Shown in pieces: positions 1 through 64,000 of a DNA stretch of 64,000 nucleotides. Origin of the DNA: an uncultured Micavibrio sp. (GTDB lineage Bacteria; Pseudomonadota; Alphaproteobacteria; Micavibrionales; Micavibrionaceae); assembly GCA_964353185.1 (NCBI GenBank), contig CAYGUV010000001.1, positions 128,620-192,619 on the forward strand, given 5' to 3'. The notes below the pieces were generated by a model. It did no database searches and was not told the DNA's origin. It saw nothing but the letters and a program-made list of their open reading frames with translations. Made by a program: the position numbers and the translations under genes. Numbering within the stretch: the first letter of the stretch is position 1; each line of letters begins with the position of its first letter.

Positions 1-1
1 G

Positions 2-691
2 GTGCCTGAAGTTAACCCAGAGGCCTTGAAGGATTATGCTAAGAAAAATATTATCGCGAATCCAAATTGTTCTACCATTCAAATGTTGGTTGCGTTAAAG
101 CCAATTCACGAAGCGGCCAAGATTAAACGTATTGTTGTTTCTACTTATCAATCTGTCTCTGGCGCGGGAAAAGAAGGGATGGATGAATTGTTTAATCAGT
201 CACGCCATTTCTTTATGAATGATGAAGTGAAAAGCGAGCAGTTTTCAAAACAGATTGCTTTTAACGTTATTCCACAAATTGATGCATTTATGGATGATCA
301 TTCAACTAAAGAAGAGTGGAAAATGGTTGTTGAAACCAAGAAGATATTAGACACAAAAATTGAAGTATGTGCCAACTGTGTGCGTGTTCCAGTATTTATA
401 GGGCATTCGGAAATGGTGAATGTTGAGATGGAAAAGCCATTATCCCGTAAAGAAGCAATGGCGTTATGGCGCAAAGCGGATGGGGTAAGTGTCATTGATG
501 TTGAAAGTGAGATCGAATTTGTGACCCCAGCAGAAATTGCAGGTGAGGATGATGTCTTTATTTCACGTGTACGTGAAGACATATCCGTTGAAAATGGTCT
601 AAATTTCTGGTGTGTGTCTGATAATATGCGTAAAGGCGCTGCGTTAAATTCTATCCAAATTGCTGAGACGTTGATTAAAGATTATTTATAG
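2..691 (+). CDS. asd: aspartate-semialdehyde dehydrogenase, C-terminal 229 aa (5' end outside the window)
   Basis: ORF is open to the window edge. It contains the NPNCSTIQ and STYQSVSGAG regions typical of Asd. Confidence 0.9.
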   Translation: MPEVNPEALKDYAKKNIIANPNCSTIQMLVALKPIHEAAKIKRIVVSTYQSVSGAGKEGMDELFNQSRHFFMNDEVKSEQFSKQIAFNVIPQIDAFMDDHSTKEEWKMVVETKKILDTKIEVCANCVRVPVFIGHSEMVNVEMEKPLSRKEAMALWRKADGVSVIDVESEIEFVTPAEIAGEDDVFISRVREDISVENGLNFWCVSDNMRKGAALNSIQIAETLIKDYL

Positions 692-720
692 AAAATCTCT
701 CCTTTGTGGCTGTTTTACAC

Positions 721-749
721 TTGGAATAGGGGGCGTTACCCCCTATAAT
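721..749 (+). promoter_or_regulatory. candidate sigma70-type promoter for sdhC, with a hairpin in the spacer
   Basis: TTGGAA (721-726), 17 nt spacer, TATAAT (744-749), about 28 nt before the sdhC ATG. ATAGGGGG/CCCCCTAT hairpin (726-746) could also terminate asd. Confidence 0.35.
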
Positions 750-777
750 ATTACTATTATAATATTTAAGGATCCAT

Positions 778-1221
778 ATGTCTGACGATACTAAACCAAT
801 TGAACGCCCTCTATCCCCGCATTTGCAAGTTTATCGGCTGCCGATGACGGCTAAAATGTCAATTTCGCACCGTATTACGGGAGTTATTTTGACGGGTGGC
901 CTGATATTAATAGCCTTGGTAATGGTGGCTGCGGGATTAGGTGCAGAAATATATAATCAATTTATGTCGTTTATTCAAATGCCATTTGCGCAATATTTCT
1001 TTTTAGCGTGGGCTTTCGTTTTATTTTATCATATGGGAAATGGCTTTCGTCATTTGTTTTGGGATATGGGTAAGGGGATATCTGAAAAGGCGGCCTGTAA
1101 GTCTGGTTTATTTGTATTGATTTTTGCTGTGGGTATGACAGCTGGAATTTGGCACTTTGCTTCGCAGGATAAAGTACCAGATGCGTCAATTGTCACGCCA
1201 ATTGTTGGGAGGGCAGAATAA
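778..1221 (+). CDS. sdhC: succinate dehydrogenase cytochrome b556 subunit
   Basis: RPLSPHLQVYR motif and three TM segments. First gene of the sdhCDAB order. Confidence 0.9.
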   Translation: MSDDTKPIERPLSPHLQVYRLPMTAKMSISHRITGVILTGGLILIALVMVAAGLGAEIYNQFMSFIQMPFAQYFFLAWAFVLFYHMGNGFRHLFWDMGKGISEKAACKSGLFVLIFAVGMTAGIWHFASQDKVPDASIVTPIVGRAE

Positions 1222-1628
1222 TGGGACATTGTTCGCATAAAAAAGATGATAAGTTAGTCTCTCCAATTCGCAAAGCCAAGGGATTGGGATCCTCCCATTC
1301 TGGGACGCATCATTGGATGTTGCAACGCTTAACAGCCATAACTAATATTCCACTTGTTTTTTGGGCGGTTTACAGTTTGTTTTCATTACAAGGTGCGTCT
1401 TACGAAGCGTTTACAACGTGGATGTCGCTGCCGTGGAATACAGTATTAGCAATTTTGTTTGTCTTAAGTACGTTTAAGCATTCGGTACTGGGTATTCAAG
1501 TTATCATGGAAGATTATATTTCTTGTTCTTTCATGCGGCGCATCGGAATTTATGGATTTAAACTTTTTATGATTGTTTTAGGCGTTGCGACAATTGTTAC
1601 TATATTAAAAATATCGCTAGGAGCGTAA
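1221..1628 (+). CDS. sdhD: succinate dehydrogenase hydrophobic membrane anchor subunit
   Basis: TAATG overlap with sdhC. GTHHW motif, TM protein, position in the operon. Confidence 0.85.
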
Positions 1629-1635
1629 GAGGATT

Positions 1636-3432
1636 ATGAGTGTAGCTGAAAAATACGAAATTATTGATCATGAATATGACGTCGTCGTCGTCGGGGCGGG
1701 CGGTGCAGGTTTACGCGCTGGTTTTGGGTGCGCCGAAAAAGGGTTGAAAACAGCACTTATTTCTAAGGTATTCCCTACGCGCTCGCATACTGTGGCAGCG
1801 CAAGGTGGAATTTCTGCAGCCCTTGGAAATATGGGTGAAGATGACTGGCGCTATCATATGTATGACACGATTAAGGGTTCAGACTGGTTAGGGGATCAAG
1901 ATGCTATTGAATATATGTGTCGTGAAGCAATACCTGCGGTGATTGAGTTAGAGCATTATGGTGTACCATTTTCACGAACAGCAGCAGGTAAAATTTATCA
2001 GCGTGCCTTTGGCGGTATGACAACACATTATGGTGAAGGCACTGCACAACGAACATGCGCGGCGGCCGACCGAACTGGCCATGCAATGTTGCATACACTT
2101 TACCAACAATCGTTAAAACATAAGGCAGAATTTTTTATTGAATATTTCGCTCTTGATTTAATTATGAGCGATGAAGGCGAGTGTCTAGGTGTAATGTGTT
2201 TGAATATGGACGATGGCACAATTCATCGTTTCCGTGGGCATCAAACTATATTGGCAACTGGTGGTTATGGACGTGCCTACTTTTCTTGTACATCTGCGCA
2301 TACTTGTACAGGTGATGGTGGTGGAATGGTTGCGCGTGCGGGTTTACCATTACAAGATATGGAATTCACACAGTTTCATCCAACAGGTATTTATGGTGCA
2401 GGCTGTTTGATTACTGAAGGTGTGCGCGGTGAGGGGGGATATTTAACGAACTCAGAAGGTGAGCGTTTTATGGAGCGCTATGCGCCGAGCGCGAAAGATC
2501 TAGCCTCACGTGATGTTGTTTCACGTTCAATGACGATCGAAATTCGTGAAGGGCGCGGCGTTGGTGAAAAGAAAGACCATATTCATTTAAATCTTATGCA
2601 TTTGGCTCCTGAAGTTATTAATTCCCGTTTGCCAGGTATTGCCGAAACAGCAAAAATATTTGCGGGCGTTGACGTAACTAAAGAACCGATTCCTGTTTTG
2701 CCAACGGTGCATTATAACATGGGTGGTATTCCAACAAATTTTAGAACTGAAGTATTAAACCCTACTAAAGATGACCCGAACCGTATTGTGCCGGGTCTTA
2801 TGGCTATTGGAGAGTCTGCTTGTGTGTCTGTACATGGCGCAAACCGTTTGGGGTCAAACTCATTGCTTGATTTGGTTGTTTTTGGACGCGCCGCGGCTAT
2901 ACGTGCTGCAGAAACAATTCCAAAGGGTACACCGCATAAATCATTAAAAGATAAAAGTAGTCAGAAATGTTTAGAACGTTTGGATAAAGTACGCAATGCA
3001 GACGGTGATGTATCTGTGGCGAAACTTCGTGGTGAGATGCAACATACAATGCAAGACCACGCCGCTGTTTTCCGCACAGGAGATACTCTACAAGAAGGAC
3101 AAGATAAAATTGTTGAGATTTTCAATAAGCGGGATCAATTAAAAATTGCAGATCGTTCGTTGATATTTAATACGGACTTAATTGAGGCATTAGAGCTGGA
3201 TAACCTTCTCTATCAATCTGTTGCGAGTATGGCGTCGGCCAATAACCGTAAAGAATCCCGTGGTGCGCATGCGCGCGAAGATTTTACGGAGCGTGATGAT
3301 GAGAACTGGATGAAACACACAACGGTTAAAATTGATGAAAAAGCAGGATTTGAAATTGGATATCGACCTGTTATTTTGCATACTTTGACTGATGAAGTTG
3401 AAGCTGTTCCTCCAAAGAAGAGGGTTTATTAA
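1636..3432 (+). CDS. sdhA: succinate dehydrogenase flavoprotein subunit
   Basis: [17 protein letters not shown]-binding fold, [11 protein letters not shown] covalent-FAD histidine region, 598 aa. Confidence 0.97.
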
Positions 3433-3433
3433 G

Positions 3434-3664
3434 ATGGCTGGATGGATAAAGTTTGGACTTTTTTTGCTCGTATTCTTTACGGCTGGATATATGTTGCCAG
3501 CGGCGATTGCAATCTTGCGCAATCACAACAGTACGATCGCAATCATTCTTGTTAATTGCTTATTGGGCTGGACAATCATTTTTTGGATTGTCGCATTCTT
3601 TTGGTCATTGAATAAAAACGCAACCGAGACACGTTCTTTGGGCGAAATACTTAATCTTAAATAA
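3434..3664 (+). CDS. small two-TM membrane protein, superinfection-immunity (T4 Imm-like) family signature
   Basis: YMLPAAIAILRNHNSTIAIILVNCLLGWTIIFWIVAFFWSL fits my recollection of the Imm_superinfect consensus (LP..IA..R.H.....I...N.lLGWT..GW..A..Wa). ATG lies 1 nt after the sdhA stop. Stop lies 12 nt before sdhB. Confidence 0.6.
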   Translation: MAGWIKFGLFLLVFFTAGYMLPAAIAILRNHNSTIAIILVNCLLGWTIIFWIVAFFWSLNKNATETRSLGEILNLK

Positions 3665-3676
3665 AATAGGCATATT

Positions 3677-4471
3677 ATGGCAGAGTTTACACTTCCAAAA
3701 AATTCTAAAATTACTAAAGGTAAGAAATTTAAAGCGTCTGATGATGCTAAGGATGTTAAGAATTTTAAGGTTTACCGTTGGGATCCTGAAAATGATGAGA
3801 ATCCTCGTATGGATGAGTATGAGGTTGATTTGTCTGATTGTGGCCCGATGGTTTTGGATGCCATCATTCACATTAAAGATGATATTGACAGCACGCTAAC
3901 TTTCCGACGCTCCTGTCGTGAAGGTATTTGTGGCTCATGTGCTATGAATATTGATGGTCGCAATGGCTTAGCTTGTTTAACACCGATTGCTGATATTCGA
4001 GATGGCGCTAAGATTACACCATTACCGCATATGCCTGTTGTTAAGGATCTAGTTCCGGATTTAACCCATGCTTACGCGCAATATGAATCTATTGAACCTT
4101 GGATGAAAACAGAAACACCTGCGCCATCACGCGAAAGATTGCAGAGCCCGGAAGACGCACAAAAGTTAAATGGTGCAGATGGTAAGGGGCCTGCGGGATG
4201 TATACTATGTTTTTGTTGTACTACTTCTTGCCCATCATATTGGTGGAACCCAGAAAAATTTATGGGTCCTGCGGTTTTATTAAATGCGTGGCGTTGGATT
4301 ACGGATACTCGTGATGAAGCAACGGATGAACGTTTAGATCAATTGGAAGACCCATTTAAATTGTATCGTTGTCATACGATTATGAATTGTACAAATGCGT
4401 GTCCAAAAGATTTAAATCCTGCGCAGTCCATTGCTGAAATTAAGAAATTAATGGTCGAAAAGCATAGTTAA
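3677..4471 (+). CDS. sdhB: succinate dehydrogenase iron-sulfur subunit
   Basis: [23 protein letters not shown] and [12 protein letters not shown] cysteine clusters. Confidence 0.97.
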
Positions 4472-4479
4472 GGTTCGTG

Positions 4480-5391
4480 ATGATTCCAGAAATAGATGCC
4501 AGGGAACTAGAAAACCGTAACCCTGATACTTTGCTAAAGGTTCGTGAAGCATCTGAATCAATTGGTTTTTTAACGCTTACTAATACTGATTTTTCTCAAG
4601 AAGAAGTCATAAACGTTCTTGAAGCGTATCGAAAGTTTTTCAATAGTTCTGAAGAAAACAAACAAAGTATTAATATGTCTAAGACGGGGTCTAACCGAGG
4701 GTGGGGTGCGTCAAAGTCAGAACAAGTTAATCCAAAATCTAATCCGGATTATAAAGAGTTCTTTGATTGCGGTGTAGAAGTAGCAAAAGATGATTCTCAA
4801 GCGCATTTGTCTGTATATGCCCCTAATCAATGGCCTTTAGAGCCATACGACTTTCAAAATATTATAGAAGATTATTTCTCAAAAGCGCGCATCGTCGCGT
4901 TAGATCTTTTGCGTGGTATATCTGACGCTATTGGTGCAGATTCTAGTTTTTTTGCTGATAAGTTTGACAAGCCTATGGCTTTGTTGAGGGGGAATTTTTA
5001 CCCTCAACGCCCAGAAAGTGCGACAGATCAAGATTTTGGTATTGCTCCTCATACAGATTATGGGTGCTTAACATTATTGGCAACTGATGGGCAACCTGGA
5101 CTAGAGGTTCAGGGGTTAAATGGTGAATGGATTCCCGTAATGGCAAAGCCGGGAACATTTGTTGTCAATTTTGGAGAGATGCTTGAAATGTGGACGAATG
5201 GAAGAATAAAGGCTACCAATCATAGAGTTATTGGTGGACCAAACGAGCGTATATCTATTCCATTATTCTTTAACCCTAATTACGATACAAACGTAGCAGC
5301 CCAAAATGAAAAGGCGATAAGTGCCGGTGAGTATCTTTCAAAACGATATAATGAAACGTATACGCACTTAAAATATAAGAAAAACAAATAG
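4480..5391 (+). CDS. 2-oxoglutarate/Fe(II)-dependent oxygenase (isopenicillin-N-synthase-like)
   Basis: HTDYG...NHRV facial-triad spacing (H-x-D ... H) and a non-haem dioxygenase N-terminal region. Starts about 6 nt after sdhB. Confidence 0.7.
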   Translation: MIPEIDARELENRNPDTLLKVREASESIGFLTLTNTDFSQEEVINVLEAYRKFFNSSEENKQSINMSKTGSNRGWGASKSEQVNPKSNPDYKEFFDCGVEVAKDDSQAHLSVYAPNQWPLEPYDFQNIIEDYFSKARIVALDLLRGISDAIGADSSFFADKFDKPMALLRGNFYPQRPESATDQDFGIAPHTDYGCLTLLATDGQPGLEVQGLNGEWIPVMAKPGTFVVNFGEMLEMWTNGRIKATNHRVIGGPNERISIPLFFNPNYDTNVAAQNEKAISAGEYLSKRYNETYTHLKYKKNK

Positions 5392-5402
5392 AGCCTCTAG
5401 CT

Positions 5403-6557
5403 TTAAGCTGCTTGTTTATCGCCATAGCGATCTTGATAGTCTTGAATTAAAAATTCCCTCCCTGATTTTATTTTGAAGTTTCCATCGTAACAAATTATAT
5501 CAGCGGTGGCGTAAGTTTCTGACCATATGGCAGGAAGGTAAGAGCCTGTTCCGACAATATCTATGGGTGCTTTTGCTTTTGCCATGATTTTACATTTTTC
5601 TGTGTTAAATCCAGAAGAGGCAACGATCTTTACTTTATTAAAGCCTGCATCATCTAATTTTTCTCGCATGTACCAAATTGCAGCGGCAGAAACACCTGTC
5701 CCTATTAAATGTTTGAGGTCTTTTTCAGAGCAGTAGCCCCGGAAAGCTTCGAGCGCGTTACGTTGTAGAACGGCGTAGGATTCTTGGGGGTCTAACCCTT
5801 CAATATATCGGCCCCCATGTGTATCCAAGCGTATTGAAACAGCTCCTTCATCTGAAAGGTTTTTAAAATGTTCGCATATCTGAAGGGCATCTGTTATTTC
5901 TTTGCCAAAATAATCTACGAGAACAGTAAGATTGCTGTTTGGGTTATGCTTTCGAAAGGCAATTGTTGCATCAAGTGTTGTGTCATAGGCACCAATGAAG
6001 GCATGTGGTGTTGTCCCTAATCCAGATTGATTTTCAAAGAAATGTGCGGTTGCGTCTGTTGCATTTCCTATAAAACCTTTGGCATCTAGTTTTTGGGCTG
6101 CTTTGCTTCCGACACTTGCGGCATAAGCCATCATTTCGGCCATTTCCATACCCGCACAATGGCGGGCATCCATTGCTAAAAAAGCGCTATCAGGTAGGGC
6201 GAGGCTCATTTCTTTTGCGTTAAAGGCAGCAACACTCGGGGCGCCAATTAGCTGTAATAGATGTGTTTCCAACTCAACAAGGTTGTCCATGCGACCTGTG
6301 ATGTACAACATGGGGTCTCCAGCGCCGACTAATTCGCCTTCTTTATAATTTCTCTTAATATCAATTTTAAAATTTTGTGTTTTAGCGACATTTTCTAACC
6401 AGTTGGTCGCTAAAGTTGTCGCCATTAAAGTAGGGCGACGAACAAATACACCGTAGGTAACAAGAGGTGGGGTTTCTAGTGATTTTCGCGTATTTGTAAA
6501 ATATTTATCTGTCCAGGCGGATATATATTCTTTAGTTGTTTTGTTGTTTTGTATCAT
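5403..6557 (-). CDS. nicotinate phosphoribosyltransferase-like (type II PRTase family)
   Basis: TDKYF N-terminus, GTTPHAFI and LVDYF/IRLDTHG motifs as in archaeal-type NAPRTases. Confidence 0.6.
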   Translation of the reverse strand: MIQNNKTTKEYISAWTDKYFTNTRKSLETPPLVTYGVFVRRPTLMATTLATNWLENVAKTQNFKIDIKRNYKEGELVGAGDPMLYITGRMDNLVELETHLLQLIGAPSVAAFNAKEMSLALPDSAFLAMDARHCAGMEMAEMMAYAASVGSKAAQKLDAKGFIGNATDATAHFFENQSGLGTTPHAFIGAYDTTLDATIAFRKHNPNSNLTVLVDYFGKEITDALQICEHFKNLSDEGAVSIRLDTHGGRYIEGLDPQESYAVLQRNALEAFRGYCSEKDLKHLIGTGVSAAAIWYMREKLDDAGFNKVKIVASSGFNTEKCKIMAKAKAPIDIVGTGSYLPAIWSETYATADIICYDGNFKIKSGREFLIQDYQDRYGDKQAA

Positions 6558-6566
6558 AGAAAAAAT

Positions 6567-7190
6567 TCATCTTTTTTCCTTTAATAACACTCGAATATGC
6601 GGCCGTCCATTAGCTTTTTCGTATTTCTCATAATATTGCTGATGATAATCCTCTGCAGGCCAAAATTTTTGTAGGGGTTCTAAAGTGGTTACGATTGGAT
6701 CATTCCAAACTTTATCCGCCTCCGCAGAGGCAATAGCTAGAGAGGCAACCTTTTTTTGCTCATCATCATGGTAGAAGATTGCGGAACGATATTGTGTACC
6801 TACGTCTACTCCCTGTCTATTTAATTGGGTTGGATCGTGGGATTTACGCAAGAAATAATCTGTCAATTCACGATATGTAATGATATCAGGGTCATAATAT
6901 ATATCTGTCACTTCAGCGTGACCAGTTTTCCCTGTTGTGATATCATTGTAGGTTGGGTTTTCGAGTTCGCCGCCAGAATACCCAGATATTGTGTAAACAA
7001 CGCCTTTTAACGCCCTGAATTCGCTTTCTAAGCACCAAAAGCATCCGCCGGCAAATGTTGCGATAGGATAATTATCTGGTTTTTCTAATTTAATAGTATC
7101 GGCCACTTCCATTCCTTTTGTTAGAGGAGGGTAAATAACTAAGGCACTTAGGCCTAAAAATAACACAGCAATAAAAATAAGATATTTCAT
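6567..7190 (-). CDS. msrA: peptide-methionine (S)-S-oxide reductase with N-terminal signal/anchor
   Basis: GGCFWCLE catalytic motif. N-terminal hydrophobic segment MKYLIFIAVLFLGLSALV. Confidence 0.9.
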   Translation of the reverse strand: MKYLIFIAVLFLGLSALVIYPPLTKGMEVADTIKLEKPDNYPIATFAGGCFWCLESEFRALKGVVYTISGYSGGELENPTYNDITTGKTGHAEVTDIYYDPDIITYRELTDYFLRKSHDPTQLNRQGVDVGTQYRSAIFYHDDEQKKVASLAIASAEADKVWNDPIVTTLEPLQKFWPAEDYHQQYYEKYEKANGRPHIRVLLKEKR

Positions 7191-7246
7191 ATATTCTTAT
7201 TCGTAAAAATTACGCTATAGTTACGTTTAATTAGAAAAAGTTTATT

Positions 7247-8533
7247 ATGACGAATTCATTACAAGTAAATAAAAAATCGATTGCTGCATGGTGTTTTTAC
7301 GATTGGGCCAATACAGCGTTTAGTACGGTGATTATTACGTTTATCTTTGGTGTCTATTTTTCTCGAGAGATTGCAGTTGACGAAACGACGGGTGGTTCGC
7401 AATGGAGTTTGGCTATTGCTTTGTCTGGGTTGATTATTGCTGTGATGGCACCTTTACTTGGAGCGATGGCAGATCATGGTGTGTCCAAAAAAAAGGGAGT
7501 TTTCTTTTTTTCTATGGTTTGTATAGTGGCGTCTTCCATGCTGTGGTTTGCGGTGCCTGATTACAGTGAAGGTAAGATCTTGTTCGTCTTAGTGATGGTT
7601 ATCATCGCTAATATAGGACTTGAGCTAGGGCAAGTTTTTTACAATGCTCTTTTGCCTGAGATTGCACCCTATAAAATGACAGGGCGTTTGTCTGGTTGGG
7701 CATGGGGGCTTGGATATATTGGTGGGCTTACTGCACTTGGTATATTGTTACTTTTTTTTATAGGTCTGGGAGATATAAAACCCATTATTTCTTTACCATC
7801 AGATGATTTCCAAAACATTCGTATTGCAGGGCCGTTTATTGGAGCTTGGTTTTTTATATTCATGCTTCCATTTTTATTATTTACTAAAGAAGTAAAACGC
7901 ACATCTATAGGTGCAAAAAATGCAATGAAGGCGGGACTGAAAGATTTGGTTTCAAATTTTAAGAAGCTAAAAAAATATAGAAATATCGTTCGTTTTTTGA
8001 TTGCGAGTGCAATTTATCGTGACGGGTTGGTGACTTTATTTGCCGTCGGCGGCATTTTTGCTGCGGATCAATTTGGTATGAGTTTTACTCAAATTCTTAT
8101 TTTTGCGATTGGCCTAAACGTTACTGCAGGTATCGGCGCGATTGGGTTTTCATTTATGGACGATTATATTGGGTCTAAACAAACCATTATAGTATCTATA
8201 TTAGGACTCATTTTCCTTGGGAGCGCTATATTTTTTATTGAAGATAAAATGAGCTTTATCTATTTATCGTTAGGCCTTGGTATTTTTATAGGACCTGTTC
8301 AAGCAGCAAGCCGAACGATGATTACAAAAATATGTCATAAGGATATAATTGCTCAAAGTTATGGATTTTATGCGTTAACAGGCAAGTCAATTTCTTTTCT
8401 TGGACCATTATTTTATGGTCTTTCTACTCATATATTTGAAACGCAGTTGGCTGGTATGGCATCTATTATAATTTTTTGGATTATTGGATTGTTGATTTTG
8501 GTTGGGGTAAAAGAAATAGTGGAAACAACATGA
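7247..8533 (+). CDS. MFS transporter, UMF1/Atg22-like family
   Basis: About 12 TM segments. CFYDWANTAF N-terminal motif is typical of this family. Confidence 0.6.
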   Translation: MTNSLQVNKKSIAAWCFYDWANTAFSTVIITFIFGVYFSREIAVDETTGGSQWSLAIALSGLIIAVMAPLLGAMADHGVSKKKGVFFFSMVCIVASSMLWFAVPDYSEGKILFVLVMVIIANIGLELGQVFYNALLPEIAPYKMTGRLSGWAWGLGYIGGLTALGILLLFFIGLGDIKPIISLPSDDFQNIRIAGPFIGAWFFIFMLPFLLFTKEVKRTSIGAKNAMKAGLKDLVSNFKKLKKYRNIVRFLIASAIYRDGLVTLFAVGGIFAADQFGMSFTQILIFAIGLNVTAGIGAIGFSFMDDYIGSKQTIIVSILGLIFLGSAIFFIEDKMSFIYLSLGLGIFIGPVQAASRTMITKICHKDIIAQSYGFYALTGKSISFLGPLFYGLSTHIFETQLAGMASIIIFWIIGLLILVGVKEIVETT

Positions 8534-9216
8534 TAGAAATGAAATCGCCAAATTTTAATAAGCGTGCAGTGACGCCATTAAAGTACATTATTTTACATTA
8601 TACGGGGATGAAGGATGCTGATTCAGCTTTAAAGCGTCTTTGTGATATTGATTCACAAGTTAGTGCACATTATACAGTTGATGAGCAGGGAGAGATTTAT
8701 CATCATGTTGACGAGAGTATGAGGGCTTGGCACGCAGGCAAAGGATATTGGAACGGTGATTTTGATATTAACAGTTTATCAATAGGAATTGAAATTGTTA
8801 ACCTTGGTCATCAACATGGTTATAAAAAATTCACAGATCGTCAAATTCAGGCACTTATAGCTTTATGTTGTGATATTCAAAAACGCCACGATATTAAAGC
8901 AGTTTTAGCGCATTCTGATATTGCTCCTGATCGAAAAGAAGATCCAGGAGAATTGTTTCCTTGGCAAAAATTAGCAAAAGAAAACGTTGGTGTATGGCCG
9001 CTTGTTTCAGACGAAGACTTTGTTAAATCAGCAGGTATTGATGTCATTCGAGGGTTGCAAGATTTTGGTTATAAGGCGCGAGAATCTGAAAAAATGATCA
9101 TAGCGTTTCAAAGACATTTTGAGCCGGAAGCTTTTATAGAGAACACTGTTGGTGTCGTGTCGTCTATAACGAAGGCAAGGCTATACGCTTTGCTAGCAAG
9201 GCATTTGATTTTGTAA
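8530..9216 (+). CDS. ampD: N-acetylmuramoyl-L-alanine amidase (AmpD/amidase_2 type)
   Basis: ILHYTG, SAHY and AWHAG motifs. ATGA start/stop overlap with the upstream transporter gene. Confidence 0.8.
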   Translation: MIEMKSPNFNKRAVTPLKYIILHYTGMKDADSALKRLCDIDSQVSAHYTVDEQGEIYHHVDESMRAWHAGKGYWNGDFDINSLSIGIEIVNLGHQHGYKKFTDRQIQALIALCCDIQKRHDIKAVLAHSDIAPDRKEDPGELFPWQKLAKENVGVWPLVSDEDFVKSAGIDVIRGLQDFGYKARESEKMIIAFQRHFEPEAFIENTVGVVSSITKARLYALLARHLIL

Positions 9217-9240
9217 TTTTTTTCAGATATAACCTCAAAA

Positions 9241-9582
9241 ATGGAATATCGGGTAACCGCGCATTTTATGTGAGGAAAGTCCGGGCTTTAGGAAAATACG
9301 ACGCCGGGTAACGCCCGGGTGGGGTAACCCAACGGAAAGTGCAACAGAGAGCAGGTTTCTTTTAAATTTATTTGAAAGTAAAAGTGAAAGGGTGCGGTAA
9401 GAGCGCACCGCGTTTTTGGTAACAAAAACGGCATGGTAAACCCCGTCGGAAGCAAGACCAAATAGGAATGGCATATGGAGTATTTTCCCTCCGTCATTCG
9501 GGTAGGTCGCATGAGTGCTTTGGTAACAAAGTGCCTAGATGAATGGTTACCGATTACAGAACCCGGCTTATAGATAATCCAT
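9241..9582 (+). ncRNA. rnpB: RNase P RNA, bacterial type A
   Basis: GAGGAAAGTCCGGGCT, GGGTGCGGTAAGAGCGCACC and ACAGAACCCGGCTTA conserved regions. The 5' ATGGAATATC can pair with the 3' GATAATCCAT (P1). Ends are approximate. Confidence 0.9.
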
Positions 9583-9593
9583 ATTAAAATTAA

Positions 9594-9635
9594 AACGCTC
9601 CGCAAGGCTTGAAACCCTGCGGAGCGTTATTTCTC
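9594..9635. terminator. hairpin terminator after rnpB
   Basis: AACGCTCCGCA (9594-9604) pairs with TGCGGAGCGTT (9618-9628). Followed by ATTTCT. Confidence 0.6.
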
Positions 9636-9659
9636 CCCATTCAAGAAATTCTTTTATAT

Positions 9660-9755
9660 TTAAATCACGGATGATTTAAAAGCCGTGTAAGCAATTGTAC
9701 CAATATACAATCCACCATTAACGGATAACGTCATTATTAAAAATGTTGTAAGCAT
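9660..9755 (-). CDS. candidate 31-aa hydrophobic small protein (MLTTFLIMTLSVNGGLYIGTIAYTAFKSSVI)
   Basis: ATG preceded by AAAGGGGA (SD-like). Canonical promoter upstream on the same strand. Below the ORF-track length cutoff. Confidence 0.35.
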   Translation of the reverse strand: MLTTFLIMTLSVNGGLYIGTIAYTAFKSSVI

Positions 9756-9801
9756 GATAATTTTTCCCCTTTATCGTCCCACAGTTCTATTTGATATGTG
9801 T

Positions 9802-9830
9802 TTTATACATATCTGTTTTCATAATGTCAA
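9802..9830 (-). promoter_or_regulatory. sigma70-type promoter reading into the small ORF
   Basis: On the minus strand: TTGACA (9830-9825), 17 nt spacer, TATAAA (9807-9802). Confidence 0.5.
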
Positions 9831-9976
9831 CAAGTTTTTAATAAAATCAATAGCTTAGATATTTTTATCACTTGGAGTGACAAAATTAACTTTATGGTAA
9901 ATAAAACCATATTTTTTATTTTCATGTGAATGAAACGTCTCTGTTGAGCAGAGTCTAATTGATTTTTCTCTTAAAA

Positions 9977-10010
9977 CCATGTTATTCCATAGATATCCAT
10001 GAAATTCCAT
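9977..10010 (+). promoter_or_regulatory. four phased CCAT (ATGG on the other strand) direct repeats, candidate MraZ operator
   Basis: CCAT at 9977, 9987, 9997 and 10007, an exact 10-nt period. The last repeat ends 37 nt before the mraZ ATG. Confidence 0.5.
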
Positions 10011-10046
10011 GGAAATATCATTTATATAAAAGGCAGCATCTTTTCT

Positions 10047-10511
10047 ATGGCTTTGTTTTTATCGTCACATGTAAATAAGTTAGACAAAAAAGGCAGAATA
10101 TCTGTGCCTTCGTCTTTTCGTACGGAGTTGGCCCAAGAGCCTTTCCAAGGTGTCGTATTATTTAAATCTAACACGCACCAATGTTTAGAAGGTTTTACGT
10201 GGTCTTACATGAACGAAATTAGCAGTCGTCTAGATGACTTTAATTTATTCTCTTCTGAGCAAGATGACTTGGCGACATCTATTTTTGGAAATGCTGTTCA
10301 ACTTTCTGTTGATGGAGATGGTCGAATTATTTTGCCAGCGGATTTAATTGATTTTGCTGCTTTAAAAGAAATGGCGTCTTTTGTTGGTTTGGGAACAAAA
10401 TTTCAAATATGGTGTCCAGAAAGATTTGAGGCGCGTCAGCAACAGGCGCGTCAAGCCGTCCAAGAAAATTCCCTTACAATTCCAAATACGTCAGGAGGAA
10501 AAAATGAGTGA
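10047..10511 (+). CDS. mraZ: transcriptional regulator MraZ
   Basis: MALFLSSHVNKLDKKGRISVP matches the MraZ N-terminus. There is a second DGDGRIILP SpoVT/AbrB-like repeat. The upstream in-frame start at 9999 is rejected. Confidence 0.9.
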   Translation: MALFLSSHVNKLDKKGRISVPSSFRTELAQEPFQGVVLFKSNTHQCLEGFTWSYMNEISSRLDDFNLFSSEQDDLATSIFGNAVQLSVDGDGRIILPADLIDFAALKEMASFVGLGTKFQIWCPERFEARQQQARQAVQENSLTIPNTSGGKNE

Positions 10512-11457
10512 TCATTATCCTGTGATGTTGAATGAAGTTCTGGAAGCTGTTGACCCTCAAGACGGGGATGTAATTGTTGATGGAACTTTTGGGGCTGGCG
10601 GCTATACGACAGCGTTTTTGGAACGTGCAAATTGTACCGTCATAGCAATAGATCAAGATCCTACGGCTTTAAAGACAGCAGAAGCCCTAAAAAATAAATA
10701 TGGTGAAAGGTTTGTTTTTGCCCGTGGTCGTTTTGGGGACGCTGTTGAATTAGTTAGGCAAAAAGGCTTTAAGGTAATTGATGGTTTTGTTTTAGACGTT
10801 GGTGTGTCTTCAATGCAGATTGATCAGGCAGAGCGTGGATTTTCTTTTCAAAAAAATGGTCCACTTGATATGAGAATGGATACTCAAGATAATCCTGTAA
10901 CAGCGCAAAAGCTAGTAATGGAATTGCCTGAGGAAGAGTTAGCAAATATTATTTATCAGTATGGTGGTGAGCGTAAATCTCGCCACATTGCACATAGAAT
11001 TTGTTTGGTTAGGCAAGAAAAAGAAATTAAAACTACACAAGAGCTTAGTGAAATAGTTAATTCGGTTATTCACAGGGCACCCAAAGATAAGATAAATCCT
11101 GCTACGCGCACTTTTCAAGCATTAAGAATTGCGGTTAACAATGAGTTGGGAGAGTTACGAAAAGGATTGGATAGCGCTGAGCAGCTTCTGGATAATAATG
11201 GGCGTATTGTGGTTGTATCTTTTCACTCTTTAGAAGATAGCATAGTAAAAAATTTCTTTGATGAAAAGTCTGGGCGTCAGGTTAATCAATCAAGACATTT
11301 ACCTTCAGCATCATTATCAAGCCAAGATTTACCAACTTTTAGAGTATTAAAGCGCAAGGCAGTGGAAGCAACGAAGGAGGAAGTTCTGCTTAATCCAAGG
11401 TCACGGTCTGCAAAGATGCGTAAAGCTATCCGCATAAACCAAGTGGAGGCGGCGTAG
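10504..11457 (+). CDS. rsmH: 16S rRNA (cytosine1402-N4)-methyltransferase
   Basis: HYPVMLNEVL, DGTFGAGGY and DVGVSSMQ motifs. 8-nt overlap with mraZ. Confidence 0.95.
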   Translation: MSDHYPVMLNEVLEAVDPQDGDVIVDGTFGAGGYTTAFLERANCTVIAIDQDPTALKTAEALKNKYGERFVFARGRFGDAVELVRQKGFKVIDGFVLDVGVSSMQIDQAERGFSFQKNGPLDMRMDTQDNPVTAQKLVMELPEEELANIIYQYGGERKSRHIAHRICLVRQEKEIKTTQELSEIVNSVIHRAPKDKINPATRTFQALRIAVNNELGELRKGLDSAEQLLDNNGRIVVVSFHSLEDSIVKNFFDEKSGRQVNQSRHLPSASLSSQDLPTFRVLKRKAVEATKEEVLLNPRSRSAKMRKAIRINQVEAA

Positions 11458-11948
11458 TGATTAGAATAGCACATATTATTTTAGGAGTTATGGCGATCTG
11501 GACAGCAGTTTTGTTATTCTGGACGAGCCAATCTGTGCAAAAAGCTGAATATGAATTACAACGTTTAAAGCAAGTTAGCTATAGCGAGCATGAGATGGTT
11601 CGTGTCTTGTCTTCTGAGTGGGATTATTTAAATCGTCCTGAAAGATTAGAGAAGTTAGCGCAAGAGTATTTATCCATTAAACGTATTAAATCTGATGAAG
11701 ATAACTTTATGACGTCTGCTGAGTTAATTAACAATGTAGATAAATTGAATGTAGAAAAAAATATTTTAGCGCCTAAAAAAAATCCTGCCGAACCGACTGC
11801 TAAATTGGTTTCAACAAAAAATAATTCTACTGTTTTAGAGGAAAATAAAGTTTTAGAGAATAATAAAAAAAATAAAGACATCATTAGTAAAGTAGAACAA
11901 GAAAATTTTACAAATATGATCAATGATTTAACGGAAAGTGGCCGTTAA
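11457..11948 (+). CDS. ftsL: cell division protein FtsL-like (single N-terminal TM, coiled coil)
   Basis: Position between rsmH and ftsI. N-terminal TM. GTG start overlaps the rsmH stop. Long Lys/Asn-rich tail. Confidence 0.7.
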   Translation: MIRIAHIILGVMAIWTAVLLFWTSQSVQKAEYELQRLKQVSYSEHEMVRVLSSEWDYLNRPERLEKLAQEYLSIKRIKSDEDNFMTSAELINNVDKLNVEKNILAPKKNPAEPTAKLVSTKNNSTVLEENKVLENNKKNKDIISKVEQENFTNMINDLTESGR

Positions 11949-13660
11949 TGATTTCAAAGAAAATATTCATTAAAAATAAAAAACAACAATCTCTAGATAA
12001 GACAAGAGGGCGTTTGATGTTGTTGAGCGCATGTTTTTTTATACTGTACAGTATTGTTGCTGCGCGCGTTTTTGATTTAACAATTTTACAAGGTAAAGTT
12101 AGTGGTGGTGAAGAAAGTTACTTCGTAGAGGCCAGTAAGGGGTTGCTATCAAAAGTTCGTGCAGATGTAGTAGATAGAAATGGCGTTATCTTAGCAAGAT
12201 CATTAAGTATGCCATCTTTATATGCGGATCCTAAGTTAATCGCAGAGCCAGAGAAGGCGGCTAAGGAAATTGTAGAAATTTTTCCAACGCTTACCTACGG
12301 CTCTATTTTAAAGAAGTTACAAGAAAACAATAGATTTACTTGGATAAAAAGAAATATTGAGCCAGCAGATCAAGCAAAGATTAATAATTTAGGACGCCCC
12401 GGCTTGTCGTTTAAACAAGAGACAAAGCGTATTTATCCTCAAGAAGCTTTAATGTCCCATATTGTGGGCGTATCAGGTGTTGATGGGCAAGGATTATCAG
12501 GCGTGGAGCGTAGCTTCAATCAGTTGTTAACGGATCAAAATAAAAAAGTAGAAATTAGTTTAGATGTTCGTATTCAACATATTTTAAAAAGGGAAATGAG
12601 TAAGACCATAAAGCTTCATGAAGCAAAAGGTGGAGCTGGTGTAGTTATGGATGTTAATACAGGTGAAATTTTAGCAATTACATCTTTGCCAGATTTTAAT
12701 CCTTACCAGTATAATAAAGAAAAAAATGATAACTTGTTTAATAAAGCGACATTAGGCGTTTACGAAATGGGCTCTACATTTAAAATTTTATCTATTGCTG
12801 CAATGATAGAAAAAGATAAAAATAATTTCTTGAAAAAGTATGATGCCACTAAACCTATTAAAATCGGTCGTTTTCAAATCCGTGATTATCATCCAGAAAA
12901 ACGCTCTTTAAGCTTGCCAGAAGTTTTCGTTCATTCTTCGAATATTGGCACTGCTCTTATGGCGCAAGAAATGGGTTCAGACTATCTAAGAAAATTTTAT
13001 GAAAAAATTGGCCTTTTAAATATGCCAAGTTTTGAGATTAGCGAGATTGGTCAACCGATGGTTCCTTCTAGCTGGAGTAATGTTCATAACATGACGGCTT
13101 CTTATGGTCACGGTATCGCAGTATCGCCTCTACAATTAGTTAAGGCATCGGCTTCAATTGTAAATGGTGGGTATGTTGTAGAGCCAACTTTAATAAAAAA
13201 CCATTTAACAGTAGGGCATAAGAATACAGTTGTTTCACCTGAAACATCACACAGAATGCGTCAATTATTAAGGTTGAATGTGTCTCATGGCACAGGATCA
13301 AAGGCTGATGTCAAAGGTTATTTAGTTGGCGGCAAGACAGGGACAGCGGAAAAGCCTGGTAAGTCAGGTGGTTATGATAGAAAGCGTTTAATTTCATCTT
13401 TCCTTGCGTTTTTCCCAATGGACGAGCCGAAATATGCTGTCTTCGTCATGATCGATGAGCCTAAGGGAATTAAACAAACATATGGGTATGCAACAGGTGG
13501 ATGGGTTGGTGCGCCAACCGTATCTCGCGTCATCGCATCTATGACGAGTGTATTGGGTATGAAGCCACGTGAAAATAACCGACAGTTTGGTGATGATTTA
13601 TTAAAATACGTAAAAACAGAAGAACAAATAAAGAAGGAGCGTCAAATTGCAGCTCATTAA
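11948..13660 (+). CDS. ftsI: peptidoglycan D,D-transpeptidase FtsI (PBP3)
   Basis: GSTFK, SSN and KTGT motifs. Position in the dcw cluster. Confidence 0.92.
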   Translation: MISKKIFIKNKKQQSLDKTRGRLMLLSACFFILYSIVAARVFDLTILQGKVSGGEESYFVEASKGLLSKVRADVVDRNGVILARSLSMPSLYADPKLIAEPEKAAKEIVEIFPTLTYGSILKKLQENNRFTWIKRNIEPADQAKINNLGRPGLSFKQETKRIYPQEALMSHIVGVSGVDGQGLSGVERSFNQLLTDQNKKVEISLDVRIQHILKREMSKTIKLHEAKGGAGVVMDVNTGEILAITSLPDFNPYQYNKEKNDNLFNKATLGVYEMGSTFKILSIAAMIEKDKNNFLKKYDATKPIKIGRFQIRDYHPEKRSLSLPEVFVHSSNIGTALMAQEMGSDYLRKFYEKIGLLNMPSFEISEIGQPMVPSSWSNVHNMTASYGHGIAVSPLQLVKASASIVNGGYVVEPTLIKNHLTVGHKNTVVSPETSHRMRQLLRLNVSHGTGSKADVKGYLVGGKTGTAEKPGKSGGYDRKRLISSFLAFFPMDEPKYAVFVMIDEPKGIKQTYGYATGGWVGAPTVSRVIASMTSVLGMKPRENNRQFGDDLLKYVKTEEQIKKERQIAAH

Positions 13661-15083
13661 TTTTTTAAAAATGGAACAGTTACCAATTGATGGTATTACG
13701 TCAGATAGTCGTCAGGCTAGGAAGGGTTATCTTTTTGCTGCGTTACCGGGTAGCAAGTCAAATGGATCTGAGTTTATTGAAGACGCTATCTTACATGGTT
13801 CAAATTATATTTTGGCGGATAAAAGCTATAAATTGCCTGAAGAATATAAGGATCAGGTAATTTTAATTACGTCAAAAAATACAAGACAAGATTTTGCTAA
13901 AATAGCGGCCAAATTTTATGCGCAACAGCCAGATAACATTGTGGCTATTACAGGAACCAGTGGTAAAACATCTACCGCATCTTTTGTTCAGCAGCTATGG
14001 CATCTTTCAGGTATAGAAAATTGTGCTTCACTAGGTACGTTAGGTATTCGAGGCCCTAAAATGCGTATTGCAGGAAAGCTTACTACCCCTGATACGCAAT
14101 CACTTCATGCAGCGTTGGCTGATTTGTCAGCGGTGGGGATAGATTATTTGGCGATGGAAGCGTCCAGCCATGGAATTGATCAATACCGGTTGGATGGTGT
14201 TAAAATACAAGCATCTGCCTTTACTAATTTATCACGAGATCATCTGGATTATCATTCGGATATGGATGAATATTTTCTTGCCAAAGCGCGGCTATTTTCT
14301 GAAGTGATGGAGAAGAATGGACGGGCGGTCTTAAACGTTGATGATGAATATTTTTCCAAGTTAGAAAAGATATGTTTAGACGTTGGGCATAGTGTTTTTT
14401 CATTTGGATATCAAGGAAAAGATTTAAAATTAATTCAACGTGATGCGATGCCTTCAGGTCAGCGTATAGTTTTTGAAGTTAAAAGTAATAAGTATGAAGT
14501 TGTTTTACCTTTAGTTGGTGGCTTTCAGGTTATGAATGCTTTATGTGCTTTTTCACTAGTTATGCCGTTTGTAAAAAATCTAAATAATCTCGTCAATAAT
14601 CTTTCGAAGTTAAGGGGGGTGCCTGGACGTCTACAATTAATAAACGGTCATCCAAAAGGGGCAGTTTATGTTGATTATGCCCATAAGCCTGCGGCGTTGG
14701 AGACGATTTTAGAAACACTGCGCGAACATACAGAAGGAAAATTAATTTGTGTTTTTGGCTGTGGCGGAAATAGAGATAAAGGCAAACGCGCATTAATGGG
14801 TGAGATTGCTGAGCGTTTGGCTGATGAGGTTATTGTAACTGATGATAATCCACGTCATGAAAATCCAGATGACATTCGTAAAGAAATTTTATCTATGGCA
14901 GCGTCAGCTAAGGAAATGCCCGATAGACAAAAGGCAATTGAGCATTCAGTTTTAAATTTACAAAAAGGTGATGTTTTGGTTGTTGCAGGTAAGGGCCATG
15001 AAGAAGGCCAAATCATAGGGGATAAAATATATCCATTTAATGATGCAGAAGTTATTCAAAAATCTATTCAGGGGATGAAATAA
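13647..15083 (+). CDS. murE: UDP-N-acetylmuramoyl-tripeptide synthetase (meso-DAP adding)
   Basis: GTSGKTS P-loop and DNPRHE motif. TTG start with AAGGAG 8 nt upstream. Confidence 0.92.
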   Translation: MQLINFLKMEQLPIDGITSDSRQARKGYLFAALPGSKSNGSEFIEDAILHGSNYILADKSYKLPEEYKDQVILITSKNTRQDFAKIAAKFYAQQPDNIVAITGTSGKTSTASFVQQLWHLSGIENCASLGTLGIRGPKMRIAGKLTTPDTQSLHAALADLSAVGIDYLAMEASSHGIDQYRLDGVKIQASAFTNLSRDHLDYHSDMDEYFLAKARLFSEVMEKNGRAVLNVDDEYFSKLEKICLDVGHSVFSFGYQGKDLKLIQRDAMPSGQRIVFEVKSNKYEVVLPLVGGFQVMNALCAFSLVMPFVKNLNNLVNNLSKLRGVPGRLQLINGHPKGAVYVDYAHKPAALETILETLREHTEGKLICVFGCGGNRDKGKRALMGEIAERLADEVIVTDDNPRHENPDDIRKEILSMAASAKEMPDRQKAIEHSVLNLQKGDVLVVAGKGHEEGQIIGDKIYPFNDAEVIQKSIQGMK

Positions 15084-15085
15084 TC

Positions 15086-16522
15086 GTGGTTAAATCAAAT
15101 ATAATTTGGACAGCAAAAGAAGCCACAAAAGCATTGGGCTTAGAGGTTAAAAATGATTGGAATGCCACAGGTGTTTCTATTGATAGCCGTACTGTTGAAA
15201 AGGGTGATTTGTTTATTGCCTTACTAGGTGATGTTGGTGACGGTCATGACTATGTTGCCCAAGCATTAAAAAAAGGTGCTGTTGCGGCAATTGTTTCACG
15301 TTCTATTGATGAGGTGGAGAGCGATAAGCTGCTAGTTGTTGCTGATACGTTGAAGGCGCTACAGTCATTAGCAAGGGCGGCGCGTGCTAGAACAGGCGCA
15401 AAGATTTTTGCAATTACGGGCAGTGTTGGTAAGACGGGAACAAAAGAATTATTACAGGCCGCGTTATCTGTTTATGGTCAAACTCATGCGAGTGTAAAAA
15501 GTTATAATAATCATTGGGGTGTTCCACTTAGCTTGGCACGAATGCATGCGGGTACAGACTTTGGTGTATTTGAAATAGGGATGAACCACTTAGGTGAGAT
15601 TACTCCTTTGAGCAAAATGGTAAAGCCAGATATTTCGATTGTTACAACGATTGCGTCAGTTCATATTGAAAATTTTGAAAATGGTATTGATGGTGTTGTT
15701 GTAGCAAAATCAGAAATATTTGATGGAATGGAAAGTGGCGCTATTGCGCTTTTAAATAATGATCATGACTATTATGATCAATTAAAGAAAAATGCCAATA
15801 AACGTGGTTTAAAAGTTTTTAGTTTTGGTGATAATAATAATGCTGATACAAAATTAATTAAAATTTTAGAAGCGGCTAATGGATCCCGTGTGGAAGCAGA
15901 TGTGATTGGTAAAAAATATAAATATTCATTACAGATTGCAGGTCGTCATATTGCTGTAAATAGCTTATCAATATTGAGTGTAATAAAAGTTTTAGGACTG
16001 CCTTTAGAAAAAGCTTTAAATGTTTTGAGCCGTCAAGAGCCTGTTGTCGGGAGAGGTAAACGAGAAATTCTAGATATTGGTGTAAAAGATAATCCTATTA
16101 CGTTAATAGATGAAAGTTATAACGCATCACCAACTGCAATGCAGGCAGCTTTTAAAGTTTTAGCATTAATTGACCCTGGGCGAGGAGGCCGCCGTATTGC
16201 TGTTTTGGGTGATATGTTAGAATTAGGCAAAGATAGTGAATCGATGCATGCGGATTTAGCATTACCGTTAAAGGCGGCTAACGTTGATTTAGTATACACT
16301 TGTGGTCAAAAAATGAAAAAATTATATGATAACTTACCTGCTAATCAAAGAGGGGCGCATAAAGACAATAGCCGAGAATTGGCACAAATTGTACCTGATG
16401 TTTTAATGCCAGGCGACGTTGTGATGGTAAAAGGATCTTTAGGGAGTAAAATGAGTCTGGTTGTTGAAGCGCTGCGCGCTTTACCATTAAAGTTTAAAAA
16501 AGCAACAGAAGGACAGATTTAA
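15086..16522 (+). CDS. murF: UDP-MurNAc-tripeptide--D-alanyl-D-alanine ligase
   Basis: GSVGKTGTKE P-loop. Position in the dcw cluster. GTG start. Confidence 0.92.
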   Translation: MVKSNIIWTAKEATKALGLEVKNDWNATGVSIDSRTVEKGDLFIALLGDVGDGHDYVAQALKKGAVAAIVSRSIDEVESDKLLVVADTLKALQSLARAARARTGAKIFAITGSVGKTGTKELLQAALSVYGQTHASVKSYNNHWGVPLSLARMHAGTDFGVFEIGMNHLGEITPLSKMVKPDISIVTTIASVHIENFENGIDGVVVAKSEIFDGMESGAIALLNNDHDYYDQLKKNANKRGLKVFSFGDNNNADTKLIKILEAANGSRVEADVIGKKYKYSLQIAGRHIAVNSLSILSVIKVLGLPLEKALNVLSRQEPVVGRGKREILDIGVKDNPITLIDESYNASPTAMQAAFKVLALIDPGRGGRRIAVLGDMLELGKDSESMHADLALPLKAANVDLVYTCGQKMKKLYDNLPANQRGAHKDNSRELAQIVPDVLMPGDVVMVKGSLGSKMSLVVEALRALPLKFKKATEGQI

Positions 16523-16525
16523 AAT

Positions 16526-17611
16526 ATGTTGTATCATATACTATACCCATTAGCAGATAGCTTTGGAATATTTAATCTATTTCAATATATTACATTTCGC
16601 ACAGGTGCGGCGATTATAACTTCGTTGATTATTAGTTTTTCAATAGGCCCTTCTTTTATTAACTGGCTTAAGAAAAAACAAAAAGAAGGACAACCAATCA
16701 GACAAGACGGCCCTGAAACTCACTTTGCCAAGGCTGGTACGCCCACAATGGGCGGCTTAATGATTTTAATATCTGCGGGTGTTTCAATCATACTTTGGTC
16801 AGATTTGTATAATCCATATGTTTGGATTGTAAGTGGGGTTATATTTTTCTTCGGAGCGATCGGATTGGCAGATGACTATGCAAAGTTAACATCGAGATCT
16901 CATAATGGTATTTCTGGGAAATTAAGGCTCTTATTAGAGTTCTTTGTCGCCTTTGTTGCCGTCGCTGCCTATTTAAACTTTATGGAGATTGAGTCAGCAA
17001 CAGGTTTATATATTCCTTTTTTTAAAGAGTTGATTGTTCCATTAGGAATATTCTTTATTCCCTTTGCAATGTTAGTTATTGTTGGATCATCTAACGCTGT
17101 TAATTTAACTGATGGTTTAGATGGTTTGGCGATTGTGCCAATTATGATTGCGGCGGCATGTTTTGGTTTGATTGCTTATCTTGCTGGTAATGTAATTTTT
17201 TCAGATTATTTAGGTATACAATTTGTTCCTGGTACTGGAGAATTAGCCATACTTTGTGGTGCGCTTATCGGCGCAGGATTAGGGTTTTTATGGTTTAATG
17301 CCCCACCGGCTAAAGTTTTTATGGGGGATACTGGGTCGTTATCGATGGGGGCTGCACTAGGAACAATAGCTGTTATTGTTAAACATGAGTTAGTGTTAGC
17401 CATTATCGGTGGATTATTTGTTTTTGAAACCTTATCAGTCGTTATACAGGTTGCGTCTTTTAAATTAACTGGGAAGCGGGTATTTAGAATGGCACCTATC
17501 CATCACCATTTTGAAAAAAAAGGCTGGTCTGAACCAACAGTTGTTATTAGATTTTGGATTATTGCGTTTGTATTAGCGTTGGTTGGGCTTTCTACTTTGA
17601 AGTTACGATAA
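16526..17611 (+). CDS. mraY: phospho-N-acetylmuramoyl-pentapeptide transferase
   Basis: [18 protein letters not shown] and HHHFE motifs. Polytopic membrane protein. Confidence 0.97.
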
Positions 17612-18988
17612 ATGTTAAATTGGGATAATTTTAAAAAAAATTTACAACATGGCAGTATAGCTGTTTTTGGTTTAGGGAAATCTGGTCTTTCCACAGTTAA
17701 AGCATGCGTTGAAAACGATATTAAAGTTTCTGCTTGGGATGATAATATAGATCAAAGAAAAATAGCTCAAAATTTAGGTGCTCAAGAATTAGATTTGACT
17801 AATGCTGATTTGACTTTATTTGACTATTTAATTCTAGCGCCTGGTATTCATTATACGTTTGAACCACACCCAGTTGTTATACAGGCGCAAAAGAATAATT
17901 TAAAAATTATTGGTGATGTTGAGTTATTACATACGATTGGAATCCCTTGCAAAACAATAGGTATTACAGGAACTAATGGTAAGTCCACAACAACAGCTTT
18001 GATAACCCATATTTTAAATCAAAATAATAAAAAGGCCAAAATGGCTGGAAACATAGGAATACCCGTTTTTGATATAGATTTTGAACGTGATATTGATTTT
18101 TTAATTTTAGAATTATCTTCTTATCAATTAGACCTATGCCCAACTTTTACTCCTAATTATTCCATGCTTTTAAATATTACATCTGATCATTTAGACCGTC
18201 ATGGAAGCATGGAAGCTTACGTGCAGAGCAAAGCTAAAATTCTAGATGGAGAAGGATTTTCTGTTGTAGATATTGATGATGATTTCACACAAGTTTTATT
18301 TGATAAAAACTTTCTGAACGGGAAAAGAAGATGTGTTCCTGTTTCGGTCAGGCAAGAAATTCCGGAAGGATATTTTGTTAGAAGATCAACCTTGTTTCAT
18401 AATACCTGTGGGGAGAGTAAGGAAATAGGATCTTTAAAAGAATTAAATACTTTGAAGGGCATACACAACCATCAAAATATTTTATGTTCTTACGTTGTTG
18501 CCATTGAGATTGGCTTAAACAGTGATGCAATTTTAAGCTCGCTCACTAGTTTTTCAGGCTTGCCGCATCGCCAATATTTGGTAAAGAAGGAAGATAACAT
18601 TGTTTTTATTAATGATAGCAAGGCAACAAATGCAGAAGCAACGGCAAAAGCGTTATCATCATATAAAGATATTTTCTGGATTGTTGGCGGTAAACCTAAA
18701 AAAAATGGTTTGCAAGGTTTGGAGATATTTAAAGACAACGTTATAAAAACATATCTAATAGGTGAAGCTACAGAAGAATTTTCAGTATGGTTAGAAACGC
18801 ATGGTTACCTCTATGAAAAATGTAATGATTTAAAAACTGCAACACTAAAATCTTATCATGAGGCACGTCATTTTGACGCAGATGCTGTTATCTTGTTATC
18901 GCCTGCGTGCGCGTCTTGGGACCAGTTTTCTTCCTTTGAAGAACGCGGAGATCACTTTACAAAAATTATTCAGGATATAACAAATTAG
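17612..18988 (+). CDS. murD: UDP-N-acetylmuramoylalanine--D-glutamate ligase
   Basis: GLGKSG N-terminus and GTNGKSTT P-loop. Position in the dcw cluster. Confidence 0.92.
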   Translation: MLNWDNFKKNLQHGSIAVFGLGKSGLSTVKACVENDIKVSAWDDNIDQRKIAQNLGAQELDLTNADLTLFDYLILAPGIHYTFEPHPVVIQAQKNNLKIIGDVELLHTIGIPCKTIGITGTNGKSTTTALITHILNQNNKKAKMAGNIGIPVFDIDFERDIDFLILELSSYQLDLCPTFTPNYSMLLNITSDHLDRHGSMEAYVQSKAKILDGEGFSVVDIDDDFTQVLFDKNFLNGKRRCVPVSVRQEIPEGYFVRRSTLFHNTCGESKEIGSLKELNTLKGIHNHQNILCSYVVAIEIGLNSDAILSSLTSFSGLPHRQYLVKKEDNIVFINDSKATNAEATAKALSSYKDIFWIVGGKPKKNGLQGLEIFKDNVIKTYLIGEATEEFSVWLETHGYLYEKCNDLKTATLKSYHEARHFDADAVILLSPACASWDQFSSFEERGDHFTKIIQDITN

Positions 18989-18989
18989 T

Positions 18990-20117
18990 ATGAGTTTCTT
19001 ATCGCGAGCAGATACGTCTATTTTAGCACAATGGTGGTGGACGATTGATCGTAAGTTATTACTGTTAATTCTAATCACAATGGTATTTGGCATTGTTTTA
19101 GTGACGACGGCTAGCCCGCCTGTCGCAACAAGGATTGGCTTGAATGAATTTCACTTTGTAATACGGCACGTTATTCTTTTGGTTCCGTCATTATTTATTT
19201 TTTTGGGAGTTTCATTTTTAAATGGACGACAAATTTGGCGGTTATCAAGTATTGTCCTAACGTTTAGTTTTGGACTAATGATTTATGTTATTTTATTCGG
19301 TATGGAAATTAAAGGGGCGCAAAGATGGGTCCATTTGCCGGGATTCTCATTGCAGCCAAGTGAGTTTGCAAAGCCCTCCATTATTGTTGTTACGGCATGG
19401 TTTGCACATTTGAAAATGGAAAAAGAAAATTTTCCAGGTGTCAAAATTGTTTTGGGCCTTTATGCTTTTTTAGCTGTGTTACTTTTATCTCAACCTGATC
19501 TAGGAATGACGGTTGTTATTACAGTTTGTCTATTAAGTATTTTATTTATTGCTGGTTTCCCTTTGCGTTATATAGCCATTATTATTGCTATTGGGGTAGG
19601 GGCCATGATTGTTGCTTATTTAAGTTTTTCACATGTTCAAAGCCGTGTTGATCGTTTTCTAAATCCTGAGGCAGGGGATACGTATCAAATGGATCAATCT
19701 TTAAATGCGTTTCGTGAAGGCGGCGTAATGGGCGTTGGGCCAGGGCAGGGGACTGTCAAGTTGGCATTGCCTGATGCACATGCCGATTTTGTTTTTTCCG
19801 TAGCAGGAGAGGAGTTGGGGCTAATCCTTACACTTGTAATAGTTTTGCTTTATGTTTTGATCTTATATCGTGGATTTAACAAACTTTATGAGAATAAAAA
19901 CCTATTTGTTGTGCTGGCTACAGGGGGCCTGCTAACCATGTTTGGTCTGCAAGCGTTCGTGCATATGGGCTCTGCCTTACAACTTATACCAGCAAAGGGG
20001 ATGACATTACCTTTTTTAAGCTATGGGGGGTCTTCTTTGTTGTCGATTAGCTATGCAATGGGTATGGTATTAGGATTAACTCGAAGACAAACGCGTACAG
20101 GCGTGTTAAGACGATAA
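18990..20117 (+). CDS. ftsW: SEDS peptidoglycan glycosyltransferase FtsW
   Basis: FtsW/RodA/SpoVE family (PDAHADFVF, LPFLSYGGSS). Position in the dcw cluster. Confidence 0.92.
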   Translation: MSFLSRADTSILAQWWWTIDRKLLLLILITMVFGIVLVTTASPPVATRIGLNEFHFVIRHVILLVPSLFIFLGVSFLNGRQIWRLSSIVLTFSFGLMIYVILFGMEIKGAQRWVHLPGFSLQPSEFAKPSIIVVTAWFAHLKMEKENFPGVKIVLGLYAFLAVLLLSQPDLGMTVVITVCLLSILFIAGFPLRYIAIIIAIGVGAMIVAYLSFSHVQSRVDRFLNPEAGDTYQMDQSLNAFREGGVMGVGPGQGTVKLALPDAHADFVFSVAGEELGLILTLVIVLLYVLILYRGFNKLYENKNLFVVLATGGLLTMFGLQAFVHMGSALQLIPAKGMTLPFLSYGGSSLLSISYAMGMVLGLTRRQTRTGVLRR

Positions 20118-20148
20118 CATACAACTATTTGATAAGAGTGTAATTGAA

Positions 20149-21276
20149 ATGAGCCAAACAAAAAATATAGTAATTAGTGCTGGTGGAACAGGTGGTCATA
20201 TGTTTCCTGCCGAAGCATTAGCTTTAGATTTAATTAATCGTGGCTATCACGTGACATTAATTACGGATAAACGGGGCGCAAAATACAAAGATTTTGCCAA
20301 TGGTATTCCTGTACATGTTATTCAAGCAGCAGGATTACACTCTGGTGTGATTAGTAAAGTTAAGACTGTTCTTTCTTTGGGTATTGGCTATTTACAAGCA
20401 TCAAAACTATTAAAAAAAATTAAGCCCAATGTTGTTGTTGGATTTGGTGGGTATCCCGCATTTCCTGCAGTGTATGCAGCTACTAAAAAGAAAATTCCCA
20501 CTATTATTCATGAGCAAAATGCGATTTTAGGAAGAGCGAATGCTTTTTTAGCACCAAAAGTTGACCGTATTGCGATTGCTTGGCCACAAATTGATGGTAT
20601 TGAAAATGCTGATATTATGCGATCAGTTGTGACAGGAAACCCAGTGCGTCCAGATATTTCGGCGTTGTATGCAAAACCCTACCCTAATTTAGAACAAGAT
20701 GGTTTGTTGAAAATACTTGTTATGGGTGGCTCAATGGGCGCCCGTGTTTTTAGCCAGGTTTTACCGGAAATGGTAGCGATGTTGCCAGCAGCGCAACAGT
20801 CACGATTATTGATTGTACAACAGTGCCGTAAAGAAGATATTGAAGACGTACAAAAAGCGTATGTTGAAAGCAATATTCAATTTGAATTAAAAACTTTTTT
20901 TGATGATGTCCCTTCACAGTTAGAAAAATGTCATTTGTTTATTGGACGATCAGGGGCAAGCACAGTTTCAGAAGTAGCCACCGCAGGGCGTCCTGCTATC
21001 TTTGTTCCTTATCCTCACCATGCTGATCAACAGCAAAAACGTAATGCTAATGCAGTTTTTGATGCTGGGGGGGCATGGGTTATGACAGAAGAAGGATTTA
21101 CTGCTAACGCTTTATTAGCGCGTATTGAAACTTTTCTTCAAAACCCAGAGGCGCTATTTAATGCGGCTGAAAATGCGCGATCTTGTGGCAAGCCTGATGC
21201 AGCAAGGAAGTTAGGTAATCTTGTTACGGCTCTTGCAAGTGGCTGGGATAAACAAAAAGACAATTCGTTACTGTAG
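20149..21276 (+). CDS. murG: UDP-GlcNAc--lipid I GlcNAc transferase
   Basis: GGTGGHMFPAEALA motif. Position in the dcw cluster. Confidence 0.95.
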   Translation: MSQTKNIVISAGGTGGHMFPAEALALDLINRGYHVTLITDKRGAKYKDFANGIPVHVIQAAGLHSGVISKVKTVLSLGIGYLQASKLLKKIKPNVVVGFGGYPAFPAVYAATKKKIPTIIHEQNAILGRANAFLAPKVDRIAIAWPQIDGIENADIMRSVVTGNPVRPDISALYAKPYPNLEQDGLLKILVMGGSMGARVFSQVLPEMVAMLPAAQQSRLLIVQQCRKEDIEDVQKAYVESNIQFELKTFFDDVPSQLEKCHLFIGRSGASTVSEVATAGRPAIFVPYPHHADQQQKRNANAVFDAGGAWVMTEEGFTANALLARIETFLQNPEALFNAAENARSCGKPDAARKLGNLVTALASGWDKQKDNSLL

Positions 21277-21297
21277 TATTTAATAGGAGTTATAATC

Positions 21298-22743
21298 ATG
21301 CGTGCAATGCCATTAGATATTGGAAAATTACATTTTGTCGGAATTGGCGGAATTGGTATGAGCGGTATTGCGGAGGTGCTTCATGCTTTAGGATATGAAG
21401 TGCAGGGATCTGATTTATCCGAAAGTGCAAATGTGGAGCGTTTGCGTAAAGAAGGTATTAAAGTTTTTATAGGTCAAGAAGAAAAAAATATTGAGGATGC
21501 CGCAATTGTTATAATTTCATCAGCGATTAAAGATGATAATCCTGAATTAAAAGCGGCTCGTGCAAATCGTAAAACAATTGTGCGCCGTGCAGAAATGTTG
21601 GCTGAAATCATGCGATTGAAATGGTCAATTGCAATTGCAGGGACACATGGAAAAACTACAACGACGACTATGGTTGGGACAATGTTAGAAGAAGCTGGCC
21701 ATGATCCAACAGTTATTAATGGCGGGATCGTAAATAGATATGGGACCAATACCCGTATAGGAGAAAGTGATTGGATTGTTGCTGAAGCGGATGAGAGCGA
21801 TGGAACATTTACAAAATTGCCAGCGACGATTGCTGTTGTCACAAATATTGATCCCGAACATTTAGATCATTATGGCTCATATGATAACATTAAAGCTGCC
21901 TTTCGGCGTTTTATTGATAATCTACCTTTTTATGGCTTTGCTGTATTATGTTCAGATCACCCTGCTGTACAGGCGTTGATTCCTAATATTATTGATCGCC
22001 GTTTAATAACATATGGATTCAACCATCAAGCTGACGTGCGTGTTTCAAACGTTAGATCATCATCAGATGGAAATATGTTTGATGTTACTTTTGCTGCTTG
22101 GTTAAATGACGGTCATGAGGCGTTAAAAGTACGAGATATTTTCCTACCAATGTTGGGTGAGCATAATGTTTTAAACTCTCTTGCTTCTTTGGCAATTGCT
22201 CAGGAGATGGGTGTTCCTGTGGCAACAATGAAGACGGCGATGAAAAATTTCAGTGGTGTTAAAAGACGCTTTACTAAAACAGGAGTAAGTCATGGCGTAA
22301 CAATTATTGATGATTATGCGCATCATCCTGTTGAGATAAAGGCGGTTTTAAAGGCGGCGCGCGAAGCGGTAAATCCATCAGGACGCAAAGTTATTGCTGT
22401 AATGCAGCCACACCGTTACACAAGATTGCGTGATTTAATGGATGATTTTTGTGGCTGCTTTAATGATGCAGATAGTGTGATAATCGCTGATGTATATGCC
22501 GCTGGGGAAGATCCTATAAAGGAGGCGAGCAAAGAATCGTTGGTCGATGGTATAAAAAGAATAGGTCATAAAGACGTAATTGTTTTGCCATCCCTTAACG
22601 ACTTACCTAAATTAGTGTCTGAGCGTGTAGAAGAAGGGGATTATGTTATTTGTCTTGGTGCAGGTAGCATTAGTGCATGGGCTTATGCGTTACCTGATCA
22701 ATTAGATAAAGCTTTTCAAAATAATACTAAACAAAGTGCTTAA
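21298..22743 (+). CDS. murC: UDP-N-acetylmuramate--L-alanine ligase
   Basis: HFVGIGGIGMSGIAEVL and GTHGKTTTT motifs. Confidence 0.95.
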   Translation: MRAMPLDIGKLHFVGIGGIGMSGIAEVLHALGYEVQGSDLSESANVERLRKEGIKVFIGQEEKNIEDAAIVIISSAIKDDNPELKAARANRKTIVRRAEMLAEIMRLKWSIAIAGTHGKTTTTTMVGTMLEEAGHDPTVINGGIVNRYGTNTRIGESDWIVAEADESDGTFTKLPATIAVVTNIDPEHLDHYGSYDNIKAAFRRFIDNLPFYGFAVLCSDHPAVQALIPNIIDRRLITYGFNHQADVRVSNVRSSSDGNMFDVTFAAWLNDGHEALKVRDIFLPMLGEHNVLNSLASLAIAQEMGVPVATMKTAMKNFSGVKRRFTKTGVSHGVTIIDDYAHHPVEIKAVLKAAREAVNPSGRKVIAVMQPHRYTRLRDLMDDFCGCFNDADSVIIADVYAAGEDPIKEASKESLVDGIKRIGHKDVIVLPSLNDLPKLVSERVEEGDYVICLGAGSISAWAYALPDQLDKAFQNNTKQSA

Positions 22744-22746
22744 GAT

Positions 22747-23667
22747 ATGGCGTTGTTTTTATTAATTTTTAGTAAATTGCTACCGCTTTATTTATTTATG
22801 CTTATGGGTTATGTCGCTGGCAGATTTCTAAAAATTGATCCTAAACAAATTGGCGCATTGGTTATTTATATAATAATGCCAATTGTTTTCTTTGGTGGGC
22901 TTTGGCAGTCAGAAATTTCTCTAACAAGCCTCCTGATTGTGGTTCCTATCTGGATGATTAGTTTTGGTGTATTGGGAATTTCATATGCGTTGGGGCATTT
23001 CTTTTATAAGAATACGAATGTAAAAAATCTTATGGCTTCAGGTTTTCCTACTGGCAACTCAGGCTATTTTGGTATTCCTGTTGCCTTGGCCGTGTTTGAT
23101 TCGCGTTTATTTGCAGTATTTCTAATCGCAGCGATATCAAACACAATTTTTCAAATTACTCTTGGATATTATATAATGGCGCTAGGAAAGCATAACTATA
23201 AAGATTCTTTACTTAAGTTATTGAAGTTGCCTGCTTTGTATGGTGCATTATTGGGCTTAATGTTTTCTACGTTGGATATATCAATGCCTGTTTTTGTAAT
23301 TGAAACAACTAATTTTATGAAATCGGCATTCACTGTTCTGGGTATGATGATTATTGGTTTAACCTTCGCTGTTATCTCTAATATAAGATTCGACGTTAAG
23401 TTTGTTTCCCTCTCTGTCTTTGTTCGATTTTTGATATGGCCATTGCTGGCATTATTGTTTATTGCAGCGGATATGTACTTATTAAAAGAGGTGTATCAAC
23501 CTTATTATCCAATTATTGCATTATTTAGTTTACTACCAATTGCTGCAGATTTTGCTATTTACGCAACGCAATTTAATATTTTCCCTGCACGCGCTGCAGT
23601 TGTAATTTTAATGACAACTTTATTATCAGCCCTATTAATTCCTTTGTATTTTAGTGTGCTATCGTGA
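22747..23667 (+). CDS. AEC (auxin efflux carrier) family permease
   Basis: About 10 TM segments. N-terminal LLPLYLFMLMGYVAGRF pattern is typical of AEC transporters. Inserted between murC and murB. Confidence 0.6.
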   Translation: MALFLLIFSKLLPLYLFMLMGYVAGRFLKIDPKQIGALVIYIIMPIVFFGGLWQSEISLTSLLIVVPIWMISFGVLGISYALGHFFYKNTNVKNLMASGFPTGNSGYFGIPVALAVFDSRLFAVFLIAAISNTIFQITLGYYIMALGKHNYKDSLLKLLKLPALYGALLGLMFSTLDISMPVFVIETTNFMKSAFTVLGMMIIGLTFAVISNIRFDVKFVSLSVFVRFLIWPLLALLFIAADMYLLKEVYQPYYPIIALFSLLPIAADFAIYATQFNIFPARAAVVILMTTLLSALLIPLYFSVLS

Positions 23668-24602
23668 GTGCTTTAATTGATAGATTGCCCAAAGTGCGGG
23701 GGCGTTATAGCGAGAATGCGGCTTTAGGGGAGAAAAGTTGGTTTGCGTGTGGCGGTCATGCAGAGGTTCTTTTTAAACCAAAAGATAAAGAGGATTTAAT
23801 ATTTTTTTTGCAAAACTGTCCTCCAGAAATATCTGTTTCTGTGTTTGGTGCAATGTCGAATGTGATTATTCGTGATAAAGGCATTCAGGGGGTTGTCATT
23901 CGTTTAGGGCGTGAGTTTTCAACTATTAACATAGAAGAAAATATCGTAACCGCTGCTGCGTTGGCGTTAGATGCGAATGTTGCGCTCAAAGCCGCAGAAG
24001 CTGGTTTAGGTGGATTAGAGTTTTTGAGTGGTATTCCCGGTTCTGTCGGTGGGGCATTAAAGATGAATGCTGGCTGTTATGGGGTTGAAACAAAAGATAT
24101 TCTAATTGAATGCGAAGCTTTAGATAGGCAGGGCACTCTTCACATATTGGCTCCTGACGATATGGCTATGGCTTATAGGCATACAGAAGTTTCAGATGAT
24201 TTTATATTCATAAATGCGAAGTTTAGGGGCTTTCAGGAAGATGTTCAAACTGTTCAGGATCGTATGAAGGTTATTAAAGAAACACGTGAGAAAGCACAAC
24301 CTATCCGTGAAAAAACAGGAGGCTCCACCTTTGCAAACCCATCATTAGAAGATTTAGATGCTGCAAATTTGCCGAATAATACAAAAGTTTGGCAATTAAT
24401 AGATCAGGTTGGTGGACGTGGGCTTATGATTGGAGGAGCACAGATGAGTAAAAAACATTGTAATTTTATGGTGAATTCAGGGGGAGCGACAGCAAAAGAT
24501 TTGGAAGATTTAGGTGAAGAGATTAAAAAGCGTGTTTTCGAAGAGCTTGGAATCACGTTAAGGTGGGAAATTAAAAGGATAGGGGGAAAAGCAGATGACT
24601 AA
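23664..24602 (+). CDS. murB: UDP-N-acetylenolpyruvoylglucosamine reductase
   Basis: FAD-binding PCMH region (GGHAEVLF, SNVIIRD) and GGSTFANP motif. 4-nt overlap with the upstream permease gene. Confidence 0.93.
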   Translation: MSALIDRLPKVRGRYSENAALGEKSWFACGGHAEVLFKPKDKEDLIFFLQNCPPEISVSVFGAMSNVIIRDKGIQGVVIRLGREFSTINIEENIVTAAALALDANVALKAAEAGLGGLEFLSGIPGSVGGALKMNAGCYGVETKDILIECEALDRQGTLHILAPDDMAMAYRHTEVSDDFIFINAKFRGFQEDVQTVQDRMKVIKETREKAQPIREKTGGSTFANPSLEDLDAANLPNNTKVWQLIDQVGGRGLMIGGAQMSKKHCNFMVNSGGATAKDLEDLGEEIKKRVFEELGITLRWEIKRIGGKADD

Positions 24603-25557
24603 AAAAGTAGCTTTACTTGTAGGGGGGTGGAATGCTGAACGAGAAGTATCGGTTAATAAAGGAAAGCATGTTGAAGCTGCGCTTAGAGAGGCTGGTTATG
24701 ATGTTAAAGTAATTAATGTTACACGCGATATTAAGAAGCTTTTAGAGGATCTTACACCAAAACCCGATGTTGTTTTTAATAATATATATGGCCGAATTGG
24801 AGAAGATGGAATTCTTCAAGGATTTTTAGAAATGCTAGAAATTCCTTACACTTGTTCGGGAGTAATGGCATCTGCTATTACTATGGATAAGCCAATGACT
24901 AAGCTTTTAGCAACTAAAGTCGGTGTTCCTGTAGCAAAAGGTGGCTTAGCAACTAAGAAAGAAGTAGCTAACGAAGAAATTGTATCACGGCCTTATGTTG
25001 TAAAGCCTTACAATGAAGGTTCTAGTGTTGATACGTATGTTGTAAAAGAGGGTGACAATCATTTGCCCAACATTATTAATGGCTGGAATTACGGCGAATA
25101 TGCTTTAATAGAGGAGTTTATTCCTGGAAAAGAACTGACCGTAGCTGTTTTGGATGGAAAAGCTCAAGCGGTTACCAATATAATATCTGATACAGGTGGT
25201 TTTTTTGACTACGAAGCAAAATATGTTGAAGGAAAATCTAGTTTAGAATTGCCAGCAAAAATACCTGATGATGTTTATAAAGCAGCTTTAGATTATTCTG
25301 AACGTGTGTATAATGTTATAGGCTGTAAAGGTTTAGCGCGTTGTGATTATCGTTATGATGATTCTAAAGGCATTGATGGGTTATGTTTTTTGGAAATTAA
25401 TAATCCGCCAGGCATGACTGCTGAATCTATAGGTCCTTCACAATGTGTCTATAATGGCATTTCTTTTGTTCAACTTTGCTCTCATTTGGTCGAAACTGCG
25501 TCATGTCATGGTTTAATAAATCAAAACGAAAAAGAAAACCTAAAAGCCGTATCGTAA
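24595..25557 (+). CDS. ddl: D-alanine--D-alanine ligase
   Basis: ATP-grasp with GEDG and EINNPPGMT motifs. Position in the dcw cluster. Confidence 0.93.
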   Translation: MTKKVALLVGGWNAEREVSVNKGKHVEAALREAGYDVKVINVTRDIKKLLEDLTPKPDVVFNNIYGRIGEDGILQGFLEMLEIPYTCSGVMASAITMDKPMTKLLATKVGVPVAKGGLATKKEVANEEIVSRPYVVKPYNEGSSVDTYVVKEGDNHLPNIINGWNYGEYALIEEFIPGKELTVAVLDGKAQAVTNIISDTGGFFDYEAKYVEGKSSLELPAKIPDDVYKAALDYSERVYNVIGCKGLARCDYRYDDSKGIDGLCFLEINNPPGMTAESIGPSQCVYNGISFVQLCSHLVETASCHGLINQNEKENLKAVS

Positions 25558-26390
25558 AAAAACGTAGGTTTATTAACCCTGAGTATTTGATTTTTCTGTT
25601 TCGAAAGGTTGGGTTATGGTTTGCTCTTATAATAGCTGTTATTTGGTTTGGGGCTTGGTTCTTTTTATCTGATGCGTCGTCTAAAACATATGATTGGGCA
25701 GAAACACATGTTTATAGCGTCACGAAAAAGGCAGGATTTAGGTTAGAAAATATCTATGTATCGGGTAGAAAATTTACGTCTGCTTCCGCTATTAAATCAG
25801 CCATTAATTTAACAAAAGGCCAGTCTTTATTATATTTTAATGCTGAAGCTGCTAAAAATAAAATATTACAAGAGCAATGGGTGGAAAGCGTTACAGTAAA
25901 ACGCGTGTTTCCCAATACAATTAAAGTAAACATTACAGAACGTGTCCCAATGGCGTTGTGGCAAAAAGAGAAGGGGCTCTTCTTGATTGATAAAAGCGGT
26001 ATTGTAATAACAGACCGTGGGTTGGAACAGTTTAGCGATTTGGTAATCTTAACGGGGGATGATGCCCCGGCAGAGGCATCTTATTTATTTTCCAATTTGA
26101 AAGCTGTACCTGATATTTTCTATCAAATTGAAACAGCTGTTTATATATCAAAGCGCCGCTGGGATATTATATTGAAAAATGGAACTCTTATTAAATTACC
26201 AGAAGAGAATATACCACTGGCACTTAGCAGTCTGGAAAAACTGAATAATCAGGATAAGATATTAGAAAAGCCTCTTGATTTTATTGATGTTCGCGATTTA
26301 AAAAGAATAACCATTAAAACCAAACCTGGCGCAGTTCAAAAATATAACACTGGATATTCCGCGTATCCTAAAGGCGGAGATAGAATTTAA
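25503..26390 (+). CDS. ftsQ: cell division protein FtsQ
   Basis: Basic N-terminus, single TM, then POTRA-like region (ENIYVSG ... VKRVFPNTIKVNITER). Start chosen at MSWFNK. The 25476 start is an alternative. Confidence 0.85.
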   Translation: MSWFNKSKRKRKPKSRIVKKRRFINPEYLIFLFRKVGLWFALIIAVIWFGAWFFLSDASSKTYDWAETHVYSVTKKAGFRLENIYVSGRKFTSASAIKSAINLTKGQSLLYFNAEAAKNKILQEQWVESVTVKRVFPNTIKVNITERVPMALWQKEKGLFLIDKSGIVITDRGLEQFSDLVILTGDDAPAEASYLFSNLKAVPDIFYQIETAVYISKRRWDIILKNGTLIKLPEENIPLALSSLEKLNNQDKILEKPLDFIDVRDLKRITIKTKPGAVQKYNTGYSAYPKGGDRI

Positions 26391-26394
26391 TATC

Positions 26395-27663
26395 ATGCAA
26401 AAGAAATTTCATCCAAAAGGCACTATAATCGCTACGCTTGATGTAGGGTCTCATAAAAATGCCTGTATAATTGGCCGAATTATTGATGATCAAGGGGGTA
26501 TTGAAATCTTAGGTGTTGGGTATCAAAGTTCGAAAGGCATTAAAAATGGTTTAATTTCAAATTTAGATGCAGCAGATACAGCTATCCGTCAGACCGTTCA
26601 TGCGGCAGAAACCATGGCAGCGAATTCTATTAAAGGGTATCCATTAAGGGACGTTGTCATCAACGTATCTGGAGCGCAATCTCGATCAGATATTGTAAAC
26701 GTTACTCTGGATTTAGCAGATGATATTGTTGAAGAGCAAGATATTCAAAAAGCTTTATTAAAAGCACAAAATCAAATAAATTCAGCTGATATTGAAATGG
26801 TACATACTATTCCCTTTGGGTTTGGCTTGGATGGAAAGTCAAATATACAAAATCCCATTGGTATGAGCGGCGATAAGCTGGAGATTGATATTCACTTGGT
26901 TTCGGGTGATATAAAGTCGCTCAAAAATACCGTACTATGTGTCGAAAAAAGCCATTTAGATGTCGTAAGTCTATGTAATGCTTCTTATGCGTCAGGCTTG
27001 TCGTGTCTGGTTGAAGATGAGATGGATTTGGGATGTGTGCTGATTGATATGGGTGCTGGAAGTACAACGTTTTCTGTATTTCAAAATGGAACGATGATTT
27101 TTAGTGGATCGGTTCCTATTGGTGGGTGGCATGTATCTAATGATATAGCAAAAGGACTCACTTGCTCTTTTAAAGATGCGGAGCGTATCAAGACCCTCTA
27201 TGGCTGTGCGATGATGATGAGTAATGATGATAAAGAGCTCATAGATGTGCCGCAGATTGGCGATATTGATAAAAAAGAGACCAGCCATATTCCTCGATCA
27301 TTACTAATTGGTATTATTCAACCGCGCATAGAAGAAATATTTGAAATGATCCGCGATCGCTTAGATGAATTTAATGGGCAATATCCTATAGGTAAGCGCA
27401 TAGTCTTGACGGGTGGGGCAAGCCAATTACCAAATATTCGTGATTTGGTTCAGATTGTATTGGATAAACAGGTTCGTTTAGGTCGTCCGATTCATTTTAA
27501 TAACTTGCCTGATGCAGCATCTGGTCCAGCGTTTTCAACAGTTACAGGTTTGTTGACTTATTTCGCAACAAAACAGCATGAAGTGCCCTCTGAAATCGTC
27601 GCGAGCGTTGATGCACAAAGTATTTGGAGCAAGGTTAAATTCTGGTGGAAAGAAAATTGGTAA
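26395..27663 (+). CDS. ftsA: cell division protein FtsA
   Basis: Actin-like ATPase (LDVGSHK, IDMGAGSTT, LTGGASQLP). Position in the dcw cluster. Confidence 0.95.
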   Translation: MQKKFHPKGTIIATLDVGSHKNACIIGRIIDDQGGIEILGVGYQSSKGIKNGLISNLDAADTAIRQTVHAAETMAANSIKGYPLRDVVINVSGAQSRSDIVNVTLDLADDIVEEQDIQKALLKAQNQINSADIEMVHTIPFGFGLDGKSNIQNPIGMSGDKLEIDIHLVSGDIKSLKNTVLCVEKSHLDVVSLCNASYASGLSCLVEDEMDLGCVLIDMGAGSTTFSVFQNGTMIFSGSVPIGGWHVSNDIAKGLTCSFKDAERIKTLYGCAMMMSNDDKELIDVPQIGDIDKKETSHIPRSLLIGIIQPRIEEIFEMIRDRLDEFNGQYPIGKRIVLTGGASQLPNIRDLVQIVLDKQVRLGRPIHFNNLPDAASGPAFSTVTGLLTYFATKQHEVPSEIVASVDAQSIWSKVKFWWKENW

Positions 27664-27686
27664 TTTATCCTGTGTATATACAGTGG

Positions 27687-27695
27687 TTATCCACA
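27687..27695 (+). promoter_or_regulatory. perfect DnaA-box consensus TTATCCACA in the ftsA-ftsZ spacer
   Basis: Exact 9-mer. Three GANTC sites lie in the same 280-bp spacer (27752, 27859, 27903). Confidence 0.4.
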
Positions 27696-27943
27696 GACTT
27701 CTTCTCGCGCTCTATTGGCGGCACGCAATCTGTGTGACAAACTAAAAAAATGATTCATTTAAAGTCGTTTAGCGCCATTTAGTCATGTTTTGTCTTAGAG
27801 GGAAAAGTTAAAAATATAACAAATAAATAATTTTTTTTTGTTTCTTCGGAAAATTCATGATTCCGTTTTAAAAAAAGTTCACTTAGTATTAATAAATCAA
27901 GCGAATCAAGTTCAACGCATTTGCGCACGGAGGTCCCACTAAC

Positions 27944-29746
27944 ATGTTAAATATTAGAATTCAAACACCAGAGGTACAAAAATTGTCTCCCAAAATTACA
28001 GTAGTCGGTGTCGGCGGTGCCGGTGGAAATGCCGTTAATAATATGATCTCTTCCGCGATGGAGGGATGTGAGTTTCTTGTTTGTAATACAGATGCGCAAG
28101 CATTAGAAGGATCGCTTTGTGAAAATACGATTCAACTTGGGGCTCATGTTACAGGTGGTTTGGGCGCTGGAGCAAAACCAGATATTGGTGAAAAGGCAGC
28201 TCATGAATCTTTAGACGAAGTTATGCAATATCTTGAAGGGTCTAATATGGTTTTTATCACTGCCGGTATGGGCGGTGGTACAGGAACAGGTGCTGCCCCA
28301 GTAATAGCGAGAGCATGTCGTGACAATGGTATTTTGACAGTAGGCGTCGTGACAAAGCCTTTTCATTTTGAAGGTACGCATCGTATGCGTCAGGCTGAAG
28401 CGGGTATTGAGGAAATGCAAGATTTTGTAGATACATTAATTGTTATTCCTAATCAAAATCTATTTCGTATTGCAAATGAAAAGACTACCTTCGCAGAAGC
28501 ATTTAAAATGGCAGATAGCGTATTACGTGCTGGTGTTGAAGGAGTTACAGATTTAATGGTTAAGCCAGGGCTTATTAACCTTGATTTTGCAGATATACGT
28601 TCTGCAATGATCGAAATGGGTAAGGCCATGATGGGGACTGGTAACGGTGAGGGTGAACGTCGTGCTACTGAAGCGGCTGAAGCGGCAATAAATAACCCAC
28701 TATTAGACGATGTTTCTATGAAGGGTGCGCGAGGTGTTATTATTAATGTTACTGGTGGCCCTGATATGACATTGTATGAAGTTGACGAAGCGTGTAATCG
28801 TATCCGTGATGAAGTTGACCCTAATGCAAATATTATATTTGGCTCTACTTTTGATGAAAAACTGGAAGGAGCAATGCGGGTTTCTGTTGTGGCAACAGGA
28901 ATTGACGCTGGTGAATCCACAAAATCTTCTGATGGTCGTTCTGGCGGTGTAAAGGTTACTCATATTCAAGGTAAAACAGAGGTTAGCTCTAATGCTCCAA
29001 TCGAAAAAAAAGTAATCCCTCAAACTGAAGTGGCTCGTGCGATGACTATGCAAGCGAGACAAGAAAACTATCAGCCAAAATCAGTGCCGATGAGAAGCGC
29101 TGCAGAACAAGCATCGTCAGGTTCTGTTTCTATTGATGAACCTGAAAAAGATATGTTTGAACAGCAAGAATTTAGAGCGTTAGCGCCAAGTTCTGTTGCG
29201 CCTGCTTTGACTGATTATGTAGCAAAGCAAAGAGCAACAATCCACCATGGTAGTTTTATTCCGCCAAGTCCTGTTGTGCCTGAACGTTCAGAGAATAGCT
29301 ATGGTTCTAGCTCAACAAATTTAGCTAATCGTGCTTCGCCTGTTTCAGAGCCGCAGTATGAAGTAGCAACGGTTTCTGAACAAGTTTCACAATCATCTTT
29401 AAAAATACAGCAAGAACAAGAAGATCGTGTGCAGCCAAAACAGGGTTTAGTTTTACATCCTCCTGTACCAGGCGCAACTACACGTGAACGTAAGAGAACA
29501 CCCTCCTTATTTGAGCGAATTACAAGCGTCTATAAAGGCTTTGATGCTGAAGAAAGTTGCACAGAAGAAAAACAAGGTGAGGGTGCTAAAGGATCTAGTG
29601 GTGGTTTTCACGGTGCGAGAGCAACATCATCTTCAATGCCTGCCCCAGCTCAAGGAAAACTTAGTATTGATTCCCCATCGGCTCAACGCTCAGAAAATCA
29701 GGATGATTTAGACATACCTGCTTTTTTAAGACGTCAGGCTAACTAA
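27944..29746 (+). CDS. ftsZ: cell division GTPase FtsZ with long disordered linker
   Basis: [10 protein letters not shown] and [11 protein letters not shown] tubulin signature. C-terminal [14 protein letters not shown] peptide. 600 aa. Confidence 0.98.
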
Positions 29747-29793
29747 TTGATTTAAATTATTTTATCTGGTGTCCTCCAGATAGATTTAACTTT

Positions 29794-29820
29794 AGAAGCT
29801 CTTCGGAGCTTCTTTTTTTT
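29794..29820 (+). terminator. rho-independent terminator after ftsZ
   Basis: AGAAGCTC-TTCG-GAGCTTCT stem-loop followed by a T7-8 run. Confidence 0.85.
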
Positions 29821-29896
29821 ATGTAACATATAGTCACAAAGAGTGAATTTTCTTCTTTGTGTCTTTCCTGTAATTTAAAAATAGGAAAGTATAAAT

Positions 29897-30820
29897 ATGC
29901 AACATACATTTAAAAACATAATCGAAATTAATGGTATTGGCCTTCACAGTGGTCGTCCGGCAAAATTGTTAATTAAACCTGCTGCGATTGGTCATGGAAT
30001 TATTTTTCAGCGTACTGACATCGTAGATAAAGATAATTGCATCCCAGCATTGTGGAGTAATGTTGTTGACACGCGTTTATGCACCCTTATTGGTAATAAG
30101 GAAGGTGTTACAATTGGAACGATTGAACATTTGATGGCTGCGCTACGGGCTTGTGGTGTAGATAATGCATTAGTTGAGATTGATGGTCCAGAAGTGCCAA
30201 TTTTAGATGGTAGTTCTAAAAAATTTATTGAAGCGTTTGATTTGGTTGGAGTGTTAGAGCAATCTGCACCGCGCCGAGCTATAAAAATACTAAAAAAAGT
30301 GTCTTATAGCGACGGTGATAAGCTTGTAAGTCTATCACCATCTATGACACCAAAATATATTGGCCAAATTGAATATAACCACCCATCAATAGGAACGCAA
30401 CGTTTCGAAATGAAGCTTGTTAATGGTAATTTTAAGCATGATGTTTCAGATTGCCGCACATTTTGTCTCTTATCTGATGTTGAGTTTATGCAGAGAAATA
30501 ATCTGGCTTTGGGTGGTTCTCTTGAAAATGCCATTGTTGTTGATGATACCGGTGTTATGAATGAAGATGGTTTAAGATGTGATGATGAATTTGTTCGTCA
30601 CAAAGTTTTGGATGCTGTTGGAGATATTGCTTTGGCTGGTGGTTTGGTTTTAGGGCTTTATGAGGGTAATAAAATTGGCCATGATATGAATAATAAGCTT
30701 CTACATGCTTTATTTGCTGATGACACAGCTTGGGAATATATAGATTTATATGTTAATCCTGAGTCTTCTGATGAAGCCTTATATGAAACAGCTGGTCCTT
30801 CTTTGGCAGTATTAAATTAA
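29897..30820 (+). CDS. lpxC: UDP-3-O-acyl-N-acetylglucosamine deacetylase
   Basis: GIGLHSG, TIEHLMAAL and HKVLDAVGD motifs. Confidence 0.95.
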   Translation: MQHTFKNIIEINGIGLHSGRPAKLLIKPAAIGHGIIFQRTDIVDKDNCIPALWSNVVDTRLCTLIGNKEGVTIGTIEHLMAALRACGVDNALVEIDGPEVPILDGSSKKFIEAFDLVGVLEQSAPRRAIKILKKVSYSDGDKLVSLSPSMTPKYIGQIEYNHPSIGTQRFEMKLVNGNFKHDVSDCRTFCLLSDVEFMQRNNLALGGSLENAIVVDDTGVMNEDGLRCDDEFVRHKVLDAVGDIALAGGLVLGLYEGNKIGHDMNNKLLHALFADDTAWEYIDLYVNPESSDEALYETAGPSLAVLN

Positions 30821-30899
30821 TTACCTTATTATCGATATTTTTGTGATTGAAACATGGTTTAAGCTTTTATTTAAGCCATTTTCGCGCTAAAAATACTTT

Positions 30900-31736
30900 A
30901 TGAATAAATATTATCTTTTATTGCCATTGTGCTTACTCACGGTTGCTAGTTGTTCTGGCTTGTCTAAAACAGAAGAGGGTGTAAATGCTGAATTGGCTTC
31001 CACCCAAGCTAAATCAGTAGAACAGCTTTATATGGAAGCTGAATCAGCAATGCGACAGCAAGAATATACAAAAGCTATTCCTCTTTTTGAGCAAGTCGAA
31101 AGAGAATATCCGTATTCAAAGTTTGCAACCCAAGCACAGCTTATGGCTGCTAAAGCAGCTTTTGATGATGATCAATATGATCAAGCTATATTATCTTTAG
31201 ATCGATTTATCGAGCTTCATCCAGGAAATGATGAAATTGATTATGCGTATTATTTGAAAGCCCTAGCTTATTATGAGCAAATTTCAGATGTCGCAAGAGA
31301 TCAGGCAATCACAAAGCGTTCTTTAGAAGCTTTTGACACCCTTACGAAACGATTCCCAGATAGTCAGTACGCACGAGATGCAAATTTGAAGCGTGATCTT
31401 ACCCTTGACCACTTGGCTGGAAAAGAAATGCAAATAGGAAGATATTATTTGAAAAGAAATCAAATTAATGCGGCAATTAACCGCTTTCAAACAGTTGTAA
31501 AAGATTACCAAACGACTACTCATGTGGCTGAGGCTCTTCATCGATTAGTCGAATCTTATTTAATCCTTGGTTTGTCTGGTGAAGCAGAAAAAGTTGCGGC
31601 AGTATTGGGGCATAATTACCCTGGCTCAAAGTGGTATCAGGACACTTATAAAATCTTAGATAAGAACTCTAGACAAAAAATTATGGAAGAGAGATCGTTC
31701 TTTAGCAAAACAGTCGATTCTCTCTTTGATTCTTAA
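30900..31736 (+). CDS. bamD: outer membrane protein assembly factor BamD (lipoprotein, TPR-like)
   Basis: Lipobox LTVASC. YfiO-like repeats (YPYSKFA, YLKALAYY, FPDSQYA). Confidence 0.85.
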   Translation: MNKYYLLLPLCLLTVASCSGLSKTEEGVNAELASTQAKSVEQLYMEAESAMRQQEYTKAIPLFEQVEREYPYSKFATQAQLMAAKAAFDDDQYDQAILSLDRFIELHPGNDEIDYAYYLKALAYYEQISDVARDQAITKRSLEAFDTLTKRFPDSQYARDANLKRDLTLDHLAGKEMQIGRYYLKRNQINAAINRFQTVVKDYQTTTHVAEALHRLVESYLILGLSGEAEKVAAVLGHNYPGSKWYQDTYKILDKNSRQKIMEERSFFSKTVDSLFDS

Positions 31737-31753
31737 TAAGGCGAGGCGACAAT

Positions 31754-36401
<4,648 letters not shown>

Positions 36402-36493
36402 TTGCTGTAATACTTTATTTTATTATTTACTGATTTTGAATGATTTCAAGAGGGAAGTAAATTTGATTTATTAGTGATTTTTTCTTCAAACGC

Positions 36494-36522
36494 TTGACAA
36501 ATAAGCAATGCCCTCATATATT
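36494..36522 (+). promoter_or_regulatory. sigma70-type promoter for rpmJ
   Basis: TTGACA (36494-36499), 17 nt spacer, TATATT (36517-36522). Confidence 0.6.
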
Positions 36523-36560
36523 CGGCGTTCAATTCACAGATTAAAAGTAAAGATACGGAC

Positions 36561-36686
36561 ATGAAAGTAGTTAACTCATTGAAAACATTAAAGAAACGTG
36601 ACAGAAACTGTCGTGTTATTCGTCGTAAAGGGCGTGTTTATGTTATTAACAAAATGAATAAACGTTTCAAAGCGCGCCAAGGATAA
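36561..36686 (+). CDS. rpmJ: 50S ribosomal protein L36 (41 aa, below the ORF-track cutoff)
   Basis: My translation is [41 protein letters not shown], which matches the alphaproteobacterial L36 form. Confidence 0.9.
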
Positions 36687-36707
36687 GGCGAGCTGACTAT
36701 ATTTTTG

Positions 36708-36736
36708 AAAATCCGCCCATGTTGGCGGATTTTTTG
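36708..36736 (+). terminator. rho-independent terminator after rpmJ
   Basis: AAAATCCGCC ... GGCGGATTTT stem followed by TTTGTG. Confidence 0.8.
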
Positions 36737-36820
36737 TGTCTAAAACACAAAATTTATGAAAGATTATGATGTGTTTTGTCGTTAAGTTTGCTATATATTC
36801 TCAACTTCAATATTTAATGA

Positions 36821-37879
<1,059 letters not shown>

Positions 37880-37952
37880 TAATATACATATTCGTCTTGT
37901 TGGATAGTTGTTTTCATTGATATAATGTAAATAACAAAATTGTGCTTAATCT

Positions 37953-38825
37953 ATGAAAAAATATAACTCAAAAAAATCAACAATATCTGGTGTCGCTAGC
38001 CCTTATAGCATAGGCAGTGGTACAGGTTATGTTGCGCTTTTAGTTATTTCTGGAGTTTTATTAATCAGTAGTATTTTTAACCCATCTCAATTTTCCGATG
38101 TGCGTACAGCAACAATAGATTTATTAACTCCTGTTATTTCATCTTTTGGAAAACCTTTTAAGATGGCTTCTGAAAATATTAGTTCAATTTCTGGTTTTGC
38201 ATCTTTGCGAGCAGAGAACACATCTTTAAAAACAGAAAATATACGTCTTAAAGAATGGTATCAAACAGCTTTGATGTTACAGGCCGAAAACCAATCTTTA
38301 CAAAAATTACTTAATGTTAAAACCCAAAATCATCAAAACTTCATTACAACGCGTGTTGTTTCGGACCTAACTAGTAACTTTGTTAAAACTGTTATTGTGT
38401 CTTCTGGAATTAATGAAGGAGTGAAGAAAAACCAAGCAGTTTTATCTGGTGAAGGTATGATTGGGAGAGTTATAGAAGCTGGTGAAAATTCTGCGCGTGT
38501 ATTGTTATTGACGGATATAAATTCACGTCTTCCTGTATTAATTGAAGGAACTAATCAAAAAGCAATATTAACGGGCACAAATGATAATTTGCCGTTATTG
38601 AGGCATTTGCCTAAAGATACTGGTATGGTTGAGGGTGCGCGTATCGTGACATCAGGTGATGGAGGGGTTTTTCCCGCTAGTTTGCCTATTGGACGTGTAG
38701 TGAAAAGTGACAGCGGTTATGCTGTCAAATTATATGGAGAAATAGATAAGATTTCTTTTGTACGTGTTGTCGATACAACGTCACCCGAAAACTTAATTCG
38801 TGGTGACTTTAGTCAGAAGCAATAG
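37953..38825 (+). CDS. mreC: rod shape-determining protein MreC
   Basis: N-terminal TM, coiled coil (ENTSLKTENIRLK) and C-terminal beta domains (GVFPASLPIGRV). Confidence 0.9.
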   Translation: MKKYNSKKSTISGVASPYSIGSGTGYVALLVISGVLLISSIFNPSQFSDVRTATIDLLTPVISSFGKPFKMASENISSISGFASLRAENTSLKTENIRLKEWYQTALMLQAENQSLQKLLNVKTQNHQNFITTRVVSDLTSNFVKTVIVSSGINEGVKKNQAVLSGEGMIGRVIEAGENSARVLLLTDINSRLPVLIEGTNQKAILTGTNDNLPLLRHLPKDTGMVEGARIVTSGDGGVFPASLPIGRVVKSDSGYAVKLYGEIDKISFVRVVDTTSPENLIRGDFSQKQ

Positions 38826-39350
38826 ATGATTTCACTATTATCCATTGAAAATTTAGATTGGCTTTGGCGTGCTGGACTTATTCAAGCCATTACATTTATT
38901 TTTGTTTTTTTTTCTTTTATAAATTTTTCCATCATTATTGATGTAAAGCCAATATTTCTTTTAATAGTTATTTTTTATTGGTCTGTATATCGTCCTACAA
39001 TTTTGCCGCCGGTTTTGATTTTTATTATAGGGTTAGTCCAAGATTTAATTTATGAATACCCTTTGGGGTTGCATTCAATTTTATATTTATGTGTTTATTT
39101 TTTAATAACAAGGCAAAGAATATATTTGATGGGGCAATCTTATTTAAATCTTTGGTTTTTCTTTTCTTTAACCATTTTATCTTTTGTTTCTATTGAGTGG
39201 CTATTTTTTTCTGTGCGGTATTTTCAAATTTTTGCAGGAACGTCTTTATTTTTCTCTGCCTTAATTACTATTTTCTTATACCCTATCGTCAGTCTTCTGT
39301 TAATTTTTTTAAACCGTCTGTTAAATACGGTATCTTCAGTGGATAAATAA
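38826..39350 (+). CDS. mreD: rod shape-determining protein MreD
   Basis: Polytopic membrane protein immediately after mreC. Confidence 0.75.
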   Translation: MISLLSIENLDWLWRAGLIQAITFIFVFFSFINFSIIIDVKPIFLLIVIFYWSVYRPTILPPVLIFIIGLVQDLIYEYPLGLHSILYLCVYFLITRQRIYLMGQSYLNLWFFFSLTILSFVSIEWLFFSVRYFQIFAGTSLFFSALITIFLYPIVSLLLIFLNRLLNTVSSVDK

Positions 39351-39352
39351 AA

Positions 39353-41182
39353 ATGGATTTTGATAATGATAGACTTCAAACTTTTGGTCGAAGGACATTT
39401 TTGCTCGGTGCCTTACAAGGTGTAGCTTTATCTGTTTTAGCAGCTAGATTAGCGTGGCTGCAGGTTTTTCAAGGTGGACGTTATAAAACCTTAGCAGATA
39501 AGAACCGTATTAATACAAAGTTATTAATTCCTCAGCGAGGAGAAATCATTGATAGATTTGGTGTTCCAATGGCGGTTAATAATCAAAATTTTCGTATTTT
39601 AATGATTCCAGAGCAAATTGAGGACGTTGATATTGCGCTCAAAAACTTATCAAAAATCATAGAAATTGAAGAGTGGCGAATTGAAAATGTAAAAGAAAAA
39701 GCAAAAAAATTAGCATCATTTGTGCCAATTGAAGTTCGTGATAAATTAACATGGGATGAAGTGTCCGCCTTAGAAGTGAATATTTCTGATCTGCCAGGGA
39801 TTTTTATTGAAGAGGGGGAAATAAGAAACTATCCGCATGGGTATATAACGAGTCATGTAATTGGATATTTAGGTGCCGTAAATAAAACTGAATTAACGGA
39901 TGACCCTTTATTGAAAGCACCTGCTTTTAAAATTGGAAAGACAGGATTAGAAAAAGATTATGATCTGATTTTACGTGGTAAAGCAGGGAATTCAAATTTA
40001 GAAGTTAATGTTAGAGGACGCGCAGTTAGAGAAATTGATCAAATTAAAAGTGTTCAAGGTAAGTCAATTACGCTTTCGCTTGATTCAGAATTACAAAGAT
40101 ATGTTCAAGATAGATTAGCTGAACATAAAAGTGCGTCTGCAATTATTATGGACTCACAGACGGGAGCAATATATGCGTTAGCATCGCACCCAAGTTTTGA
40201 TCCAAATTTATTTGTTGGCGGAATTAGCACAGACGAGTTTCAAGAGATTTTAAATAATCCGGCTTTCCCCTTAAACAACAAAGCACTTACGGGGCAATAC
40301 CCTCCTGGATCAACTTTTAAAATGATTACAGCTCTGGCGGCATTGGAAGGCGGCTATGCCAATGCTATAACAACAGTAAATTGTTCCGGAACATATGAGT
40401 ATGGAACGGATAAATTTCGTTGTTGGAAATTAAGTGGCCATGGCAACGTTGATGTTCACGAATCTTTGATGAAATCTTGTGATACCTATTATTATCAATT
40501 ATCTACTGAAATTGGTATAGATAATATTGCATTAATGGCGCAAAAATTTGGCCTTGGACAATCATATGGTTTTGATATTTCAGATGAAAGAAAGGGCCTG
40601 ATTCCAACAAAGAAATGGAAGATGGAAAAATTGAAAAAGCAGTGGCGCGGTGGAGAAACAATTATTGCCAGTATTGGGCAAGGTTATATGTTAGCTACTC
40701 CCTTACAATTAGCAGTTATGACATCACGGCTTGTGAATGGTGGGGTCGCTGTAAAACCATGGCTTGTTGATACTATTGACGGTATTCGTCAGCAAGCATT
40801 AAAATGGCCTAAAATAAGTATTGATGTTAAGAATTTAGATATTATCAAAAAAGGCATGGATTCTGTTGTTAATAATGAAGATGGCACAGCCTACGGCTCA
40901 CGATACAGCGACGATCTTTATTCATTTGGCGGAAAAACAGGAACAGCGCAAGTTACAAGAATTGATAGACAGCAACGCGCATTGGGTATCATGAATGATG
41001 ATTTGGAGTGGCGCTTTCGTCACCATGCTTTGTTTGTTGGGTATGCCCCCTTAATTAATCCAAGATATGTTTGCTCGGTTGTGGTTGAGCATGGTGGTGG
41101 AGGATCTGCAGTTGCAGCCCCTATTGCAAGTGATATCTTGCTTGAAACACAAAAAAGAAATCCGGCAACAAGGCGCGCATAA
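39353..41182 (+). CDS. mrdA: peptidoglycan D,D-transpeptidase MrdA (PBP2)
   Basis: PGSTFK and KTGTAQ motifs. Position between mreD and rodA. Confidence 0.93.
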   Translation: MDFDNDRLQTFGRRTFLLGALQGVALSVLAARLAWLQVFQGGRYKTLADKNRINTKLLIPQRGEIIDRFGVPMAVNNQNFRILMIPEQIEDVDIALKNLSKIIEIEEWRIENVKEKAKKLASFVPIEVRDKLTWDEVSALEVNISDLPGIFIEEGEIRNYPHGYITSHVIGYLGAVNKTELTDDPLLKAPAFKIGKTGLEKDYDLILRGKAGNSNLEVNVRGRAVREIDQIKSVQGKSITLSLDSELQRYVQDRLAEHKSASAIIMDSQTGAIYALASHPSFDPNLFVGGISTDEFQEILNNPAFPLNNKALTGQYPPGSTFKMITALAALEGGYANAITTVNCSGTYEYGTDKFRCWKLSGHGNVDVHESLMKSCDTYYYQLSTEIGIDNIALMAQKFGLGQSYGFDISDERKGLIPTKKWKMEKLKKQWRGGETIIASIGQGYMLATPLQLAVMTSRLVNGGVAVKPWLVDTIDGIRQQALKWPKISIDVKNLDIIKKGMDSVVNNEDGTAYGSRYSDDLYSFGGKTGTAQVTRIDRQQRALGIMNDDLEWRFRHHALFVGYAPLINPRYVCSVVVEHGGGGSAVAAPIASDILLETQKRNPATRRA

Positions 41183-41197
41183 AAGGGCAGGATATAA

Positions 41198-42328
41198 ATG
41201 TTTGATACTATAAAATTAGATAATAATATGACCTTAGCTCAAAAAATGAGCCATATGGGGTGGGGATTGATTTTATTAATCTGCGTTTTAGCTTCTATTG
41301 GATTTATTTGTTTATATTCTGCTGCGAATGGAAATGTTGACCCTTGGGCATCCAAACAATTTGTTCGTTTCTGCGTCGGCATGACTGGCCTTTTTATTAT
41401 AGCTCTTATTGATATCAAATGGTGGTTTGGATTGGCTTATCCCATTTACATCGTTGGCTTTATCTCTTTAGTCTTTGTTGAAATTATGGGGCACACTGGT
41501 ATGGGTGCACAGCGATGGATTAATTTGGGGTTCATTCAAATACAGCCCTCAGAATTTATGAAAATTGCTGTGGTTTTAGCGTTGGCTAAATATTTTCAAT
41601 CTGCATCAGCCGCTGATATGCGAAATATTAGGTTTTTGGCCATTGGTAGTATTTTAATTTTTTTACCAGTAGGTTTGGTTCTTTTGCAACCTGATTTAGG
41701 AACATCTCTAATGATTATTATGGCGGGGTTGTCGATGTTCTTTATGGCAGGTATGCCTATATGGGTTTTTATCGCAGGGGGTGTTTTAGTGTTGGCCTCG
41801 TTACCGGTGATATGGGGCTTTATGCATGATTACCAAAAGGCACGTGTCATGACCTTTCTTGACCCTGAATCAGATCCGTTAGGAAGTGGATATCATATTA
41901 CGCAATCTAAAATTGCTTTAGGATCCGGCGGGATTGACGGAAAGGGTTTTTTAGAAGGAACACAAAGCCGCTTAAATTTTTTGCCAGAAAAGCAAACAGA
42001 TTTTATTTTTACTTTATGGGCTGAAGAATGGGGTTTAATAGGAGGGGTGTTCTTATTAATCGTTATTTTCTTAATTTTAATGTATGGATTTTTTATTGCT
42101 GCACGCTGTCGTCACGCCTTTGGAAGATTATTAACCTTAGGGTTAACAACAAACTTCTTTCTTTACGCCTGTATAAATATCTCAATGGTTATGGGGTTAA
42201 TCCCTGTCGTGGGAGCCCCTTTACCACTTGTCTCATACGGGGGAACATCAATGCTGGCCGCATTGGTAGGATTCGGATTAATGCTTTCGTGCAATATTCA
42301 CCGTAATAGCAAACTTCTTAGAATGTAA
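41198..42328 (+). CDS. rodA: SEDS peptidoglycan glycosyltransferase RodA
   Basis: FtsW/RodA family (PEKQTDFIF, PLPLVSYGGTS). Position after mrdA. Confidence 0.93.
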   Translation: MFDTIKLDNNMTLAQKMSHMGWGLILLICVLASIGFICLYSAANGNVDPWASKQFVRFCVGMTGLFIIALIDIKWWFGLAYPIYIVGFISLVFVEIMGHTGMGAQRWINLGFIQIQPSEFMKIAVVLALAKYFQSASAADMRNIRFLAIGSILIFLPVGLVLLQPDLGTSLMIIMAGLSMFFMAGMPIWVFIAGGVLVLASLPVIWGFMHDYQKARVMTFLDPESDPLGSGYHITQSKIALGSGGIDGKGFLEGTQSRLNFLPEKQTDFIFTLWAEEWGLIGGVFLLIVIFLILMYGFFIAARCRHAFGRLLTLGLTTNFFLYACINISMVMGLIPVVGAPLPLVSYGGTSMLAALVGFGLMLSCNIHRNSKLLRM

Positions 42329-42343
42329 TCAGCTTTTTTATGC

Positions 42344-42682
42344 TTAAGATGCTTTACTGAAGGCAACCCCTTTGTCTTTTAAAAGTGTCTCTAATTCACC
42401 AGTTTCGTACATTTCACGCACAATGTCACATCCACCAATAAATTCACCCTTTATGTATAGTTGTGGAATGGTTGGCCACTCACTAAATTCCTTAATATTT
42501 TCACGCAAGACATTGTCTTCTAAAACATTGATATCTTTGAAAGATACGCCACTTTGCGCTAAAATTTGAACAACTGCGGCAGAGAATCCACATTGAGGAA
42601 ATGTTGAGTTTCCTTTCATATATAAAACCACATCGTTTTCGTTTATTTCTTTTCGTATTTGGTCAAAGTGAATATTTTCCAT
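42344..42682 (-). CDS. grxD: monothiol glutaredoxin (Grx4 family)
   Basis: CGFS active site (PQCGFSAAV) and WPTIPQLYI motif. Confidence 0.95.
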
Positions 42683-42725
42683 TTTATTTTCCTCTATCGT
42701 TACAAATTATTATTACGCAAATTTA

Positions 42726-42956
42726 CTATTCTACAGATGTGTGTATGGCCAAAGCGTGTAGCTCGTTTCCCATTTTTCCCTTAAGGGCTTTGTAAACCAT
42801 TTGATGTTGCTGTATTTTGGATTTTCCTTGAAAGCTAGGGGATATAACATGCGCAGCGTAGTGATCGCCATCTCCACGCATATCTGAAATGGTTACTTTT
42901 GCATTCGGTATGCCCTCATAAATCAATTGCTCTATAACATTACTTTCCATCGCCAT
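42726..42956 (-). CDS. bolA: BolA family protein
   Basis: 76-aa BolA fold with a HYAAHV ... F.G.S...QH..VY pattern. Adjacent to grxD. Confidence 0.88.
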   Translation of the reverse strand: MAMESNVIEQLIYEGIPNAKVTISDMRGDGDHYAAHVISPSFQGKSKIQQHQMVYKALKGKMGNELHALAIHTSVE

Positions 42957-42990
42957 GATGCTATTCCTTCAAAGGGTATAATTTATTTCT

Positions 42991-43311
42991 TTAATCTTGT
43001 TTAATTTGCTCTTGAGCTTTTATAAAGAATTCTTCAATTTTTACTAATACTTCATTAGGGCTCATTTCAAGGCTATTTTTTTCGATATCAGGCATAACGA
43101 ATCGGACCACATCGTCAAAACCAGGCTCTTCTAAGTTAGCTCCCAAAACGTCTACAGCATAAGTTTCGGCTGCATCTGCGTCTAAACCCATTTTTTCAGC
43201 TAACCAGAGACCAAAAAGCTTACATGCTCTGGCTTCTGCTTTGAATAAATTGGCCTCATCTAGAGCAAATTTGTTCTCAAAAGCCTTTTCTCGGTCGTTT
43301 AAATCATTCAT
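42991..43311 (-). CDS. DUF1476 protein, alphaproteobacterial F1Fo-ATPase inhibitor zeta-subunit family
   Basis: [24 protein letters not shown] resembles the Paracoccus zeta-subunit N-terminal inhibitory region, as I recall it. Confidence 0.7.
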
Positions 43312-43414
43312 TTTCCACTTTTCCTTACATAAGTTTGATCTAAATATAACGTATCATTTGAATTGTTTGAAATCCATGCTTATATATAAGAAATTTATTG
43401 AGTTAGGAAATATT

Positions 43415-44275
43415 ATGAATAAACGTAAAGCACTCTACGAAGGCAAAGCAAAAACTATATACGAGGGGCCAGAACCAGGTACTTTGATCCAATATTTTAA
43501 GGATAATGTTTCTGCCACGTCGATTGACCCAGATAAGAAAGGGGTCATAGCAGGTAAAGGGGTCTTAAATAATCGTATTTCTGCTCATATCATGACAAAA
43601 CTAGAGGATCTTGGCATTCCTACACATTTTATACGTTCATTGAATATGCGTGAACAGCTAGTTCGTAAGGTTGATATTGTTCCGCTTGAAGTTGTTATTA
43701 GAAACGTTTCAACAGGATCGTTGAGCCGCCGCCTTGGTATTAAAGAAGGCACAGTTTTACATCAGCCTTTGGTTGAATTTTATTACAAAAATGATGAGTT
43801 AAATGATCCTATCGTTAGTGAGCAACATATTGTTTCATTTGGTTGGGCTGACCCATACGAATTAGAAGAGATAGTCCACCAAGCTTTACGTGTTAATGAT
43901 TTTATGGCCGGCATGTTCTCCGCTATTGGTTTAACTCTAATTGATTTTAAATTAGAGTTTGGTCGGTTGTGGGGAGAAGATGATGAACTTTATATTATTC
44001 TTGCCGATGAAGTATCACCAGATAATTGCCGCCTTTGGGATTCGAAGACAGGTGAACGTATGGACAAAGATAGATATCGCCACGATTTAGGAGACTTAAT
44101 CGAGGGATATGAGGAAATTGCCAAACGTTTAGGACTTATTCCTGAAACAGGAATTTTTGAGGGCGGTAGTATCAATGAAGAAATTGCAGAGCAATTGGAA
44201 GATATTGAAAATGACCAAGCCAAAGAGCGTAAATTGCGTGCAGTCAAGAAAACAAAGCAGCCCAGAAAATCTTAA
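43415..44275 (+). CDS. purC: phosphoribosylaminoimidazole-succinocarboxamide synthase with about 45-aa charged C-terminal tail
   Basis: [11 protein letters not shown]-terminus and [13 protein letters not shown] motif. Start moved to the ATG at 43415 (the track start at 43241 overlaps the divergent gene). Confidence 0.92.
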
Positions 44276-44277
44276 TT

Positions 44278-45063
44278 TTAACAGGTAATAAATTGCTCTT
44301 TTAAAATTCGTTCCCCTAAATTATGGTCAGGATCAAATAAAAGGGTGCGGGCATGCTCGGTTGATTGGTTAATTTTTACTGATTGAATATCGCGAAACTC
44401 TTTTGAGTCAGCTGTCGCGCTAACGGGACGTTTATCATGGTTGTGCACTTCAATTTGTACACACACATTTGATGGTAGTAAAGCGCCACGCCAACGCCTT
44501 GGGCGAAATGCACTAATCGGAGTTAAGGCCAATAAATTTGCAGATATCGGTAAAATAGGGCCATTTGCAGATAAGTTATATGCAGTACTTCCAGCAGGCG
44601 TTGCTAATAAGATTCCATCACACACTAATTCTTCTATGCGTGTTGTGCCATCAACCATAATTTTTAATTTTGCTGCCTGACGCGTTTCACGTAAAAGAGA
44701 TATTTCGTTGAAGGCAATAATTTCCTTTATATCACCACCTTTCGTTTTACACGAAAGTGTAAGAGGATAGATATCAATACTATTTGCGTTTACAAGTTTG
44801 TTAATTAAATCATCTTTTGAATTCGGGTTTAGAAGAAATCCTACAGATCCACAATTTAGACCATAAACAGGTATTGATAATTTCTCATCATGTAATCTAT
44901 GTAGAACTTCAAGCATGGTACCATCACCACCCAAGGCAATCGCAACGTCAGCATCTTTTAGAGCATGGTTTTTGTGAACTTTAGAAAGCGATTCTAAAGT
45001 TTTTTGAGCGGCCTTACTCTCTGAAGCAACAAAAGATAATTTGGGTGAGGATGGAAGTGTCAT
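44278..45063 (-). CDS. nadK: NAD kinase
   Basis: GGDGTML motif and ATPAGSTAYNLSA region. Confidence 0.92.
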   Translation of the reverse strand: MTLPSSPKLSFVASESKAAQKTLESLSKVHKNHALKDADVAIALGGDGTMLEVLHRLHDEKLSIPVYGLNCGSVGFLLNPNSKDDLINKLVNANSIDIYPLTLSCKTKGGDIKEIIAFNEISLLRETRQAAKLKIMVDGTTRIEELVCDGILLATPAGSTAYNLSANGPILPISANLLALTPISAFRPRRWRGALLPSNVCVQIEVHNHDKRPVSATADSKEFRDIQSVKINQSTEHARTLLFDPDHNLGERILKEQFITC

Positions 45064-45726
45064 TTAACTAGCCTGTTTTAAAAATTTTTCAGACCATGTA
45101 TCTGGATCTTTCAAAAATGACTTAACAGATTCGATTGTGTCATCATCAAAAATATTATCTTCTTTGGCTACGCTTAAAATATCCCACCACGTACAAAGAG
45201 CATGTAGATTAATTCCCAAATCTTTCATGCGTTCTTCACTCTTTGGAAAAGTGCCATAATGAAAAACAACAAAGCTATCTGTCACTTCGGCTCCAGCTTC
45301 ACGAAGGACATTAACAAAAGGCACCTTGCTTCCTCCATCACGTTGTAAGTCTTCAACCAACATTACATTTGGTTTTGTTTTCTCATCAAAATAGCCTTCA
45401 ATTTGTGCCATGCGGCCAAACCCTTTTGGTTTTTTACGAACATAAAGCATTGGTTTGCTTAGCTCCTCTGATAAAAAAGCGCCATATGGTATACCTGCAG
45501 TTTCCCCGCCAGCTACATAATCGATGTTAAGATCCGCTAGAATTTCATGTGCGAATTTCATTAATTGACGACGCTCATCAACGAAAGATATAAGACGTCG
45601 GCAGTCAACGTAGACAGGTCCCTTGGCTCCCGATGTATAGGTAAAAGGATCTTTTGTATTCACCAAAACTGATTTCGTACTTAAAAGGATTTTGGCGCTT
45701 TCTTTTGCTATTTGTTCTTTATTCAT
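45064..45726 (-). CDS. pyrE: orotate phosphoribosyltransferase
   Basis: PRTase motif VMLVEDLQRDGGS. Abuts the nadK start with no gap. Confidence 0.85.
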   Translation of the reverse strand: MNKEQIAKESAKILLSTKSVLVNTKDPFTYTSGAKGPVYVDCRRLISFVDERRQLMKFAHEILADLNIDYVAGGETAGIPYGAFLSEELSKPMLYVRKKPKGFGRMAQIEGYFDEKTKPNVMLVEDLQRDGGSKVPFVNVLREAGAEVTDSFVVFHYGTFPKSEERMKDLGINLHALCTWWDILSVAKEDNIFDDDTIESVKSFLKDPDTWSEKFLKQAS

Positions 45727-45750
45727 GATTTCTCTTTTGTAAATTGATAA

Positions 45751-46389
45751 TTATTGGCTGACCCATAAAATGCGTGCGATCCAGCTTATTTCATTTTGAG
45801 GTATCTTACGATTTTCATGGTTAGGGTTTAAGGATAAAAGTTCAATAAGGCTTTCGTTCTGGTGGACCAACTCTTTCGCCATAACTTCACCATTAGCTGT
45901 TTTAACAATGACTCGATCCCCTTTACGAACAGATGATTTGGGAGAGACCACTAAAATATCATTTTGACGATATAAAGGTTCCATAGAATCTCCATTAATA
46001 CGCAAGGCGTATGTTCCATCATCTTTAGATTCAAATTCAGGAAATTCAATATCATCCCAGCTATCCCCATCGGGATAGCCTTGTTCATCAAAAAATCCAA
46101 AGCTTCCTGCTTGAGCAAACCCAATAACAGGTATTGTTTTTTTCTGTGCTAATTCGCTTTCTTCATCAACTAGCGCAACAAATTCAACCATTTGTGCTCC
46201 TGTTGCATTGAGAATTCTTGAGATGCTTTCTGTCGATGGCCATCTTGGTTTTCCATCAGGACCAAATCTTTTACTTTTATTAAAAGAAGTGGGGTCCAAG
46301 CCGGATTGTTTGGCCAAACCCGATGGACTGTAGCCAAAGGTTGAGGCCAGACGATCAACAGCACGCCAAATTTGTTCATGTGTAAGCAT
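45751..46389 (-). CDS. LexA/CI-like repressor: N-terminal HTH plus C-terminal S24 peptidase domain
   Basis: C-terminal GDSMEP (Ser nucleophile) and a downstream Lys region (VIVKT). N-terminal SPSGLAKQSGLDPTSFNKSKR HTH-like segment. Confidence 0.8.
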   Translation of the reverse strand: MLTHEQIWRAVDRLASTFGYSPSGLAKQSGLDPTSFNKSKRFGPDGKPRWPSTESISRILNATGAQMVEFVALVDEESELAQKKTIPVIGFAQAGSFGFFDEQGYPDGDSWDDIEFPEFESKDDGTYALRINGDSMEPLYRQNDILVVSPKSSVRKGDRVIVKTANGEVMAKELVHQNESLIELLSLNPNHENRKIPQNEISWIARILWVSQ

Positions 46390-46471
46390 GTATATCTCCT
46401 TAACAACCGCTCTAGGATTAAACTCCCATTTTTAAAAGTAAATGTAAATAGGAAAAAATTCATATTATTTC

Positions 46472-46500
46472 TTGACAATAGGTATATTATCCTATTTATT
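46472..46500 (+). promoter_or_regulatory. candidate promoter/operator for the rightward portal operon
   Basis: TTGACA (46472-46477), 17 nt spacer, TTTATT. Inverted repeat AATAGG-N8-CCTATT (46477-46496) lies in the spacer. Shares CTTGACAATA with the site at 50602. Confidence 0.45.
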
Positions 46501-46540
46501 GGTATTAATGAACAAGATTTTAAAAATAAGAAAGAGCGGT

Positions 46541-46972
46541 ATGAACAAAAGCAAACACAAAAACCAACATGATAAACAGACTGTGCCATTTGGAGATGCT
46601 ACAGAGGCTTGGTTCTGGTTTATTAAAGCACAAGAAGCACGAAATGATGGTGCGCGATATACCGCTGGAATGTCTCTTTTACCTCGTCCTTGTGAGCCTT
46701 CTGATTTTTTAAAGATTTTAGATCGTCTATATAGAAATAGAATTTTACTAAGAGATCATTTCTTAGTTCTAAGACACTATGGGCGTCGGCAGCTTGCTCC
46801 TGACAATAGGCGTGTGAAAGAATCTATTGCCTTTAAATTATGGAACGAAGCCTTTGAAAAAATTGAGCCAATATTAATCAAGAAAAATATCGTTCAAAAA
46901 AAAAGCGCCACCATTTTTTATCCGGCTGAATTTAAAAATAATGAAAATTATAAAAATGAAGCTTTCAGATAA
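46541..46972 (+). CDS. hypothetical protein, first gene of the phage-like operon (possible DNA-binding regulator or small-terminase candidate)
   Basis: ATG at 46541 preceded by a purine-rich AAGAAAGAG. Basic protein. No family confidently recognised. Confidence 0.5.
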   Translation: MNKSKHKNQHDKQTVPFGDATEAWFWFIKAQEARNDGARYTAGMSLLPRPCEPSDFLKILDRLYRNRILLRDHFLVLRHYGRRQLAPDNRRVKESIAFKLWNEAFEKIEPILIKKNIVQKKSATIFYPAEFKNNENYKNEAFR

Positions 46973-47379
46973 TGGAAAGAAAAAATAGAAGATTGTGGGT
47001 CGCCTTTACAGGGAAGACAGATATTTGGTATCTAAAATTTTTGAACAAAGAATTTAGGCATTGTTTTATCATTCTGGATGATGTGAATCATTGGATAACA
47101 ATTGATCCGCTATCTTCATCAACGGAGATAGAGGTGATTAATAAAAAAGACTATTCCCAAGATTTACCCTCATGGTTTCAGGAAATAGGATTTAAGCTAG
47201 TCGAAACAAAATTTTACATTCCATCAGCCAAATCACTTCCTCTTAGATTATTAAATTGTGTGGAGATAGCTAAAAATATTATAGGCATTCAAAATTTTTT
47301 TATTCTAACACCATACCAACTTTTCAAATTTTTAAATCAAAACAAAAGAAAGGAAATAGAACATGGGAAGTTTATTTAG
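46972..47379 (+). CDS. hypothetical protein (His...Cys pattern FRHCFII / NCVEIAKNIIGI)
   Basis: TAATG-type coupling to the upstream gene. No confident family. Confidence 0.5.
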   Translation: MERKNRRLWVAFTGKTDIWYLKFLNKEFRHCFIILDDVNHWITIDPLSSSTEIEVINKKDYSQDLPSWFQEIGFKLVETKFYIPSAKSLPLRLLNCVEIAKNIIGIQNFFILTPYQLFKFLNQNKRKEIEHGKFI

Positions 47380-47611
47380 TAGCCCTAAAAGACCAAATAT
47401 AAGACCAATAGTTAATTCTTCAACGCAGAATAAAGATATTGAGGTAAATCCCGCCACAGCTGTTATTGAAAGTGGAAACGTGAATAAAATACGCGAGAAT
47501 AATTTATTAAAACGATCAAGAGGAACCACAGGAACAATTTTAACGGGTTTTAACGGTATTTTAGGTGACCAACCAGAGGGCATTCCTCAAAAAAAACTAT
47601 TAGGAGAATAA
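47363..47611 (+). CDS. small phage protein with RSRGTTGTILTG motif
   Basis: N-terminal MGSLFSSPK and a basic R.RG..(S/T)TILTG motif recur in small podovirus proteins, as far as I recall. Function unknown. Confidence 0.5.
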   Translation: MGSLFSSPKRPNIRPIVNSSTQNKDIEVNPATAVIESGNVNKIRENNLLKRSRGTTGTILTGFNGILGDQPEGIPQKKLLGE

Positions 47612-47612
47612 A

Positions 47613-49142
47613 TTGGATAAACAAGAAATAAAAAATATTAATGATCCTGTACATTTAGGTGCAATATTAGACCGATATGAAAGAGCCATTAATAAAAGAA
47701 AGCCATGGGAAGCTATTGTTCAGGAGTGTTACACTTATACGTATCCACAAAGATCTTCTTCCTCTTTGTTTGGATATAAATCAGGAAATATTAAAACAGA
47801 CTTATACGATGCAACTGCAACAGATGCGGTTGATCAATTAGCGGCAAGTTTATTAGGAAATCTTACGCCCGCTTGGACACAGTGGTTTGGATTTAAAGCT
47901 GGGCCAGAGCTATCAAAAGCGGAATCTGAAAAAATCACACCTTTACTTGAAAATATAGCAAAAAAAATTCAATCGCACTTTGACAGATCAAATTTTAGCG
48001 TTGAAATACATCAATGTTTTTTAGATTTGATTATTGGAGGAACTGCTACATTATATGTTGAAGAAACTTTACCTGGCGCATTATCTTCCTTAAAATTTTC
48101 TGCAATTCCAATACAAGAAGTTGCGTTGGAAGAGGATGGTAATGGGTTTTTAAAAGGGTCTTTTCGTCATTTAAACTTAACATTATCACAAATTAAATCA
48201 CGATATAAAGGTGTAGAGTTACCATTAAATCTAACTAAGTCTGGGGGTTGCGAAGTATCAAAAACCTTTAAAATTCTTGAAACGGTAATTCCTCAAGATA
48301 ACGTTTATGAATTTTATGCTATTTTAATAGAAGAATCGAACCCACTCTTACTCTCAACAGGATATTTTGATCAGTCACCTGCTATTTCATTTCGATGGAT
48401 GAAATCGCCCGGGGAAATATATGGTCGTTCCCCAGTAATGAAGGCGTTACCAGATATTAAAACAGCTAATAAGGTTGTAGAACTCATCTTAAAAAACGCT
48501 TCTATTGCGGTTACAGGTATTTGGCAAGCTGATGATGATGGTGTGCTCAACCCAGCAAATATTGAGCTTGTCCCTGGAGCTATTATTCCTAAAGCGGTCG
48601 GTTCTCAAGGGTTGCGGGCGTTAGACATGCCTGGGCGGTTTGATGTGTCGGAATTGATATTGAAAGATTTGCGTCAAAAAATACGTGATTCTTTACTTTC
48701 TGACAAATTGGTGAATGTTATTGATAAGCGTATGACTGCAACAGAAGTATTAGAGCGATCGTCACAGATGGCTTTATTATTAGGGGCAACATATGGACGC
48801 TTACAATCTGAATTATTAACACCTCTTATTCTACGCGCTTTTAATATATTAAAACGACGTGGTGAAATTCCTGATATTGATTTGGATGGCCGAACTGTTG
48901 TTATAGATTATCGTTCACCATTGGCCAAAGCCCAATCACAAAAGGATATTCAAAATATATTTTTGTGGCTTGATAGTGTTAAGTCTATTGGGGGATCAGC
49001 ATCTCAATTTGTTGATGTTGAAAAAACAGTTGAATATATTGCGGATACTCTGGGCGTTCCCAAAGATTTGGTTGCTAAAAATAATACTTCTTTAGAATAT
49101 CTGGTATCAAGCTTACCTAATCTGGAGGTTAATAATGCTTAA
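47613..49142 (+). CDS. phage portal protein (T7 gp8-type head-to-tail connector family)
   Basis: 509 aa. KPWEAIVQECYTYTYPQR and LYDATATDAVDQLAASLLGNLTPAWTQWF resemble the head-tail connector family. TTG start with AGGAGA 5 nt upstream. Confidence 0.8.
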   Translation: MDKQEIKNINDPVHLGAILDRYERAINKRKPWEAIVQECYTYTYPQRSSSSLFGYKSGNIKTDLYDATATDAVDQLAASLLGNLTPAWTQWFGFKAGPELSKAESEKITPLLENIAKKIQSHFDRSNFSVEIHQCFLDLIIGGTATLYVEETLPGALSSLKFSAIPIQEVALEEDGNGFLKGSFRHLNLTLSQIKSRYKGVELPLNLTKSGGCEVSKTFKILETVIPQDNVYEFYAILIEESNPLLLSTGYFDQSPAISFRWMKSPGEIYGRSPVMKALPDIKTANKVVELILKNASIAVTGIWQADDDGVLNPANIELVPGAIIPKAVGSQGLRALDMPGRFDVSELILKDLRQKIRDSLLSDKLVNVIDKRMTATEVLERSSQMALLLGATYGRLQSELLTPLILRAFNILKRRGEIPDIDLDGRTVVIDYRSPLAKAQSQKDIQNIFLWLDSVKSIGGSASQFVDVEKTVEYIADTLGVPKDLVAKNNTSLEYLVSSLPNLEVNNA

Positions 49143-49410
49143 TTTTCTTAGAAAATCACCTATTGATGCTGTCAATAACTATTCAGAAAATATTGAAAAT
49201 GCACGTTATTTTTCGAAAGCTGATAGAAGTGATATTGAAAAAATATTAAAGCGCGTTTTCCTCACTGAAGATGGGAAAAAAGCATTAGCATACTTACAGT
49301 TTTTAAGTACCTATAAAACACTTAATTATAACGCCAGTAAACAACATCTTTATTACAATGAAGGGCAGCGCGCCTTTGTAGCAAACATAATAAAAATCAT
49401 TTCAACCTAA
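49135..49410 (+). CDS. small phage protein, Bbp19-like pattern
   Basis: VFLTEDGKKALAYL ... NEGQRAFVANIIKII resembles the Bbp19-type small proteins of BPP-1-like podoviruses (from memory). 8-nt overlap with the portal gene. Confidence 0.45.
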   Translation: MLNFLRKSPIDAVNNYSENIENARYFSKADRSDIEKILKRVFLTEDGKKALAYLQFLSTYKTLNYNASKQHLYYNEGQRAFVANIIKIIST

Positions 49411-49440
49411 ATATACATCATTTTAAAAGGAGAAAATATA

Positions 49441-50079
49441 ATGAATGATACATTACTTGATGATGAAATTCCTGAAAAATTCAAAAATAAAGAAACAGGA
49501 GAAGTAAATTTAAATGCAATGGTAAAGTCTTACAAAGAATTAGAAAGTAAGATGTCAAAAAGCCCCGCTTTGCCTGAAACCGCAGAAGAATATTGCGTGG
49601 ATTGCGAACATGGTTTATTTCAAGATGATAAAGAGCTTAACCAAAAAATGTTTGAAAAGGGGTTTAGTCAAGATCAGGTTCAGTTTGTTTACGACATAGC
49701 TGCTGAAAAATTGGTTCCTTTAGCGGTAGAAATTGCTGGTAATTTCCAAGCAGATCGTGAGATTGAAAAATTAGTAGAGCATTTTGGTGGAGTAGAGAAA
49801 TGGAAAGAAATTTCTAAACAGCTTTTGATCTATGGACAAAAAAATCTTTCAAACAATGTGCTTGATACACTGACTAGCTCATATGATGGGGTCATTGCAC
49901 TTTATAACATGATGAAAGGGAATGAACCTATGATTAGTTCTGGAGAAGGTAATCTTGTAGGAGGGTCCGAGAGAGAAGTGCAATCAATGATGCGTGACCC
50001 TAAATATTGGCGTGATAAAGACCCATCTTTTATTGCAGAAGTAACTCAAAAATTTGAAAGCCTTTACGGTAATAAGTAA
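49441..50079 (+). CDS. putative capsid scaffolding protein
   Basis: Acidic, helical 212-aa protein between portal and capsid genes. PEKFKNKETGEVNLNAMVKSYKELESK N-terminus is typical of podovirus scaffolds. Strong AAAGGAGA SD. Confidence 0.55.
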   Translation: MNDTLLDDEIPEKFKNKETGEVNLNAMVKSYKELESKMSKSPALPETAEEYCVDCEHGLFQDDKELNQKMFEKGFSQDQVQFVYDIAAEKLVPLAVEIAGNFQADREIEKLVEHFGGVEKWKEISKQLLIYGQKNLSNNVLDTLTSSYDGVIALYNMMKGNEPMISSGEGNLVGGSEREVQSMMRDPKYWRDKDPSFIAEVTQKFESLYGNK

Positions 50080-50101
50080 AGCTATTTAAATATTATAAAA
50101 T

Positions 50102-50126
50102 AAAGGCCCTTGAAAGAGGGCCTTTT
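50102..50126. terminator. bidirectional hairpin terminator between the scaffold gene and the PilZ gene
   Basis: Perfect 9-bp stem AAAGGCCCT/AGGGCCTTT with a 6-nt loop. T-rich on both flanks when read on either strand. Confidence 0.8.
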
Positions 50127-50147
50127 ATTAATCAACAATTTAATTAC

Positions 50148-50531
50148 TTATCTTTGGGAATTTGCAAATTCCTGAGCCATGAAATCATCCAATACATGTT
50201 GGAATTGTTTATCAACTTGCTGTGTCAACGGTGCAAATTGTAGGGCGAACTTGCCATTTCCCTTGCGCAACACGCGTCCGTTGTGTGATACGTTCATGAT
50301 CTTATCAGCCACTTTAAACTTAATTGTTATTTCTTTAACTTCGTTGATGCCAAAGGCACGATCATCACCATGTAATAAGATACCGCCCTGGCTCCAATTT
50401 TCTACTGGATAAGACATGCTGTCGATAATGGCTATGCAACTATCAATTTCGCGGCGCTCATGCGAGCGACGTGAATCAATGTCGTCATTACTGGCTGATA
50501 TTTTTAAGCCTTCTAAAATGTCAGTAATCAT
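50148..50531 (-). CDS. stand-alone PilZ-domain protein (predicted c-di-GMP receptor)
   Basis: RRSHERR (RxxxR) followed by NWSQGG (D/N-x-S-x-x-G). 127 aa. AAGGGAGA SD. Opposite strand to the phage operons. Confidence 0.7.
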   Translation of the reverse strand: MITDILEGLKISASNDDIDSRRSHERREIDSCIAIIDSMSYPVENWSQGGILLHGDDRAFGINEVKEITIKFKVADKIMNVSHNGRVLRKGNGKFALQFAPLTQQVDKQFQHVLDDFMAQEFANSQR

Positions 50532-50602
50532 AGTTCTCCCTTTGTTAAAACCACTTTATATACATAAAAACTAAAATAAAAGAAAAAATTTAATTTTATC
50601 CC

Positions 50603-50632
50603 TTGACAATATAGGAATATATTCATATATTG
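50603..50632 (+). promoter_or_regulatory. candidate capsid-operon promoter overlapped by a 26-bp near-perfect palindrome (operator candidate)
   Basis: TTGACA (50603-50608), 17 nt spacer, TATATT (50626-50631). CAATATAGGAATATATTCATATATTG (50607-50632) is symmetric at 12 of 13 pairs. Confidence 0.55.
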
Positions 50633-50813
50633 TTTTTATCAACGCCACAAAAGTATATTTTTTACTTAAATAAGCGTTTTTTCCCGATATTAAAATCAGA
50701 GAACTATTTTGCCTGATTCTCAAAAAGCCATAAATAGCGGCTAGCTATTCTATGAAAACTTTACCTATGCGGGATTTATTTTCAAAACAACATATATTCA
50801 AGGAGAATAAATT

Positions 50814-51644
50814 ATGCCAACTATTGATCAGGCTTTTATTAAACAGTTTGAACGTGAGGTCCATGAAGCTTTTCAACGTCAAGGTTCAAAATTACGCAAC
50901 ACAGTAAGAACAATCAACAATGTTAAGGGATCATCTGCCGTTTTCCAAAAAGTTGGAAAAGGGACTGCGTCTACGAAAGAGCAACATGGAATGGTTCCTG
51001 TGATGAATTTAGACCATTCAAATGTTGAATGTGTTTTACAAGATTTTTACGCTGGTGATTGGATTGATCACTTAGATACTTTAAAAACAAATATTGATGA
51101 GCGTCAGGTCATTGCAAATGCAGGTGCAAATGCATTGGGACGTAAAAGTGATGAAATGATTATTACCGCTTTAGAAGGTGCAACAGAAAATGTAATTAAT
51201 GACGGTAATGTAGGTCTTACGAAAGATAAAATTTTAGAAGCGTTTGAAACATTTGGTTCTAGTGATGTGCCTGATGATGGGCAGCGTTTTGGTGTAGTCG
51301 GTTGGAAACAATGGAGCGATCTTTTACAAATTGAAGAATTCATTAATTCTGATTATATTGGACAAACAGATCTACCATATTCAGGAATCACGCAAGCGAA
51401 GATGTGGCTAGGAACGGTCTGGGTACCCCATTCTGGATTGCCTCTTGATGTTAATGATATTCGTTCTTGTTATTTCTATCACAAAACTGCGGTAGGGCAC
51501 GCAGTGGGTAATGATATTGAAACTGATATTAGCTGGCATGGTGATCGTGCTGCTCATTTTGTCAATAATATGATGAGTCAAGGGTCTGTCCTTATCGATG
51601 AAGCAGGCGTTATTAAAATTGGATGTGATGAAACGCCTGATTAA
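50814..51644 (+). CDS. phage major capsid protein
   Basis: 276 aa directly after the scaffold module, with the strongest SD (AAGGAGA). The N-terminal IKQFEREVHEAFQRQGSKLRNTVR pattern resembles capsid proteins of small podoviruses. Confidence 0.7.
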   Translation: MPTIDQAFIKQFEREVHEAFQRQGSKLRNTVRTINNVKGSSAVFQKVGKGTASTKEQHGMVPVMNLDHSNVECVLQDFYAGDWIDHLDTLKTNIDERQVIANAGANALGRKSDEMIITALEGATENVINDGNVGLTKDKILEAFETFGSSDVPDDGQRFGVVGWKQWSDLLQIEEFINSDYIGQTDLPYSGITQAKMWLGTVWVPHSGLPLDVNDIRSCYFYHKTAVGHAVGNDIETDISWHGDRAAHFVNNMMSQGSVLIDEAGVIKIGCDETPD

Positions 51645-51903
51645 AACACCTTCGTTCAACTATAAACACAATTAATAATCATATTACGAGTATTTTAAAA
51701 TATGAATAATGTGGTTTTACTGAATGTAGATATAGATAAATTTTCTGTTACTATTGAACAGATACTTCACATGATGCCGTTATGCTTATTCCTTAAAAAA
51801 TGTAGAATATTGCATAGCTATAAAGCTTGAGCCTGAATTTATTTCTTTTGCTCGCTTTGTCCTTCCTTCGTTTGGCATCATTTTATTTATATCTCATCCC
51901 TGA

Positions 51904-51945
51904 TGGCTCTCCTTTTTTATAAAAGGGGGGCCATTAATTTTTTTT
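51904..51945 (+). terminator. strong rho-independent terminator downstream of the capsid gene
   Basis: 13-bp stem TGGCTCTCCTTTT/AAAAGGGGGGCCA (two G-U pairs), TTAT loop, then TTAATTTTTTTT. Confidence 0.8.
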
Positions 51946-51960
51946 AAAGGAATATATACA

Positions 51961-52530
51961 ATGGCTTTAACAAATATTGAAATTTGTGCGCGCGCACTCA
52001 TCCGTTTGGGCGCAAATCCTATAGCAGAATTTAACGATGGATCATCAGAGTCAGAGATAGCATATGCTTTATATGGTTCAACAAAAAATGCATTGCTTTC
52101 TTCTTATCCGTGGTCTTTTGCAACACGGCAAATAACTTTATTGCCATCTAACGCAAATCCTATTGCAGACTATTCTTATGCGTATGATTTACCCACTGAT
52201 ATATTAAGGGCTGTTTCATGCGGATCAGGTAGACGTGGACGTGGTGTAGAGTTTAAAATATTAAACGGGAAGCTACATACAAATTACAAAGACATTATTT
52301 TTACCTATATTGCAGAAATAGATGAAGAATATTTTCCTCCATTCTTCTCTTCTGCACTTATTACTAAACTGGCTTCTGAATTTAGTATTCCTATTACAGA
52401 AAGTACGTCACGGACTGAAATGCTTTATAATTTAGCAGAAAAAGAAGTTGAAAAAGCACGTCTTATAGATGCGCAACAAGATACCCCAAATCGTATTGAA
52501 AATTTTACCCTTATTGATGTGAGGTCATAA
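51961..52530 (+). CDS. putative tail tubular protein A / adaptor (T7 gp11-like position and size)
   Basis: 189 aa. The N-terminal LTNIEICARALIRLGANPIAEFNDGS pattern resembles podovirus gp11-like proteins. Sits after the capsid gene. Confidence 0.5.
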   Translation: MALTNIEICARALIRLGANPIAEFNDGSSESEIAYALYGSTKNALLSSYPWSFATRQITLLPSNANPIADYSYAYDLPTDILRAVSCGSGRRGRGVEFKILNGKLHTNYKDIIFTYIAEIDEEYFPPFFSSALITKLASEFSIPITESTSRTEMLYNLAEKEVEKARLIDAQQDTPNRIENFTLIDVRS

Positions 52531-52531
52531 C

Positions 52532-54430
52532 ATGACAAGAATTCGACAAGTTGAAAGTAATTTTACTGCGGGTGAAGTATCAAGTGATTTGATGGGAAGA
52601 GGTGATTTAGTCGCTTATGCCAATGGAGCTGAAAAAATACGTAACATGTTCATACACCCGACAGGGGGTTTAACAAGACGTGCAGGATTAGAGTATATTG
52701 ATACAGCATCAGGAGACGGACGATTAATCCCATTTGAATTTAATGCTGAACAAACATACTTATTAGTTGTTACGAGTGAAAAAATTGATATTTATTATAA
52801 TGATGTAAAGATTGATACTTTGCTAACGCCTTGGCTAGAGGACGATATAAAACAGCTTGCGTGGACACAAAGCGCGGATACTTTACTTTTAACCCATCCT
52901 GATTACCCGCCTAAAAAGCTGTTAAGAAATAATGGTAATTTATTTGCTTTGGAAGATTGGGTATTTCATGAAGAAAAATTTACTATTTTTCAACCATATT
53001 ATAAATTTGCCAATAGTGATGTAACAGTAACCCCAGATGATTTAAAAGGGACGCTTACTTTGACAGCATCTGCTGATGTATTTACCCCTGATCATGTTGG
53101 TATACGCCTTCAAATTAGTGGTGAACAGGGTGATATTGTTAGTTTTATTTCACCTACACAAGTTATGTTAGAGATGATACGTGATTTACCTTCATTGGAT
53201 GCGACTATTGATTGGCAAGAACAGGTATTCTCTCCCTTGAGAGGTTATCCCACTACTGTTGCGTTTCACCAAGACAGATTAGTTATAGGAGGGTCGCGTG
53301 ATTTACCAAATAGATTATGGCTATCAAAATCAGGAGACCTATTTAATTTTTATTTGGGAACTGGGTTAGACGACGAAGCAATAGAATTTGCAATATTATC
53401 TGACCAAGTTAATGCGATAAGAGGCATTTTTTCTGGACGTCATTTACAAATTTTTACAAGTGGTGCTGAATGGATGGTTACAGGAAGCCCACTTACACCT
53501 ACAACGGTTCAACTAAACCGTCAAACACGTGTTGGATCCGTAATAGATAGATATGTGCCGCCTGTATCTGTTGATGGTGCAACGGTCTTTATTGGGCGTA
53601 ACGGTCAAGAAATTAGGGAATTTTTATATACAGATATTGAACAAGCATATACAGCGGTTGATTTGGCTTTAGTATCACGTCATATCCCTGTTAATGTAAT
53701 TGATCAAGATTACGATGCAAAAAGAAGATTGGTTTTTGTTGTTCGCGATGATGGGAAATTTGCCACTATGACATTCTATCGTGCTGAACAAGTAAGGGCT
53801 TGGACGCTTCATGATACCAATGGTTCAGTCCTAGCCGTTACTGTTACAGGAGATGATGTTTATTTACTAATCCGAAGAGATGATAAAATTTTTATCGAAA
53901 AATTTAATCAAGATATTGGTCTAGATTCCGCTCTAACTTGGGAAAAGGAAACGGCCCAATTAAACTGGTCTGGACTTGATCATTTGGAGGGGCAAACTAT
54001 TTCTGTAGTAGCTGATGGTATAGCCTTGATAGATCAATATCCTGTGACAAATGGACAAATTACATTATCGATGCCTGCTCAAGAAATTATTGCAGGGCTA
54101 AAATTCACGAGTGAGCTTACCCCTTTGCCGCCACCTTTAAATGAACGCTTGGCAAATAGAAAAATTAGGCTTATTGAAGGATTGTTTCGATTGCAAGATT
54201 CCCAAATATTGCAATTAGATGTGGGACAAGGCTTGCGCAATATTTCGTTATCAAAATGCGGCCAAATTACAACTTCAAATGAAGCATTGGATAAAGTTTC
54301 TGGCGATGTAAAAGTGCGCGCTTTAGGATGGCAAAATAACTGCCAAAAACCTTTATGGCATATTAAACAAGATGAGCCTTACCAATTTACACTTTTGGCT
54401 GTCAGCCTAGAGCTTAAAATAAATGATTAA
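52532..54430 (+). CDS. putative tail tubular protein B / nozzle (T7 gp12-like position)
   Basis: 632 aa. The N-terminal SNFTAGEVSSDLMGRGDLVAYANGAEKIRNMFIHPTGGLTRRAG pattern resembles podovirus nozzle proteins. Translationally coupled to the previous gene. Confidence 0.5.
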   Translation: MTRIRQVESNFTAGEVSSDLMGRGDLVAYANGAEKIRNMFIHPTGGLTRRAGLEYIDTASGDGRLIPFEFNAEQTYLLVVTSEKIDIYYNDVKIDTLLTPWLEDDIKQLAWTQSADTLLLTHPDYPPKKLLRNNGNLFALEDWVFHEEKFTIFQPYYKFANSDVTVTPDDLKGTLTLTASADVFTPDHVGIRLQISGEQGDIVSFISPTQVMLEMIRDLPSLDATIDWQEQVFSPLRGYPTTVAFHQDRLVIGGSRDLPNRLWLSKSGDLFNFYLGTGLDDEAIEFAILSDQVNAIRGIFSGRHLQIFTSGAEWMVTGSPLTPTTVQLNRQTRVGSVIDRYVPPVSVDGATVFIGRNGQEIREFLYTDIEQAYTAVDLALVSRHIPVNVIDQDYDAKRRLVFVVRDDGKFATMTFYRAEQVRAWTLHDTNGSVLAVTVTGDDVYLLIRRDDKIFIEKFNQDIGLDSALTWEKETAQLNWSGLDHLEGQTISVVADGIALIDQYPVTNGQITLSMPAQEIIAGLKFTSELTPLPPPLNERLANRKIRLIEGLFRLQDSQILQLDVGQGLRNISLSKCGQITTSNEALDKVSGDVKVRALGWQNNCQKPLWHIKQDEPYQFTLLAVSLELKIND

Positions 54431-54447
54431 CAAATAGGAGACTTATA

Positions 54448-54951
54448 ATGGGCAATATAGCACCCGTTGCATTACAAGCTGTACAAGCTTTTCAAACGAT
54501 ATCATCCGTAGCGCAAGTTTTTGATGACAGTAATAATGAATTATCAATACAGCAACTAAAGCAGCAGCAAGCATTACAGCAACAACAAGCCACGCAAGAT
54601 GCACAATTAGCGCGTGAAGAAATAGCGTTAAAATCCGCAGATGCGGAACGTTTAAGAAAATCTGCCTTAAAGCGTGCCGTTGCAAGCCGCCGTGCAGAAT
54701 TTGGAGCGAGCGGCGTGCGAAGCGGAGCAGGATCTTCACAAGCTATACTATTAGGGCTGTTTGATGAGTCTGAAGAAGAAAAGAAGCAACGAGAATTTCT
54801 AGATAATTTAAAATTAAAAAGTCTAGATCAAAATATAACACAGTTAAGCGCTATAAATACCTTAACCAAAACACAATTAGAACAAAGACAAAATTTGAAA
54901 AGAACATCTGATCTTCTAAGTAGTACAGATGATCTATTAAGCCTCCTGTAA
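54448..54951 (+). CDS. hypothetical Gln-rich coiled-coil phage protein (possible internal virion protein)
   Basis: 167 aa with QQLKQQQALQQQQATQ and RRAEFGASGVRSGAGSSQAILLGL segments. No confident family. Confidence 0.5.
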   Translation: MGNIAPVALQAVQAFQTISSVAQVFDDSNNELSIQQLKQQQALQQQQATQDAQLAREEIALKSADAERLRKSALKRAVASRRAEFGASGVRSGAGSSQAILLGLFDESEEEKKQREFLDNLKLKSLDQNITQLSAINTLTKTQLEQRQNLKRTSDLLSSTDDLLSLL

Positions 54952-54953
54952 AA

Positions 54954-55253
54954 TTAATTACTTTTTAAAAGATCCTGTAATACTTTTTCGGAAGTTTTAC
55001 CTTTAGGTGACATATTGTTATGAAGATCATTTGTATGTGTTTCTTTATAAATTTTTATACGATCTTCATTGGGTGTTTTTGTAACTTGAAAAGGGTTCTT
55101 TTGGGTATCCTTTTGGTTCCATGTTTCTTTGGGATCTTGTCTTTCTTTTTTTAGCTTATCCATATTATTTTCAAATTTTTTATACGTTTCATCTGCCAAA
55201 GCGATGGGCGTGAAAAGCATATTGATTAATGCAAAGAGTAAGGTTTTTTTCAT
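54954..55253 (-). CDS. small secreted Lys-rich protein (opposite-strand insert)
   Basis: Signal peptide MKKTLLFALINMLFTPIALA-DE. Start placed at the ATG at 55253 rather than the upstream GTG at 55292. Confidence 0.5.
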   Translation of the reverse strand: MKKTLLFALINMLFTPIALADETYKKFENNMDKLKKERQDPKETWNQKDTQKNPFQVTKTPNEDRIKIYKETHTNDLHNNMSPKGKTSEKVLQDLLKSN

Positions 55254-55359
55254 TTTTTTATAAAATAGAAAAACGTAAGCAGTGTCAAACACCTATTGAT
55301 ATACCGCCGTATGGAAAATCCCATATTTAACAAATCATTAAGAATATTAGAGAACAATC

Positions 55360-56838
55360 TTGAAAACATATAACTTTAGGGAATTTTTAACGCAATGGAA
55401 CAAACTGCAAAACTTCGAAACGCCGTCCATTCATACGAACATGGCAGATTGGCTAGAAAATTGCTACGAAACTGGTCAGACGCGGCTTTTGCTGATGGCG
55501 TTTCGTGCGTGCGGGAAATCAACACTTGTGGGGTTGTTCTCGGCATGGCTTCTATTGCGGCAACCGGATTCCCGCATCCTGGTCTTAGCTGCAGAATCGA
55601 ACCTCGCATCAAAGATGGTTCGCAACATAAAGCGAATAATAGAATTGCATCCTTTTACGATGCATCTAATTCCCAATAAAAAAGATCAATGGGCTTCTGA
55701 TAGATTTACAATCAATCGAGAGAAAGAGTTACGTGATCCTTCTGTTTTAGCCTGTGGAATAACTGGAAATGCAACAGGTAGTCGCGCTGACATTATAATT
55801 TATGATGATGTAGAGGTGCCAAACACATCCAATACACCTGATAAAAGAGAGAGCTTGAGAGAGCGATTACAAGAAAGTAATTTTATTTTAGCGCCAGGAG
55901 GAACGCAGCTTTATGTTGGGACACCCCATAGTTATTTTTCAATTTATGCAAAAAATCCTAGGTCTGAGGTTGGTGAAAATAACATTTTCTTAAATGGGTA
56001 TAAGCGATACGAACAACCTATTTTAACGAAAAATAATAAAAGCACTTGGCCAGAACAATTTTCTTCTAAGATCATTGACCAAATTCGCAAACAATCAGGA
56101 CCAAATAAGTTTGCTGCACAAATGATGTTAAATCCTGTCAATGTTCTAAATGGCCGTTTAAATACAGAGTTACTTCAATACTATAATAAAGATTTAGATT
56201 ATTTAGAATCGAGACAGCGTATATATTTGAGTTTAAATAAACAAAAGTTAGTGTCTTGCAGCGCATGGTGGGATCCTGCATTTGGTGTTGGGGAAACAGG
56301 TGATAACAGTGTTCTTGCAATTGTGTTTTCAGATGAAAATAGTAATTACTATCTTCATCATCTTTCTTACATAAAAGTTCGCGCTAAACTGGGAGAGGAT
56401 GAGGCAACACTCCAATGCCAACACGTTGCAAAAATAGCTAAGAAGTTTTTTGTTCCTTCTGTTGCGGTCGAAACAAATGGAATTGGTAAATTTCTACCTG
56501 CTATTTTACGAAGAGAAATATCTGCGCTTAATATTCCGTGTGCCGTTTTGGAAAAAACGAGCACTAAATCAAAAAGTGATAGAATCTTAGAAGCATTTGA
56601 CGTGGTGCTTGCGGCGCAGGCGCTGTTTGTGCATGACAGTGTTAAGGATACCCCCTTTCTTCTTGAGATGTCGGAATGGCAGCCAAATAAAAAAGGGGTG
56701 AAAGATGATGGCATGGACGCAGTATCAGGGGCCTTATCTTTAGAACCGGTTCGAATTCAAAGATCTGTCGTCTCCGCACGACGAAAATGGTTTTTAGGTA
56801 GCAATACTTATACAGCAGATACTGACTTCAAAATTTAA
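55360..56838 (+). CDS. phage terminase large subunit
   Basis: Walker A AFRACGKST, Walker B-like IIIYDDVE, and a C-terminal RNaseH-like nuclease region (WWDPAFG ... DDGMDA). TTG start, and this start call is uncertain. Confidence 0.85.
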   Translation: MKTYNFREFLTQWNKLQNFETPSIHTNMADWLENCYETGQTRLLLMAFRACGKSTLVGLFSAWLLLRQPDSRILVLAAESNLASKMVRNIKRIIELHPFTMHLIPNKKDQWASDRFTINREKELRDPSVLACGITGNATGSRADIIIYDDVEVPNTSNTPDKRESLRERLQESNFILAPGGTQLYVGTPHSYFSIYAKNPRSEVGENNIFLNGYKRYEQPILTKNNKSTWPEQFSSKIIDQIRKQSGPNKFAAQMMLNPVNVLNGRLNTELLQYYNKDLDYLESRQRIYLSLNKQKLVSCSAWWDPAFGVGETGDNSVLAIVFSDENSNYYLHHLSYIKVRAKLGEDEATLQCQHVAKIAKKFFVPSVAVETNGIGKFLPAILRREISALNIPCAVLEKTSTKSKSDRILEAFDVVLAAQALFVHDSVKDTPFLLEMSEWQPNKKGVKDDGMDAVSGALSLEPVRIQRSVVSARRKWFLGSNTYTADTDFKI

Positions 56839-56861
56839 ATATAAAATGAGAGAGAATTTAA

Positions 56862-57203
56862 ATGGAAACAATCCTAGATAGCGGATTGATATGGTGGATT
56901 AGTGTGATTGAAATACCTGCTATCTCAACATTATTTTTTTTGATATTAAGATTACGCGCGCTTAATGACCATAATATTACAGAGATACGCGGCCTTCTTG
57001 AGCTAAGAAATAATCAAATAAAAGAATCTTTATCTGCATTTCAATTAGAAACAGCACGAACCTATGCGTGCATTAATGATGTTAAAGACATTGAGCTACG
57101 CATCATAAAACATCTTCTGCGAATCGAAGAAAAGTTAGATAGAACCGCGATGAAAGCAGAAGTCTTAGAGGCCACAAATAATAAATATAATAGAAAGGAA
57201 TAA
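56862..57203 (+). CDS. membrane-anchored coiled-coil protein (lysis-associated, spanin- or holin-accessory-like)
   Basis: N-terminal TM (LIWWISVIEIPAISTLFFLIL) plus coiled coil. Immediately upstream of the endolysin gene. Confidence 0.4.
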   Translation: METILDSGLIWWISVIEIPAISTLFFLILRLRALNDHNITEIRGLLELRNNQIKESLSAFQLETARTYACINDVKDIELRIIKHLLRIEEKLDRTAMKAEVLEATNNKYNRKE

Positions 57204-57205
57204 TC

Positions 57206-57709
57206 ATGCTTCATTACTTATTTGGAAGAAAAGAAATAGAGAAAAAAACACAGAAAACAGTCTCAGTTTACGATGAGCAAAAAGAATATTACAAACAATT
57301 GGAAATTGACGTTTTGGCCCGTACCATTTTTGGCGAAGCAAGGGGAGAACCTTTGGAAGGACAAGAGGCTGTTGCTTGTGTTGTTTTAAATCGTGTAAAA
57401 ATTGCAAAAATAAAAGGTCGATATTGGTGGGGAAATAACATTATTGGTGTTTGTCAAAAGCCATATCAATTCTCATGCTGGAATAAGAATGATCCAAGCT
57501 ATAAAAGATTAACTTCGGTTACCGATAAAGATAAAAATTTTCAAGCAGCACTTCGTATTGCGAAAGATGCGGTGGAAGAAAATCTTTGGGACTGTACTGA
57601 TGGCGCTACGCATTATCATGCTGACTATGTTGATCCGTTTTGGACCAAAGGGGAGAAACCCATAAAAAAAATTGGACGTCATATATTCTATAAATTAGTC
57701 GAGGTTTAA
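57206..57709 (+). CDS. cell wall hydrolase, SleB/Hydrolase_2 family (endolysin)
   Basis: LARTIFGEARGEPLEGQEAVACVVLNRV and PYQFSCWN motifs. Confidence 0.85.
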   Translation: MLHYLFGRKEIEKKTQKTVSVYDEQKEYYKQLEIDVLARTIFGEARGEPLEGQEAVACVVLNRVKIAKIKGRYWWGNNIIGVCQKPYQFSCWNKNDPSYKRLTSVTDKDKNFQAALRIAKDAVEENLWDCTDGATHYHADYVDPFWTKGEKPIKKIGRHIFYKLVEV

Positions 57710-57710
57710 T

Positions 57711-58295
57711 ATGATCTCAACCGTTCTTGGTAAAATTGGATTACCGATACTAATTGAATTCGTCGCGCAGGCTTTGGGGCGTGTTGACCACCCTGTTGCC
57801 AGCAGCGCAAAAAAAGCTTTAGAAGAAGTTGAGGCCGCACTTGCTGGAGGGCTTATTTCTAACGAACAAATGGCTGAAGCCAATAGACACGCTGAAGAAA
57901 TGGCACGTATTAATATGCAACAATATGAAGCAAGCCTATCTGAAATTAATCAATCTTTACGCGCAGAAATTGCCTCTAACGATATATATGTTCGTCGTAT
58001 GCGCCCTACCTTTGGGTATTTAATGGCGGCAACATGGGCGGCGCAAATGTTTGGAATTGCGTATGTTATAATTTTCAAAACTGAAACGGCTGCTTACGTT
58101 ATGACTGGTATGTCTGCGCTTAGTACTATTTGGGCGGTCGGCCTATCTGTTCTGGGCATATATGTTTATAAACGTAGCGAGGATAAAAAGATATTAAATC
58201 TGCCGATAGGTAGTGTTTTAGAGGCTAAAATAGATAAAAATATTATTCCCAAAGCGATTAAAACAAACACTAAAGAAATTCAGTTAAACGATTAA
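57711..58295 (+). CDS. three-TM holin (family named for gene-transfer-agent release)
   Basis: An N-terminal soluble region, then RRMRPTFGYLMAATWAAQMFGIAYVI and two further TM segments. Pattern matches the 3TM holin family as I recall it. Confidence 0.6.
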   Translation: MISTVLGKIGLPILIEFVAQALGRVDHPVASSAKKALEEVEAALAGGLISNEQMAEANRHAEEMARINMQQYEASLSEINQSLRAEIASNDIYVRRMRPTFGYLMAATWAAQMFGIAYVIIFKTETAAYVMTGMSALSTIWAVGLSVLGIYVYKRSEDKKILNLPIGSVLEAKIDKNIIPKAIKTNTKEIQLND

Positions 58296-59171
58296 GCGTT
58301 TTTTGTTGAGCTGCCGTTCACGGTAAATCATATACAAACCCGCCATTACGACTAATATCAGACCTATAATTGTCGTGCTCGTCGGTATTTCATTGAAAAA
58401 TAATATTCCTAATAAAACACCCCATATCACTTGGATATATACAAAAGGTGCAACGCTGGCAGTACTTTTTGCATTGGCAATAGCATACGTAACAGCGCCT
58501 TGAGCGGCCAAAACCACTAAAGAGTTCATAATAAACCAGCCCAAATCATTTATTGCAATTGGCTCAATATGTGGGATAGAAAGAGGTATATTGACCGCTA
58601 GTATCCCTAAATATGGATAAAGAACAAATAAAGGAAGATATTCGTTTTTACCAACTTTACGAATAACGATAGTGCCGAGCGCAATTGAAATTGCCGCGGC
58701 TACGGCAAACGCAATGCCTACATTAAACGCATTAAACTGAGGGCCCAATAAAATAATTACCCCTAAAAAACCGATAATCACAGATACCCATCTATGAAAC
58801 CCAACCTCTTCTTTTAAAAATAAAATGGCGAGTATCACGCTTATAAAAGGGGCTGAAAAAGTAATCCCGTATAAATCAGCAAGGGGAATATATGAAACAC
58901 CATTGACAACCCCCGTAGCCGTAACGGCAATGCACGCGCCACGCGCCATTAACCATTTCCAATTTGGGCTCAAAAAACCGCGCCATCCTTTGCGCATAAG
59001 AATCCATAGCACAAGTCCAAATCCGCTGGTTAAACCACCAAATAAAAGTATTAGGGAAGGGTCATAACTTTGAGATAAATACTTACTCGTTGCATCTGCA
59101 AAGGCAAATCCAGTCCATCCCAACATAATAATCATAATAATTTTTAGGCTTTCGCCTTTAAGCTGGGACAT
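58284..59171 (-). CDS. EamA/DMT family transporter
   Basis: 10 TM segments in two EamA-like halves. Convergent 12-nt overlap with the holin gene. Confidence 0.75.
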   Translation of the reverse strand: MSQLKGESLKIIMIIMLGWTGFAFADATSKYLSQSYDPSLILLFGGLTSGFGLVLWILMRKGWRGFLSPNWKWLMARGACIAVTATGVVNGVSYIPLADLYGITFSAPFISVILAILFLKEEVGFHRWVSVIIGFLGVIILLGPQFNAFNVGIAFAVAAAISIALGTIVIRKVGKNEYLPLFVLYPYLGILAVNIPLSIPHIEPIAINDLGWFIMNSLVVLAAQGAVTYAIANAKSTASVAPFVYIQVIWGVLLGILFFNEIPTSTTIIGLILVVMAGLYMIYRERQLNKKRLIV

Positions 59172-59246
59172 ATTTTTTCTCGACTGATTTTAAATACCGC
59201 GTATAGTTAATATGCGTTAATTTTCAATGAAGTAAAGGATTTTTCA

Positions 59247-60692
59247 ATGTCTAAACCAACACCAATCACTATCGCTCGTGGGGACGGTATCGGTCCTTCC
59301 ATTATGGATGCAACCTTAGCGATTTTAGAGGCCGCAGGCGCCAATCTTGAAATTGAAGAGATTGAAATTGGCAAGGCAGTATATGAACGCGGTGTTGCTG
59401 GTGGTATTGATGATGATGCATGGGCTTCCCTAAGGCGTACAAAGATTTTCTTAAAAGCGCCAATTACCACCCCACAAGGGGGCGGGTATAAGAGTTTAAA
59501 TGTAACTGTGCGCAAAACACTGGGCTTATTTGCCAATGTTCGCCCTTGCGTTGCATACCATCCTTTTGTTGAAACTAATCACGACGATATGGACTTGGTC
59601 ATTATCCGTGAGAATGAAGAAGATTTGTATGGCGGTATAGAATATCGTCAATCACAACAAGTAATGGCGTCATTGAAGCTTATTTCACGTCCGGGGACGG
59701 AGCGTATTGTTCGCTATGCGTTTGAATATGCGCGTGCCAATGGCCGTAAAAAAGTAACTTGTATGACCAAAGACAATATAATGAAAATGTCCGATGGTTT
59801 ATTTCATAAGGTATTTGATGAAATTGGTGAAGAATACCCAGATATTGAACAAGATCATATGATTATTGATATTGGTACGGCAAAAGTTGCGGCACATCCA
59901 GGCATGTTTGATGTGATTGTATTACCAAACTTATACGGAGATATTGTTTCTGATGTCGCCGCAGAAGTAACAGGATCTGTTGGTCTTGGTGGCTCATCTA
60001 ATATTGGTATTGATTTTGGCATGTTCGAAGCAGTTCATGGGTCTGCCCCTGATATCTCTGGTAAGGGGATTGCAAATCCATCTGGATTATTGCTCGGCGC
60101 GGTCATGATGCTTGTCCATATTGGTCAAACAGAAGTGGCAGAAAAGATTCATAATGCTTGGAAAAAAACAATCGAAGACGGTATTCACACAGGCGATATT
60201 TACCGTGAAGGGGTTAGTAAGCAACGCGCTGGGACAGATGACTTTACAAAAGCAGTTATAGAACGCTTGGGCCAAAAACCTACAACGTTAACCGAAGTTG
60301 AATATGATAAAGAAAGCAAAGGTATTATTCTTCCTCCTTTAAAAGAAATAAAAGAAGAAGATAAAAAGCGTGTCGGTGTTGATATTGGTTTAAATTATAA
60401 TGGTAAAGCAGATGACTTAGCTAAACTAGTGCAGCCCTGCATTACAAAGAATTTAAAATTATCTCTTATATCCAATCGCGGTGTAAAAGTATGGCCCGAT
60501 GGTGCGGCAGAAACATTTTGTACAGATAATTGGCGCTTAAGATTTGAGAGCTTAAATGATGAAAACGTTCGTACTTCGGAAGTTGTAAAGCTTATCGCTA
60601 ACCTGAATGAAGCGGATATGAACTTCACAAGCGCATTAATGTTACATAGCTTTAATGGCGTAAAAGGTTATACGAAAGCACAAGGTGAATAA
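59247..60692 (+). CDS. icd: NADP-dependent isocitrate dehydrogenase (about 480-aa form with C-terminal extension)
   Basis: SLNVTVRKTLGLFANVRP and NLYGDIVSD motifs of the isocitrate/isopropylmalate dehydrogenase family. Confidence 0.88.
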   Translation: MSKPTPITIARGDGIGPSIMDATLAILEAAGANLEIEEIEIGKAVYERGVAGGIDDDAWASLRRTKIFLKAPITTPQGGGYKSLNVTVRKTLGLFANVRPCVAYHPFVETNHDDMDLVIIRENEEDLYGGIEYRQSQQVMASLKLISRPGTERIVRYAFEYARANGRKKVTCMTKDNIMKMSDGLFHKVFDEIGEEYPDIEQDHMIIDIGTAKVAAHPGMFDVIVLPNLYGDIVSDVAAEVTGSVGLGGSSNIGIDFGMFEAVHGSAPDISGKGIANPSGLLLGAVMMLVHIGQTEVAEKIHNAWKKTIEDGIHTGDIYREGVSKQRAGTDDFTKAVIERLGQKPTTLTEVEYDKESKGIILPPLKEIKEEDKKRVGVDIGLNYNGKADDLAKLVQPCITKNLKLSLISNRGVKVWPDGAAETFCTDNWRLRFESLNDENVRTSEVVKLIANLNEADMNFTSALMLHSFNGVKGYTKAQGE

Positions 60693-60700
60693 GTGAATAA

Positions 60701-60730
60701 AAAAAGCCTGCTAAAAAGCAGGCTTTTAAA
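60701..60730. terminator. bidirectional terminator between icd and the EF-hand gene
   Basis: AGCCTGC-TAAAAA-GCAGGCT stem flanked by an A-run and a T-run. Confidence 0.8.
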
Positions 60731-60744
60731 ATATTTAGATAAAA

Positions 60745-61320
60745 TTACATTACAACATCGACCCATTCTTCGGCAGAAATGGATTTGTCATTGTTGTCGT
60801 CATATACCATGAAAGTTCCTGTAGCAAATTCAACTTTATCAATGGTTCCGTTCATATCGGTGTCCCACTTTTTGTAGATCCCCATATTTGCCACCAAAGA
60901 TTCAATTTCGCTAGAATCCAAACGGTCATCTTGGTCTTTATCCCAATAAGAATAAGATTTTACTTCCATGTCTGAATTTGGCTGTGTATCGACATTAGTA
61001 TAAAAATAAGTCATTGAATCTCCATCATATTCATCCGTTACAATGTAACCATCATTGTTAGAATCTAATGTTCTTGTTACATAAGTAGTAAATTCATTTG
61101 GCTCAATAATATTATTATTATTAACATCGTACGAATATGTTGTACGGGTTATTTTGATGCTATCTGCTGCATCATTTGCCGTGTCCGCTCCAGTGATTTT
61201 TACGGCGGTATCACCATCTATAATGACAGTTTTGTCCATTTCTTGTGCCATTCCAGCATTTGAAATCATGAGGGCGCCTGTTAAAGAAAGCACCATAAAT
61301 TTTTTGTGTTTTATCATCAT
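60745..61320 (-). CDS. secreted EF-hand calcium-binding protein
   Basis: Signal peptide ending AGMA-QE. Canonical 12-residue loops DSNNDGYIVTDE, DKDQDDRLDSSE, DTDMNGTIDKVE and DDNNDKSISAEE. Confidence 0.75.
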   Translation of the reverse strand: MMIKHKKFMVLSLTGALMISNAGMAQEMDKTVIIDGDTAVKITGADTANDAADSIKITRTTYSYDVNNNNIIEPNEFTTYVTRTLDSNNDGYIVTDEYDGDSMTYFYTNVDTQPNSDMEVKSYSYWDKDQDDRLDSSEIESLVANMGIYKKWDTDMNGTIDKVEFATGTFMVYDDNNDKSISAEEWVDVVM

Positions 61321-61384
61321 TATTCTCCTTCGAATTGATTTTTTATATAACGAAGGGAAAAGGGGTAAGTTCCCTTTTCAATGA

Positions 61385-62224
61385 TTAAGATGCTGCTCTG
61401 ACGGAATTTGCCAATAGATAAGTGATTGTCATTGGACCCACTCCACCAGGGACGGGTGTAATGGCTAAAGCCTTATTTTTGACTTCATCATAATCAACAT
61501 CACCACATAATTTGCCATTTTCCATGCGGTTAATACCCACATCAATAACAATGGCGCCTTCTTTTACCCAGTCCGCTTTAACCATTTTTTCACGGCCTAC
61601 TGCGGCGACCAATATATCTGCTTGTGCGCAAACTTTGTCTAAATCTTTGGTGCGGCTATGGGCCATCGTAACGGTACAATTTTCATTCAGTAATAATTGT
61701 GCCATAGGCTTTCCAAATAAATTTGATCGGCCAATTACAACGGCGTTTAAACCATTTAAATCTTGCTTTACTACTTTTATTAAATGAAGAGATCCTTGGG
61801 GGGTGCACGGCACATGACCATCTTCCATGCCTAAGAAAAGCTTTCCAGCATTGGTAACGGTTAACCCATCAACATCTTTTTGCGGTGCAATCATTTGCAC
61901 CAAATCTTCTTGAACATCTCTCAAATGATTTGGTAGAGGCAATTGTAAAAGAATGCCATGAACGCTTTGATCTTCATTTAATTGATTTATTGTCTGTTCA
62001 ATCTCTTTAAACGTTGCATCGTCACCCAAACGCTTTTCTGTACTTGTAATACCAACATCTTCACAAGCTTTTATTTTATTACGCACATAAACATGTGAGG
62101 CTGGATTATCGCCCACTAAAATTACGGCTAATCCAACTGCTTTGTTTAGTGCTTTGATGTCTGTTGCGATTTTCTCGCGCGCTTTTTTTGAAACATCTTT
62201 ACCATTAATAATTTGTGCTGTCAT
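61385..62224 (-). CDS. folD: bifunctional methylenetetrahydrofolate dehydrogenase/cyclohydrolase
   Basis: VGDNPAS, GRSNLFGKPMAQLLL and TPVPGGVGPMT motifs. Confidence 0.95.
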   Translation of the reverse strand: MTAQIINGKDVSKKAREKIATDIKALNKAVGLAVILVGDNPASHVYVRNKIKACEDVGITSTEKRLGDDATFKEIEQTINQLNEDQSVHGILLQLPLPNHLRDVQEDLVQMIAPQKDVDGLTVTNAGKLFLGMEDGHVPCTPQGSLHLIKVVKQDLNGLNAVVIGRSNLFGKPMAQLLLNENCTVTMAHSRTKDLDKVCAQADILVAAVGREKMVKADWVKEGAIVIDVGINRMENGKLCGDVDYDEVKNKALAITPVPGGVGPMTITYLLANSVRAAS

Positions 62225-62234
62225 TTTGTGCCTT

Positions 62235-62534
62235 CTAATACGCCATATTGGGGAAAATTAAAGTCGTTGCGATAACATTTTTTAAAATTGAAATCGCAAA
62301 AATAATTATTATGGGGGAAATATCAATACCACCAATTGAAGGAATTATCTTCCGCAATGGTTTATAAACCGGATCTGTGACTTTTTGTAAAACTTCAATA
62401 AATTTGCGGGCATTGGTATTTTGAACGTTCATAACGCCAAAAGCAATTAGCCAGCTCACCACGACCTGAGCGATAATGATCCAAAAGAAAATATCAAGTA
62501 AAAGAATAAGAATTTGTCCAATTGTGCTGCTCAT
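62235..62534 (-). CDS. yggT: YggT family membrane protein
   Basis: 99 aa, with the two-TM pattern and PLRKIIP...GGIDISP motif of YggT. Confidence 0.8.
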   Translation of the reverse strand: MSSTIGQILILLLDIFFWIIIAQVVVSWLIAFGVMNVQNTNARKFIEVLQKVTDPVYKPLRKIIPSIGGIDISPIIIIFAISILKNVIATTLIFPNMAY

Positions 62535-62627
62535 TTAATTTTTCCAATCAATAATTTATTTAACAACTTTTTAAACGACTTCATGTATAATGAAAAGCTT
62601 AGATATTAAAAATTTCAGGAGTCTTCG

Positions 62628-63320
62628 TTGTTTGGATTAGAGTTAATATTAGCAGGTTGGCTTACTATGGATCAAAAACCAAATATACAACCTATATCGA
62701 CCCCCGTCACTTGCAGAGCGCGAGATGTCCCACAAATTAATGTATCTCCTTCCAAAAGCCGCGTTCGCTATGACTTTACAAAACGTAAAGCAGAGCTTAA
62801 TTCTGTTGATATTGATACTGTTTCCCCTTATGGGCCGCAACATACCACTCAGGTGAGTGGTCTTATGAGTGGTTCTATTCAGGTTAAGCATGAAATGCAA
62901 TTTGAACATCAGCGTTATGAAAGCCTCAATCAAGGATGTCTTTATATACGTTCTGTCAGCGTCAATGTACATATTGAGCCTTTAATTTACATCGCAGCCG
63001 AATATCCAAAAGGTAGTTGTATGCATAACGCAGTCTTAGCGCATGAGCATAAGCATGTGCGTGAAGACCAATTAATTGTTAATAAATATACCAAAATTAT
63101 TGGTCAAGCGATGCAACAGGCTGTGAATAGCCAAGGTGCTTCCTTTGGTCCTTACACTTTGGATCGTGTGCCGTTGGTTCAAAATAATATCCAAAATTCT
63201 TTGAATAAAGTGCTCAAAAAATATAATGATCGCATGAATGAAGAGCGCCGTAAAAGACAGCAGGCCATCGATAGCTTTGAAGAATATGAATCGATTGGCA
63301 AGCGTTGTCCAAAAACTTAA
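62628..63320 (+). CDS. hypothetical protein with HExxH motif (DUF922-like putative zinc peptidase)
   Basis: AVLAHEHKHV contains HEHKH. TTG start with CAGGAG 7 nt upstream. Confidence 0.45.
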   Translation: MFGLELILAGWLTMDQKPNIQPISTPVTCRARDVPQINVSPSKSRVRYDFTKRKAELNSVDIDTVSPYGPQHTTQVSGLMSGSIQVKHEMQFEHQRYESLNQGCLYIRSVSVNVHIEPLIYIAAEYPKGSCMHNAVLAHEHKHVREDQLIVNKYTKIIGQAMQQAVNSQGASFGPYTLDRVPLVQNNIQNSLNKVLKKYNDRMNEERRKRQQAIDSFEEYESIGKRCPKT

Positions 63321-63515
63321 GCAGGTATTAGTTTTTAGGAGAAAAAATCTTCTAAATTTCATAATAATTTAATGTTTTAGTGAAAATATTAAATTTCAGT
63401 CTTTTTAATACGCTTACAGCGGTAAACAAATCATGATATTATATGGCTGAAATTTACAAATTATCCTGAATATCCAACAAATAATTCGATCCAATCAAAC
63501 GAAGGAACAAAATTA

Positions 63516-64000
63516 ATGACACGCACTGGCCAAGATACGATGAAAACGCGTCAAAATATTGATGTAGACGGTAAGACATACGCAATCTACAGCCTTAAAA
63601 AAGCGGCAGAACAAATTGGAGATATTTCAAGACTTCCCTTTTCATTGAAAGTGCTACTTGAAAACCTGCTTCGTCATGAAGATGGACGTTCGGTTACAAC
63701 CGAAGATATCCAAGCAATCGCTGATTGGCTTAAAACAAAATCGTCTAAAAAAGAAATCGCGTATCGCCCTGCACGTGTATTAATGCAAGATTTTACAGGG
63801 GTTCCTGCTGTTGTTGATTTGGCGGCTATGCGCGAAGCTATGAAAAGCTTGGGTGGGGATGTTGAAAAAATTAATCCTCTTTCTGCGGTTGATTTGGTTA
63901 TTGATCATTCCGTTATGGTTGATGCGTTCGGTAATGATCAGGCATTTGATACCAATGTTGAACGTGAATTTGAACGTAATGGGGAGCGCTATGAATTTTT
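63516..64000 (+). CDS. acnA: aconitate hydratase A, N-terminal about 161 aa (3' end outside the window)
   Basis: My translation gives [27 protein letters not shown]...[18 protein letters not shown]...[23 protein letters not shown]. Open to the window end. GAAGGA SD. Confidence 0.9.

Follow-up and report, generated by a model that had tools for sequence, protein, structure and literature searches.

A stretch of 64,000 nucleotides from an uncultured Micavibrio sp. (hereafter the window) raises the question of why housekeeping genes should enclose the head, tail and lysis genes of a short-tailed phage. A sequence-only reading had offered two answers, a domesticated element resembling gene transfer agents (GTAs) and a capsid-forming satellite in need of helper fibres. 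Judging from the genes and their comparison across genomes, we consider the locus to be probably a domesticated, vertically inherited, podovirus-derived particle system of the GTA or PBSX type, for which DNA packaging and transfer are predictions.

Gene content and setting of the locus

Annotation confirmed a phage-type gene cluster of 12.5 kb (window positions 45751-58295), encoding an S24 repressor, a T7-type portal, Bbp19, scaffold, capsid, gp11 adaptor, gp12 nozzle, large terminase (TerL), a membrane protein, a SleB-type endolysin and a 3TM holin. The podovirus-type order proposed earlier, from portal to holin, is borne out by Pfam and PHROG matches; this core set stands, but the cI-like S24 gene at the left end and an antisense PilZ gene had been missed. 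The cluster is flanked by nadK and pyrE (NF001729, 285 bits) on the left and by EamA and icd genes on the right. Its junctions are tight: 25 nt separate the end of pyrE from the S24 gene, and the 3' end of the holin gene overlaps the convergent eamA by 12 nt. We found no tRNA across the whole window and no att-like direct repeats flanking the locus. The GC content of the locus is 0.360 vs 0.379 for the rest of the window.

The reported lack of integrase, replication, fibre and small-terminase genes also holds: searches of Pfam, PHROGs and NCBIfam with the ORFs of the locus gave no hit to any integrase, polymerase, primase, helicase, small-terminase or fibre family. Excisionase, a rep gene and gp15/16 were absent from the locus in the same databases and in comparisons with ORFs of related phage contigs (L081, L110, L128, L157 and L109). 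These query ORFs, which included primase and gp15/16-sized ORFs, matched the window solely within 46571-57703.

Repressor, promoter and first operon genes

A cI/UmuD-like S24 repressor with an HTH and a self-cleaving peptidase (45751-46389, minus strand; PF00717, 1e-24) is divergent from the structural operon. It retains an Ala94-Gly95 cleavage site and a G-D-S135-M catalytic-serine motif, shows omega of 0.02-0.13, and accompanies the element in Micavibrionales and Azospirillum-type loci, with orf166 as its neighbour in 62 genome loci as well as in IMG/VR loci. Its identification as LexA was rejected (TIGR00498, 28 bits vs a cutoff of 111).

Reading of the regulatory region (46390-46540, plus strand) together with a family-wide promoter alignment revealed a conserved -35 element, CTTGAC, at 46471-46476. 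The palindrome TAGGTATATTATCCTA at 46479-46494, in the promoter spacer, is a candidate repressor operator, and the region also contains an upstream TAGGATTAAACTCCCA and a GTAAATAGGAAAAAATTCATA box. A LexA box, GAAC-N7-GAAC, which matches the Caulobacter SOS box GTTCN7GTTC and is of the alphaproteobacterial type, is present at the promoter in 67 of 83 loci (chance expectation 0.014 per 330 nt), in most Micavibrionales loci 32-33 nt past CTTGAC. The window and two relatives, L001 and L002, have no such box; the window keeps one GAAC half-site (46510-46513). The promoter layout is kept across genomes of 36% to 72% GC.

The operon opens with orf166, a four-helix protein (46541-46972, plus strand) conserved in 65-66 loci, whose ORF begins at TTG 46472 and whose probable start is ATG 46541. 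It has omega of 0.09-0.17 and no match in Pfam, PHROG, NCBIfam, PDB or BFVD, including a Foldseek search with its AF2 model (pLDDT 76). Profile and structure searches identified no small terminase in the locus, and orf166 is a candidate regulator or small terminase. The next gene, orf135 (46972-47379, plus strand), encodes a conserved small protein whose alignments show invariant His30 and Cys96 and a nearly invariant Cys31. Its relatives form 1035 representative clusters at E<=1e-3; its AF2 model (pLDDT 48) is unusable, and Pfam, PHROG, NCBIfam, PDB, PDB-profile and Foldseek searches gave no match. Then comes orf82 (47363-47611, plus strand; about 50 loci, weak phrog_831 match), the end of which abuts the portal start.

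Head, tail, packaging and lysis genes

The portal, of T7 gp8 type (47613-49142, plus strand; PF12236, 1.9e-126; omega 0.04-0.07), is followed on the same strand by a Bbp19-like small protein (49135-49410; PF25181, 4.6e-9) and a scaffold of T7 gp9 type (49441-50079; PF05396, 3.7e-12). Antisense between scaffold and capsid lies a gene for a single-domain PilZ protein, a c-di-GMP receptor (50148-50531, minus strand). All 22 family members scanned match PF07238 (best 3e-7), the motifs RxxxR and NxSxxG are invariant or nearly so, omega is 0.03-0.08, and the gene is present in 101/101 loci with capsid identity of at least 70%. Where the scaffold and PilZ genes converge, a hairpin (50102-50125; 9-bp stem including 5 GC pairs, followed by a T-run) is terminator-like when scored on the minus strand, i.e. 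for PilZ.

The major capsid protein (50814-51644, plus strand; PF19821, 2.4e-79; omega 0.01-0.05) has 4623 homologues and is 77-80% identical across Micavibrionales. Its gene is preceded by the best sigma-70-like promoter of the region (50603-50631, plus strand; TTGACA-17-TATATT, 11/12 matches), and the capsid unit ends in an intrinsic terminator (51901-51936, plus strand; 16-bp stem, then T8). This terminator sits in a stretch that aligns with L001 and L002 with high conservation, in a position analogous to T7 T-phi.

Further along the plus strand are a gp11-like tail adaptor, or tail tubular protein A (51961-52530; phrog_394, 2.7e-43), a gp12-like nozzle, or tail tubular protein B (52532-54430; PF25675, 1.5e-11; phrog_376, 2.6e-142), and a coiled-coil protein, orf167 (54448-54951; about 60 loci). 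The earlier statement that gp14-16-like proteins are lacking stands for gp15/16 but not for gp14: orf167 weakly matches phrog_418 'internal virion protein' (E=0.0026) and is possibly a gp14-like internal or ejection protein. Pelagibacter phage Hodr has an ORF of about 160 aa (32972-33451) in the same position after its nozzle. TerL (55360-56838, plus strand, TTG start) matches phrog_38 (7e-87) over residues 5-476 and is full length, with Walker A AFRACGKST, Terminase_6N, 6C and T7 RNaseH-like domains and omega of 0.055-0.09.

The lysis cassette, on the plus strand, comprises orf113, a spanin- or antiholin-like protein with an N-terminal TM and a coiled coil (56862-57203; phrog_29007, 2.6e-21), a SleB-type cell-wall hydrolase, the endolysin (57206-57709; PF07486, 1.5e-21), 40% identical to its Hodr homologue, and a 3TM holin (57711-58295; GTA_holin_3TM PF11351, 3.2e-10; phrog_3427 holin).

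Vertical inheritance at one site

Capsid relatives were found in 342 species-representative genomes, counted as carriers in a capsid scan. The order purC (plus), nadK, pyrE and S24 (all minus), element, eamA (minus) is shared by about 45 full-length loci of different species, and site and gene order are alike in practically every full-length locus of Micavibrionales; the locus is not strain-variable. The same architecture is seen in Azospirillum, Skermanella, Roseospira and Thalassospiraceae, and homologous copies of 62-73% GC lie on contigs with Azospirillum, Skermanella, Roseospira/Rhodospira and Thalassospiraceae capsids. Host and element distances co-vary (Mantel r=0.81, reached by 0/2000 permutations), with a p-distance of 0.20 for the capsid vs 0.38 for the host flanks, and element GC tracks flank GC (r=0.95 over 36-59%).

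Omega is 0.01-0.17 across element genes, like that of the flanking nadK and pyrE, with medians of 0.05-0.17 over 3-33 close pairs. Between L001 and L002 it is 0.010 for the capsid, 0.041 for the portal, 0.058 for the nozzle, 0.055 for TerL and 0.030 for SleB, at dS (0.8-1.3) similar to that of the comparison genes nadK (0.089) and pyrE (0.035). In many Micavibrio-like bacteria, with relatives in Azospirillum and allies, the element is passed on vertically in a single chromosomal position, and purifying selection on it is strong. A fixed site, purifying selection and lack of early genes were what the sequence-only reading had expected of a domesticated GTA-like element, and all three are seen here.

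Losses in the window copy

The structural proteins of the window are not truncated, their lengths being close to family medians: portal 509 vs 515 aa, capsid 276 vs 277, gp11 189 vs 189, nozzle 632 vs 632 and TerL 492 vs 496. The claim that every gene is full length fails for a 79-aa post-capsid gene (phrog_18004), of which alignment with L001 and L002 shows a pseudogene remnant (51645-51798, plus strand). Local alignment and three-frame translation show its 5' end deleted and stops in all frames. A pectate-lyase tailspike, encoded in the cluster of 66 of 79 relatives, is missing from the window's sublineage (the window, L001 and L002), together with the LexA box and an ORF of about 100 aa upstream of TerL. 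The slot that the tailspike and this ORF fill in most relatives is taken by orf112, a small secreted protein with a signal-peptide-like N-terminus (54954-55292, minus strand), with homologues solely in L001 and L002. The absence of a fibre from the window is a secondary loss within its sublineage.

The window copy may therefore be impaired, having no tailspike, LexA box or 79-aa gene. It could even be a recently inactivated remnant of a functional family, heading to decay with particle function already broken. The 79-aa gene is a pseudogene in the window alone and retained in 147/151 relatives, and loss does happen, relative L056 being clearly decayed. Pairwise dS from the window to its relatives is saturated (about 2), so omega does not resolve selection on the window's terminal branch and a recent relaxation would be hidden. 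We nevertheless regard inactivation as unlikely. The remaining 15 window genes are full length and free of frameshifts and stops. The spike-less state is old, as the window has it in common with L001 and L002 at dS>2, and omega in this sublineage is low in all genes (0.01-0.15 between L001 and L002). Thirteen compact spike-less loci, with capsids 64% to 94% identical to that of the window, keep the other genes, and RcGTA provides a precedent for attachment proteins encoded outside the main cluster.

Proposed working of the particle system

The domesticated particle system that we favour would descend from a short-tailed phage with a T7-like head-tail module, now a set of chromosomal genes in Micavibrionales that has homologous counterparts in Azospirillaceae, Rhodospirillaceae and Thalassospiraceae. 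The retained portal, scaffold, capsid, adaptor, nozzle, gp14-like protein, TerL, holin/endolysin and divergent cI-like S24 repressor would be the minimum for building and releasing DNA-filled podovirus-like particles. The motifs suggest that the S24 repressor, at TAGG-N8-CCTA palindromes, keeps the operon promoter off, and that in most relatives host LexA also represses through GAAC-N7-GAAC over the -10/+1 region. Upon DNA damage, active RecA would lead both repressors to self-cleave, turning the cluster on in a fraction of cells. Capsids, encoded by intact and constrained genes and, for the capsid gene, expressed from a strong promoter and terminator of its own, would then assemble. TerL would package chromosomal DNA in situ, at random or directionally from a pac site, the only option given that an excision or replication module is lacking, and holin and the SleB-type lysin would lyse the producer. 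More speculatively, since gp15/gp16 are missing, DNA would reach the periplasm at most and require recipient uptake functions, as for RcGTA, while the PilZ c-di-GMP receptor might be a host signalling input. The window copy is a further-reduced variant, in which a receptor-binding protein, if any, would be encoded outside the locus unless the nozzle itself binds.

The particles might instead serve mainly as SOS-induced killers of the PBSX/pyocin kind, or as an aid to Micavibrio predation, with tailspike depolymerase and lysins targeting competitors or prey. The observed SOS and S24-repressor motifs recall the regulation of pyocins and PBSX, most copies have the pectate-lyase tailspike, variable inserts carry genes for PG-binding and GH108 lysozyme-like proteins, and many hosts are, by their organism names, obligate predators. 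However, constraint is strongest on capsid, portal and TerL, a DNA-packaging machine that tailocins do not have, and Azospirillum and Skermanella, which are not predatory, carry the element too. We judge a weapon role quite improbable as the main function; it overlaps with the favoured reading, as PBSX itself packages host DNA.

A mobile element repeatedly hitting the pyrE/eamA site, either a temperate phage or a cf-PICI-like satellite borrowing helper fibres, would account for the cI-like repressor and the fibre-less window copy, and one distant relative, L128, has a tyrosine integrase about 3 kb upstream. Host genes of moaA type lie between that integrase and the element, and neither an integrase, an excisionase, a primase/rep gene nor an att repeat is present in the window. 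The gaps at the junctions span about 110-360 bp (S24/orf166 promoter region) and 6-119 bp (holin-EamA, seven loci); the large inserts tested hold IS1595 transposases, a GNAT protein and PG-binding genes, in no case an integrase or replication gene. With host and element co-diverging, and the element carrying its own adaptor, nozzle, lysis genes and usually a tailspike, mobility is largely contradicted and very improbable, and the helper-dependent satellite suggested earlier is rejected. An ordinary functionless prophage remnant, suggested by the missing integrase and replication genes and by the classification of such regions as proviruses in IMG/VR, is highly improbable and already contradicted by 15-18 genes that hundreds of species keep in the same order and place, by their low omega, co-divergence with the host and GC amelioration from 36% to 72%, since neutral remnants would not stay intact over 40-50% amino-acid divergence in neighbouring housekeeping proteins.

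Comparison with known systems

The nearest isolated phage is Hodr, HTVC010P-type pelagiphages being more distant, and in an NJ tree a long branch separates the tightly clustered element capsids from Hodr. Unlike the element, Hodr has large post-nozzle ORFs of 784 and 1248 aa (gp15/16 size), and phage contig L110, of the same head-tail type, has a primase and post-nozzle ORFs of 750 and 780 aa. L109 and L110, the only contigs with replication genes, share high identity in the capsid alone (portal 28% identical). Related phage genomes are 33-35 kb, and the DNA capacity of the capsid probably exceeds the 12.5-18 kb of the element, which sets it apart from classical GTAs.

A review of viriforms treats RcGTA, BaGTA and BhGTA, describes B. 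grahamii particles with long non-contractile tails and terms no GTA podovirus-like, which fits the earlier remark that described GTAs are long-tailed; the searchable literature yielded no description of such a podovirus-derived system. The locus makes a strong candidate for a GTA-like system under DNA-damage control that has so far gone undescribed. Whereas RcGTA is under CtrA and quorum control, the motifs of the element point to SOS and cI-type control, resembling that of prophages or pyocins.

Gene content of the locus

The element occupies positions 45751-58295. ORF listing and profile searches bear out nearly every item of the gene list that an earlier reading of the sequence alone (hereafter the sequence-only reading) had proposed for it. 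On its left, nadK (44278-45063) and pyrE (45064-45726; NF001729, 285 bits) lie on the reverse strand, as does the adjoining gene for a cI-like S24 peptidase repressor (45751-46389). Three small conserved ORFs (46541-46972, 46972-47379 and 47363-47611) precede a T7-type portal (47613-49142; PF12236, 2e-126), Bbp19 (49135-49410), a T7-type scaffold (49441-50079; PF05396), a PilZ gene of 127 codons on the opposite strand (50148-50531), the capsid (50814-51644; PF19821, 2e-79), a gp11-like adaptor (51961-52530; phrog_394, 3e-43) and a gp12-like nozzle (52532-54430; phrog_376, 3e-142). The head and tail genes stand in the order of a T7-like module (gp8 portal, gp9 scaffold, capsid, gp11 adaptor, gp12 nozzle). 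The module is followed by a 167-residue coiled-coil protein with a weak match to "internal virion protein" (orf167, 54448-54951), a small secreted protein on the reverse strand (54954-55292; signal peptide MKKTLLFALINMLFTPIALA), the large terminase TerL (55360-56838; phrog_38, 7e-87), a membrane protein (orf113, 56862-57203), a SleB-type hydrolase (57206-57709) and a three-transmembrane holin of the PF11351 family (57711-58295), the 3' end of which overlaps the convergent eamA gene; icd comes next.

The absences listed in the same reading hold as well: there is no tRNA in the 64-kb window, the locus has no att-like flanking repeats, and its composition is close to that of the host (GC 0.360 in the locus, 0.379 in the rest of the window). 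No ORF of the locus matched integrase, excisionase, replication, RNA polymerase, DNA polymerase, fibre or gp15/16 families in Pfam, PHROGs or NCBIfam. When the ORFs of related phage contigs were compared with the window, they matched inside the locus only, and neither the tailspike and the 79-residue gene of relatives (see below) nor other related-phage ORFs were found elsewhere in the 64 kb. None of the attributes of an intact T7-like or HTVC010P-like prophage (a length of about 34-40 kb, replication genes, gp15/gp16, a fibre or spike, an integrase) is present in these 12.5 kb.

The TerL frame is intact (492 residues), and TerL profiles align to it from residue 5. Its true start is TTG, which is why, in public assemblies (L162, L163), gene callers have split this gene into an out-of-frame ORF of 94 residues and an ORF of 392 residues. 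Automated annotation probably under-reports this terminase.

Two of the small ORFs were searched further for function. No significant match to orf166 was obtained in Pfam, PHROGs, NCBIfam, profile searches of PDB sequences, or Foldseek searches of PDB and BFVD; it is modelled by AF2 as a four-helix protein (pLDDT 76). An exhaustive HMMER search recovered homologues of orf135 in 1035 representative clusters, versus 4 by a word-indexed search. No Pfam domains were found in these homologues, including the longer ones, and the orf135 profile had no PDB match. From the invariant His30 and Cys96 we would guess at a permuted papain-like fold; an AF2 model built on the shallow (4-hit) alignment was set aside (pLDDT 48).

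Relationship to podoviruses

The nearest isolated phage is the Pelagibacter phage EXVC031P Hodr, and the HTVC010P-type pelagiphages are more distant. Identity to Hodr is 50% for the capsid, 33% for the portal, 29% for gp11, 30-36% for the nozzle and 40% for SleB; TerL had no detectable similarity to any Hodr ORF. Both share the order portal, scaffold, capsid, ORF of 79-81 residues, gp11, gp12 nozzle and a post-nozzle ORF of about 160 residues, and both have a SleB-type lysin, although Hodr carries extra small ORFs between its portal and capsid. The post-nozzle ORFs of Hodr (34.2 kb) comprise 160, 784, 1248 and 350 residues; by length and location, the first three are similar to gp14/15/16. Those of 784, 1248 and 350 residues are absent from the element. 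The Hodr terminase, assigned by position only, is an ORF of about 500 residues upstream of the portal, whereas TerL of the element lies downstream of the tail genes. Phages of the Hodr/HTVC010P type are about 34 kb long and have early genes, unlike the element. Compared with such phages, the element has lost the early and replication genes together with the two large core proteins, and its TerL has moved behind the tail genes.

Two IMG/VR contigs, L109 and L110 (16.8 and 33 kb), are of phage type: their capsids are 68-70% identical to that of the element and their portals only 28%. The longer one encodes a Toprim primase, an adjoining ORF of 598 residues and post-nozzle ORFs of 238, 750 and 780 residues; against the window its capsid is 69% identical and its portal only 28%. 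In a neighbor-joining capsid tree, built from this one gene and carrying no bootstrap support, the capsids of the element cluster tightly and are separated from Hodr by a long branch. L109 and L110 nest inside this cluster, beside the Micavibrionales clade of the same unbootstrapped tree, which suggests that capsid genes have been exchanged between the element and free phages. A 5-kb "Bacteriophage sp." record from human faeces (MT838907.1) comes nearer to the window than any phage isolate does, with an identity of 58% for its capsid and 51% for its portal. Its source may have been a gut alphaproteobacterium whose copy of the element was submitted under a phage name.

Distribution and synteny

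The capsid has 4623 database homologues, and the top 120 are 77-100% identical to it; many of these 120 lie on contigs of 0.2-2.4 Mb, that is, on chromosomal-scale assemblies. A scan of one genome per GTDB species placed capsid relatives in 342 genomes, and the best 80 of these are nearly all Micavibrio or Micavibrionales-type MAGs. In a tblastn survey of those loci, gene order and chromosomal site were identical in essentially all full-length loci: purC on the forward strand, nadK, pyrE and S24 on the reverse strand, then orf166, orf135, orf82, portal, Bbp19, scaffold and the reverse-strand PilZ gene, then capsid, gp11, nozzle, orf167 and, further on, TerL, orf113, SleB and holin, followed by a reverse-strand eamA. 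Gene lengths in these loci match those of the window. One MAG of an uncultured Micavibrio sp. (L056) carries a decayed copy at the same site, where portal, nozzle and TerL are gone and only scaffold fragments, PilZ, capsid, gp11 and holin remain; thus, the element can be lost.

IMG/VR contributed 114 related stretches. A subgroup of these with 62-73% GC has the same architecture, including a divergent S24 gene, orf166, orf135, the 79-residue gene, the tailspike and the lysis cassette. Exact-sequence look-up assigned capsids of this subgroup to Azospirillum, Skermanella, Roseospira, Rhodospira, Thalassospiraceae and Magnetovibrio; the Azospirillum species include brasilense, argentinense, baldaniorum, rugosum, canadense and others, with "MULTISPECIES" entries on 3-Mb replicons. 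Flanks visible in the loci of this subgroup differ from the pyrE/nadK flanks of Micavibrionales, so the two groups may have the element in common either by descent or by an old transfer.

Loci of the Thalassospiraceae/Magnetovibrio type (L157, L155) are rearranged, with TerL first and, further on, capsid, 79-residue gene, gp11 and nozzle, then portal and scaffold; gene order is therefore not fixed over the whole family. Several relatives carry inserted genes: a GNAT acetyltransferase-like gene of about 330 codons between adaptor and nozzle (L022:11988-12977, L017:14961-15953, and similar ORFs in L046 and L049), PG_binding_1 proteins (L001:17887-18786, L057:6004-7359) and a GH108 lysozyme-like protein (L057:8114-8767). 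These look like moron or cargo genes of the element.

Promoter region and internal signals

The S24 protein scores 28 bits in the LexA model, which has a cutoff of 111, and is not LexA; it has the Ala-Gly site and the GDSM serine motif. The divergent promoter region is strikingly conserved. It has a GTAAATAGGAAAAAAT box, a CTTGAC -35 element and palindromes of the TAGG-N8-CCTA type, one of which falls in the spacer from -35 to -10. In 67 of 83 loci there is also a GAAC-N7-GAAC motif with the consensus GAACATAAAGNGAAC, against a chance expectation of 0.014 per 330 nt; on the complementary strand it reads as the SOS box of Alphaproteobacteria, GTTCN7GTTC. The motif starts 32-33 nt past CTTGAC in most Micavibrionales loci, and 10-21 nt past it in those Azospirillum-/Skermanella-type loci that have it. 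The promoter layout is kept over genomes of 36-72% GC and is recognisable even in 70%-GC Azospirillum. In our reading, host LexA and the S24 protein of the element would both repress this promoter, and DNA damage would induce it. In two relatives, IS1595-family transposases lie between the S24 gene and the operon promoter (L008:4482-5441, L021:4245-5207) and may uncouple the repressor from its operator.

Three signals lie inside the cluster of the window: the convergent scaffold and PilZ genes are separated by a hairpin terminator (50102-50125), a promoter close to consensus follows at 50603-50631, and a terminator with a 16-bp stem occupies 51901-51936. As predicted elements, they would split the cluster into transcription units and probably raise capsid expression. 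The last one lies after the capsid gene, in a place similar to that of the T7 T-phi terminator. A sub-threshold Rfam match of the scaffold/PilZ hairpin to STnc100 was taken as spurious. The non-coding stretch at 51800-51960, after the capsid gene and a remnant of the 79-residue gene, is more conserved with the nearest relatives (L001 and L002) than neighboring coding DNA. Upstream of the terminator with the 16-bp stem, it includes another potential hairpin (AAAGCTTGAGC...GCTCGCTTT). The stretch had no Rfam match and might represent either a structured RNA or a terminator under regulation.

A possible link to c-di-GMP

The antisense gene of 127 codons encodes a genuine PilZ domain: all 22 members scanned match PF07238, and the residues of the RxxxR and NxSxxG motifs are invariant or nearly so. 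It is present in each of the 101 loci with a capsid identity of at least 70%. In the Azospirillum clade, the slot between scaffold and capsid holds instead a 784-residue Cache-HAMP-PAS-GGDEF-EAL protein (L111:6056-8410, and the same slot in L112, L120, L123, L129, L133, L134 and L135); in other lineages this slot is only about 150 bp. Two different c-di-GMP genes in one slot suggest that the second messenger may feed into particle production. c-di-GMP has been reported as a regulator of RcGTA.

Specific features of the window's copy

Between orf167 and TerL, 66 of 79 loci encode a conserved protein of 673-678 residues. It combines an N-terminal domain common to podovirus tail/tailspike PHROG families with a pectate-lyase beta-helix (PF12708) and is therefore a tailspike. 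In the window, L001 and L002, the opposite-strand small secreted protein replaces both the tailspike and an ORF of about 100 residues; this secreted protein (54954-55292) is about 40% identical among the three. The helical ORF of about 100 residues (phrog_31793), usually directly upstream of TerL in relatives, is a possible small terminase. Searches of Pfam, PHROGs and NCBIfam identified no small terminase in the locus of the window.

Thirteen loci are compact and spike-less. Their capsids are 64-94% identical to that of the window, and with this spread the loss of the tailspike was probably recurrent. The 79-residue gene follows the capsid in 147 of 151 loci; in the window alone it is reduced to a remnant (51645-51798) that has lost its 5' end and is interrupted by stop codons in all frames. 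The LexA box is missing from the window, L001 and L002 alike. At 46510-46513, within the region 46390-46540, the window retains one GAAC half-site, and only the element's own S24 repressor and a candidate operator are kept. A recent impairment of the window's copy is one way to read these differences, and we regard it as unlikely, if the least so of the alternatives. The spike-less state arose before the window's lineage separated from L001 and L002 (dS about 2), and the remaining genes of this sublineage are strongly constrained, as judged from the omega values of L001 and L002. Thus, the reduced form is apparently being kept, and a gene in another place might supply its receptor-binding protein.

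Selection and co-divergence

For the L001/L002 pair (dS 0.75-1.9), omega is 0.010 for the capsid, 0.041 for the portal, 0.058 for gp11 and nozzle, 0.055 for TerL, 0.030 for SleB and 0.032 for PilZ; the flanking genes give 0.089 (nadK), 0.035 (pyrE) and 0.038 (purC). Median omega over 3-33 close pairs per gene is 0.05-0.17. A purC value of 0.96 over close pairs was discarded, because ORF extension had given non-homologous N-termini. Capsid and portal are among the most constrained genes, and capsid, portal, scaffold and TerL are all present, which rules out a tailocin or another phage-tail-like bacteriocin. A killer or predation role of the PBSX or pyocin kind, in which particles would be released by lysis without propagating, shares several features with the arrangement proposed here (see the comparison below), and we consider it improbable.

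Mean protein distances of the element and of the host flanks are correlated over 41 loci (r=0.81), with none of 2000 Mantel permutations reaching this value. The median p-distance of the capsid is 0.20, versus 0.38 for the flanking housekeeping proteins; the capsid evolves more slowly. GC of the element tracks that of the flanks over 36-59% (r=0.95). The omega, Mantel and GC results are those predicted for long vertical residence under selection. They contradict both a neutral remnant, which we consider very improbable given low omega, host co-divergence and GC tracking, and a mobile phage or satellite that would have integrated repeatedly at the same site, which is equally improbable in view of selection and co-divergence. 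The sequence-only reading had expected a GTA-like element to be conserved at one site, under purifying selection and without early genes, and all three were found (omega 0.01-0.17, Mantel r=0.81).

Interpretation and significance

These findings agree with a particle system that derives from a podovirus, has been domesticated and is inherited vertically. Under the generic GTA definition that we used (Lang et al., ICTV viriforms), autonomous replication, excision and integration are lacking, and co-evolution with the host under purifying selection is found; the element appears to fit this definition at the genomic level, and partial signs of host control fit too. It cannot be called a GTA yet: the name would be premature because packaging and transfer are predictions, no small terminase was found, and the head is probably large enough for the whole locus of 12.5-18 kb, judging by the 33-35 kb genomes of phages with homologous capsids.

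Since there is no excision or replication module, TerL would have to act on the chromosome in situ, either by random headful or by directional pac-site packaging, and these two modes make distinguishable predictions. With gp15 and gp16 lost and a gp14-like protein kept, delivery might, speculatively, reach the periplasm only, as in RcGTA. The same combination offers a natural experiment on the podovirus ejection machinery needed when the recipient cooperates. Tentatively, and as a possibility that falls somewhat short of even, we propose an ancient, hitherto unrecognised third GTA lineage of Alphaproteobacteria, podovirus-derived and present in Micavibrionales and Rhodospirillales sensu lato, in which a LexA/cI-like switch would act after DNA damage under modulation by c-di-GMP, and heads of about 30 kb would be filled in situ with chromosomal DNA and deliver it only to the periplasm for competence-like uptake. 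If true, this would be a DNA-damage-triggered system of gene exchange and repair in clades for which Shakya et al. 2017 list only small RcGTA-homologue clusters.

In the open-access literature on Micavibrio, Micavibrionales, Azospirillum and Rhodospirillales in connection with GTA, prophage or podovirus, no description of the element was found. Such regions appear as proviruses in the output of prophage finders (IMG/VR), and papers on Azospirillum genomes have overlooked them. The genome paper on Azospirillum CBG497 notes a conserved "phage-related lysozyme" in the core of the genus, without other phage-related genes around it, and, citing earlier work, links the 10-kb Azospirillum GTA to RcGTA-like genes in prophage B510PP01. 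These RcGTA-like genes rule out identity of that GTA with the present element. The Azospirillum GTA particles are reportedly siphovirus-like. Shakya et al. 2017 found only small RcGTA-homologue clusters in Rhodospirillales and unclassified Micavibrio, and George et al. 2022 dealt with homologues of known GTA head and tail components. The 2022 viriform review covers three independently domesticated GTA lineages (RcGTA, BaGTA, BhGTA), describes B. grahamii particles with long non-contractile tails and calls no GTA podovirus-like, in agreement with the earlier remark that described GTAs are long-tailed.

We rate the element as an independently domesticated, GTA-like phage derivative. If active, it would represent a further domestication event, independent of the others and starting from a short-tailed phage of T7-like type. 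It would also carry GTA-like biology into Rhodospirillales and the predatory Micavibrionales, and tie particle production to SOS through a LexA box kept over genomes of 36-72% GC, so that the idea of a "GTA for DNA repair" becomes directly testable. Cultured, genetically tractable hosts would be at hand (Azospirillum brasilense, Micavibrio aeruginosavorus).

Comparison with known systems

RcGTA (Rhodogtaviriformidae; Rhodobacterales, Caulobacterales, Hyphomicrobiales) and the element are both chromosomally fixed clusters of head, tail and terminase genes without replication or integration genes. They also share vertical inheritance, purifying selection, a holin of the PF11351 family, release by lysis (predicted for the element from its genes) and possibly a c-di-GMP input. 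The structural genes differ: PF12236, PF05396, PF19821 and a gp11/gp12 stub tail in the element, versus an HK97 capsid with protease and a siphovirus tail in RcGTA. RcGTA-like head-tail homologues are absent, and the holin family alone is common to both. Control of the element is predicted to rest on a LexA box and S24, whereas RcGTA is controlled by CtrA, GafA and quorum sensing. Unlike in RcGTA, the lysis genes lie within the cluster, and the capsid is probably large (relatives package 33-35 kb), in contrast to about 4 kb in RcGTA. BaGTA (Bartonella) and BhGTA/VSH-1 (Brachyspira) are likewise independent domestications of tailed phages inherited with their host genus, but have no sequence relationship to the element; the phage-derived replication origin to which BaGTA is coupled has no visible counterpart here.

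The cf-PICI satellites share with the element a small cluster with capsid, portal, scaffold and terminase and without a replication polymerase. However, cf-PICIs have an integrase, primase/rep genes and att sites, and are mobile, strain-variable and tail-less, none of which is true of the element. An assignment to cf-PICI is thus rejected: integrase, rep and att are lacking, inheritance is vertical and the element has its own tail genes. PBSX-type prophages of Bacillus and the R/F pyocins have a fixed place in the chromosome, are induced by SOS via a repressor that is of S24 type or resembles LexA, leave the cell by lysis and do not propagate, as proposed here. PBSX packages host DNA. PBSX is myovirus-like and pyocins are headless, in contrast to the podovirus-like element, which is distributed over two or more orders of Alphaproteobacteria rather than a single genus.
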